This document shows positions 1 to 63,752 of a DNA stretch of 63,752 nt, in pieces. A program made the translations under genes and the position numbers. A model generated the notes under the pieces. The model ran no database searches. It had not been told where the DNA came from and worked only from the letters and a program-made list of their open reading frames with translations. Source of the stretch: Phoronis australis (Eukaryota > Animalia > Phoronida); NCBI GenBank assembly GCA_002633005.1, contig NMRA01000969.1, positions 14,310 to 78,061 of the forward strand, written 5' to 3'. How positions within the stretch are numbered: position 1 is the stretch's first letter; the number at the start of each line of letters is the position of its first letter.

Positions 1-600
1 TGTATATCACATGGTCATCATCAAATAAGCTACACTGTATATCACATGGTCATCATCAAATAAGCTACACTGTGTATCACATGGTCATCATCAAATAAGC
101 TATACTGTGTATCACATGGTCATCATCAAATAAGTTACACTGTGTATCACATGGTCATCATCAAATAAGCTACACTGTGTATATCACATGGTCATCATCA
201 AATAAGCTACACTGTATATATCACATGGTCATCATCAAATAAGCTACACTGTGTATATCACATGGTCATCATCAAATAAGCTACACTGTATATCACATGG
301 TCATCATCAAATAAGCTAAACTGTGTATCACATGGTCATCATCAAATAAGCTACACTGTGTAGGTCACACAGACACCATCAAATAAGCTACACTGTGTAT
401 ATCACATGGACATCATCAAATAAGCTACACTGTATATCACATGGTCATCATCAAATAAGCTACACTGTATATCACATGGTCATCATCAAATAAGCTACTC
501 TGTGTAGGTCACATAGACACCATCAAATAAGCTACACTATGTATATCACGTGGACATCATCAAAAAAGCTACACTATGTAGGTCACAAAGTCATCATTAA
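1..600. repeat. Minisatellite, 35-37 bp unit
   Basis: About 16 copies of tgtatatcacatggtcatcatcaaataagctacac; the unit resumes at 1972-2018 and about 5010-5062. Confidence 0.95.
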
Positions 601-1971
601 GGATATTTCCAACTTTATTCACACAAATTGGCCATTTTTATAAAAATTTCACTTGTGTCTAGCAAAATACCTTATTTTCATTCTCGGGGAACTTCAAATA
701 CGAAATATATGCTGCGTAGCAGAACCACCTTGGAACCGCACAACCGCGGGGATATTTGTTTAGCACTTACCCAAGGTCAAAGGTATTTCAAGTAAATCGA
801 GTCTCCCGCCAGGTACAGAACATCTTCGGTATACCCTCAGTCCTTTCAATCACAAATTCGCCATAACACTGAACCAACGAGGTGTGGTTATGATAGAATA
901 GTCCCGGGGAAAACGAATACAAAACGTAGTTTTTATCCTAAGGGAGTTGTGGGTCTACATGCATACGACCGTTGACGTTGAAAACAAATGCTACGAGTTG
1001 CCTCAGGCCTCAGTCTGGTCATGAACACAGAAAGTTGAGAAAAGAGATAAATCCTCTCCCTTATTCCTTAATTCAATTATTAAGTTAACATTTCGATGTT
1101 TCAATTTCATGTTAATGACTTACTTTAACCACCAATTCAATTTTTGTTATCCATTTCTTACTTGGTTTGGTATCAGTCTCCCACGTGACGCGTACAGACT
1201 ATGAACTGTGACCTACTTTTCTAAGTAGGTCGTACAAAACGGCAAAAGTTGGCTGCGAAAGATAGGTCTGCCTGAGGTTTTAATGATATTTAAGTTAGTT
1301 AAGCACTGCAAAATTAGTTGACATTGCGAGAAAACATTGAAATAGGTGACATAGTTAAGGATTCTATAGGTTATGTATACAGAAAACAAGTTTTCACAGA
1401 ATTTTTCACGTGTCCTAGTTTAATCGGCTTTTTCTCGGCTTCGGCAAATCGACTTTATTTTAACTTAGAAACACGAGTTCTCGAAAATGGCTGGATGGAT
1501 TTCGCTGAAACTTTCCAAACTTAATATTTAGTCACCAATCTCAAAAACTCTGTTAGGATTTTTGATATAAAAGCTTAGTTTTTGTGTAATGTGACAAAGA
1601 CAAATACGACTTCAATTTTTTCAAAAATACCTTACGTTTTGCGAGTTGATTTGTTATAGAAACCAAACGAACAAACCAATCGAAAATTCCTAACAGCGTT
1701 TCTGAGGTAATTGATGAAGTTTTCATTTAAAAAAGGTTTCGTTAAAATCGAACGAGGGGTTATTTTGCTATGAATGTACCTTTCTTAAAAATGAAATTTT
1801 TACTTAAAAAAGCTTTTTACGTAAAAATAATGACAAATAAATACAAAAACTATATTTATATTCCCTGGTCTTTGTTCTTTCAGAAAATATTTACTTTTAC
1901 TAGTTGACAAAGCTTAGTTTTGTTGATATAAGTGGTAGAATGGAGGCCACTAAATAAGGTTGGACATAACC
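601..1971. mobile_element. Non-autonomous TTAA-targeting DNA transposon (Kolobok-like)
   Basis: TIR ggatatttccaactttatt / aataaggttggacataacc flanked by ttaa / tcaa; a homologous copy at about 58130-59168 ends ...atataacc|ttaa. Confidence 0.65.
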
Positions 1972-2079
1972 TCAAATAAGCTACACTATGTAGATCATAT
2001 GGACATCATCAAATAAGCCTGTTATACCACAATGTCAATCTCAAATGGCCAATACAACAGTGTAATAACGATGTGCTTC

Positions 2080-3715
2080 TAATGTTGCTTTTTGTTTCAT
2101 AAAAATAGCCACTAGATGGCGCAAAAACATCCAATCTACCTGACGACAGGAAAATGTCATCGCTTCTTTTATAGAAAGCTATTTACCAAATTTCAGAAAA
2201 ATCTGTCAAGGAACTTCAGAGAAACGAAGGAAAATGGAAAAAATGAAACTGCGACAATGGGGCACAGCGTTCATTGGATGGGCCTGAAAGATGTTGTCTG
2301 TTGTTAGCTTCGTATAAATACAATTACTAAGTTTAATAAAGATCATGCAGTGTGTTAAGGAGATGTAGCTATGGGCGCAAAACAAAACAAAACTATCACT
2401 AAGAGGCGCCACAGTAGCCGAATTCGTTATAGTCAACCGCCCACTTCACACTGAAAACATACACACCAATTTTCAAATTCATCCTTAGAACGGTTTGGTT
2501 GATCGAGGGGTGGATGCCAAAAAACAGACTCAAAAACAGGAAAAATGGCCACTAAGTGGTGCAAAATACCACGATTCCACCCGAAAACGTGAGAATAGCA
2601 TTATTTCACCAATAGAAGCCTATGTTCCAAATTTTCTGAAAATCTGTTGATGACCTTTAAAGATACAGACTGAGGTAAACCTAAAAAACTAAAATTACTA
2701 ATAGGGAGCACACTGGTAGTCAGATCCGTTCAAAAGCTCCTGTCATCCGTTGTGAACATAATATAAATACACTTGCTAAATTTAGCAAAGATCCTGCAAA
2801 CGGTTTAGGATATAAAGTCATGGGCGCATAAAAAAACTACCACTAGGAGGTGCCACAATAGTAGAAGTCGTTGGAAAATCAAGGTCAGCTTCCTAGTAAG
2901 AACATACATGACAATTTTCACAGTCATCCTTAGAACCGTTTAGTTGATAGAGAGTTGGATGTCAAACAACACTAAAAAACAGTAAAAATGGCCACTACGT
3001 GGCACAAACTACGTCATATTCATCCAAAAACGGGATGTTAGCATCATCTCACAAATAGATGTCTATACGCCAAATTTTATGGCAATACGTTGAGGACCTT
3101 TGACGATACAGAGGTAAATGGAAAAAAAACCTGAAATTGCCACTAGGGGACACACCGGTAGTCATATGCCTCGGAAAGTCGTCGTCATCCATTGTCAAAA
3201 TCATATAAATGTACTCGCTACATTTAATAAAGATCCTGCCAACAGTTTAGGAGATACAGCCATGAGCGCAAAAAAAACTGCCACTAGGAGGTGCCACAGG
3301 AGATGAAATCCTCGGAAAATCATCGTCAGCCGTCCTCTTCATGGTAAAAACATACATGCCAATTTTCACAATCACCCTTTGAGCGGTTTGGTTGATAGAG
3401 GGGCGGACGCCAAAAAACAGACTCGAAAACAGCAAAAATGGCCACTAGGTGGTGCAAACTTTGTTGAATCCATCCGAAAATGAAAGGATAGCGTCATCTG
3501 ACTAATAGACGCCTATATGCCAAATTAAATGAAAATACTTTGAGGACCTTTGATGATATAGAGGTAAGCGTAAAAAAATAAAATTGTCACTAGTGGGCAC
3601 ATCGGTAGTCCGATCTGTCCGAAAGTTCGCTCATGCCGTCCCATCCAAGAAAGAAACACGTGCAAATTTTAATGAACATATGTCAAAGGGTTTTGGAGAT
3701 AGAACAGTGGCGGAC
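2080..3715 (+). mobile_element. Non-autonomous Helentron/HINE-like repeat with about 450 bp internal tandem units
   Basis: Internal units carrying repeated ccactagRNggc motifs; same family as 21188-22274 and 39150-39350. Confidence 0.55.
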
Positions 3716-3719
3716 GTAG

Positions 3720-4565
3720 ATTGGAAATTTCAGGTCGCATGCTACGACTAAATAGAAGATGACCAAAATCTCGGCTCGCATTTTCAAAATTCAGGTCGCC
3801 AATGTGACCTGCAGCTCGTTATGCCTAGCGCCGAGTCCTGTTTCCAACAACACAGACTCAGTAAGGACGCTTTGCTCGTTGGAACAAACCACTGGTGACG
3901 GTTACCCGAATAATGAGGGCTTCGTCTTCGAATTATTTTTACCGATGCAGGTACTCGTGTATGAACTACTTCTTTCTCAGACTCTACTATACGGGTTCAC
4001 TAGACTCATCCCATTCATAGTCTTAGTGTTTTTTAACATTAAAATCTTAAGCACTTTTTTGAGTAATGCCTTTGCGGTAACTTTTGATTGACGATTGGCT
4101 TATGTCTGCCAACCTCCGATGGAAGGTCAAAATAAAACAGCCGTAGAACCTTACGTTGAAAATGTCATTGAATCAAGGAGTCTCTTACATAAACATCCCA
4201 AGCGCAAAAAAACACCTGAATTAGTTTTTCAAACTGTAATTACAAATAATTTAAAACTGCTCTCTAACTCAGAACTTGACAACTAACTCGTGACTCTGCT
4301 GTGACCTAAGCAGCACGTGAAGCTTGCAAGCGCGCACTTTGCTCTGTCACCATGTCAGTGAGTATAGCTGCAATCCAAGTGGAGCGCTGCATAGTCACTG
4401 GTCGTCTGCGCTCTACAGGTACAGCTCTAACAAGACGGCAGGACGGCACGGGCTATTACTCAGCAATTTGGTAAATTAAACAGAAATAATTAATCTGAGG
4501 GCAACAGAACCTTTGTTGGGATCATCAGCTGTTATGACATTTTTACCGTCATTTGGCGACGTGGC
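3720..4565 (-). mobile_element. Interspersed repeat fragments (hAT-like MITE end plus a second family), inverted relative to the copies at about 30700-32540
   Basis: 3720-3835 is the reverse complement of the 27707/31865/62911 family; 4490-4560 is the reverse complement of about 30990-31060. Confidence 0.6.
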
Positions 4566-5552
4566 GAAAGCTCGGAAAAGTGCTACGCGTTCCAACTACG
4601 TGTGGGGACTGGGACCATGAGGTAAGATTAACCGCCCAGGGCAGTTGTTTGTCGTAATAAGCGCCTATGTTCGGTTAACCGCCCACCCCCGATTTCTAGA
4701 AATTTCACGTTTAAGCGCCCATGTCTGGTTAACCGCCCACCCCCGATTTTCTGGGTTTGCCAATTTAACCGCTCAGAGCGTTAACCCAACCGTTTACGGT
4801 AGAAACAAAGTGGAGGCGAGTCAAGAAAGGTAGATTGATTCATTGCAATGTTTCTCGTTCAGTATGTGGTTTAAATAGATTATTACATGTTCTCAGTCGT
4901 TATCCCCCTTATCTAGAGCCCTTGTGGATTTTCGAGAACAATCGCCTGAAAATCCACTCGGGCTCTAGAATACGGGTGAAGACAATTTGGCCATGTAATA
5001 ATCTATATCTATGTAGATCAATGGACATCATCAAATAGGCTAAACCATGTAGATCACATGGTGTCAACACGAGTTTTAAAATGATTCACTTCCATTACAA
5101 AGATTTTTTTAACCATGTACGTCTTTTTCATCATGACAGGAAAATTTGCGACGTATCTTGCGTGGTTTAGCACCCATTTTAACATAGGTTATAAATACCG
5201 TCTTAGCTAAGGTGGATGAACTTCAAGTTTAATATGCACAAAGTTGATAAAAATGTGGCTCGTTAAGTCTAAAGATAATTGTTAAGTCTCAAGGTAAACC
5301 TTAAGGATAAATGTTCAAGTCAATTGCATAGTTTCTGTTCTTTCAAACAATTCAACGTTGCATTCACATTTAAGTGCCTAGAATGCTCATAGCAGCAACC
5401 ACACTTATGAACTTCGATAAAACGGGTCCCTGGTTTATAATTTAGCTTTTAGATAGTGAGCAATACAGAATTCTGAGGTGGTATTTTCATAAAAGAGTAG
5501 ACAGTACGTCTGAACAGAAGGCCGACTAGACTGTTTAAAATGAGTTTCCTAC

Positions 5553-5825
5553 CTGCAGTCTTACAAATGATTAATTCTGGCCAATCACTTGCCATCACCA
5601 TAGTCACAAATAACTGTAATTGGAATGATAAAAAGGTTGATGTTCTGTTTGATATGGGGTCAAATGATAGCAAGGTAGAAAAGGTGTCAGACGAGTGTTC
5701 ACCTGACTTTTTCAGATGAGAGATTACTTGTCTGATCAGAACGCATGTGAAAGCTATACAAAACAAGAATTCTGGTATATATTTAAAATATTGTGTCTTG
5801 GCAGCCAACGGTAAGACATACACAA
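5553..5825 (-). pseudogene. Possible decayed exon-8 copy (frameshifted)
   Basis: tttgcag acceptor, ...SFVRLQ|gtagg end, and SGEHSSDTFSTLLSF...STFLSFQLQ in register with 8a/8e; but 273 bp, wrong phase, and the alignment is by eye only. Confidence 0.3.
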
Positions 5826-5987
5826 CTGCAAACACAGACACAAGCACAGTCAGTCGGAAAATGTACAGTCATAGAGAGGTAATCACTTTGTACCTTCTTC
5901 AAGCACGCGTGCACACACCCACACGCACATGTACTAAGACTTACACACACACGCACGCACACGCACACACTCATCTTTTCAACTAAC

Positions 5988-6237
5988 CTCAAGCCTTCGA
6001 AACGTCACTTGAGTAACGCTAATGTAAACAAAGCAATAGGCTAGCCTGTCCGAGACCAAACTTTTAAGAATATTGTAATAGACAAGGCAATTGACTAGTA
6101 CATTGCTGGACAACACGAAGCCACATAGAAGTAGTACACCAACAGATGGAAGTAGTAGTAGATGGCGAGTCAGCCACAGTAGAAGCAATACTATAGCACT
6201 GTACCAGCAACTTCCACGCAAATAAAGCAGCTCTGCC
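5988..6237 (-). CDS. ABCC4: ABCC4-like alternative exon 8g
   Basis: ttgtttgttctag|G...GAG|gttag, exactly 250 bp, open; AELLYLRGSCWYSAIVLLLLWLTRHLLLLPSVGVLLLCGFVLSSNVLVNCLVYYNILKSLVSDRLAYCFVYISVTQVTFRRLE. Confidence 0.82.
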
Positions 6238-9200
6238 CTAGAACAAACAAGAAATAGCTTAGTCCCAAAAAAAGAGAACACGGAAACCAACAGCACGAGG
6301 AGAGACACTGGTGGCCATGAGCGGTCTCGGAGCTTTGATATGTATCCACACTAGCACATCGCAAACTGCAAAGCATCATGGTTAATTGGTAATTTGAAGT
6401 GAATACAACCTGAACATCGATTGATAATATTCTGCAGGGAAAACCTTCATTGTCAATAACAAAAATGGATAGAATCAGGAAGCTCAATCAAGCCCGTTAA
6501 GGCAGTAGAAGACCAGTGTTTTCCCTGGGTTTAGAAAGGAGCGTAGTTGTGAATGGTCAAAACGCAAGGCAAAGCCAATTGCCGCATGTGAGTGTGGAAG
6601 TGAGATCCCTGTATTGCCTAGGTTTCTAAAGGAGCATGGTCTTGAATGGTTGCAGCGGATGCAATACTCAGCGCCTTACGTGAGAACTGGAAGTGAGATA
6701 CTCCTATGGGGGTTTGGTAGGAAGCCTTCCAAGGCAAAATTTGAAAAACTAGAGGTAATTTGGTGCATTCTAGTGCATTCTACAAGTGAACTCATAGACA
6801 GGACCTTAACTCGAGCATCATCCACAACGTGCTATACATAGAATGAAAAAATTAAACTTTTAAGGCATAATAAACTAATTTGTATTATGAAACTTCAGAT
6901 GATATCGTCTGGCATAGCAGACGATGCATAATCCAGTCTTTGCAGAAGAATCCATTCAATATTATTTTAGCACTGGGCTATGGTTCATTAAACTGTAGCC
7001 GTGTGACTTGGGCGTATTCATTATTCCTAGCCATTATTTTTACAAGCGAATTTTGCGTGGCGGTGAAGTTTCCTCCATCACGATTAGGGGAATGATGAGC
7101 ATGATTTACGAGTGGCGGGGCTTTTCATGCAGGGGAAGCAGTGTAACACAAGGTGTTTGTACTTATACATAAATATTTTGTCAAAATCAAAAAAATCCGT
7201 CAAAAAAACTTTATGACAGAGGGTGCCGCGGCATGGCCTCGCTCGCTCGATGTGGAATTTTTTTTGAACGAGTCAAGCCAAACGTTTCCACCACACGTCA
7301 TATTTCTTCAGGAACCCTCAACTACTTTGACAAATAATCGGAAGACAAAAAACAATGAATAGACGGACGGGATGCCTACTAAATCCATCCACATGAATGT
7401 GTGGATGGATAACAAAGATATAGCCATGGCTCTACCAAAGAGCCACTGAAGCAGGGGTAACCTCCATTACCTGCACATTTATGGATGGGGGAATTGTCAA
7501 GATCAGGACACTACAGAGCATGGAGAAGCGCAGGTTTTGCAGTGCAATGTAGGGTTCTCCATGGGATGAGTTCTGTTTACTCTTCAAAATTCAGCGGTTG
7601 ACTTTGTACCCTCACTGAATTTTCCAGATTACCAGATTGATATTAGACTGATGCTCATTTACATACATTAATTCATATCAACCAATTCTATGAATTCATA
7701 TCGATGGTATAATATGATATTATATATGGCTGATGAGAACTCACAAGGCCCTTTCACACTAATGTTGATGCGCTGATGTTTTGGGGAGTTGCGGTCGATA
7801 TGAATGGTTAAATTTGGACCTGGATCGTCAGCTAAATTTGCAAGAAACAGGTGGATTTAGAAGGGGAGCGTCCATGCTACCATGCGGTCAACTTTGGTCC
7901 CATCGACAGGGGCCACTGTTTTTGCCAACTAGAGGCTAGTGTCGACGCTAATAGTTACTTACATTTCACTTGAATAATCACCAATCGAATTAGAAATAAG
8001 TATGACAATTAGCAAAACAATGTAAACGTCCTCCAATTATTATATTACAAAAAATCTTAGCACACACGCAATGCATTAGCGCTACCTTGTGATCACTTTG
8101 ATGACGACAGTATCACTTAAACCATTTATTTCGATGTCCATTAACTACCAAAGCCGGTATGAACGGTTCAGTTAACTTCGTAGTTTACATCGATGCTCCA
8201 CTCAGACCGGGGTTAAGTCAGTATGAAAGGGTCTACAATAACAGCTGGTGCAATGTTTCAGGCAATGGGGCTATTCGGAAAATCTACAATAACTAGAGGG
8301 CGTGCGTGTACTAGTGGTGATAGATTAACAGCCTCGATTTCGCGAGCCCTTTAAATACATGGTGAAATGCCTTGCAGGCGTGCCAACTGAATCTGAGATT
8401 GCGTAAAAAGGGTGTTTCTATGAGAGGAAGTAAGCACGACCTCATACAAAGGTAAGGTTTGTGATCATTTTAACGATTATTCCATGATTATTCTACCGAT
8501 GCCTGTTAACTGAGGCACTCACCGATGTAGACTTCGCGGCAGTCAGTCGCCAGCCAGAGTCTGGTTAATCTTTGTATGTTGTGATATCTGATACGATACT
8601 TGACGTAGTAATCGGGATCTTTTCGTACATCATAACATTATTATTGTTTGGAATGATTTCTAAAAGTTTATCAGTGACAGTTACATCAATCAATGCTGAA
8701 TATTTATGCTGTCAACTCGATACAGGTTAACTTTGAGTTAAGATTAGAATCCAATCCCAATGGCAAAGGGTACGTGAGTGATAAATATCCATTGCATTAG
8801 ACTATTTGTTTACTACCTAGTATCATATGTCTTCTGGAAATCCATTACACGTTGAAATGGAAATCTATCATGTCAGTTTTCATGTAACCTTTGGTTTTTA
8901 GGTTTGAAGGCTTGTACCGTGCAGAGGAGATATGCATCGCTTCTGCACCGTCCCTGAATGGACAAAAATTGGTTTTTAGCATTTGACTGCAGCTAACCAA
9001 CAAGATCTTCCCATCCAGTGCAGATCTATTGTCAAAGCCTACTTTCAATATTGGAGACAACGAACAAAGCCTTTGAAAAGGAACAGCTATTTTTAAAGTC
9101 ATTTTGTTAAATTACTTATTCAGGTCCCGAGGGGGGATTGGCATGGGGGGTTGTAATATTTGGTACAACTGAATGTGTGGAAATAACAGGTAATACATGT

Positions 9201-12200
9201 TTGGGGAAAAGAGCATGGTGAGGTAATTCTTAACCTTCACGAAGTCCCTTCAAGTTGATTTCATGAAACTGTTTTGCTACTTGTATCAATTGTAAAACCA
9301 CGAAAATATATTACATTTTCCGAATTCACAGTGACTGAATAGTCTTAACTCATGCCTTGAAATGTTGCAAGTCGTTATAAATTCAAATGACTGCCATTTT
9401 TGTGAAAATTGCATTTTTGATGGTGCCTTACGATTTGTAATTACTCTTAAACAACAGAAAGATTATCCATCATTTTTAAATGACCCAAGTCTTCATATCT
9501 TCTATTAGAAGAAAAACGGTTCCCTCAACCTTAGGCTAGAAGTATGCTTGACAGACCCATGAACCTGTAATCTGAGTTTAAAATTGCTGAAAGTATCAAA
9601 ATTAAAAAGGCTTGAAAATGGGTAACAAAGGTTTGAAGTTGTCTCAAAAAACTTGTATATTTTACAGACAAGTGATGCGTTTAAAGAATTGTTATGGCTA
9701 GGGATAAAAAATAAAGACACAGTTTTATGCAATACTCATTATATACACCCTTGGTTTCTGAAAATAGTAATTATTTACTTTTATGTGAAACTGTAGACCA
9801 ATCACCATATATTTTTGAAAAACAGGGATAACATTTTTGATCCAATCTGGAGTACTTAATTATTCATATTTCAATATTTGTTCCAGGTTCAGTGACATTT
9901 TAAGGCCACTTCAAGCTGTATCATAGACAAGCTTTGTTACTCCGTTCTCTTCCCACAGCACTTCCACACACCAGCAGTGCTGCATGGCACAATGTGCAAG
10001 TCAGTGGCCCTGGAGAAATGTGAATCGCAGTACTAAGTTACCATAAGACAATGTGCCAGTGGAGTGTCTGTGTATCCAGACGAACTATATCTGACTGCTA
10101 CACAAATAAGCCTTGTTGGTGAGGATGCCCTTTCATAGGCAATGAGTCATGTGTGGACAATAGCTTATTTCCTTTCCTGGAAGAAACATGAGGGACTGAA
10201 GCTAAAGAAGACCTAGTCACACTCTGGTCTAGTTCAGAGTCTGATTTTGGGCTCAAAACGATTCAAGTGATATGCTGCTGTGTTTACCTTCAAGGGTCTA
10301 ATTGTGGATGTTATTGAGGCTGAATGAGGTTACATGAAAGAAAGCCACGTGTTGAAACTGGACCTTTTTTACAAGCGCTTCTATAGGCCATTGAAACTAG
10401 AACCCAGTGAAATGAAAGCCAAAAGCTGAGTGACATTAAATTTTCCTTTCAGAAGAAAGGCTTTATACTATTGGTAAAAACTTTTCAATTTGGTACAGAT
10501 TATGGGGAAATGACATTCAGTGACTGCATCGATTGTCTTATTGTATGTTTTCAATTGTAGCTAGCTGGATAAGAATCTGCTATGCACAAGATTCGAGAAT
10601 AAACAATTATCAGTGTATTTAAAAACAAATGGCAAACTGAAAAAGCACAGAAAGAAACAACATTGCGAGGGAGTCCATAATCAGGCATATCAGGTGCTGA
10701 ATTTCTGAATTACGTTCAATTCTCTCAGGTTATTGCTGAAGGATTGCTTTTCACTTTGTCCAACGGTGAAATAGATGGTCAGGCGGTTGGTTTCAGTTGT
10801 TTTTTCTTGCCTGTAACAGAATAGAAATATTAGCAAATTGTAAAAGAAAAGACAAGACAAAACTACTTTTGTAAGGCAGAACATACTTGACATTTCATCT
10901 TCATGTTTATGTGTAGAAACTAATAACCTTTGTACCCAAGTCTTATTTAATATCTGAATTAAAATATGTGAAACAGGCTAAAAGTGATTTAACAATGTGT
11001 ATTTTTCATGACACTTAAAATGTGCTTCTGATCTCAACAAGTAAAATTCATTCTAGGAGTCAATTTTTTTCCAATGCAATGTTACGACATTTACTGAATT
11101 AAGGCTTATTCATGTTAATTTGAAACTGAGCTGGTGGTCCTGGGGGTGGGGTCCACGATAAAATAATGAAACTCAATCATCTCGAGAATTTTATTGGAAA
11201 CAGCGTAATTTTGAAGAGAAACTGCTGTGAAAAGTCACTCTTGACTTCTGTGCATCACGTACCATACACCTCTTATTTTGGGAGCACTCCCACCCAGGAC
11301 AATATGAATATGTGCTGCTAGCCTACCCGGCATCGGGTGAGTTTCCAAAAAGAAACACTTAGTTCCACTCAATAAAACTGTTATTCAGTGGGGTAACTGG
11401 TGGGGATAACATCACCAAATGATGTTGATAGAAACTGGTTGCTAAAAACTTACCAAGTAATGTTGTGTAGTCTCTGAATGGAACTGCATAGTCATAGAGC
11501 ACACACGGGGCTTCAGCATCCACACACTTTTTGTCAGTTAGTTGACCCTGTCGACCGCACTTGTCCACGAATATAGTAAACTTAGGTCTTTTGGGAATTT
11601 GTCGCCACCTGTCGAAGACTTGCACCAGGGAAATTAGCAGTAATAGGGTTTACTGCGACGACGTATTTTGATAAAAATTCCATCTTTTACCAGTTGTTTA
11701 CATGCAGACAGCCACGCATGCGCAATTCAATCACCACTAGTACAGCAGCGACACCGCGAGGAGAATTCTCCGAATAGCCCCATTGTCATTAATTGTCATA
11801 ATCAAGTTAAAAGTGAGGATGTTTGTATCAGAGAGTGGCCCTTGGTGGTTGTCCAACACCACCTGGTGGCTGTTACATGGGAGGAGGCACTGGTGAATGG
11901 CTGCTAATTCAGCGGTTCTCTACACATCATCTGAAAGTGCTCTCACACAAAATGGACGTTAGGTGGCACTGCAGTAGTCAGATCCAGCCAAAAAGCAAAT
12001 GGTGCCATGGCAATTTCATCATAAACCAATAGATCAAGTTTTAATGAAATCCACCAATCACAATGCTAGATATCATCCAGAAACGTTTTCCCCAAAATAT
12101 CACTTGAAAAAACCTTCGTCGAGAATAAAATGGCCACGAGGATGTGCCGCAGTAGCCACATCTGGCTGAAACACTCTTCCCACAGAAATAAAGAGAAAGG

Positions 12201-14150
12201 TGATGTCTCCCTGACCCCAAGACCAGGCAGATTGAAAAAAAAAACATGAACCGCTCTAGTGATGCCCGTCACGCTTATGCCAAATTTCATCAAAATCCAA
12301 CTAGGAGTTTTTGAGATATCAAGTGAACATACAGACGCCTGGACAAAGTGATGACAATACACGACTACACATACATATACGTGTGAGTGTGTTTGTGTGT
12401 GTGTGTGTGAAATTACCATTTTTAATATTTATTGCTTGTCATGAATTCTCATGATGATCAAGTGAAAGTGAGTCATATCCTGTTTTTTCATTGAACTCTG
12501 GCAAAAGGAAGAGTTGTTACATAATAGTTCCTATAAGTAGTGACCTCAGCATATCAATGTTATTGTTTTAGTGCATCTGGTTGTCTGGTAAACAAGTCAT
12601 TTTCCATATATGGCATGCCAGGACAAGATTGTGGAATTCCATTCATAAAAGTTTACTATTTGTGTTGACATCACAGGAACTGACTCAAATACACCCAAAA
12701 CCCACACATATATAGTTGCTATATATACTGTAGTTAGGGCCAATAAACTTTGTGTGTTCTTATAGCCTTCAATCGATGTAGTCAGTTTTTATCTCCATCT
12801 AACAAGCAACGAACCGGTTAGACTCCACAGCAGTCTACAACCTCATCAAATACCCCACATTGCTATCTCAACTTGAAGTACTGATGGAAACAAACTGTAG
12901 CAGACGAATAAACACAAATATACGGTACAATGAAAGCGCTCCGAGGAGCGAAACTTGGCGAAATTAACAGAAACGACGACGACAGAGATGATGACGGAGA
13001 TGACGGATATGACCACGATGGTGGCGATGATGAACAATTCAAGTAATGATAACATTCCTATGACGAATGTAGAGGTCAGAAATCAGTAAGAAATGGGATA
13101 CAGTCTTGAGCGACACTTGGCGAAATTACCTGAAAAGACGACGGAGATGCTGAAAAAGATGACGAATATGATGTTGATGGTGGCGATGATAAACAACATC
13201 ATAACATTCATGACGAACTTAGATGTCATAAATCAGTAAGAAATAGGCTACAGTCTTGTTCAATAAAAGCTAAACCAACATCAATGCAGCAAGAGCACTC
13301 AACAAAGGAGCAGCGCTATCAGAAAATCTCGAATAACTCAAAAAGTAGACGTCCTAGCAAAAAATGGAAAATAACTTCTGAAAGCCCATTCAAAACTTTA
13401 CCTAAAAGGTTAGTTGTGCAAAATTCTGTAATTTTTTTTTGAAAAAAAATGAAATTTTGCAGGTTTTTTAAATTAAGTCAAATAACTCGAAAACACTAAG
13501 TCTGAGAAAAAATTGTTACAGTTCATTTGAAAGATTATACCTCAAAGAATCTAAATGCAAAAATTCACGTCATTTTCTCTTGCCGTTTAAAAATGGCATC
13601 CCAGCACGACTGAAAATGGGTCAACATGCGCCAGATCCGCATTAGCTCGGAATGATAGCATGTCATAAGAAACTAGTACTTGAAAAAAATCGACGGAATT
13701 GGTCCTATATTGCGCCCTCTACCGGAGAAAACGTTTTTACCCTGGAATCGAAGTGCGCATGCGCCATGGCCAATAATTCCGCCATCTTTGACCGGAAGTT
13801 CGCGATTTTTTACATATGGATAGCACTTGCCTAGTTCTGTGTATTTACCGATTTTGTGTTGTGTACTTAAATAATTGCTGCTTCTTTGGGCATTTGAATC
13901 TTAAATTGTAAACAAAGTGACCGCCATGTCCGCCATTTTGAAACCAGTCATTACCGAAAACAATAGGCTTCCAGCACTTCCGGAGATACAAGACATGTGC
14001 AAACTTCGTGGGAATCGGTCAAAAATGCAACCTGTAGAGTGCGAACAAACAAAAAAAGGAAAAAACTTGACGTCAGAGCAAAATACTTGGCCAAGTAATA
14101 AGCGATGCTACACCCACAATATAAAATTGATGTATATCTTTGCAACAAAC

Positions 14151-14254
14151 CTTCAGTCGTTCAAAGGTTACACTAGTCGCACTGATGTGTATCAAGCAAT
14201 ACGCAATCCTGTCCGAGATCAAGCCTTTGAAAACAATGTAAAAGTTGAGACAAG
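14151..14254 (-). CDS. ABCC4: ABCC4-like alternative exon 8f, 3' part only (5' part hidden in the N gap; acceptor expected near 14400)
   Basis: ...CLNFYIVFKGLISDRIAYCLIHISATSVTFERLK|gtttg; clearly homologous in DNA and protein to the 3' half of exon 8g. Confidence 0.72.
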
Positions 14255-14722
14255 NNNNNNNNNNNNNNNNNNNNNNNNNNNNNNNNNNNNNNNNNNNNNN
14301 NNNNNNNNNNNNNNNNNNNNNNNNNNNNNNNNNNNNNNNNNNNNNNNNNNNNNNNNNNNNNNNNNNNNNNNNNNNNNNNNNNNNNNNNNNNNNNNNNNNN
14401 NNNNNNNNNNNNNNNNNNNNNNNNNNNNNNNNNNNNNNNNNNNNNNNNNNNNNNNNNNNNNNNNNNNNNNNNNNNNNNNNNNNNNNNNNNNNNNNNNNNN
14501 NNNNNNNNNNNNNNNNNNNNNNNNNNNNNNNNNNNNNNNNNNNNNNNNNNNNNNNNNNNNNNNNNNNNNNNNNNNNNNNNNNNNNNNNNNNNNNNNNNNN
14601 NNNNNNNNNNNNNNNNNNNNNNNNNNNNNNNNNNNNNNNNNNNNNNNNNNNNNNNNNNNNNNNNNNNNNNNNNNNNNNNNNNNNNNNNNNNNNNNNNNNN
14701 NNNNNNNNNNNNNNNNNNNNNN
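14255..14722. other. Assembly gap (468 N)
   Basis: Run of N. Confidence 1.
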
Positions 14723-14886
14723 TATTCACCTATTTCACGAAAGCGCCATCTTCCCGCGCCATCTTTAAATACTGATCGAAAACGAGGCACACTGATAAAA
14801 CCTCGTGAGTGATCATCAGCTGGCCATGGTGTACTGTGCAGTGCCTGAACGTACCAATTCCAGTAATATCTCGTCGGTATTCTTCC

Positions 14887-16669
14887 CAGGGATATACTTA
14901 GCCATTCGCCCAGTCGCCAATGCGAGTAAAAATGCTGCTGGGCGAGTAGAAGTTGACTTGCCGGTCGTCCGGTGGTGAGCGAATTTCAAAGCGCAAAAGC
15001 ACTGTATATCGTTTCCCAGATGAATATGAATGATTTTCCTCCTTCTTGTGCTTGTGCTGTTTTTATCATGAATTTAAGGTTCAGTTTGGTCGTCGTGTCG
15101 ATGCTCCGGCAGTAAAAACATCGGCGCAGTGCGACCCTACCGATTCAGTACATGTCACCCGTTACACGATTCGTCAAAAAAACACAGTGTGTGGTCGTGC
15201 ACAAAGAATTTGTGGACTAGTCCGAAACGAAGAAAAGGGGAGAAAGGTGGAAGACCGGTCCATGTGCTCATAGCAAATAAAATACCATATTTCTTGGAAC
15301 TGATTTCTTATTGAAATGTACAATGTCATTTTAGCCAGAATTATTTTTATAACATTCGTCCTGATAAGCGCCCATGCCCCTATAAGCGTCCCCACTCGTT
15401 TTCAGACTTCGCTAAAATAAGCGCCCAGTCCATGAATGTGTATATATCAGTGCGAAAAATGTCTTACCTCACAGTTCTAAAATTCTACAGTAAAAATGTA
15501 TTCAATTTATCAATGAATATCCGACAGTTCTGAAAAATCATTGTGCGCGTAATTCAAGTTCTAGTAGACCACGAACCTCGCCGCTATGTCAGTATTTAGC
15601 CGTGGCTGTACACTTCAAACCATTCCGCAGTGCTTCAAAAAGAACGCAAAAGATTTGCTGATCTTGCGCGGAGGAAAGTGTCACTCTACATGGTCTGGCC
15701 CTGATCAGAACAGACGTAGCGTACTCAGGTCAACGGGATTGGTCACGATTGTATCTTTCCAGTACAGATCTTCTCCCACAACAGGAATCCAGATTGTTTT
15801 GTACACGAAAAATTGTAACTTAAACCGCGAATCGAAACTTGGCCAAGAAGCGCGCGCTAGGGCCCACATATAACATGTGGGCCTGCTCAATGAGATAAAT
15901 ATACTACATTATACAGCTCATTGGGCCTGCTACTCTGGTAAATGAACACTGCTGACACGCACGCGCTCGCTCACTCGGTGCACACCAGCTGATTCACTTC
16001 AATACAAACGTCACGTGACAACAACATATGTGTTCGGCGTCCAAATTTTTCTCGTTGCGGGGTGCGATCTAGCGCAGATTTTGACTTAATCTGCGGTTAA
16101 TCCCGACTCCGAGTCCACAGGAACTTAAGAATCTTAGGAAAGGCTATTTGGGAGGATTTCGGGTAATTTGAGTCGAAACTATTTTTACTCAAAAATTCAA
16201 GTTGTCCTATAGACGATCGCGAAGCAGCGACGCATCAGTCGGCAAGTTTTCGCCCTGGGACTTTTCAGCACATTTTTTTAAAAAGATCGTAAGTTAACAA
16301 CAGAGTTTGATAGCAATGCACCACAGTTTTGTAGCTAGTCTGTCATAGGTTACACATACGTCACAGCGCGTAAATTTGAATGCTAGCTTCCGATTTCACC
16401 CGTTTCGGAGACCAGGTTTTAACTGCCGTAGGCTACAAAAAGAGTCCCCCTGGGCGCTTATCAAGAGCGAATACGGTAGCCCTAATAGATGGTGACATCA
16501 GTGCACAAAACGATGATTTTTATTTAAATTAGCAGCAAGTTTATGGTGACTGGCGCCAACGGCCGGGTGACCGAACTTCGGGCTTGGTCAGTAGATTTTC
16601 TGACTCCGGCACTCGCCCAGCTGGCGAGCAGGGTTTTTCAAGACTCATAAAACCCTGGGTATATCCCTG
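14887..16669. mobile_element. hAT-like non-autonomous element
   Basis: TIR cagggatatac / gtatatccctg; imperfect target duplication attcttcc / acttcc. Confidence 0.65.
15350..16476 (-). mobile_element. pogo/Tc1-like non-autonomous element nested in the hAT-like element
   Basis: Right end gggcgcttatcaagagcgaatacgg|ta; inverted homologue of 39370-45100. Confidence 0.7.
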
Positions 16670-17805
16670 ACTTCCACACTTTTTCAAAAGAGGGAAAACT
16701 ACTAAGGAATGGCTGAGGAGGGTAAAAGTCTAGTTGCCGTAAGTATTGGTATGTTTTTTGGAGATCGATTCAACATCAGACAACTTGATTTTTGGTAACG
16801 TTGATAAGTCTTTTGACCACACCACCTTGCAGGACGATGCCATGTTTGTCAAGGCGCCTCGTTTTCGATCAACACGACAGCAGCGCCCCGCGTTCGTGAA
16901 AGAGGTGAATACGAATAAGAGTCTGTGAAATCAAATAAACAATAAACAGCAATCCGGTAAAATGGGGCAAATCTGAGCAATAATCAAAAAATGTACAAGG
17001 TCGGGGTCAAGAGTCAGCAACACCTACATTTTGATTTCCAGGTCCAACTCAGGTGTGCTGATTAAAGCCATGTTGGATTCCAAATAGAACAGAAAAAGGT
17101 AGTCCAAAGAGAGCCACTAAAATTCATCACTGGACTTTTTCAAACACGAACCAACCAACCAATTTTTAAACAGGTGACAAAGATTTTATAATAGCCAGAT
17201 ACAGTGAAGACGAGCAATAAGATGTCAGCTTCTGGTATCAGAAATCCACGGATTTTAACTGTTTAATTATTCCACAAAATGGTATCCAGTTATCTAACAT
17301 TCCAACACCTCTTATTAGGATCTAAAAGCATGACTTCGTTAGTGAAATACGCAACAAACCTAGAAGCATGACCTGGTTAGAGAAGACAAAGCCTGATTAT
17401 TATAGTAAAATAAGGAACACCACCTGCCGTGGTTAACGAAACACGAAACCATAGTGAAATCAGAAATATGATCTCAGTACAAAAATATGGAGCCTGACCA
17501 TTATAGTGAAGCATGAAGCTTGAATATGAAGCCTGACCATGATAATGAAATAAGACATATGGCCTTGGTAGTGAAATATGGAACTTGACTATTATAGTGA
17601 AACATAATTAGCCTGAATATGAAGGCTGACTATGATAATGAAATAAGAAATATGACACCACCCCCAATGAACTATGAACCATATTTACTGAAATATGAAG
17701 CCTGTCTACACTTGACAAAAAGATGTGTGGCCTTCAAGGGTGCATTTTATATTGTCTCTACATTTACTTTAAAATCAATTGCTCTACCTAACTCCATGGC
17801 AGAGA

Positions 17806-17930
17806 AGGCAGTGTGGCCTACTGTGATAGGTACCCGCCTTCGTTACTTGAGGTCATGGGTTCGAGTCCCACTGGGCCACACTGCTACATCCTTGAGTCCC
17901 ACTGGGCCACACTGCTAGACCCTTGAGTCA
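17806..17930 (+). mobile_element. tRNA-derived SINE head (degenerate)
   Basis: A-box-like tggcctactgtg and B-box ggttcgagtcc; no cloverleaf. Confidence 0.45.
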
Positions 17931-18125
17931 GGTTTCTAGCTACTCAGCTCCGTTTCAACTGTACATTAATAAAGCACAAAAATAGTTTCAGGTGATCAAT
18001 GCAATGGGCCCACATGCACAGCCTGTGCACGTCTAGACCACAACATGTACCAGACCACAACATGTACCAGACCACAACATGTACCAGACCACAACGTTTT
18101 TCCCCGTGTGTGGGTGGGCGCAGGT

Positions 18126-18814
18126 TGTTACAGACCGGTGCTAATAGCTTTCGGTGCGATGATTGACTAAAGACTGGTTCGAGTTAATCCTTTGTTAATC
18201 CCGACCGTACGTTCACAAGCCTACTCACGTAATGTCTGTTCATGCTCCAGCCAGTGCTGCAAAGCCTTGACTTGTGATGAACTTCTGAGACATATTCAGC
18301 AACTGTTACACTCGTCGATTCAATAACCTGCTGTCTCTACAGCTGGCTCTCTATTGACTATCGCTGTAACTGCTGATTCTCTTCAATGCAACTCAACTGT
18401 AGTTCTCCTGATTAGCTTTCTTGAACTTACTTGATTATATGACTTGATCTCTCTTGAACTGACTTGATCTCCTCTTGAACTGACGTGATCTTCTCTTGAA
18501 CTGACTTGATCTTTCTTTAACACAAACCCCATGCTTGTGTATTTATAGCCTAATGCATTGTTCTGGAACTTTACATCAATTCAAGCACATTCTAGAACTT
18601 TCCTGAATCTACCCAACCGTTCTACAAACATGTACTAGTCTCTAGAATATTCCAGACTGCACTAATCACTGTCATGCTAGAGTTTTCTAGAAAGTTCCAC
18701 ACTATACTGTAGTAAACAAATTACATCATCACTGTTCTGAACTCAGGGGTCATGCCAATCAAACAGAATAACAAAACAATACAACTAAAAATACTGTCAG
18801 ACTATACTCTGACA
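18126..18814 (-). mobile_element. Putative solo LTR (Gypsy-like)
   Basis: Minus strand TGTCA...TAACA termini, internal CTATAAATAC at about 18539-18548, upstream TTCnnGAA clusters; no matching TSD seen. Confidence 0.55.
18561..18697. promoter_or_regulatory. Cluster of heat-shock elements
   Basis: TTCtaGAActTTCctGAA (18590-18607, four perfect inverted nGAAn units), GAAtaTTC near 18645, TTCtaGAAagTTC (18685-18697). Confidence 0.5.
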
Positions 18815-20378
18815 AATTGGGACTCCAAATTTTTCACACTTTGTTCCCGCCAGTACCGATCCTTTACTAGTACCGCTGCGGCGCCATGAAATGGAAATAA
18901 AAAGTGTCATTGAGAATTTGTTTCTTCAATGACTGCAAAACGGAAGTCCATACAAACGTGTTTGACACGGTATGCCAAAACATTTTACTCAAAAAAGAAA
19001 TTGCAATTTTCATACACCATGTCAACATCGTCCAAAAAGTCCAACTACAGGCAAAGTTTTCAGCAGCAATGTCCTGTCTTCCCACCAAGTGGACAGTCCT
19101 AGTGAAGTGTCTTGGTAAAGCAAGTCGCATTTTTATAGTGCATGGTCTTGACATTCGAGCCTATTTATGTTTTCTCTCAGTTTAATTTCTAGGCAGTGAC
19201 CACTGTCTTTAGCTGGCTCTAGTAGAGACAGAAGCTTTTCAGCAAATTATGCCTCACACTGAATAAGACAACAAAGTCACGTGGTTACAAGGAGTTTTTG
19301 TATATAAAGGGACACCTTAGGAGGATGTCGATGTCTTCAATTTCTTCCACGTTGAACAAATACTCCCCTAATCAAACATTTTCTTCAAGCAGTCTTTCAT
19401 TCAGCTTACTAGGATGGACCTAACAGAAACAGGACTGACTGACCGATTGACACAACTTCAGAGCTTGGCAAAAGGACATCACCATGGTGATATCACTTAA
19501 CAATACGGACTCCTCACTGGCTCATGATAGAACAGTGAATCTGTTAAATATTAGCAGATATTTGTAGAACAAATGCACAGACATGTTCGATTAATGAAGG
19601 GATTGACCGATCTGGTCACCATCATCATCAGACAGAGAAAGGTGGATCACATGGGGGAACTGCTGGAACCACTCATGAATATGGCTGTGACAAGTCCAAG
19701 TATTGATGTAACGGGACCACACCTGTCAACACCTACGGTACAACCACCACGTGGTTAGTGAAGTGTGAATCATGAAACCAATTGTTAATGGCATATGAAC
19801 TAATTAAGATTATGTGGGGCCCTACAATAGTGTCTGCATAATTCAGAAATCAGTGAATTTCAAAAATGGTTGATAAGATCCATGTTGTGTGAAACTTTCA
19901 GATATTCTACATTCTACACCATTACCTACATGCTGTTGTGAATTGTTTTCAAAATGTTCCACTTTTGCGAGATGGGTTATAGGAAATGGGACTTTTATGA
20001 TTTTTCTGAAACCCTCGCAAAAGCTACGAAAAACTAAAATGAAAGGACAATTTAGAAAACAGGGTTTTTGGAGAATTTCATCTTCAGCACTTACATCAAA
20101 TGAAATTTGGTCAAGTTACGCTATTGTTATCATGATCTTGCTATGAAAGTACATTTCTATGAAAGAACGTTTCTTTTTCAATAAATTTTACTAAAACATG
20201 AAAACATGGTCACCAAAGATTGGTATAAAGTTATAATCAAATTCTACAGGGGATCTACTTTCAGAAAACAAGTACTTTTGCTTAGTGAAAATCTGTAGTT
20301 TTGTTGATAATTGACAATAAAGTCCTACATAACCTTTAAACTAATAATCAAACAAAATTATTAATGCCAACAACAAAC

Positions 20379-20628
20379 CTGAAGACGATCAATGGACACA
20401 CGGCCAGCAGAGGTCACCTCCACAATCTGCGCCATACGCGTCCCCAATGTGCCTCGCACCATTATAAAGTACAAAATGGTTGGGAAGACACGCGTACTGG
20501 ACAGCCAATAACCGCAGGCAACCATGCTAATAATAGCTCCGTAAACAGTAAACATGGACGCCGTTAGAAAGAGATGGCGGTTGATGCCACAAAACAGAGA
20601 GTTTACACGGATGATCTGCGCTTCCAGG
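20379..20628 (-). CDS. ABCC4: ABCC4-like alternative exon 8e
   Basis: ttgtag|C...CAG|gtttg, 250 bp, open; LEAQIIRVNSLFCGINRHLFLTASMFTVYGAIISMVACGYWLSSTRVFPTILYFIMVRGTLGTRMAQIVEVTSAGRVSIDRLQ. Confidence 0.85.
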
Positions 20629-20989
20629 CTACAATCAGGAACATACAAAGAACAAGTAAAATGCTAGGTCAAAGTAAAAGTTGTGAATTATTCAAGCAAG
20701 TACGAGTCGATGAATGTTCAAAACAAAAGTTGTGAAATACTGAAGTTCACAGGGTGACTAAATTGCTTTGCATTGATATGTAGTGGGGGATAAAAATGCA
20801 ACTACGATGAAAACCAAAGGCAAATCATGCAAGTTAAACAAGGCAACAGCCTGAACAGTCAGATGCAAGTTAAACTAGGCAACAGCCTGATCGGTCAAAT
20901 GCAATTTTTCACAAAAAGCTGATGACCGTAAGCAGTCTGCAGAGCTAGGAAGAGAAAGGATGCGAAAGGAAGCAAGTTATGATTACGGT

Positions 20990-22390
20990 GACAGCAGTGA
21001 TAACAACGTAAAGACAATATGCGGGATGAAGACTATGAATATAGCGATGATAACAATTTAAAGACAATACGATTGATGAAGACTATGAATATAGCGATGA
21101 TAACAACGTAAAGACAATATGTGGGATGAAGACTGTGAATATGGCAGTGAGAACAACGTAAAGACAATACGTGGGATGAAGACTATGACAAGAGCAACGC
21201 GGAGCGTTGAAATGCGCCCACAATTGCACCGCATACGGTATCCTTCTAGGGTTGTTTATTGGTACCATCAAGTGGCCAGTAGAGGGCATACTTTGCAAAA
21301 TGGGCTAGGGGCAAAATGTGAGTAATCTTCATAATACAAGCACATCCTATACACCAGTTGCTTAAAGCACCACAGAAACATAGAATTAAAAACAAATTTA
21401 CCAACATACGAGATTAGCACAGCATTAGAATGCCAGAAACAAATTTCTACTTGGAACTTCTCCTTCACAGTCACGAAGTAACACAAAGTATACACCTGAA
21501 GACCTATGAAAATACAGAGGTCAATGTAAAATACTAAAATTGCCACTAGAGGCAAATACTAAAATTGCCACTAGAGGCAAATACTAAAATTGCCACTAGA
21601 GGCATACCGGTAGTCAGAATCATCCTAAAGTCGTCATCGTCCGTTGTCAACATCACATAAATACACTTCCTAAATTTAGTAAAGATCCTTTCAAACGGTT
21701 TGGGAGATACAGCCATGGGCGCAAAAAAACAAAACTGCCACTAGGAGGCGCCACAGTAGTCCAAATCGTCTGAAAATCATTGTCAGCTGTCTTCCTTATA
21801 GTAAGCACATACACGCCAATTTTCACAATCATCCTTTGAGCGGTTTGGTTGATAGAGGGGTGGACGCAAAAATACAGACTCGAAAACAGTAAAAATGGCC
21901 ACTAGGTGGCGCAAACTACGTCGAATCCATCTGAAAACAGTAGGATAGCGTCATCTCACTAATAGGTGCCTACATACCAAATTTCATGAAAATCCGTTCA
22001 ATACTTTTGAAGATACAAAGGTAAGCGTAAAAAACTAAAATTGCCACTAGGGGGCACACCGGTAGTCGGATCCGTCCGAAAGTTCGCACATGCCGTCCCA
22101 TTCATGAATGGAACATATGTGCCAAATTTCATGAACGTATGTCAAAGGGTTTTGGAGATAGAGCAGCGGACGCCGGACGCCAGACCCCGGACGGACGCCG
22201 CCCGGACGGACAGACGGACGGACGGACAGAGATGACGGCATAATGCGTCCACATATAAATATGTGGGCGCATAAATATAGCGATAACAACGTAAAGACAA
22301 TATGAGGGATGAAGACTATGAATATAGCGATGATAACAACGTAAAGACAATATGTGGGATGAAGACTGTGAATATGGCAGTGAGAACAAC
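20990..22390. repeat. About 50 bp minisatellite (gaagactatgaatatagcgatgataacaacgtaaagacaatatgtgggat) interrupted by a transposon
   Basis: Units at 20990-21187 resume in register at 22275-22390. Confidence 0.85.
21188..22274 (+). mobile_element. HINE/DINE-1-like non-autonomous Helentron
   Basis: 5' subterminal atgcgcccaca (21212) is inverted at the 3' end (tgtgggcgcat, 22262); 3' hairpin partner at 22243; (gacg/gaca)n tract at about 22165-22235; no TSD. Confidence 0.65.
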
Positions 22391-23792
22391 AATCTCGAAT
22401 ATAGAATAGCTATGACCTCAAACAGAGAATAAACATGAACTCGATCATGGAAGACCGATGACCTCAAGGATAAAAGAGCGATGATCTCAAATTTAGACTA
22501 GCGACGACCACAGTATAGAATAGCGATGACCTCGAAAATGGAAGAGCGATGATCTCCAAATAGAATAGCGATGACCACATGTATAAAATAGTGATGACCT
22601 CGAATAGAGAATGGCGATGCCCTAGAATATGAATGGTGATGACCTTATATATAGAATAGCTATAAAATCAAAACGGTAGAATAGTGATGACCTCGAGTGT
22701 AGAATAGCAAAGACATAGTATATAGCATAGCATTGACCTTGAATATAGAATAGCGATAACCTTGAATATAGCGATGACAAAAGAATCACAACTGGTAAAA
22801 GTAGATCATCGTCGTAGTCGTCATCAAAGTCATTGTGGTCATGTTCATCATCATTCACAATTATTAATAATGACAAGTTGTCATGACTATTATCACAGAA
22901 AATCATAAATGACTTGAGAAAGATAAGCCATAAGAAGAAAGAGAATGATGACAAATTTCTTCCAGCTCTTGACAAGACCTATTCATATCCCAAGTTTCAC
23001 AAAAATGTCTCAAAGGACATCAAAGTGATGGGAGAGAAGGACTGTCACAGTGTCTCCTTGCATCCGATTTCAAACAAAAAAGACTTAGACCTGATGAGAC
23101 ACACCGTGATAGGTTGTGAAATACAACCTGTAACGTGCGACCAAACAAACAAAAATTGAAATCAACCGAAATATAATTACAGAATAGCATACTTTGAAAA
23201 AAATCCCTCAGCAATAAGTGGTGTCAACATTGACCCTATAAGGAAAGTGAAAGCTTGAGATACCCTAAAGAAGCCAGGTCACCTTATAGATTTTACTGAC
23301 ACTGATAAGCAAACGTACAGAAGGTGGTACAAAGCATAATCCCTAAAACATATTATCATTGCTTTGAAAATCTTGGCAGAGGCTTTTCTTTCAGCACGAA
23401 CAAAAATCTACAATTATGTAACAGCTTATCTATGAAGGTGTATTTCTCCTGCTGACAATTGTCCTATCACTAGGATTTTGAGTGACGGCTTAACTGACCA
23501 TTTAGAACTCATCATTCTTAACACACCTTCGTTTCCAAGCCGCCATTTTGCCAGGTAAAACTCATTGTTTGTTAGTCGACATTACACAAAGGGCGGAGCT
23601 TGCGATAGGTCAATTGCCCCTTTGATGAGTGAGAGTCAGTCCGACATGCCACAATGTCATGCAATTTAAAGCTGCTATGAACCAAACTTTTAATTCATAC
23701 CAATTACCATTATAAAACATTTCTCAACATGTTCCTTAGTAAATTTTGAATTGGTATCCGTATTTGTGAATAAGTAACAGTTCATCATTCCT

Positions 23793-24047
23793 AGACACCA
23801 CGGTGTGTATAATGATCACATGGACACCATGACGTGTATAATGAACACCTGGACACCACGATTATAATGACCACCTGGACACCACGGTGTGTATAATGAT
23901 CACATGGACACCATGACATGTATAATGACCACCTAGACACCACGGTGTGTATAATGATCACATGGACACCATGACGTGTATAATGACCACCTGGACACCA
24001 CGATTATAATGACCACCTGGACACCACGGTGTGTATAATGAACACCA
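23793..24047. repeat. Minisatellite, about 29 bp unit
   Basis: ggacaccacggtgtgtataatgatcacat variants, about 9 copies. Confidence 0.9.
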
Positions 24048-24363
24048 GGGTCAAGCCTGAATCCCAAGCAATAACAAACTCACCACAAACTACATATAAC
24101 CTGAATAAATAAAATTTATTTACACCTTTTTACTGATAAGTGACAAAAATCGAAATTCATATTTTTGACAGAAGGCCTGTTTATAGCACACAGAAAATAG
24201 AAAGCAAGAGATGGTTTCATTAGAAGACATAGAATTCGGTTCTATCAGAAATAAATAAGACAAGCAAATGACTAATCAACAAAACGTAACAGGAAAGTAA
24301 TTTGAATGACAAACAAAAAAGAAAGAAACAAATTTACTACAAGTCAATAGCTGAAGAGCAAAC

Positions 24364-24613
24364 CTGAAGGCGATCAAGTGAAATGTTGGCTTCCTCACTT
24401 AACTGTATGGCGAATGTAATGTACACAGACAAGCTCAACTCCAACACTCTAAACATTGGCAATGTCAGAAAAGTGACTTTTGATGTCAGTAAACCGGACA
24501 TGGAGATGTATGTCACGGCTACCCCAACTATGGCCAGCTTAGCGTGTGCCATGGCAATGCCCCAGTTACCAGCCCGGGTACTAAAGGTTAACTGGATAAA
24601 AACCACTTCAGAC
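24364..24613 (-). CDS. ABCC4: ABCC4-like alternative exon 8d
   Basis: tttcag|G...CAG|gtttg, 250 bp, open; SEVVFIQLTFSTRAGNWGIAMAHAKLAIVGVAVTYISMSGLLTSKVTFLTLPMFRVLELSLSVYITFAIQLSEEANISLDRLQ. Confidence 0.88.
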
Positions 24614-26459
24614 CTGAAAAGACAAAATTTTGAGTAGTTACAGAGACAGACAACATGACAGGGCAAAACATAACAATGAAGGAACATAGGTAGACTTAGG
24701 GAAGCCAGGGGGCCCGGCAGTCCACTTCAAACATAGGAAGAGTTAGGGAAGCCAGGGGGCCCGGCAGTCCACTTCAAAACCAAAACAAAACATCACAGGT
24801 ATAGCAGTTTTAGGGATGTCCCTTACAAACATGTTTGCGTCCACCTTCTCGCAACAACCAAGATTCCCCTGGTGAGCAATCACTTATCTTGCAAATAACA
24901 GGGAGAAGCAGTCAGACAAAACACTGCAACAGGTGCCGTAAAGCATGAACATGACAGTTATAATGTGTCCAGACTACCCTAACCTTCAAAGCACATTGGT
25001 TTCTTATCCTTTTTCATAATTGAAATTCGTTGCACGCAATAACGTGGAATTCACCTGACGACCCCCTACAGTAGTGACGAATGAAACCAATGGTGAAAAG
25101 CAACTCGACAGGCCTGGCATGAATCAGTAATCATGCATGAAGCAGTAATCATGCTTCAAATTTTTCTCAAGCCTAGATATCACTTGCAATCTGAATAACA
25201 AACAAGCTGACACTGAGAATGTGGCATGGATCAAAAGCTGTTCTTTGACGGAAGGCGAAGTTGCCCCTTTAAAGAAAGATCAAGTTGAAACTCTTGAATC
25301 CAATAGTTAAGTCTTAAGTACTGGCCATTGCCATTTGGACACAAACGTCAAGTTCTTGCAGGAACAAGCCATGATCAATTCAAACATTCTGAACATTAGG
25401 GCTTGTCAAATGTTTTCTCAACACTATTTCACACTAACAGGTTAGGCCATGACTGACCATTACAATGAAAATGCCAAGTTTAAACAATGCCAGTACTAAA
25501 GAACATGAACATTGTGTCAACATCAAGAGACACCAAAGGACAGTGAATTGTTGAAACATGGAAAAATGATGTTCTAGAAATAAGTTAACATATAAAATAT
25601 CAAAAATGACAAATGCTTTCCTTAACAATCATTTTCTTGAAGAACACATTCCTCTAACTACTCCCTTTTACACTGGTTCCTCTACATACATTGGCATCTC
25701 ACCTTACCTCAGGGTTTTAATAATGTGTCCAGCTTAACATTCATTAGAAAGACACATCTTTTGATGTCTCAGCAACACTAAATATCCTGAACACACCCAT
25801 AATGTCGCACCAATACTAAATACCCTGAACACACCCATAATAAACCATGTATCAGATGCAAGTTACCTGTTGTCTTGCCCTCTCAACCAAGGTCAAGGTC
25901 ACTAGCAGCTATCTGAACTACAATTTTTTGTGTGCCCCAACTGCACTTTAAAACAATCATAATCCTCTAACGAGGCTACCACAAGAGTCTGTATAATAAC
26001 TATATCATGTTTAAAACATTTTATTGCTAAATGTAGTTGCAGACTTATTAGTTCATTAAGCATACTCTCTCTCCATTTCCCTCTCAAAAAACTACCACAG
26101 ACTACAACCAAACACACATTTTTAGCTTCACAGTTAAATGTCACCAATTAAGGGCACAATGTAGAAAACTCAAATTCTTTTTTCATTTACGATTCGTAAC
26201 ACCAACAAATGCATGATCATTAATGATTCGTAACACCAAATAAATGCTTGATCACTTTTTAAAGTCCTATTTTATTTACCATCCTTGCATCAATGTTTTT
26301 CAAAACTTGTTAGAAGCCTCTCAAAAATGATTCACATAAATTTTGAGAATTACTTTTGTCTGCAATTAAAGACTATATTGCATTATTTTAAAAAGCAACT
26401 ATATTCAATCACGGTAGAATCACAGTCTGAGGATGGCAAACAACTTAAAAAAGCTGTAG

Positions 26460-26683
26460 CATTACTGGTGGGAAATTTGCATTGGTATTACTGGTGTGAA
26501 AGTTATCTTGGTATTACTGGTGTGAAAGTTACCTTGGTATTACTGGTGTGAAAGTTGCCTAGGTATTACTGGTGTGAAAGTTGCCTTGGTATTACTGGTG
26601 TGAAATTTGCCTTGGTATCACTGGTGTGAAAGCTGCCTTGGTATTAGTGAAGAGAAAGCGACCTTGGTATCACTGGTGTGAAA
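26460..26683. repeat. Minisatellite, 26 bp unit
   Basis: ttggtattactggtgtgaaagttacc variants. Confidence 0.9.
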
Positions 26684-26739
26684 TCAAGATGAAGAAAAGC
26701 TGCACCGCATCTTCAAGAGCAATATCAAACATCTTCAAG

Positions 26740-27700
26740 AACAATACCAAACATTGCACACCGCTTTACACCAACCTGACATCGTCTATTGGCTACACTT
26801 TGTTCCTGCAGGAATCGGATAGCATCAGGAAAATGCATGGACACAGTCACCTCAAGAGCCAATAGTAGTGAGTAGAGAACGTAGACCATGTGTGCAACAA
26901 GCCTGTTGACACCACCAATGGTGACCACAACAAACACTGTAAGGGCTACCAGCTTTGTGAAGGTGAAATAAAAGGCAAAATTGATCGAATCGATGGCAAG
27001 CGACGTCCGGATGAAACAAACTTCCAATCTGCAACGACAAATGAAGACATGAACATGATGCCATTCATTTTCGTTTTCACTTGGAGTTGAATTTTGGCTG
27101 ACAACATTGCGCACCTATGGTCCGCCTCAACCTGGAAAAGTAGCCAAGTTTAAGTAAAATGTGGGGACCCGAATTAGTAAAAGACAAGAACATGCAGTCA
27201 AGAATAAGTGAGTGACATCACATGGTTCACTTGGGGAATAGAAGCTAACCACTTCAGAAGGCAAGCTATTGAGATCACATGGTCAACTTGAAATGTATGG
27301 CAACAGGTTGAAGAGACTTGCATCAATTCACAAGGCACTTTATTGAACACACTGCAGGTCATGTGACAGATTTTGTACCAATTACGTCACATGACAGTGA
27401 TAATACCATCTACTCACTCAACCAGATGTGAACTTGTAATAAAGCCACCTTGTAACAAAAGCGTAGTAATTATCAACTAATTAAGCACTGGGCAGAGTTC
27501 AATATGAAAAGAAGCTACACAATTAGTGCACCAGAAAAAAAAAATCAATTTGGAAATGAACCTTGTTGGGCAGAAATCTGTGACTGGAGAACACGGAGTT
27601 TGATGAAGAAATGGCAAGAATGGAAGCCTGTACCGAGTCTGAATTGTGCCGAGACTAGAACTAGTGCGAGCAGCAGCAGCAGCAGCAGCAACTGCAGCGC
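26740..27700. repeat. Segmental duplication carrying exon 8c; partner is about 35325-35900 plus 36530-36880 (exon 8b)
   Basis: Colinear intron homology, e.g. 27400-27670 versus 36580-36870; both copies end in a CAG-rich tract. Confidence 0.9.
26776..27028 (-). CDS. ABCC4: ABCC4-like alternative exon 8c (recent paralogue of 8b)
   Basis: ttgcag|A...CAG|gttgg, 253 bp, open; LEVCFIRTSLAIDSINFAFYFTFTKLVALTVFVVVTIGGVNRLVAHMVYVLYSLLLALEVTVSMHFPDAIRFLQEQSVANRRCQ. Confidence 0.84.
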
Positions 27701-27706
27701 AGCGCA

Positions 27707-29790
27707 TGACATAACAAGCTGTAGGTCGAATGTGAAACCTGAAATTTGGAAATGCCAGCTCGTATCACATCGCAACATGAGACCAGCAATGTCTAAAGTA
27801 TGCAAGCTGAGATTTTACACTTCTCGGCAGATATCTGGCAAACAAAAGTTGGTTGTCACCAAATCACATTCAAAAGAACCAACAAACAGAGAACAGCACT
27901 CTCGAATGATTTATAAACAAGTCGCATGAACATGGGATAATATTGAATCGATCTTTAGCATGTTTCATTGGCTAGTATTCTCGGCTACTTTTGCGAATGC
28001 GCCAAAGAAAATTTCGGACAACGGCATAAAACGAGATAAAACGTCAGAAAGCAGTGATGTTTCAAGTAATTTGTAAACGATTATCGCACCAAACTTTGTG
28101 ATGGAAAACATATACCGCAGGACGGCACTGGTTGGTCCCACTGTTTGCACACAAGGTCTCGACAGACGATTGTAACTTGGCCCGTCTCGTTTTTTATCGC
28201 AAAAGACAGCAAACGTGAAAGGGACAACTCTATTAATCATAGAATGATGGGCAAGACTTGTCTTTCAGCAGAGTAGTTTTGTGCCACGAAGAAATTTCCA
28301 AGCCCTTGTTTTTGGGACTTAGCGCTTGCATATCTACCAGGGTTTTCCATAGATAAGCCCCTAGGCGTCTATTCGGAAAATGAAATTTTTCAGGCCTAGG
28401 CGTTTATTCGGAAAAAGGGGGTGGGTAAACGGAAAGTCAGAACTTTGTCTACGTAAATACCAGCGTGAAGCGAGATTTGTATTTTTGTAAGTGAAACAGC
28501 CCTTCAGGGTGGATTGGTAATCCTTAAAAGGACTGACGTGAATACTTTGATACCTGTTAACAACGTTAATTGATGCAATATCTGTGCTGCGGAACAAGAA
28601 AATTAATATGCATGACACTTCTAGACCTCCTTGAGGCAAAGATGATCGCACCCAAGGTCGCTGAGCAGAAATTCTATGAACGTCGGCTTGAATACTGAGT
28701 ATTGTGAAAAAATAACAAATTTGAGCCAGCTCTCTTGGTATGTGCCCAACCGGAAGTCCGTCTTTGACTGCTTTCATGCTTTACCGATCAAGCGTGTACC
28801 CATTAACAACATTGAAGTCCACGTAGGGAATCCATGAATGAGTCTCTTATGATGCAATACATACAGACAGTAATGATGAGGCAAGGTCCTTTTTTTCAAC
28901 ACTGACAAATCCGTTTTGCTTATGAACGCACAGCGGAGTCACTGGGCTGAAACTGTAACTGCAGAGTTTCAAACATTGAATATTGGTGTGAAGATAATTC
29001 CAGCCAAAATGACCAGTTTCCTTCAGCCACTTGACGTTTCTGTTAACACTCCGTTCAAAGCTAGGGGTTGCGAGATCAGTATCAGTATTGGCTTGAAACA
29101 GCGAGAAAGAATATACCCCGAGAGGATATCGCCGCCGCCCATCCAGTGAGAATTTGTATCTTCAGCCATGCGGCAAATCCCGCAAGACATCATTATCAGA
29201 GCGTTTGAATGTTGCAGCATAGCTGCTGATGGGCAAATGGTCTCTACCTTATTCCTCAATGCCCGGATTCGCGAACACAAGGGGTATAACGCGGGTATCC
29301 AAGAGATGGACGCAAGTCAGTGAATCTCGTTATCGACTCGGAGATGGAATGAGTCACTCGGAGGACAAGCTGGGTGAAAACATTGACATGGACTGAATAC
29401 ACGTAGATTTAGAGGTTTCCTAACTGGTTTTTACTTGAAAGTGTTTTTTGAAAATTTTATGTTAATAAACACATAATTCGGCAACACTTTGTTCAATTTT
29501 ACAAATGATAAATGCTCCAAAAACTGAATTTGTGGCTAAAAGTTGATGCTTATTAAGCTTTTAAGAGAACATTTTCCAAATAAACGGTCCACAATCTAGA
29601 CACTTGACAAGAGAACTTGCAACACCAAATAAATGCCCATGAGCGTTTATTCGGCATAATTTTCCGAATAAAGGCATATGGGCTATTTATCGGGTGGGCT
29701 TATCTACGGAAAACCCCGGTAAGAGTCATTTGTCACTCACATGTTGTGTCAAAGTAACGTGAACACCAGCAATTCAAGTGTTTGAATTGG
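27707..29790 (+). mobile_element. hAT-like MITE family copy interrupted by a pogo element
   Basis: Homologous to 31865-32540 and 62911-63700 (the last begins cagggctcgacataac). Confidence 0.6.
28337..29719 (+). mobile_element. Internally deleted pogo-family DNA transposon
   Basis: ta|ccagggttttccatagataagccc ... gggcttatctacggaaaaccccgg|ta; DDE_1 remnant IIPAKMTSFLQPLDVSVNTPFKA (28916-29070); opposite-strand HIRAN-like remnant VGHIPRELAQIC...GGLEVSC. Confidence 0.85.
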
Positions 29791-32700
29791 AAGAGTTCAT
29801 GTTACTTAAACATGTATTTGAACTCTCCAAACTATACTAATGTATAATAGGAACTAAGCGACAATGTTTTAAAGATGTATTTGCATGCTCCTAACTATGC
29901 TAATATATGGCAGGAATTAAACGACAATGCTATTTGAACATCATCTATGCTAAACAAAGTGCAGTTGTATTCATTGACAACTTGTAAATGTCAAAACAAA
30001 AAAAATACACAAATAGGTGACCTTTGCACTATTGATGTACCATGGGGCTCATATAATCTGCATCATGCAGTGTTATTCGCCAACATCACGTCACGATACT
30101 TATTGGACACAAAACTCCTTCTTAAAAACATTTAGCACTTTTCAAGCTATTTCATCACATTGTCGCTATATGTTGCGTTTCCAACTAATTTGACCAAGCA
30201 ATCAAAGAGTTGTGGAAATAGCTTTTGAGTTCTACTTTAAAAGCGTGTACACCACTCCAAAGCCACACAGTCGAAAGAGACCAGTGCCAGTACTACAATA
30301 TAGCGGCCCGCCTCTGGTAAGCAAGGTGTTTATTTGATGATGAATTCCTCCCCCAATGGTTATAAAACAGATTTTGTTAAACGTCAGCCATCGGGCTGAA
30401 TACGATTTATTTTCAGAATCTCCGATTCATATTACTTTAGTCCAGACATTTGCTCGATTCATTCCTAGGAATTCGCTGTTGTTATCCCTCAATTTACCAT
30501 GAACTTGACGACTCAAGGCAAAGAACCAAATCACTCTGTCTGGAGGTTGTTTGCTTTCTCTTACACTGAATAATGTGTACTAAAGTTTGAATGCCATAAC
30601 AATAATGAACGATGTAGAGTGAAAATCAGCAAATACTGTAGCAACAAATAAGTACGGTGTTTTCTCTATCAATTCGTACACTCCATTAGTTCATACAGGA
30701 CCCTTGAAACATGCCGTTTGTCTCCAATAATTCGTACAATAGGCTTCCGAGGGAAAAATAGTTCGTACACACATTTGCGTCAGAAAAAATAATTCGTAGC
30801 TTTTTGGATCGGTAAAATGGAAATTTTCATTCTTATATCAGAACACAAATCAATAAGCGCCAATTCTATTCAGGTGATCGGAATCCGTTATTTGCTTTAC
30901 TATGCTAGCATAGAGCTTGAAAAGTCGTTTTTCAGATCGCCATTTTTGGCAGCAGAAAATGTGTAAATAGCGATAAGATTTACCAGTGTGTCGCCAAATG
31001 GTGGTAAAATTGTCATAACAGCGGATTTTCCCAACAAGGTTCTGTTACCTTCATATTAGCACTACACGAATAAATTTACAAAAGTGCGGAGTAACAGTAC
31101 CATGCCGTCCCGTAGTCTTGTTAGAGCTGATTCCGGTGACTGTAGTGCGCAGACGTCAAATGACTATACAGTGCTCTACTTTGATTGCAACTATTCTCAC
31201 GTGGCGAAGTGCGCGCATGCAATCTTCACGTGTTGTAGAGGTTACATCATATGGATTAAATTTATGGCCACAATGGTCTCGTGACATGAGTAGAACTATG
31301 TGTGTATTAGGTGTAATGTTCTGAAATCAGAGAGCAAATAATGAGTTGTTGGACGAAATTAATGTTTGAAAAACTAATTCAGGTTTTTTTATGGTTGGGA
31401 ATGTTTATGTTCTAGACTCCGCACACCAATGAATTGTCAACGTAAGGTTTATTTCGGCTGTCTTATCTCGAACGCTCGGCACGGTTAACTTCACTTGCCA
31501 TTGCGTAAAACACACTACGTAATGAAGACGAAAATTGTATTTAAGCGGACATAAGCTAGTCGCCAATCAAAAGGTACTGCAAGGGTATTACTCAACAGCA
31601 AGTATTTGCTTGATATTTTATGACTTTGACTCGGGATGAGTCTAAAGAACCCGTACAGTGAGGGTCCTAGGGAAAAATACTTCGTACAGTAGGGGGGTCG
31701 AGCGAAAAATAGTTCGTATACGTATCTTTGTCGGTAAAAATAACTTATAAACAAATTGCCAATTATTCAGGTAATAGGTAGCCATGGTAAGTTAGTGACT
31801 AGCTCTAACCAGCAATGCCTACTCAGTGAGTACGCGCTAGTTCGGTGTCGGTTGTAATGAACTCGGCGACCTGAAATTTTGAAATGCGAGCCGAGACAGG
31901 TCATTTCATATCAAGTTGCAACCTGGAAATTCCCAAGAACGCGAGCTTAGGCTAGATTTTGGCGGCAAGTAGTTACCTAACACTTGAGCAAATCTGGTCG
32001 TTATTTGGTTGTTTCCAAATCAAGTTGAACACTCGGCCCTCTTCATTGAGTTGAAAACATGCTGCATGAACATGGGATAACGTCTTTGGGTAATTCAGAA
32101 CTGATCTTTGACGCGCTTCATTGGCTGCTGTTTTTGGCTACTTTTGCAAATTTTTGGATGAGCCGACAAAAAATTCGGACCACGGCATAAATACGTGATC
32201 AATTAAAAACGTCACAGCGATGTTTAATTCACTAGAGACCACCTTACTGAATTTGTGATGAAAAAAACATTTATTTTTCATGCAAGCTGTCCTGATCAGC
32301 CAATTACAATATCCCCAACAATATCATCACACTGCGGCACTGCATGGTCGATCCGCTGTTTGCGCGCAATGTCCCGACAGACCGTGACTTGGAAATGCGC
32401 CTCTTTTTTATGGCAAGACAGCAAACAGATTCTCCAGCCCTACTATACTTTCTGGGGCTGAGCATGACGCGCGTATGTATGAGTCACCTGTCACTCACAT
32501 GTGTTGTTGTCAATGTAACATGCACTCCAATGATTCAAGTGTGGGAACATACACGTGCGCTACTTCAAAGTCACACATCAAACGAGAGTAGCGACAGTGC
32601 TAACTGAGAGAGTACACCTGTTTCGCATTCAGTAATGGTAGGACCTTGCTAAAAAGCAAGACTTCGTGAGATTCTTGATGCGAGATATTGTCATGTATTT

Positions 32701-34460
32701 TGAGTGAGAACATGTGACTTTTGCTAGATTTTAGCTTGGTCCTAGCGTAGGTCCTAGCATAACAGAACGCACGCCTGCTCGTCTCTGTACCAGATAAGTT
32801 TCAGCGATCCAGGTGTTAATTTACTTGACAATGAACTTAGACCTCTTGGGGTTATAAAAGACCCGTTGCTGCGCAATATTCCTTGGGCCTAATGTTCCGC
32901 AGAACCGCGTGTCTCTGGGCTCGATATTCCAGGCCCTGTAGCCACCTTCTAGAGATCTTTTTTATTCTTCTCTCTGTACAACCCCCTCACATTAGCGCCA
33001 ATTTTCATTCCCCGGGTCACCGGTCGACCACGTAAATTTTTCAGGCTCGATTCTATGGGAAGAATTTTATTCCGGCTGAAGCTGGCCAGTGTAAAAACAA
33101 AATTATTCCGGGTGGCTATACATGTAGGTGGAAACTGTATCTACACAGACAGGCCTAGGCGGAGCAGTTTGCCCCAAGAAATTGTATCGTAATAGCATTT
33201 CTTACTGTTGCACTCATTTAGTTTCTTATTACCGCAAACATTCACGTATAGTATTCGTCTATAACACTTTTGATTTTTTAGGAAATACGGTAAGCGACTA
33301 CTGCTCTTCTAAGCTAAGTCTCGAGAAATTTCAATTAAGCTCCAGGGCACACAACAAGAACTGCCAGCGACATTGGTAAAATCTGCTAACATAAAAACTG
33401 GCTTGCATTTTTTAGTATTTCAAGACCACACACAAATACCCGGCAGCAAATTAACCTTGTGAGGCACACTGTCCTTCTCTTCGCCACGGCATCCTCAGTA
33501 ACCCGGCAAAATACATTTCCAGAAAGCCAAGTCCGGGGAATTTTATCAAAATAGGGAGAATTTGACCTTTCCGTGAGGTATCACCCGGCAAAAATAATTT
33601 ACTTGTTGTTATAATTCACATTGCCAAACTACCGTCTCGGAGGCCATCGTTACACTTGTTATCGTCTATTTTTATCTCTAATAATTTGAACACTCGACTT
33701 TCTTCTCTAATAGTTCTTATGGCCAATTTTGTCTCTAATAATTCATACACGAAGCTCTAATAGTTCATACACTAGTGAACGAAGTAATAGAGAAAACATC
33801 GTTAGCATGTGCGTTTGGACGTCCTACTTCATAATACAGCATAAATTATGTGAGGTGACCAGCTGGAAACGGCAAACAACGCATCGTCCAAAGCAAATGC
33901 AGATGGAATGAAAGCACCACACTGTTAAGCTAAACAACTTACATGGTTTATACAGACTATTTGATGAAGACCAGTGGCCATAAGGCAGCTGTTTTGACCC
34001 AAGCAAGAAATCAAAGTGTCAGACCGTCATCAAAAAAAAAGCTGAAAACCAAGAAGACAAAGCAATGCTCGTTGTTTTGCAGACAACTTTTTGGGTGGCA
34101 AATGATTCCTTGCTACTGATTACAATTTCAGTCAACATTAGAATTGTTGTCTGATTTGGAGGTCTCAAACTTGTCATAATTCTGCCATTAAATACTCTGA
34201 TGAGTGGGTTTCTAGAGGCCATCAGTAAAACACTAGAAGACCAAATGAAACAGCTGATCAGTCTCCAGTGGTATATATATATTGGCTGACCAAAGTAGTG
34301 ATCTTGCTGTCAAAGGTAAAGATGGAGCGAGTGTTATGACGGACACAGGTAAAAAGTGTCAATGGCTTCCTAATGCAGTTAATTCCACAACCATTGCAGT
34401 GCACATTATCTAGCACTTTGTACCGGCTAGTCTACTTTAGAGGTTCCTACTATGAAGGAC

Positions 34461-34590
34461 CATCAAGAGACCTTGACCTCCCTGTGTTGCAACATCAAGA
34501 GACCTTGACCTCCCTGTGTTACAACATCAAGAGACCTTGATCTCCCTGTGTTACAACATCAAGAGACCTTGACCTCCCTGTGTTACAACT
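34461..34590. repeat. 32 bp tandem repeat, 4 copies
   Basis: catcaagagaccttgacctccctgtgttacaa. Confidence 0.9.
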
Positions 34591-35359
34591 TCCAACAGGC
34601 ATAATAAGCGTCATCAATTCCACCATGTCCTGGAATCACTAAGCATCAAATAAAAAAACAACTTCACTCCGTAATTTTTAACACCTCAGAAAAGAGCGTA
34701 ATCTTAAAATTTTGTCAGTGACCACAGTCATTTGACCAATCATGAATGGAGAAGCCTGACATGCAGATTACTTGTACATACAACAAGCCTTATTGGTAGA
34801 ACCATGCGCTGTACACTAAGTCTGTCATTTAATGGATTTTTGGTCCTGTACATGTGGATCGCCCTTCAAACGAAGTTGATTATTTTCAACTTCAATTGAA
34901 TTTTTAAAGAGAAACAAATGCTCAACATTGGCATCACTTTAAACCCTGTGTACAACAATTTTATGTCCTATAGTACATAGAATACAGGTGAATCCGCAAC
35001 AAAACAGCCTATTCATTTTCAATGGATATAACAACTCGCCCATGCATTCTCATTGCTTGAATTTAACCTTCAGCAACACAAATATGTACTGAAGCACTTT
35101 GTAGTCTCACTAAGATGTACTATGAGTTCATCTTTACCAACTAAGGTAAACGGGCGAATTCAAAAGTCAGTGATTTGACATCGAAACACAGATGAATTGG
35201 GGCCATACCTTGCAGCACCATCAGTTTCAAGTGTCTCAGTGACATGAAAAAAACCCAAAAAGTCCCATGGGACTAGCCTTGTTACCAAGACAACAAAGAT
35301 GAAAACGCCTCTACCAAACAGAAACAATTGTAAGACATCACACACCACTTTGCACCAAC

Positions 35360-35612
35360 CTGACATCGTGCGATGGATACATTTTGTTCCAGCAAGAAAC
35401 GGAGAGCGACATGAAACTGAATGGACACAGTCACCTCAAGAATCATTACTAGTGGGTAGAGAATGAAAACCATGCGTGCAATAAGTCTGTTAACACCACC
35501 CACGGTGACCATAGCAAACACTGTAAGGGCTACCAGCTTTGTAAAGGTGAAAGTAAAGGTAAAATTGATCGAATCGATGGCAAGCGACGTCCCCATGAAA
35601 CAAATCTCGAAT
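35360..35612 (-). CDS. ABCC4: ABCC4-like alternative exon 8b
   Basis: tttcag|A...CAG|gttgg, 253 bp, open; FEICFMGTSLAIDSINFTFTFTFTKLVALTVFAMVTVGGVNRLIARMVFILYPLVMILEVTVSIQFHVALRFLLEQNVSIARCQ. Confidence 0.82.
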
Positions 35613-36863
35613 CTGAAATGACAAATGAAGACATTAACGTGACGTCATTCGTTTGGATGGCTTTCACCTGATATTCAATTTTGAGCGAGAACATTGAGCA
35701 CCTATGGTCCACCTGGGCCTAGAAACGGAGCGAAGTTTAAGTGAAATGTGGGGACCAGAATTAGTTGAAGACGAGAACATGGAGTCAAGAATTAGTGAGT
35801 GACATCACATGGCTCACTTGGGGGATTATAGAAGCTAGACACTTCAGAGAGTATGCTACTGAGATCACACGGATCACTTGAAATGCATGGTAACAACTCA
35901 TAGAGACTTAAAGTGCATAAAATCATCATTTACCTTGACCATTTACAAGTGACTACATTGTCAGCCTCATTGCATCTTTCGTTACAACACTTCACAACAC
36001 AATCGTGAATTCAATATCCAAAAAAACGAGAAAATAGAAGACAAGCGACTTCAATTGAAAGTTTCCCAGCTCCACCATAGATTATAGACAACTATAGTCT
36101 ATGGCTCCACACACTTGTTCACCCAACAGGCAAGTTTCTTGACTTACCTTGTTCAATATCCGTGCTACACTGATGCCTTACTAAAAAGTGAGCAAAGTCA
36201 CAGTGTGGTCAAATACATAGTTGTCACAACCACAACAAACACATCGCCTCACTATTCCTTACTATACTGTAAACCACAAAATACCAAGCAGCAATATCTG
36301 ACGATTTTTCACACTAAGCATAATGGAGGATGACTAGGCCTGTGATAATGTAGTATGTATCAACCAATAAAAGCTCGTAGCTCAATATCAGCTAATTAAC
36401 ATACAGTCAGATAGTGTTTTGGTGGTGTTCTCAGTTGACAGCTGGGATAGACTGGTGAAGTTGTTTTATGGTTTTTAGTTTTGAAATTGGTGGTTTTAAG
36501 CACTTCAAGTGAACTCGGACACTAACTTTATTATGCGCACTACGGGTCACGTGACAGATTTTGTAGCAGTCATATCACATGACAGTGATAGTACCACGTA
36601 CTCACTCAACCAGATGTGAAGTTGATGGTAACTTGTAACAAAGCCACCTTGTAACAACAGCATAACAATTATCAACTAATTAAGCACTGGACAGAGTTCA
36701 ATATGAAAAGAAGCTACACAATTAGTGCACCAGAAAAAATCAGTTAGGAAATGAACCTTGTTGGGCAAAAATCTATGACTGGTGAACATAGAGTTTGATG
36801 AAGCAATGCCAAGAATGGAAACCTGTATCAAGGCTGAATTATGCTGACACTAAAACTAGTGTG

Positions 36864-36970
36864 AGCAGCGGCAGCAGCAACGACAGCAGCAATGACAGCA
36901 GCAACGACAGCAGCAACGACAACAGCAACGACAGCAGCAACGACAGCAGCAACGACAGCAGCAGCAGCAC
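36864..36970. repeat. (agcagcaacgac)n 12 bp repeat
   Basis: Seen directly; produces the spurious SSND / LLSL ORFs. Confidence 0.9.
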
Positions 36971-37541
36971 AACAGAAACAAGAGTAATATCAGCAGTATT
37001 TCGCAGAACACCTGCTGACAATAATGAGCACCACTTCACGTGTCTGCTGACAATAATGAGCACCACTTCACATTCACGTGAATGGTGAATGGGTCGAGTA
37101 ATATTGCACAACAGCATTACATAAACATGGTGCTCCCAACCTAATATCTCCGTCACACCAACTTAGTTCACACTACAAACTCAAGGATGTGACAAAGACC
37201 GAGAAGGTACTAACTGAGGATTTCTTGAACGGTGTCGCATCCAAAGTACAGTTTTAGTCATAGTTGACCCTTTCCACTTGGGCATTAAGGGAAATGGAAA
37301 GGAAAATCAGTACTTGCACTAAACAGGATTTTGTGTCCCAAACTTTAACTATAATTATTATAATTGGATGCAGAAATAAAAATGTATTCAAGCTAAAGAT
37401 CCTGGTACGGCCGCAATTTGAAACAGACATGAATCCTATTGGCTATATTAATAACAAGTAACAAGAGTCTACTTTTTGTTACTGCTCCAAATCTTATAAT
37501 CTCACTTATACAGAAACCACGGAGACTCAAGTGCCACCAAC

Positions 37542-37791
37542 CTGTAACCTTCTTATAGTGACCAAAGCCTCCTCCATGAACTGAATGGCGAAGGGTATGA
37601 ATACAGACATAGACAACTCCAGAACGCGCACAATTGCGAGAATAGTGAAGACCACTGTTGTAGGTAGACCACTAGTTAAGAAGACGAACGTAACGAACAC
37701 AGCATAGGTGACCATTTTTGAGGAAGAGAAAGCAAACGCAAGGTTTACAGAGCGGGTAGAATGAGCAGACTGGATGTAGCTGACCTCTGAC
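37542..37791 (-). CDS. ABCC4: ABCC4-like alternative exon 8a (TM5-TM6)
   Basis: ttgcag|G...CAG|gttgg, 250 bp; SEVSYIQSAHSTRSVNLAFAFSSSKMVTYAVFVTFVFLTSGLPTTVVFTILAIVRVLELSMSVFIPFAIQFMEEALVTIRRLQ; colinear with human exon 8 (KEISKI...SEAIVSIRRIQ). Confidence 0.9.
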
Positions 37792-39540
37792 CTGCAATGA
37801 AAAATCAGTGTTTTCCCTGTCATACTAATGACTGACTGTTCACCTTTAAGGTTTACATATGAAGTTGTCACAGGTGACGTTGTAATCAAACAATGAAATG
37901 CCTGGCCTTCTATTAATATATATAGTGTTATAAGTATGACACCATTCGCTAAGGGGCTCGTTTTCTTGACTGTGTTAATTTGGTCTAAAACAAGAATGAC
38001 AAATAGGCAACATGCCACCTGTTGGCTGTTTTGCCAACAAAGAAATGTGTGACATTTTCCTTGAGTTCATACAGTAGAATACCTTTCATTCCAGACTCTG
38101 TGTAAATCATACAATTGTCAATTTCCAAAATCCAATAAAGAAATTTGCTAATAAAGATTACATAAGCCAACACCTAAAAATGTACATTCTAGAAAAAAGC
38201 AGCTAAACTCTAGATATGTGTTCTCCACAACAAAAATTCCAAACTCCACACAAAATTTTGTTGTTACATTGTTCTTTCTTTAACATGGTCACTGTGTATT
38301 TATATAGGTTTTAAAAGTCTACACTGAACTGGTGTGACCTACTTTTTGACTTTCCTACCAATTTTTCACCATAAGTCCTCCAAAGCATTTATGACAGACT
38401 CAGAAAATCAGCCTAAAAGTTATAAGTTCCTTTAATAATAAAAATGTCAATTCTAGTATCAATTCTACTTATTAAATACTACTAACAGTGTGACCTAGTT
38501 TTTAGCGACACCTGTTGTCCAGTTGAATAAGTTCTAATTCGCCACAAGATGTCAGTCAAAATCAAAGTCCTTTAAATTAAGCACATCAAATTGTTAATTA
38601 ACAGGTTTAAGTGCAAAATTTTAAAGTTAAAATAATATTGCTGGCTAGTCAATTATTAAGGTAAGGTAGCTGACACCATAAAATTATGCTAGAAAAAGAA
38701 TTTCTTCAGATTTTTTTAGCAATAATTTACACTCTATTATTACAAAAATTAGATCAAATATGTATAAGGAACTGTTATTACTGTTGGCCAATTCACCCTT
38801 ATTTTTTATTCGAGGGCAAGAGTGCCAAGCCATCCTAAGTTTTAACTTGGTGCGGCATTTAACAAACTTGATGTGCATTCTCCATATACTTTCAATGGAC
38901 GAAATCTGTGCTCCATCTGGCCAGATTATCTGGTGTTATTTCTAACAAGTACATGTCTTCATGGTCGGCCTTTGTGTTGTCACAATACACTAACTGGAAA
39001 CTGAAATGGATAATCTGGGCGTGTGGTGCCTCCTCTAGGATAGCACGCATGAAGATACAGCTGTGCACGCGACACTAGCTCGCTCATTGCAGTAAGAATG
39101 TATCTGACAATTTTCGTAACGATTCTTTGAGCGCTTTGGGGATAAAAAGGCAGATGCCAAAATAGTAAAAATGGCGACTAGTAGAGGCAAAATATCGATC
39201 TAAACAGATATCTTTTTGCCAAATTTTCAAGAAAACCCATCAAGATACCGACACAAATGTAAAAATACCAAAATGGCCACTAGGGGGCACAGTGAAGGTC
39301 AGATCCACAATGACTACTAGAGGGTACAGTGAAGGTCAGACCTGTCCAAGAGTCATCATTTTGTTGTAACCGTATTCGCCGTAATAACCGCCCTGGGCGC
39401 TTAGAAAAGTTCGGTTCGGGGGGAGGTGCTTATTATAACCCAAGGCCGTTGAAACCCGGTCTCCAAAACGGGTGAAATCGGAAGCTAAGATTCATCATAT
39501 TTACGCTCTGAGACATATCTGTAAACTATGAAAAGACTTT

Positions 39541-42500
39541 TAGCTGGGCAGATAAGTGCAAATATGCACCAGAATTGTGCAAATGATGATACAAGCACCA
39601 AATTTTCCATGATGACTCATAATAGCATACTTAAGAAATCTGTCCGACTAGCCACCTGAAAATCCAAGATGGCGGCCATTTTTCAAGATGGCCGCCGTCC
39701 AGTGTTCGTGACTAATGATTTTCCTTGTAAATCAGTATCTACCCAACCGATTTTAGCGATCTTGGGGTCAAATGTTATAGTTTTGGGTATGCCTAATTCA
39801 TTTTGGACACTGTGAACACTCTCAATTACATATATTGTCAGGATATAGACAATTATACACTTTAATTCGGTCAATTTATATGATTTTTGTCTGGGCGAAT
39901 GCTTTGGTCATGCTGCATTTGTCTTGTATCAATAGCTGATTATATATTATACATGGGGTGTACAGGTGTAGTGGTAGAGGTAGTACTTTTGTTTCAGCAG
40001 TCAGCCACATCCCCTGGATCACAATTTAACAGGCATGCCAAGGACCGGGAGACCCCTTTGCCGTGTATGTTGGCTTGTCTGTCTTTGCCAAAACAAGGAA
40101 GAGGCAACTGATTGAGAAGCTCTATGAGAACGGAATCAGCGTCTCCTACGATAGAGTCCTTGAAATCTCAGCCCAGCTTGGAGAAGCTGTTGTGGCACAG
40201 TACGTTGAAGATGGAGTCGTCCGCCCACCAGTCCTGCAAAAGCATGCGTTCACGACTTCTGCGGTGGACAACATTGACCACAACCCGAATCCAACTACAG
40301 CTCAATCTTCCTTCCATGGTACCAGTATGTCCCTCTTTCAGCACCCAAGTTCTGAATACCCTGGTGAAGAACGTGAAGCACTGAAACTCAATCCAGATGT
40401 CAAGGTCAAGACAGTCCCAGAGCTTTCTGAGGATTTCACAACGTTCGACCAGCTTGCATCACAAAGAATCCCAATCCTCCTACAATTACAAGTCATATTT
40501 ATCCTACAGCCGAGTCAATCAAGTCACACATGAAGGAAAATTACATGTGGTTGGAAAAGATATCACTAACCGAGACCATTGGAGACGGGGTAAATGTGTC
40601 ACGGGCAACCCATCATGCTGCACAGAACATCAGCCAGTCATTCGAAGTGAGCCTTACCTCAGTAATGCCTATAATTCTTCACCAGGCCAACTCGGTTGCC
40701 ACAATCAAGCAATGCATGCATAAGATTCAAAACACAGTGGCTTTCCTGAACCCAGGACAAACTCCAGTTATAGCTGTTGACCAGCCACTGTTTGCTCTTG
40801 CTAAGCATATCCAGTGGCAGTGGCCAGAGGAGTATGGAGAGGAGAAGTTCGTCATCATGTTAGGGGGACTTCACATTGAGATGGCTGCCCTGAGATCAAT
40901 AGGGCCCCTCCTAGAAGACAGTGGCTGGACTAGTGCTATTGCTGAAGCAAGTGTGGCGTCATCTGGAACAGCAGAGTCATTCCTGACAGTGTCAATTGTC
41001 ACCAGGACAAGACTTGCCCACCAAATCACTGCATGCAGCTTTTACAGATTGATGAAGGAAGTTCAGCGTGACCACTGCTCCGAGTGTGAGGTGTCAGGCA
41101 ATACTCCTATGGCATTTGAAGACTGGCGTGAGAGGCAGAGTAATACGAGCCCACAATTTCAGTTTTGGAATCTGGTGCTGGATATAGAACTTGCCATCTT
41201 TTTCTTGGTCCGCTCTTTTAGGGAAGGACAGTTTGAACCCTTCCGAGAATCCTTGACAGAACTGATTCCATACTTCTTCGCGAACAACAATACAAACTAT
41301 GCCAGATGGCTCCAAATGCATTGGTGGGATATGATGTCTCTTGATCACCAACACCCAGATGTCGCCAGGGAGTTTCACAAGGGGAACTTCGTCATTCACA
41401 AATCAAAATGTGAGTTTTCGGCAATGGTGATAGATCAAGCTCACGAACAAAACAATGCAGTCATCAAAAGTGATGGTGGAGCTGTTGGGCTAACTGAGGA
41501 TCCTGCAGCACTGAGGAGATGTATGGTAGCTGGACCAGAAGTGAGTATAGTTTAGTTGCTGGCTATGAAAACATATCATGCGTTAAGGACTCAGCTATCA
41601 CCACTAAACACCACGTAAGTACCCAGCGGCATTCCTTGAGAAGGTCAAGGCGCTACAATTAAAGAGTCCTGAAGGAGATGGGCAACCTTTTTCAAGAAAA
41701 GATAGCAGACCTCCTGGTTCTTGACACAAAGACTATTGCAGATCCAGCACTAGCTGAGCTCGGTGCAACACATTCTGAGAGATGAAAACAACAATTCAAG
41801 TTATTTGTAGAAGGCCTAGAGAGTCAAGATACAAGGGCATTCTACCGCCTAATGAAGAAGAACAAGGTTGCCTTCTTTAAACATGAGAAGGTTGCCTGTA
41901 GTTCCAAGGAAAAGTTCATGAAAGAAGACTGTCATCTGTTCTCCAGACTATTCATCTCCTGACAGGTTAGACAGTGTGATTTACAGGAATTCTTCGCTCA
42001 TGAGAACCAGGCAGCTCCGGCTTCACTCAGTGACAATGGCAAGCTCCATGCATCTCAAAAGTCACAGCAGACGGACATTCTTGAATCCGGAGTCACTCTA
42101 CCAGAAAGCGAACCAGAAGGAGATACCATCATCATTGATGGCTCAGCTCTGATTATTGTCATACCTCCGAGGAGCTCAAAGTCATTTGATGACTATGCCA
42201 AAGAAGATTTTCTGCCAAAGTTGGTGTGCTATGCTGCCAAATACGAACGGGTGGACATTGTATTTGATGTCTACAAGAAGCTGAGCCTGAAGTCTGAAAC
42301 CAGAACCAAAAGAGGACTTGGGATCAGGAGAAGAGTAACAGGAAGTACCAAGGCGCCTCAAAACTGGAGAAGCTTTCTGCAAGATGATAGCAATAAGACT
42401 GAACTATTTAATTTCCTCGCAGAGAAAACGCGTGACATTGAAACAACGAGCACCATCATCGTGACAATGGGGGATAACGTCATCAGCAACAGAGTGAGGT

Positions 42501-43804
42501 CCCTGGATGCCGTGGTCCCATGCTCCCATAAGGAAGCTGACACCAGAGTGTTTGTATACATACAAGGGACGCGACCTCACAAGGTAGCAAGTACATTATC
42601 ATCAAAGCAAACGACACTGATGCTGTCGTCATAGCAGTGTCGATCATGCCATTCTTCCAACACCATGGGTTAGAACACTTGTGGATAGCCTATGGACAAG
42701 GAGCCAGTGCTCAGTGGATTCCCGTTCACGAGGTAGTTTCTTCTTTCTGGAGAAAGTCAGTGGTATCCTTTTCTTCCATGCTTTCATAGGCTGTGATGTG
42801 GTTTCAGGTTTTCGTGGCAAAAGAAAACATCTGCAGGGCTGACATGAGATGTGTGTGATGACGTTACTGAAACCTTCAAAAAACTCAGCTACTGTTCGGG
42901 AGAAATTTCAGACGATGATCTGCAGAATCTGGAGAACTTCGTTGTCCTAATGTATGACAGATCCAGTTCAGATAGTGAGGTCAACAAGGCAAGGTTGGAT
43001 CTCTTTGCCTGCAAGCAGAGGACTTATGCGATCCCACCAACCAGAGATGCCGTGCTGCCTACCAAAGTGGTATCATCTGGAGCCAGGCGACTGTCTCGAA
43101 CCCAAAAACCAGCACTCCTGCTGACTGGGGTTGGATTCAATGTGATAATTCATGGAAAATACACTAGACAACCCGTCCACCAATAGCTGCATGCTGCCAG
43201 GAATTGACCAAATGCTGCAGTAAGAAAGGCTGCACTCGGAGGTGCAAATGTTTCCGAGCAGGACTTTCTTGTAACGCACTGTGTAGCTGTGTACGTGACC
43301 AGTTACGTCGTTGTGTAAATTGAAGGAATTTATAATAGACAATAGATTCTGAACAACATATTATTTTAGCATTAATGTGATGTTCATGTTCGACTATGTT
43401 TGTGATTTATGGTTCCGTCCATTTATTTTGTATTTAATGTTCGAGAGCACAGTTCCGTTTCTCGTTAATAAAATGCATTTTGATGTTGTAATTTTTTGTT
43501 TAATTTATCAGTAGTTGCCCACATGGTGTTAAAATGCTTCTTAAAATATCAAAAATGAATTCAGCATATTCAAAAACATACAATTTGACAACAAGTTCAT
43601 GAAAATCGGTTGGGCAGAGACAGATTTATGAGGAAAAGCATTACTCACAAGCATCAAATGGCGGCCATTTTGAAAAATGGCCGCCATTTTGGAATTTTAG
43701 GTGGCTAGTCGGGTAGATCTGTTGAGTATACCTTAGGATGTCACCATGCCAATTTTGGTGCTTGTATCATCAAATGCATGATTTTTCCACTATCTGCCCC
43801 GCTA
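39541..43804 (+). mobile_element. Academ (AcademX-type) DNA transposon, decayed
   Basis: ttt|TAGCTGGGCAGATA ... TATCTGCCCCGCTA|ttt: TAG..CTA ends, 3 bp TSD, imperfect TIRs of about 250 bp; encodes transposase, XPG-like nuclease and Cys-rich tail. Confidence 0.8.
40040..43300 (+). pseudogene. Academ transposase/XPG protein with frameshifts and stops
   Basis: DNIDHN, PGQTPVIAVDQPLFALAK, MLGGLHIEM, DQAHEQNNA, H(K)EADTR, FHAFIGCDVVS and terminal Cys cluster spread over ORFs 40063, 40530, 42221 and 42851. Confidence 0.8.
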
Positions 43805-45568
43805 TTTCTACAAAACTTTGCTGCTAAATTGTGATCATTTTACAGAAAATTGTGCTGAAATCACAATACGAAAACTCACAGACTGCCTGCCTCGCAATCG
43901 TCGATATGGCGACTTGAATGATTGAATAAAAATACAGTTTCGACTCAAGCAAATTACCTGAAATCCTCCTTAAGTTTTCCAAGTAGCATCCCTAAGATTT
44001 TTAAGTTCCCGTAGAGTCGGTATCACGGCAAGTTTAAGTACAAATCTGTGCTATTACATCGTGCTATCTACATGTATGATTGGCTACATGAGAAAAATGT
44101 CTGGACGAATACATGTTGTTGTCACGTGACGTTTGTTTTGAAGTTGTCTGCATTTGTGAGTAAGCGAGCGCGTGCATGTCACCAGAGTTCATTTGCCAGA
44201 GCAGATACCGTCTTTTGGCCAGAGCCATGCAATCTAATGAGCTAGATGTGCATTGTATCTGAAGAAATTTGCACAAGCAGTAGGCCTAAACCAGAGGGTG
44301 TTTCATTCAGCACTTGCCGGTCTCATGTCGCTAAAAACGTTCGACATTTGTCACGGTATGGCCATATTAGTCGCCGTATGACTATCTGACAGTTATTTTT
44401 CAGTGTAAGGGTGTATAAGCATTCTTTGTCAGTGGTCATTTTATCGGATATTTGGCTTAAAAACACCAATTATGGTTAATCAAACAATTCATCTTAAAAA
44501 TAACGCAAATGTTTTTTATAGTATTAGAAACTGTTGGAAATTAGTGCCAATATTCATTTCTTGCCGATGCCATGCTACCCGTTTCATGAATGGATAGTTC
44601 CCGACTTATGTCTTTGATGACAGGTTCATGTATGTAGCGCGTGGCCACGTGCTTTTAACACTGGCCAAGCTTTTTATTAGTCTTCGATTCGCGGTTTTCA
44701 CAAAGGAATTTGGATTCCTGTTGAAAGCTGAAAATATCTACAAAGCAATCCCGTAGACAAGTACACTACTTCTGTTCTGAAAGGCTAGACCATTGGTCCT
44801 CGCAATATCAGCAGAACTTTTGTGTTTGTTTTGAGGCATGGCGGAAGTTTGAAGTGCATAGTCACGGCTAAATACCGACATAGCGGCGAGACTCGTGGTC
44901 TACAAATTCTGCGCACAATGATTTTTTCAGGACTGTCGGATATTATTGATAACTTGAAGACGTTACTGTAAAATTTTAGGACTGTAGGTAAGGCATTTTT
45001 CGCACGTACACGTTCATGGACTGGGCGCTTATTTCAACTAAGTCTGAAAACGCGTGGAGGGCGCTTATAGGGGCATTGGCAGTTATTACAGCGAATGCGG
45101 TATGTTTACACTGGTATACACATCAACCATGTGAGGGGTGTAGGAAATGCAGCAATCAATGCTGGACGGATGCTGGAAGGCAACTACATGATACAGCAAC
45201 CAATGCTGGATGGATGCTGGATGGCACTACATGATATGTAATTATTGTTATTCACACCACTACTTGAATAAAAATATGAAAGGTCAGATCACCACAATAT
45301 GAATCAATGAATAATGTCAGCAGGCAGTGAATGGAAACGATGGCCAAGCAAGAACAACGTATCATAAAAGCCCGGCATGCTGATTAGTTGAACTTGAAAA
45401 ACAACACCAGCAAAAAGTAAAGAGCAAATAAACCTCGCTGACGAAAGAAGGCTCAATGCTACCTTAGGGACGCACTATCCTGAGTGAGCAGCCAGAGGGT
45501 ATACAGGAAAGCCGTAGAAACTGAAGATCAGACCGTCAATAGGGCAGCTATCCAACATGTGTGCAGCC

Positions 45569-45788
45569 ATTTGAATGTAGCAACAAAGGGTAATGGGGCA
45601 TCTATCCAACATGCGCGCAGTCATTTGAATGTAGCAACAAAGGGTAATTTGAATGTAGCAACAAAGGGTAATTTGAATGTAGCAACAAAGGGTAATTTGA
45701 ATGTAGCAACAAAGGGTAATTTGAATGTAGCAACAAAGGGTAATTTGAATGTAGCAACAAAGGGTAATTTGAATGTAGCAACAAAGGG
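45569..45788. repeat. 24 bp tandem repeat
   Basis: atttgaatgtagcaacaaagggta, 7 near-perfect copies plus one upstream copy. Confidence 0.95.
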
Positions 45789-48700
45789 GACCCAGCTATG
45801 TGATTGGCAAAGCGGGAAAGATAGAAATGTTAGTTTCATTGTTTTTTAATTCTAGGAGACATAAACATCTTTCCAAGTCTTTTGCTTTGTCAAAAACTGA
45901 CTTTTTGATTCTTTTCTTTATTCGCAAGCTAAAGATCACATTTCATATCTAATCAGGGTGGAATGTACATCAAACCAAAAATCGTGAATAGTTCAAAGCC
46001 TATTGTTTTCGGGTGAAATCGGACGCAAGATGACATTGCAGCGGCTATTTTTCACTTTTATGGTTTTCGGAGCCATAGCTCTGCTGTTTCTGATAGCATT
46101 TTTCTGATTTTTTCCCGTAGATAGATCGTTTCAAGCACTATAGGAAGTAAGCAATTTGATTTTTTTCTAGGTGTTAACGTCCTTGAGTTATTTGACCTTT
46201 TTTGGTGCAAGCTGCATCATGCCATCCATTTCTCACAACACCTTACTGTTCTTGAGATATTCAATATTTACTGGACATATAACTGTTCCTTTATTGACTT
46301 ATATCTCGCTGCACTTTGGTGGCCTATCATATTTGTGCATTTTTCGTCTAATCAACGTTAATTTTAGTGAATACATACATTTATCTTGTCAATAGTTGGA
46401 GGAATCTGGTTTGTATGCTACGACGGCCACTTATCCAATAATGTTTGCAGAGCTCTAACTTATCGATCAATGGACTGAACCTCTTAACATTTGGCAAATA
46501 GATCTACTCAAGGGCTATGTGCAATTTGTTATTGGTTTCTCACTACCACTTACTACTCTCGGAGTTATTTGAGCTTTTTTGGGATTTGATGAATGTCTTT
46601 TATTGCACTCTCATTCTTTGGTTTAATCACATGTTGATAACTCCGTGGTAAAAGATGCTATGTCTCATTAAAACTTTGAATATTTAAATATGTAGCAAGC
46701 ACCACCTAGTGACTTCCTGGAGAACTGTGAGTACAAGTTTTTATCAGGAAAAGAAACAATTTATTATTAAATTGTGGGTTTTAAAGAATATAGCAAGTGT
46801 GAACATGTAAAAAACCCAGAAATACCAAATATTACGCAATCATTATTTGAAAGTGAAATGAACAAATAATAAAAACTGAGCCTTTTTTCATACCGTAATG
46901 ACAATGTTGTAGGGAGTTTCACACGGATTCCAGTGTCGTCCTAAGAAATGTGGACGAGACGTGTGTGCAAATACTAAGAATTTGCACTACCAGAGACGGA
47001 AAATGGCATGATGTTGAATATTGTCCAAGGTGATGGCAAAATGAAATTACATGCCTTCTTTGTACTCTTGGCCGGCATCTGGTCTTCATCTGCCACGATG
47101 AAAGATTGCAATTATAACCATACTCTTTTATAATTTGCGAGATTGTACAAGTAACAGGTTCTCGAATGGTTTCTGGCACATTGGAGGACCTGGGGTTGTA
47201 TGTAAATTAGCACTTCGTTTGAACATTCACAATTTAATGAGACTATGAATCTTTAATTTGTTGGATTAATTTTACCAGCCAGTTAGTTGTGGATGAAACA
47301 GCACAGTGAAAAACCAACTTCTCCTCACACGAACCATACACAATCATAATAGTTCTTCACCAGAGAGAGAAATAAACAAACAATGTTTCCAAAAATTGGA
47401 CCTTCAATGATTTTTAATTACAACAAAAATCACCTGAGTTTGATTTTAAGCAAGTTATAGGATTAATGGTATTATAAGAACAGGTATCACAGTTAGCACT
47501 GAACTAACTATAAAAAACATCAAGCCGTGTACCTATCAACAGCTTGATAGTAAGCCCACAGCCGTAAGGTTGACAGTAAGCCCAAACTCGTAGGATTGAG
47601 AGCAAGCCCACACACACGTACAGTTGATAGTAAGCCCAAACCCGTAGTGACAGTTGTTTAAAAGACATGGTTTGTGAGGTTTGCAATAAGCACGGAGACA
47701 TGGTGATCAACTTTCAAAGAGATGGCTCGGGTGGAGAGAGAGAGAGAGAGAAAGCCCAGATTGTCCACCAATGTATGATGGAGGAGGTATAGAACTAAAG
47801 CAAACCAACAGCAACAGTCAAGCCAGCAACAAGACAGAGCAATGAGCAGAGCAATGTGTTAGCACAAAATGATACGTTTCATTAAGTAACGCTACACAAA
47901 CTTGTGGCCACAAATTAAAATGCTTTATACAAGGAGGCTACTATCAGTGCATTAAAAAACAAGATTCTGTCTTGGTTTGAATGTTAAATCTAATTGTCTA
48001 AGTCAAATCAAGCCTTGTATCTGTCAAATTATGGCCACACGTAACTCTTAGAATCAACTTAACACAGCGTTGTCCACTGCAAAACTACATACACTACACC
48101 ATACAAAATGACAACCAATGGAAACAAATGTTACACTCCTGATTAAACAAGGGTTGCAATTTTGCTCAAGACTTAAAAAGACAGCATTCACTTTGGTTGA
48201 CATTACGAACAGCACAGCTGTCTCAAAACAAGATCAAGTATATGAAGAGTTTCTGCGCACTTGATAGAACATGGATTTGTGTAAAAACATGCACTAGTTC
48301 CATTCCCTTTAATCTCACTTTCTGAATGAGCAAACCCCAACAACTGAGTGATGGTGAAGTGTTATGCAGATTTGTCAGTTGACAACACATGTAATGTACT
48401 GTTGGAGCTGAGCCTAACACAATTAACCACTAGTCAAAGTCACAAACCAAAGCACATATTCAAGGATGCAAAAAAACGTCAAGGTGTTGAAAAGTGCACA
48501 TGTACTTTTAATAAAAGTGGTGTAAATTTGCATTAGTAAAACCAAAGAGTTTTTAATCAATTTCTGAAGTGTCAAAAAGTCAATTACATTCCTTGCTTTC
48601 TACCAATGTGGACGATCAAAGATTAGCAAAGTGTCCAGCCCCTCAATACTGTTGACCTTTGACACGACACCAAGTGTACAAGATGAGACTGTCCATCTGA

Positions 48701-49548
48701 AGCCTCTCGGTTCCTCCTGTTCCACCAGCACTATTTTTAGGTAGTTATCAATGATGTGATTTTGCTCAGGCTCAACCCAACCAACAGCCATGTTATCTTT
48801 TCAAAAGACATCTCTAACACAAACACGACTAGACACAAATCTGGAGGGTGACACAATAATACAGTTTTGCAGTTCAGTGCTACAAAGGGAAGAGATAAAT
48901 TAAAATTCTATGTTTTTCATTGCCAGAAAATTAATTATGCACAAATTTGTATTCAAGCGCATCTGGCTTAGAGGGTAAAACAAACATTTTTATGTTACCT
49001 TTCGTAAAAATACAGATCCTAATCTATCCTGGAAAGAATTTGGTCCATGCCAGTATGGCAGTGACTATTACCCATGGGTGTTTTAATTATTCACGCAACA
49101 GTTATGTAAACAGCAAAAGTCAAGCATAATGATTCTGCATTCAATGGTTCAGCATTCAATGATATGAAGCAAATATAATGAACCACCTGTTTTTGAATGC
49201 AGTCTGATCCAGTTATTTGTGTTTGCTCAATGGACACGAATGTAAAACTAAAAGGCTGTTGCGCTGTGCCGGCCTTTTTCAATTGCTGCATAGACAGAAA
49301 TTAATACACATGATGAGAACAAATATTAACATGGAAAAATGTGTTTCAAAATTATCAGGTATCTGTATTTTTAGTATAAGTGACACTAAAAATGAGAAAA
49401 ACAACAACAAACACGTGTGACGTGAACTTAGCAAGCAACTAAAAGCTGCATTAGGCACTTTATGGAATACTTCCAAAAGTAAATTTATTACATTGACAAG
49501 TGTTGTAAGTTCACTTGCAAACTTCGACATAATCTGTGTCGTAAAATT

Positions 49549-49613
49549 GAGACTGCTCTTGTGTTTAAGTGAGACTGCTCTTGTGTTTAAGTGAGACTGC
49601 TCTTGTGTTTAAG
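49549..49613. repeat. 22 bp tandem repeat, 3 copies
   Basis: gagactgctcttgtgtttaagt. Confidence 0.9.
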
Positions 49614-49729
49614 AGGAAAAAGTAAAACTTAACACACAAAAGCACGGAACTGACCAACTGTATAAAGGTGTAACCATGACAACTAAACTCAAGGCTGAAT
49701 ATGAGTGACAGACATTAAGAACCACTTAC

Positions 49730-49855
49730 TTTCGGACGGCATGAATGAGTTTTGAAAACGGTTTTTCCCAACAATACATTTTGATGACGCGCATTCCTGA
49801 TATGATCTCATTCATGATTTTGACACGCTCATCAGTCTGCACAGCTGTCTTGGCC
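49730..49855 (-). CDS. ABCC4: ABCC4-like exon 7 (last single-copy exon before the variable array)
   Basis: ttcag|G...AA|gtaagt, 126 bp, phase 2 to 2; [41 protein letters not shown]. Confidence 0.95.
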
Positions 49856-50234
49856 CTGAAGCACACAGTTAATACAAGTGCATTAGCACAATAGACAGTT
49901 GCGTGTTTGCAAGAATAAACAAAAGCATCACGCCATGTGGCTTCTGAGATTTATTGTGAAATCTTGCGAATCTGGTGTAGATATTATGTGAAATGATTAC
50001 GTGAGCGTTGTAACATGACCTCCTTGGTCAGAAGAGCTTGTGGCTTTATGTGAATCGTGCACAACAGCCTGAATGTTGTGTTAAAATGTTTACTAATGCC
50101 ACATGAAATGCGCCAGAACAGCGCAAACTCTGTGTGACCCCCGTGAGGATGACGGGCAACAGATTTTGGGGGTGTTAGTAGACATTTTAACTTTCCTTCC
50201 AAAACAGTGATGGTCCACATCTCACAATTATATT

Positions 50235-50540
50235 AGCATGCCCACAATGCCCTACAACTGTCCCACAATGCCTTTAAGTGTCCCACTATATTAAGATGCC
50301 CTACGATTGTCCTAAGATGCCCTATGACTGTCCCACGATACCCTATGACTGTCCCACGATGCCCCATGACTGTCCCATGATGACCTACGACTGTATCACG
50401 GTGCCCCATGACTGCCCAAGGATGCCCTATGACTATCACGATGCCCCATGACTGCCCCACGACTGCCCCAGGATGCCCTACGGTTGTCCCACAATGACTT
50501 AAAAGTTGTCCCATGATGCCCTCCAACTGTCCCACAATGC
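50235..50540. repeat. Degenerate minisatellite, about 21 bp unit
   Basis: ctgtcccacgatgccccatga variants. Confidence 0.85.
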
Positions 50541-51032
50541 AATATGACCCAAGGCTGTGCTGTAAATTTGCATCCTTTCATTCACATCCTACAAAACTTG
50601 CAAAATGCATCATGAATGCATTCTCACTGCATCCACATCTCATCTGTGTGATTCATACAGAGTTTGCACTGTGAACACAAGGCGGGGAACAATGTACAAA
50701 GGTTTACATCGGGTGACATTTGTTATGAAGTGTGCGACAATGCGCATGAATTGTGAGCCATTATTATGTTTCACAACCATCCCTACAAATATTCACACCA
50801 GGTGAGCCTAACTGTAGAATTTTACAAGCATTCAAGCAGTTAACAAAATGGTCATTACATGTAGATAGAGACTAACGTGTTTGTTGCAAATTTCTGTTCT
50901 TAAAAACCATGTTTTACACATGCTATCCCTAAGGCAGACCATCTTAGCTCTGGCTGAGAACATGACCTTCAATCAAACTGACCCAAACACCTAAAGAGAA
51001 AGCAGGATATGAAACCATACAGAGATTTCTAC

Positions 51033-51196
51033 CTGAGTTTTGAAAAGCGCTTGCCCATCCATGCCTGGAGTGGTATAAGAAGGACTAGTACAGCTAATCC
51101 AGCCAAACTGGCTGGTCCAACCTCGTGCCACAAGATGACCATCACAGCGATTGTCTGCAGGGGGCCCACCCAAAGGAAGTGGAGAAAGATGACCGC
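51033..51196 (-). CDS. ABCC4: ABCC4-like exon 6 (TM3-TM4)
   Basis: ttgtag|GCG...AG|gtaga, 164 bp, phase 0 to 2; [55 protein letters not shown] (not in the ORF track; translated by hand). Confidence 0.93.
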
Positions 51197-52030
51197 CTAC
51201 AAGATAAAGAAGACATCAGTCAGCTACCACGTCAAACACAGCATTCTCAGGATTGCAACAACACTACCATTCATGCTGAGACACACTTCTGCATAATTCA
51301 CAATGGTAGTAGGATTTATCCAAAACATTATGTCACCATGTCCCTTGTATATAGAAACTTGTCAAACATATTTCACAAAGATGCTTTGAGGAGTTCCACA
51401 GATACAGAGGCAGATGTCAAAAATCCAAAATTAATGCGTTGCAGCAACTGTAACGGGTGTCCAAAATAGGCGAGTGACATCCCCTCCCCAACATAAACAC
51501 ACTTACCTGCCTAAGATCATGGGGACACACAAATGGACTGGGGAGTTATTACAAACCAAACTCAACAAAATACAAATGAAATTGCCTCAAAATGGTCATC
51601 TCACATCTTCACGACCATCAGCAAAAAATTTGTGCAGGATCTTCATGAAATTAAACATTTCAAAATGCATAATTTCATGAAGATCTTGCAGAGAGTATAT
51701 AAGATGCATCTGTGGAAGCTAAGCACCCAAACTCCAGTATGTATAGATTAAGATGACAGCAATACGCGCCAATGGCACGTAAAGATGACACATGTATGGG
51801 GGCACATAAAAATGATTATCTACTTGTAGACATACGAAATGATCAATGTTGTGAGGATATCCAACAGATACAGCATACCTCATGGTGATTGACGCTGATC
51901 TCATCCAAAACTAATGAGACTCACAGACTGTAAGTCCCCATATGTAGGTTATGCACCAGACCTGTTTTACATACACGTGAGTTGCATTTATCAGCACAGT
52001 ATGTTCAGTCAAGTAGGGTGGCGGTCTCAC

Positions 52031-52120
52031 CTGGTCAAACCTGTTGACATCATTAGACATGAGATTGACTATCTGGCCAGTGGTCGTCTGGAGCAGAGCT
52101 GCATTGCTCAATCGCAGAGA
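52031..52120 (-). CDS. ABCC4: ABCC4-like exon 5
   Basis: ttcag|TCT...CAG|gtgag, 90 bp; [30 protein letters not shown], highly conserved ABCC4 segment. Confidence 0.95.
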
Positions 52121-53241
52121 CTGAAACAGAACACGGTTAGAAAATAAACGTGGTAGGTGCCCCCCCCAGATATCTATTTTGCATTACAACCACGTTCCGA
52201 TTCATTCCCGTGCATTCATTCAACCCTTTGTATTCATTCACTAAGACTCAGTTGTACGCGAGTGTACCCAAGATTTGACTGGGAGATTGAAGGTCAAACA
52301 GTTGATTTACACTTGTTCTTTTTTAGCGAAATGTAACAAAGCACTTAAAACCATGCAACAGGTTAAAAATTACGGGAAGAGCATTATAACATATTGTTTA
52401 CAAAACACCCACCCCCTCCACACACAAGCACACACAGGAAATGCATTTCAAATGTTTAAGGATCAATCCCTATCCAAAACTGAGCCAGGACACCCAGAGC
52501 TCGTACAAAATTAAGCCACATGGCAAATAGTTTCACAACACTGAGGTGTTATTCATTATCAAGGCGATTTTATTCTATTCCAGTGTGTTTATGGACATTG
52601 AAAGAACATTCCCTCTTGTATACTTCTAAGGTTAAATTACACTTTCATACCAAGTTTCTCTCTTATTTTTTCGTTCCAGTTTCACGGTAGTAACGGAGTT
52701 CACAAAAAGACACTGTTTTGGTGTAACAAAACCAATGATGTCAATTGTGTCTACTGTATTCTATTTATGTGGTCATGTCACCAGAAATCATCCCCAATGT
52801 CTAATGGATGGGTCCACTGGCTATTTCTACTGTTGCTATGACGACAGTGATGATGCTGGCAAAACTAACAAATGTTTCCTTGTACAACCAACAAAAGTGC
52901 ACCTAGGAATGAGACAATAGTCATTCAAATAACTTGAGAATGGTAGGCTGCAGCAAAAAAACCTATGGCATACTCTCGATAGCCCTTGACAAGATTTATC
53001 AACATACCAAATTACAAAACAGTCCCTAGCAGAACAAAACATTTGAAAATGACTGCCACAACACAATCTTGAATCCGATTACAACCAAAACCAAAAGTCT
53101 TCTAGAAACTGTAGGAGACACATGCTTGTGGAAATAAAAGCTGTAAAGTTGCGGGCAGTCACAACAATGTAGGAACCACCTGAAAATGGAAAATTAGTAA
53201 TTTCAGCAACGACTGATATTAGAAACTCTTGTAAAGGTTAC

Positions 53242-53457
53242 CTTTTTATAAAGCAGAGAACAGCTGGCAATACGTAGCCACATGCCAACCCGCTGGACAC
53301 TGAAGAAATAGGGATGATGAGAGATGGCTAGAATCATGGCGCAGATACTAACACCACCAGCGTAGAGATAGGCATCTAGTTCAGACATGGTGCTATTTGG
53401 TGAAAAATAGAGAAGCAAACGACCCAGGAGAACTGGTTGTACCACTTTGGTCGATTC
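53242..53457 (-). CDS. ABCC4: ABCC4-like exon 4 (TM1-TM2)
   Basis: gacag|GAA...AAG|gtaac, 216 bp; ESTKVVQPVLLGRLLLYF...HHPYFFSVQRVGMWLRIASCSLLYKK (ORF 53203..53445). Confidence 0.93.
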
Positions 53458-53514
53458 CTGTCAAACACAAAAGATGGCGTAAAATAAACAAATAGGCAAA
53501 GGCTTCTCTTTTAA

Positions 53515-54034
53515 TATGGGGGAAACTTAGCAATCTGTACTGGACTTACTGGAGAATAATCGACAACACCTGTGTGACATCTGTTGGAGATTATTAGAAA
53601 CGAGTCAACGGTGGGAAATGTTTAACACTCAGTCCTAGGTATGTGTCACATTAAATCTCAGTACACCACAATTGCTCAGAGAGGGATGTTCGATTCTTTC
53701 ATAAATGCACTTTGTATTCAACACCACATCTGTGGTCAGAAGTCAGGTCATACTTTTAACCTGAATGATGATGCACTGATCTTGAATAAGGAAAAAACTG
53801 GTTTGAGGTTAAAGAGTGCAAATTATTAAAAAGTCCTCAATGAGCAAGAGCAGAGCGCTTAGTTCAACTTGTCCCACAAATGGGAGCAAGTATTGTCGGA
53901 GATTTCCTGCCGTTTGACCCATTCCTGACAATCTCCAACAGATGTCATACAGGCTTCATAAAGTCAGCAGTGGCTGACAAAGCTTTGCTTATTACTCTCA
54001 AGTAAGTTCAACATGATGCATAATTTTTCCCATA
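53515..54034. mobile_element. MITE with long imperfect TIRs
   Basis: cctgtgtgacatctgttggagatt (53569) versus aatctccaacagatgtcatacagg (53930); outer arms also inverted. Confidence 0.65.
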
Positions 54035-54516
54035 TTTGTAACTAGTGGATGACTTGTAATGTGTCACTTTTAACTTGCAAACATCAGCTCTAGGAACTCA
54101 TTGGCCTGTAGATAAAAAGGGTCAGTTAAGAAATATGTCAGATGAACTTTATTACAGACCCACATCTCAAAAGTAACAGTCCACTGCAACAGTAGCTTGC
54201 CTTGGGAGTCATACAAATTCAGTAACACCATACGGGAGAAATAGGAGAAAACATTTTGAAATCCTGAGCTCCGTTACAAATGCTATTGGGATTAACAATA
54301 AAATCCATCTTACAAAACAAACTTTTTTCGAGCTGGCGATAAGTCGCAAGCCTGTTTAGAAGAACAAGCATGGACCACTTTGACCAGGTCATCAAAGAAA
54401 GCATAGACAATGGGTGACTGACAGTAAGTGACAGGTCACTGACAGTAAGTGACAGGTCATCATATTTACAGGGATGCTGATATCTATTTGAATCAAAAAA
54501 TAAAAAGTTCACTTAC

Positions 54517-54634
54517 CTCTAACAAAACAAATAATCCCAATAAAGCATAGTACAGGCCAAAGGCACGAATCATCGCCCTGCGTAGACTGGGTTGTCCTCC
54601 ATGCTTCACCTTTTCTAGCTCTTTTTTCCACTCC
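54517..54634 (-). CDS. ABCC4: ABCC4-like exon 3 (end of lasso, TM1 start)
   Basis: attcag|G...GAG|gtaagt, 118 bp, phase 2 to 0; EWKKELEKVKHGGQPSLRRAMIRAFGLYYALLGLFVLLE. Confidence 0.9.
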
Positions 54635-55734
54635 CTGAATGATGTGGTACAATCTTACAACACCAGGACAAATAAGCATTAGTTACAGGGTGACCACATT
54701 GTCCTGCACCGCCTACAAGTGCTGCCCAGAGCAGAAGACACTCCCACTGCCTAGAGGTGCTACCCAAGGCAGAAGACACGCCCACCTCAGATGACACCCC
54801 CACATTAAAAGACACTCCCACATCAAAAGCCATTGACAGTGCAAATTTTTAAGGCTCTAATTTTAAATTGCAATAAGTGATTTTCAATGAAATTGAAATC
54901 AGCTGAATTCAATCTTCACAAAGTTACCTCTCAAATAACTCAATTTTTACAGAGTGCAGCATTCATACAGTGTACACCTTTGTTTTTCTGTTTATGTTCC
55001 CGCGACCACAAAAACAAGATTCATTTTCATGACTATTAAGGTCAGTGATGCGATGATGATGCTGTGACCTTGAAACTGATGTCAACATCATCAAATTTGA
55101 CCATAGCCTGTAGATGTCCCTTCGACTATCACCTGGCGATGTCCCATATACACCTTGGTACAAAATGCAAAATAAATCTAAAACTTCCTTCTTGCGATAT
55201 TGCATCAACAACATTTTCTAGCTAAAACTCGACTTTCTTGCTGTAACCTTGAAAATGATGTCAAGGTCACCAAAAGTAACTTGCGCCAGGAGATGCCCAT
55301 TACATACACCAAGGCACAAAATATGAACAAACCCTAAGCCTTCTTTTTGAAATATCATGACAAAAATTTTCTTAAAAAAATGAAGTTAAGGTCACCAAAA
55401 TCAACTGGTGTGTGCCTGGAGCTACTCTACCTACATCTTGGAACAAAATACAAACAAAATCCAAAAGCATTCTTCTAAACATGTTGAGCTACCATTTTCG
55501 AAGGAAAAACTTATTTTCTCGACATGACCTTGATAACGAAGTTAAGGTTAACAAAACAGACTGGTGCCAGGAAATGTCCCAGGTACGCCTCAGTACAGAA
55601 TATGAACAAAATCTAAAATTCCTTCTTGAGCTACCATACCAACAACTTGGATTTTTGCCCTGTGACCTTGAAAATGAAGTCAAGGTAGTCAAAATCAAGT
55701 AGCGCCTGAAGATGCTCCAGCTACACATTGGTAC

Positions 55735-55891
55735 CAGCGTTCAAACTTCATCAAATACATGTGCTGGCCCGCCAGGCCAGTTAGTCTGAAAATTTACTGG
55801 CCCAGGTACCAAGATAACGTTTAAATGTTACTGCCCCAGCCGCAAATCCACTGGCCCCGGAGCACCGGGCCAGTGTGTATTTAGAATGCTG
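55735..55891. mobile_element. 157 bp hAT-like MITE
   Basis: TIR cagcgttc / gaatgctg; 8 bp TSD attggtac / cttggtac; inserted in another repeat (about 55000-56100). Confidence 0.7.
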
Positions 55892-56219
55892 CTTGGTACA
55901 CAACATGAACACATCTTAAAACTTTCTTCTCGAGATAACGTGTCAACACCGTGTTTTAAGCAAAAGCTAGACTTTCTCTACGTAACCTTAGAAATGGCGT
56001 TAAGGTCTCCACTAAACTGTCTCAAACTTGTGTCATTTTAGCTTACAGGTGATATAATTGGTATGATAAACTGTTTCAAACTTGCTTTGCTTTCAGGTGA
56101 AATCAAAGGAGTGACAGTCTCAAACTACCATAATTTCAGTTTGAACTTTTAAAGTGTCGGGCTCCCAAGAGCACACACAGACCTCACTGTAAGTGAGTTA
56201 TACCTCAGTGCCTACTCAC

Positions 56220-56330
56220 CGCTCCAGCTTTGCACATAGCCTAGTAGACTGGTCATCCTTCAGACAATTATAAAGGTCAGTCTGCTCAAGGGGACGCTTG
56301 TAGCCAATACTGAAGAGTGGGTTCAACCAC
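56220..56330 (-). CDS. ABCC4: ABCC4/MRP4-like ABC transporter, exon equivalent to human exon 2 (lasso motif)
   Basis: ttgcag|G...CG|gtgagt, 111 bp; translates WLNPLFSIGYKRPLEQTDLYNCLKDDQSTRLCAKLER, typical ABCC4 N-terminal motif; size equals human exon 2 as recalled. Confidence 0.92.
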
Positions 56331-57169
56331 CTGCAACAGGCATATCAAAAGATCTTCATCTGGTTCACTGCTTGTTTTGGCCTTTACAATTGCACATTTT
56401 GTCAAAGTAAGACTAGTCAAAATGATCAGCACAAATGAACTCTTTCACAAGCCAGCATCCTCTGTATCCCTTTCCTTCATTCATCTCAATGATATGTCAA
56501 TCTGTAGGTCAAGGCCATAGACCTGGCGATTGTATCACGAAAGCTGTAGATCTGATACCATCATGTCTCAAATGGACACAAAGACCCACAAATACAAATG
56601 AGTCGCCGGGTCCCATGACCGTGTCCCAGGAAATTAACAAAACATAATCCAAATACACTACAACAGACTACCAAATCAATCCTTCAAAAATATGGTTAAT
56701 AAACCTAGAGAAGGTAGCCACAGCACTCTCACACCCAAAAGGTAAACGTAAGATATAAAATGTACCATAACAAGTCAAAAGCAAAGTCTTAACTCAGCCC
56801 TATTCTCTTAACTTAACCTACCAACATGCAGAATTATCATCCGTTACAGTAATAGCCAAATGGATAGACCACTCCAAACTAGAAGGTTCAATAACTTCTG
56901 CATTTAAAATTTACTTTAATAATAGTTGCAAGTAAAGAAGACTTTTTGAATCAACCTTAAGTTGTGGTAAATAGTAACTTGGGGATCTTGGTTTGTAAAA
57001 GGCATACGATTTATCATATGGCGATTTCGTTAATTTAGACTATATGATAAACGGGTCTATTTCAAAGTAAATTTAAAAGTGTTAATGTCTATTCTGCTTG
57101 CATGCCTTTAGCACTTACTCGCAGAAAAATGTGAAGGTTCTAGACATATTTGTTCTATCTTTAACGGCA

Positions 57170-57725
57170 TTCAGAAACCTACAGTAAGTCAGCGTTAATG
57201 GGAAATCGAGTTAGGAGATAGTTTAGATTGGAAGAAAATACTACACAGTACTTTTTCAGTCAAAATCAAAGTTTGGGATTCTAATTTATGTTCCTATTGT
57301 AATAAAGCTCCAGAGACGCTGTCACACCTTTTTTGAGAATGTTGCCTTGTACCAGATTTTTGGAAGGAATTGATAAACTTCTTCAAAAGTGTCTCATTCA
57401 GTTTCCCAACTGTTTCCATCACAAACGCCTTATTCTTGGACTTCATGAGACACGTAATTTTCTACTTAACATTTTGCTATTACTAGCCAAACAGTACATT
57501 TACAAGGAGAAATGTCACAAAAATATACCAAACATTCACATACAAAAATTTTGTGTATAACAGCTTCTTTGGGAAATGGGAAATTTTATTGTTGCCGTTA
57601 ACTCCATGTAACAGTTTGTTTACTTACATGAAATAAGAGAATGGTCTCCCCTGAGGTGTGCACATGCGAATGAATAGATGTACTTGTTTGTTTTTATACT
57701 TGTTTATCAGTAATAATAAATATAT
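57170..57725 (+). mobile_element. 3' fragment of an L1/Tx1-clade LINE
   Basis: zf-RVT-like DSNLCSYCNKAPETLSHLF*EC...FWK and NFLLNILLLLAKQYIYKEKC, then an A-rich tail. Confidence 0.65.
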
Positions 57726-58129
57726 GAAAGAAAAGAAACATTTTGTTTATGTGGGTCTACTCCTTGCCAAAAACTGCAGGTCCTTTACAGGTAGGGCACT
57801 ACCCCTCTCAATAAACTTGTTCTGTACCACTGAAATTACCTAAGTTAAATTCAAAAATAGCAAAGTTGTCCAGAAAGGAACACACTAAAAGTCGAACCAC
57901 TTTGTGTTCACCATTGATCCGTCAAGATAACCAAATGCTGCGGAACAATCTCAGAAGCTTGAAAACCACTGTTGCAAGGGCAATACCTCAAACACTCCTC
58001 CGCCAAAGCTACTACAGAACCATCATCAAAACTAATCGAGTCATCACCACAGTTTCATTGAATGGAAATCAGACCCACAGTTTGAACTAAGATAGCCTTG
58101 GATCGAGACCATTCATCCAATGGTGCTAT

Positions 58130-59168
58130 AAAATTGAATCAACGAGGTGTATATATAGAAAGATGCCAGGTAAAATGAAGACAAAACATCGAGCTGATCT
58201 TAGGGAGCTGTGCGTCTGCATGAATATAACCATTGACAACGAAAGCTTTAAGTCACCGCACACCTTTGGGAGTTTGTGTTAATGAATACAGGTTGTGAAG
58301 AGATAAATCCTCACACAAATTCATTAATTTGAAGGTAATTTGACATTTTGCTGGCTCGATCTCATGCTCACGACGCGCTTTAACCATCGACTTAATTTCT
58401 GTTGTCCATTTTGTGCTTGGTTTCATATCAGTGCGTGGTGACTAAAACGATGAACTGTTGACCTACTTTTAAGTAGGCCTTGGCTGGAGACAGTCGCAAA
58501 TAAAAAAATGATTTAGTGATAATTAAGTAATTATGCACTGTAATTTTAGTTGACATTGCAATTAAATGTTGAAATAGCGAACATGACTAAGGCATGTATT
58601 GATTACACAGACCAGAAACAAGTTTTCATTGAATAACTAACCGAAAACCTTGAGATTTTCACATCACCCAACTTAATCAGCTTTTATTTGGCTTCAGCAA
58701 ATCGACTTAATTTGATCTCAGAAACACAAGTTCTTCGTAGATTTCGCTGAAACTTTCCAAATTTTATATTTATTCATCAATCTCAAATTATGCTGATAAA
58801 TTTTTTGATATAAAGGCGTAATGAAACAAAGATGAATACGACTGCTATTTGTCATAGAAACCAAACTAAAATACTTTTTGAAAATTACTAACAGCATTTT
58901 TGAGGTACCTGGTTAAGTTTTCATTTAAAAAATGGTTCATTAAAATCAACCAAGGTTATTTTGCTATAAATGTACCTTTCTTAAATATGAAAATTTGACT
59001 TAAGAAAGGTGTTATTGGATAATAATAATGGCGCATATGTACAAAACATATTTTTATAATCCCTGATCTTTTTCTTCCAGAAAATATATACTTTTACTAG
59101 TTGACAAACACTGCTTTTGACATACAAGTTTAGAATGGAGGCCACTAAATAAGGTTTGGAATATAACC
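58130..59168. mobile_element. Second copy of the Kolobok-like element
   Basis: Colinear with about 870-1971; ends aataaggtttggaatataacc|ttaa; left end not resolved. Confidence 0.65.
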
Positions 59169-59280
59169 TTAAGGTGGAGCAAGTTGCACAAGAGCAAGTT
59201 GTTCTAAGTAAGTCTGTTTGTGGACGCTACTCTAATGACAACTCGTTGCAGGACTAACTTGTTCTAGGGCGAGTCTGTGC

Positions 59281-59406
59281 ATGGACCGCACTATAGTGAC
59301 AGGGATGTGGACCACACTGTAATGGCAGGGATGTGGACCACACTATAGTGACAGGGATGTGGACCACACTGTAGTGGCAGGAATGTGGACCACACTATAG
59401 TGACAG
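59281..59406. repeat. 26 bp tandem repeat
   Basis: gggatgtggaccacactatagtgaca. Confidence 0.9.
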
Positions 59407-59609
59407 GCCTAAATTTAATTAACTCACAATCTAACTGCTTCCAAATCTGACAACAAAGTAACCCCAGAACCAGTATCAACAGACAGTAAAGTAACAGGAG
59501 AACCACCATCAACAATTGTACAAGTCTCCTGTACACTTACAAAACACAATGGCACTACACCCCATATAACACACTTTCCTCAACACTAACAATGTCAAAT
59601 GGTCTAACC

Positions 59610-62100
59610 TTCATAGAGAAGATCGGGTATGATTGATAAAAACATTGAAAAAGAGGACCTAGTAGGGAACCTTGTGTAATGCCAATCGTGACTGGCGCCC
59701 AATCGAAAGAAGTGTTTTGGACTTAGACGCGCTGTTTCCTTTGTGAGAAATAGTCTGACGTTAATTGTATTGAGGATGAGTCTAGGCTGTAGGCTTTCAA
59801 TTTTGCCAAAGTGAGGTTATGAGTCGGACAATCAAAAGCTTTACTAAGGTCAAGACAGATGAGGCCTACACAGTGGTTGTGTCAAGCTGTGATCTCCAGT
59901 CTTCCAACAAGTTTGATAAGTGTGAAGTGGCATCCATGGCGTTTTCTGTAGGCTGAGAGATATTTTGAAAGAATTTTGTCAAAGTGTATTTCGACTTGAT
60001 TGAAAATATTGCATTCAAAGATTTTTAAAATGCTAGACAGGACTGGTCTGTATAATTTTGTTTTGTCTGTCTCACACCCTTTCTTGAAAAGGGGCGTTAT
60101 TTCTCCTTCTTCAAAACATTTTGGAATTGCTTTTTTCATTAAAGGATATTTGACGACGGTTGCAGCTTCCTTGTATGTTTTGTCTCCAGGGAATTAGGTC
60201 AGAAACGGGGGCTTTGTTTGGATTAATGTTTTGAAGAATTTTTAGTATAGCTGATTCATCTGTGTGATGGAAACTGAAATTGTTTGTGAATGTTGGATGC
60301 TGTTCTCGGATCCTTTTGCAGCTAGAATGCGTGTTAAAGAGGTCCTCAACTGTGTGAGAGCATTTTGGAATCAAGTCTTCCACAATGGTGGAGAAATATG
60401 AGTTGACGGTGTTTGCAATTTCGACTGGTTTTTGATAAATATGTTGTTTTCCTTGAGGATAGAAATAGAGGAGCCCTGTGATTATTTGGCAAGAAAGCTT
60501 TGCCAGTTTTCCAAAAATTTTTTGGGTCGCAACAATATTGACTGTTTCTGGGTGAAATAGTTTTTTAATTCTTGGTGATGTAGTGAAACAACTCTGTTCC
60601 GTAGGCTTGAGTATTTTTCCCAATTTTGTGGAGTTTTGGAACTTCTGTATCTTTTCAGCAATTTTTCACGTTTAGATATTTCTTTTCTAATTGTTGGCGT
60701 AATGTAAGGTAAGGTGTTAGACTTTCTACTGAGAAGTTTAGCAGGAGCATGGTCGGCTAAAATAGACTTATATAACTCTGACCAAGCCCAGTAAATATCA
60801 TCTACGCCATCGAAAACATAGCATACATCAAACAGAACAGTACTGATATCATTTGAGAAATACTTACCATTAAACTGAGAGTTAAGAAACGTTTGGGTGG
60901 AGTTCTAGGTGGACGAGATTTTTGGGATGTGACAATTAACTTGTGGTCATTGATACCAATTGAAATGGAAGTAGTCAAATCGTACATATGTGGGTTGTTG
61001 GTTAATATAACATCAATAAAAATGGATGTATTCGAGGTTACCCTCGAGGCAGCTTTTACCATACACTGTAAACCATAAGTGTCACTCAGTAGTTTTTGAA
61101 GTCACCAGTATCAGCTGAGGTGTCAGAGAGAAAGTTACAATTCATGTTGCCCATTACAATGATTTCTTGAGAAATGTTGACAGCAGCTTCTGTAATCGTC
61201 CCAAGATGGTGGAAAAATCTTGAGTTTTCATGTTTGGCAGTTTGTACGCGGTGAGTACCATGCAAGGTTGAGATTTGAGATGAAATTCAGTGGCAAGGCA
61301 TTCAATACTTTCATTTTCAAATTCCTTCCGTTTGTAGGATTTCAATTTGGACGCAATGTAAATTGCGCCGCCGCCTCCGTTTCTTGTCCGATCACGTCTG
61401 AATAACTTAAAGTTTGGACATTGAAGTCGTGAAATGCATACGGTTCCATCTAGTTCAGAGAGAAAATGTGAAATGGCTTGTCTAGGAGAATGGTGTGGAT
61501 TTCCGAGATCTTGCCGTGCAGACTGTTTATGTTCAGATGGCCCAGATTGATATAGTAGTTATTTGACTTGAAACTGTTGAGCTCAGCATAGGGATTTCCA
61601 CTTGATGAGTCGTTCATATCTACCATGGAGTCATTCGGACAAGGTAAACCGCTGACACTAAAGAACGAGTCGCTAAAATGATTCAGCATGTATTTGTCAC
61701 AAAACCAGTCAGAGTTACTATTTGCAAGTGCAGCGTACTGCGTGGTGCTGATGTTTATGCACTTGGCGAGAGTACATGAGTCACAACCATCACAGAAAAG
61801 TCCATTTTGATTCGATTTAACAGGTTTTTCACATTGGCCACAGGGATATTTAATAGCAGGACCAGGATTACTATGAATACCACTGCTCAGAATGAGTATG
61901 ATTAGGGCATACTGAAGAAAAGCATTCGTGGTTTCCGTTGCGTTTGACCGCCATTTTTCTGTTGTCTGTGACTTCGTCGGTTGGTCACTCTTGAAATGTG
62001 GCGACTGTTGTCAAACCTATATTTTGTTCAGTGAAGTCCTTGTTATAATTTAAGCTTTTGCCGAAGCGCATAGCAATGGTTAGTCATTTAGTACAGCATA
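59610..62100 (-). mobile_element. Decayed CR1/L2-group LINE ORF2 (PHD - APE endonuclease - partial RT)
   Basis: NPGP then PCGQCEKPV...CDGCD...WFC PHD; LGHLNINSL APE start; ITPLFKKG, YRPV, LSAYRKRH, CLDLSKAFD and GITQGSLLGPLF RT motifs; many frameshifts; 3' end missing. Confidence 0.9.
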
Positions 62101-62910
62101 TAGCTCATTTTTTAACTCTAGGGTGACACATTTGTTGGAACTGGAAACCGGAAACTGTTACCAGTTGAGGTATAGAGTACACAACACAAACTCACTAGGC
62201 GTGCGTTCAATAACGCTAGAACCTAACCTAGGACCTGTCAAAAATCTAGCCAAACTCACGTGTTCTCACTTTTGCTTTTTAGCGAGGTCCTAGAGTTACT
62301 GAATGGGAGGCAGGTCTCAAGAAAATCAAGAATCTTTATTTAACGTCATTCAAAGAACAGATTAACATTAGCCCGCTGAGCCATTTCTATGACATTAAAT
62401 TTAACAGAAACATGAAGAAAATGGAGCTTGCTCTAAAGGTGGAGAATAACACAGATATATAATTGTAAGTAAAAGTTAAGTTGTCGTAATCGCTAAATTA
62501 TAGACTAGAGTCTGAGCATAAAATATAATAGGTACATGTATAAATGTTATAAATTTTATCTAGATAAATCATAAAGAAACGATGGTATACACTAATTACA
62601 GCATAACCTGGAGTGTTTACAAAGACAACAGCTACATTCGGCACCGGTCCAAGGCCAGATCAGTCCACGGAAAATAGTGAAAGACTGTAGTGCGCAACAC
62701 ATTCGGCAGACTTTTCCAGACCCGAGCAGCCTTGAAGCGAAAAGATTTTTAACCATATTTGACAAATTTGACTTGAGGAATATCTAATCCACAGGCGTCC
62801 TCAGCTTCTGATCACCCCCAATACACTACATATAATACTACAAGGTATGACACTTCGGACTAGAAATTCCATGGGTGCTTCACTTTAGCCATCCATAGCA
62901 AACACAAAAC

Positions 62911-63700
62911 CAGGGCTCGACATAACGAGCTGCAGGTCGCATTTGCGACCTGAAATTTGGAAATGCGAGCTGAGATTTTTGTCAGCTTGTATCAAGTCGC
63001 TAAATGCGACCTGGAATTTCCAACGTATGCGAGCGGAGTTTTTACACTTCTCGGCAGAAACCTGGCAAATATAAAGCAACTCTTGTTAATCCGACCGTTA
63101 TTTGGTCGTTGCCAAATCGAAGTTCAAAAGAACGCCAACCAAGAACAGCCCTCCCGATGACTTGTACATGTAAGCAAGTCGCGTGAACATGGGATATGCA
63201 GAATCGATCTTTGACGCGTTTCATTGGCCAGCACTTTCGACCGCTTATGCAAGTTTTCGGATTCGGGCCGGAAAGTTTTGGGCCACTGCATAACACGTGA
63301 TAAAATGTCACAAAACGGCGGTGTTTCTACTAATTCTTAAGCGATAAACTTATCAAACTTTGTGGTGGATAAATATGTTTATTTTTTGCGTAAGATGTCC
63401 TTATTACATGTACCAAATATCCACGACAACATCCCCGATATTACCGGCACTGCGGCACTGATCGGTCCCGTTGTTAGCGCGCAAGAGGTCCCGGCAGACA
63501 ATCGTGACTTAGAGATGTGCTCTCGTTTTTTATTGCATATGACAGCCAAAGTGAAAATGACAACCCTATTAATCGCCAAACAACTGCTACGTCTTTACTC
63601 TCAGTTACTAAGAAATTATTTAACCCCTTTACTTGTTCCTGGGGCTACGTGCGCGAAATATGATTTGACTTTCACACGTTGCTGCCAGCGTAAATAATGG
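62911..63700 (+). mobile_element. hAT-like MITE family copy
   Basis: Starts cagggctcgacataacgagctgcaggtcgc; homologous to the 27707, 31865 and (inverted) 3720 copies. Confidence 0.6.
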
Positions 63701-63752
63701 GCTCACCCATAAGCCCCCCAATTTGGCGAATTGGGCAAAAAGGTTCGCCTCA

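What the first reader, a model, noticed from the sequence alone, without database searches (positions are those of the whole stretch)
5988..37791. Array of at least seven mutually exclusive exon-8 cassettes in an ABCC4/MRP4 gene
Seen: exons 2-7 are single copy. Seven paralogues of the next exon follow (8a 37542-37791, 8b 35360-35612, 8c 26776-27028, 8d 24364-24613, 8e 20379-20628, 8f 14151-gap, 8g 5988-6237). The six complete ones are 250 or 253 bp, AG/GT bounded, phase 2 to 0, stop-free, start xE and end Rx(Q/E) despite very divergent proteins. No exon 7 or exon 9 copy lies between them, so this is exon duplication rather than gene duplication. Joining two cassettes, or skipping all, shifts the frame. 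Established: human ABCC4 has one 250 bp exon 8 encoding TM5-TM6; Drosophila MRP (CG6214, ABCC1-like) has seven alternative exon-8 variants over the corresponding helices. Inference: an independent, convergent system in the ABCC4 lineage that makes a repertoire of exporters from one gene. I know of no description of this for ABCC4 but cannot search the literature.
Basis: partly seen in the sequence, partly recalled or inferred. Interest (0 to 1): 0.95.

Follow-up and report, generated by a model that had tools for sequence, protein, structure and literature searches.

The report
Swappable cargo-pocket exons in ABCC4 pump
An invertebrate gene for the drug-export pump ABCC4 carries seven divergent copies of the one exon that builds part of its cargo pocket, likely used one at a time to make pumps with different cargo preferences; the same arrangement is already annotated in many molluscs and an acorn worm, and a parallel one is published for the sister pump MRP1.

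Summary
Observation confirmed. On the minus strand, single-copy ABCC4 exons 2-7 are followed by six complete and one gap-truncated copy of exon 8 (human residues ~305-387, TM5-TM6), with no other ABCC4 exon between them. All complete copies are open, AG/GT-bounded and 3n+1 long; 15 of 15 double inclusions hit a stop. Sparse sense-strand RNA reads fall on bins of five cassettes, but no junction read was shown. It is not unique: database isoforms identical except for exon 8 occur in 15 of 18 invertebrates compared (14 molluscs, one hemichordate; 11 versions in Biomphalaria glabrata), not in amphioxus, Lineus or three fish clusters. MRP1/mrp arrays are published; ten searches found no paper on ABCC4 exon 8, but the key paper (Yue 2017) was not readable. 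Pocket residues differ in every cassette. No docking/selector pairing was found. The scan earlier noted duplicated ABCC4 exons in TMD2 of another genome. Verdict: real, new variant of a known kind, interest 0.5.

The parts
56220..56330 (-). ABCC4 exon 2 (111 nt), single copy
54517..54634 (-). ABCC4 exon 3 (118 nt), single copy
53242..53457 (-). ABCC4 exon 4 (216 nt); best solved-structure hit ABCC4 103-177, E 4.5e-16, CFTR next at 3e-9
52031..52120 (-). ABCC4 exon 5 (90 nt), single copy
51033..51196 (-). ABCC4 exon 6 (164 nt), single copy here; best hit ABCC4 E 5e-15, MRP1 6e-8
49730..49855 (-). ABCC4 exon 7 (126 nt), the common upstream exon; its bin carries sense-strand RNA reads in 3 of 3 raw-read runs
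37542..37791 (-). cassette 8a, 250 nt, closest to the single-copy exon 8 of other animals (59 bits)
35360..35612 (-). cassette 8b, 253 nt, recent duplicate of 8c (84% nt, 68% aa, dN/dS 1.1)
26776..27028 (-). cassette 8c, 253 nt
24364..24613 (-). cassette 8d, 250 nt, 45% aa to 8a, dN/dS about 0.2
20379..20628 (-). cassette 8e, 250 nt
14151..14254 (-). cassette 8f, 3' part only; 5' part hidden by the N gap 14255-14722; 56% aa to 8g over 34 residues, dN/dS about 0.2
5988..6237 (-). cassette 8g, 250 nt, the most divergent

Best explanation
This is one ABCC4/MRP4 gene with seven tandem copies of exon 8 (TM5-TM6), which are likely spliced one at a time between the shared exons 7 and 9 and would give pumps that differ in part of the cargo pocket. 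Shown: gene identity, single-copy exons 2-7, seven copies, intact frames and splice sites, stops on double inclusion, and one-of-many use of exon 8 in database isoforms of 15 other species. Inferred: the spliceosome picks one cassette per transcript; skipped or doubled products are out of frame and would be removed by nonsense-mediated decay; how a cassette is chosen is not shown (all seven donors have T at +3, none of the six constitutive donors does, which may reflect competition among cassettes or simple shared descent). Inferred from human structures: the cassettes change the residues equivalent to F324, R362, L363, L367 and F368, so cargo preference would differ. The window's array is compatible with growth inside its own lineage.
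For: Cassette profile matches human ABCC4 306-387 best of all solved structures, E 3e-11; exons 4 and 6 likewise. No exon 1-7 or 9+ copy among the cassettes. Six of six complete cassettes are open although only 13-68% identical; shuffles are open in 1-3%. Older pairs show purifying selection (8a/8d 0.22, 8f/8g 0.23, 8a/8c 0.38; synonymous sites near saturation). All lengths are 3n+1 and 15 of 15 ordered pairs give a stop in the second cassette. Two hydrophobic stretches are kept in all six. RNA: bins over 8c, 8d, 8e have reads in 9 of 18 bin-by-run cells against 4 of 51 non-repeat intron cells, all in the sense orientation (Fisher p 3e-4; seven repeat bins left out, cells not independent); the 8a bin has sense-only reads in 3 of 3 runs and the 8b bin in 2 of 3. 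Orthologues: in 15 of 18 invertebrate species compared, isoforms are residue-for-residue identical before and after a block that coincides with exon 8. Pocket residues F324 (TM5), L363, L367, F368 (TM6) contact cAMP, methotrexate and PGE2 in human ABCC4 (PMC11948813, passages); F324 pairs with R362 and F368 sits at the pocket centre (bioRxiv 10.1101/2022.12.12.520055, passages). At 324/362/363/367/368 the cassettes read A-E-L-V-F, T-E-V-I-Q, Y-E-V-M-H, A-E-L-V-Y, F-R-G-T-R, L-K-S-D-R, against F-R-L-L-F in fish and amphioxus.
Against: No exon7-cassette or cassette-exon9 junction was displayed in either lay; the lists were cut and filled by repeats. Depth on each cassette is about one to two reads, far below exon 7 (roughly 9-15x if all reads of its bin lie on the exon), run X3 has none on 8c-8e, and the contig set X1 has depth on the exon-7 bin but on none of 8a-8e. 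Exon 9 is outside the window and no genome is held. 8b/8c show dN/dS 1.1, which neutral drift explains as well as mixed selection. No cassette is as close to the single-copy exon 8 as the conserved cassette of most molluscs (59 bits against 72-116), so the main cassette may lie beyond the window. No transport data exist here. The pocket mapping rests on an alignment at 13-45% identity.
Confidence: 0.85

Rival explanations
1. One cassette (perhaps beyond the window) does the work and most of the seven are rarely used or decaying duplicates.
For: Very low read depth on 8a-8e against exon 7, none in contig set X1; 8b/8c dN/dS 1.1; extreme divergence of 8e and 8g.
Against: Six of six frames and all splice sites intact despite near-saturated synonymous sites; equally divergent cassettes are annotated in full-length isoforms of molluscs, and some classes are shared between bivalves and gastropods.
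Confidence: 0.1
2. Same array, but exclusivity is set by competing RNA pairings (one docking site, one selector per cassette), as published for MRP1 and Dscam1, with decay only as a backup.
For: Competing structures are reported for MRP1 and 'Branchiostoma MRP' clusters (PMC8791459 and PMC10790352, passages). Introns of 2-8 kb between cassettes rule out steric hindrance.
Against: No 14-mer (up to 3 mismatches) is shared by more cassette flanks than in 8 random controls; the best 25-nt tile in the first 1.5 kb of intron 7 pairs with the upstream flanks at -22.8 kcal/mol, inside the range of 12 controls, -21.2 to -23.5; the one candidate motif lies in a 50-nt tandem repeat and has no complementary site. 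These tests are weak without related genomes and cannot see a docking site near exon 9.
Confidence: 0.35
3. The copies are assembly or haplotype artefacts, or remnants of separate ABCC4 genes.
For: 8b and 8c share about 930 nt including flanks at 82-85% identity; there is a gap at 8f; tandem ABCC4 loci exist in Mya and Dreissena.
Against: All other pairs are 13-56% identical; no flanking exon is duplicated; the 8b/8c similarity is local and interrupted, not a haplotype-length block.
Confidence: 0.04

Closest known systems
ABCC4 exon-8 isoform sets in public annotation: Biomphalaria glabrata XP_055867946-56, Physella acuta XP_059156855-63, Ptychodera flava XP_070538060-64, Mya arenaria XP_052782617/19/20 and others
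   Same: Same gene family, same exon with the same boundaries, isoforms identical elsewhere, one conserved-type plus several very divergent cassettes.
   Different: The window's cassettes join no mollusc or Ptychodera cassette class with support; 8a-8d form their own group (SH-aLRT 92 and 84) and the six as one clade are not rejected (p-AU 0.70). These are annotation records, not a description in print.
Drosophila MRP (CG6214) exon-8 cluster and C. elegans mrp-1 duplicated exons
   Same: ABCC exporter with interchangeable homologous exons; the fly and worm events coincide in one region of the structure and the fly event has eight exons (PMC9741552, passages). That this region is the helix pair equivalent to TM5-TM6 is recalled, not checked.
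   Different: ABCC1-type rather than ABCC4-type gene (searches put the window gene with ABCC4); competing RNA pairings are reported there and were not found here.
MRP1/MRP tandem exon duplications across bilaterian phyla (Yue et al. 2017, RNA Biol 14:1399, PMC5711460)
   Same: Independent exon arrays in helminths, annelids and molluscs (PMC7434440, passage) and in Branchiostoma MRP (PMC8791459, passage).
   Different: Citing passages speak of mrp-1/MRP1 or plain 'MRP'. The paper itself was not held, so whether it covers ABCC4 exon 8 is unknown.
Human ABCC4/MRP4
   Same: Best match for exons 4, 6 and the cassettes; exon lengths 111/118/216/90/164/126/250 against human 111/121/225/90/164/126/250 (human lengths recalled).
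   Different: One exon 8 in the three fish clusters and the amphioxus isoforms examined; single copy in human is recalled.

Membership tests
ABCC4/MRP4 subfamily | Best similarity to ABCC4 over ABCC1, CFTR and SUR in TMD1 | tested here: met
   Exon 4: 62 bits ABCC4, 40 CFTR; exon 6: 58 ABCC4, 36 MRP1; cassette profile: 46 ABCC4, 27 plant ABCC
ABCC4/MRP4 subfamily | Grouping with ABCC4 orthologues in a tree with ABCC1 outgroups | tested here: inconclusive
   Exons 2-7 are 52-71% identical to annotated ABCC4 of molluscs, annelid, hemichordate and chordates, but the tree of 40 rows held no ABCC1 and placed the window in no starred clade
ABCC4/MRP4 subfamily | Short ABCC architecture (no TMD0; two TMDs and two NBDs) | not testable with these tools
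   Exon 1 and exons 9 onward are not in the window; no genome held
Mutually exclusive tandem exon cluster | Homologous exons in tandem with the same phases, between single-copy flanking exons | tested here: met
   Upstream side and the interval between cassettes tested; the downstream flank is outside the window
Mutually exclusive tandem exon cluster | Transcripts carry exactly one cassette, and more than one cassette is used | tested here: inconclusive
   Sparse sense reads on bins of five cassettes, no junction displayed; met in annotated isoforms of 15 other species
Mutually exclusive tandem exon cluster | Double inclusion is incompatible with the reading frame | tested here: met
   All lengths 3n+1; 15 of 15 pairs of complete cassettes meet a stop in the second cassette
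Docking-site/selector clusters (Dscam1, MRP1 type) | Conserved intronic docking site complementary to a selector beside each cassette | tested here: inconclusive
   Nothing above random controls; no related genomes, and a downstream docking site would be outside the window

The most novel reading that the evidence does not exclude
ABCC4 exon 8 is an undescribed, phylum-wide cargo-pocket repertoire: arrays arose separately in molluscs (before bivalves and gastropods split), in hemichordates and in this lineage, always on the helix pair that insects and nematodes diversified in MRP1, and cassette choice by tissue or chemical exposure switches what the pump exports.
Probability: 0.35. Interest if true: 0.75.

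Novelty: new variant of a known kind. Interest (0 to 1): 0.5.

Why it matters
ABCC4 is a main exporter of signalling molecules and foreign chemicals, and gene counts are used to gauge chemical defence in aquatic invertebrates. If one gene makes 3-11 pumps with different pockets, such counts and most expression assays miss the real repertoire, including in farmed bivalves and in Biomphalaria. The isoforms are natural pocket variants on an identical scaffold, which makes the question of how MRP pumps set their cargo range directly testable. Repeated duplication of the same helix pair in two ABCC subfamilies is a clear case of convergence. The surprise is limited because the kind is published for MRP1 and the ABCC4 isoforms are already in RefSeq.

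Tried and rejected
No genome is held, so exon 9 and further cassettes could not be sought. The run search listed no RNA holder of the stretch; raw RNA runs came by species label. Pfam found no family in any of the 7 cassettes. A search with the cassette profile among longer proteins returned only a fungal and a plant ABCC and was uninformative. A search of protein representatives with 8g was still queued and was not collected. Shared-motif and docking-site searches gave nothing above controls. The idea that cassette donors are weaker by U1 match count was rejected: 6-7 of 9 matches against 6-8 for constitutive exons. The organism could not be placed: 71% to Solemya, 62-64% to Ptychodera, Owenia and Lineus, in no supported clade; a lophotrochozoan outside the sampled bivalve and gastropod clades is a guess. 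Ten literature searches found no description of ABCC4 exon-8 arrays; Yue 2017 and its supplements were not readable and may bear on novelty.

Full report
Observation. The six complete cassettes lie at the stated coordinates on the minus strand, are 250 or 253 nt, AG/GT-bounded and open from their second base. 8f shows its last 104 nt and donor next to a 468-N gap. Exons 2-7 were located and join into an open 274-residue frame. A profile of 24 full-length homologues finds each of exons 2-7 once and no part of exon 9 or later anywhere in the window; tblastn with exon-6 variants finds one exon 6. A profile made only of 85 exon-8 segments from other species recovers 6 of 6 complete cassettes and no further copy, and an enumeration of 25 splice-bounded open segments adds none. 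Shuffled cassettes are open in 1.1-2.6% of trials. The array is therefore real and arose by exon duplication.

Identity. Exon 4, exon 6 and the cassette profile each match ABCC4 best among solved structures, ahead of CFTR and MRP1; the cassettes cover human residues 306-387. Exons 2-7 are 71% identical to Solemya ABCC4, 62-64% to Ptychodera, Owenia and Lineus and 50-59% to chordates; a 40-row tree, which held no ABCC1, placed the gene in no supported clade. The organism is an invertebrate; its phylum is not settled.

Selection. Cassettes are 13-68% identical as protein. dN/dS is 0.22 for 8a/8d, 0.23 for 8f/8g (34 codons) and about 0.4 for 8a against 8b or 8c, with synonymous sites near saturation, so these are rough. 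8b and 8c are a recent duplication with flanks (82-85% identity) and have dN/dS 1.1, which does not separate drift from mixed selection.

Expression. No RNA run was listed as a holder; three raw RNA runs with the same species label and one contig set were laid, about a fifth of each raw run being read. The exon-7 bin has sense-only depth 1.7-2.9 over 645 nt. The 8a bin has 0.14-0.82 in 3 of 3 runs, the 8b bin 0.32-0.36 in 2 of 3 (88% likeness, repeat-rich background). At 95% likeness, bins over 8c, 8d and 8e have reads in 9 of 18 cells against 4 of 51 non-repeat intron cells; seven repeat bins were left out (Fisher p 3e-4, cells not independent). This is one or two reads per cassette. Run X3 has none on 8c-8e and contig set X1 none on 8a-8e. 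Several cassettes appear to be transcribed at low level; the dominant one is probably 8f, 8g or outside the window (inference).

Relatives. A search with Mya arenaria ABCC4 gave 1315 proteins, 120 listed. I chose clusters with several members and listed 23 of them (at most 15 members each, so counts are minima and the sample is not random). In 15 of 18 invertebrate species compared, isoforms are identical before and after a block that matches exon 8: Biomphalaria glabrata 11 versions, Physella acuta 8, Dreissena polymorpha 3 and 5 at two loci, Ptychodera flava 5, Pomacea, Mytilus edulis, Argopecten, Mizuhopecten and Ruditapes 4, Haliotis asinina and Mya 3, Magallana, Crassostrea virginica, Babylonia and Pecten 2. 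Fragments, models without the anchor and models with a shortened exon 8 (Mya X4 and X5, one Dreissena model) were left out. Lineus and two Branchiostoma species vary elsewhere, and three fish clusters have one exon 8. That such models rest on aligned RNA reads is recalled, not checked.

Origin. In a 91-row tree of 83 columns, 8a-8d group together (SH-aLRT 92), four of five Ptychodera cassettes group together (92), and 8e and 8g are long unplaced branches. On 45 of these rows the six window cassettes as one clade are not rejected (p-AU 0.70), whereas gastropod cassettes as one clade are (p-AU 0.005), so some mollusc classes likely predate the bivalve-gastropod split. This fits separate expansions, but 83 columns cannot exclude one older origin.

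Mechanism. All cassettes are 3n+1 long, so skipping or doubling shifts the frame; 15 of 15 pairs meet a stop in the second cassette. Decay of such products is inferred. Introns between cassettes are kilobases long, so steric hindrance is out. All seven cassette donors have T at +3 and none of six constitutive donors does, though U1 match counts are alike. Searches for shared selectors or a docking site near exon 7 gave nothing above controls; they cannot see a site near exon 9. In human ABCC4, F324 (TM5) and L363, L367, F368 (TM6) line the pocket and contact cAMP, methotrexate and PGE2 (PMC11948813, passages), and F324 pairs with R362 (bioRxiv 10.1101/2022.12.12.520055, passages). Each cassette has a different set at these five positions, including R-to-E charge reversal at 362 in 8a-8d and R at 368 in 8e and 8g, while two hydrophobic stretches are kept. 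Different cargo preference is predicted, not tested.

What is known. Interchangeable homologous exons are published for Drosophila mrp (eight exons) and C. elegans mrp-1 in one structural region (PMC9741552, passages), as independent events in helminths, annelids and molluscs (PMC7434440, passage), with competing RNA structures in MRP1 and Branchiostoma MRP (PMC8791459, PMC10790352, passages). The primary paper, Yue 2017, was not held. Ten searches found no description of an ABCC4 exon-8 array in the open library; subscription papers and that paper's supplements were not seen.

Verdict. Real array, correctly read, very likely mutually exclusive (0.85). It is a new variant of a known kind: the MRP1 strategy repeated in ABCC4, already present in annotation of many species and apparently not written up. 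Interest 0.5.

Noticed in passing
window 21188-22275: Repeat element with very high RNA depth (about 500-1260 in X2-X4, nearly all one orientation), flanked by copies of a 50-nt tandem unit at 20998-21188 and 22282-22390; related copies at 2100-3710. The reads probably come from many genomic copies.
   Followed up: partly
window 39573-43783: Probable DNA transposon in intron 7: 235-nt inverted repeats (77% complementary) around plus-strand ORFs of 167, 374, 223 and 112 aa; Pfam gives only DUF6589 at E 0.05. RNA reads cover it on both strands.
   Followed up: partly
window 59600-62000, minus strand: Broken ORFs that look by eye like a non-LTR retroelement endonuclease and reverse transcriptase; Pfam found nothing in two pieces.
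   Followed up: partly
P0066/P0142, P0116/P0056 (Branchiostoma), P0231/P0034 (Mizuhopecten): ABCC4 isoforms with two versions of exon 6 (residues about 204-258); the window has one exon 6.
   Followed up: partly
P0051/P0147 (Lineus longissimus): ABCC4 isoforms differ in a TMD2 block (residues 834-858) rather than in exon 8.
   Followed up: no
window 26751-27684 and 35335-36879: Local duplication unit carrying 8c and 8b with about 650 nt of upstream intron at 82-85% identity, interrupted in the 8b copy.
   Followed up: yes
window 15353-16442 and 43804-45097, 39429-39531: Inverted copies of a transcribed repeat on either side of 8a-8e (69-81% identity); could in principle pair in the pre-mRNA; not tested.
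   Followed up: no
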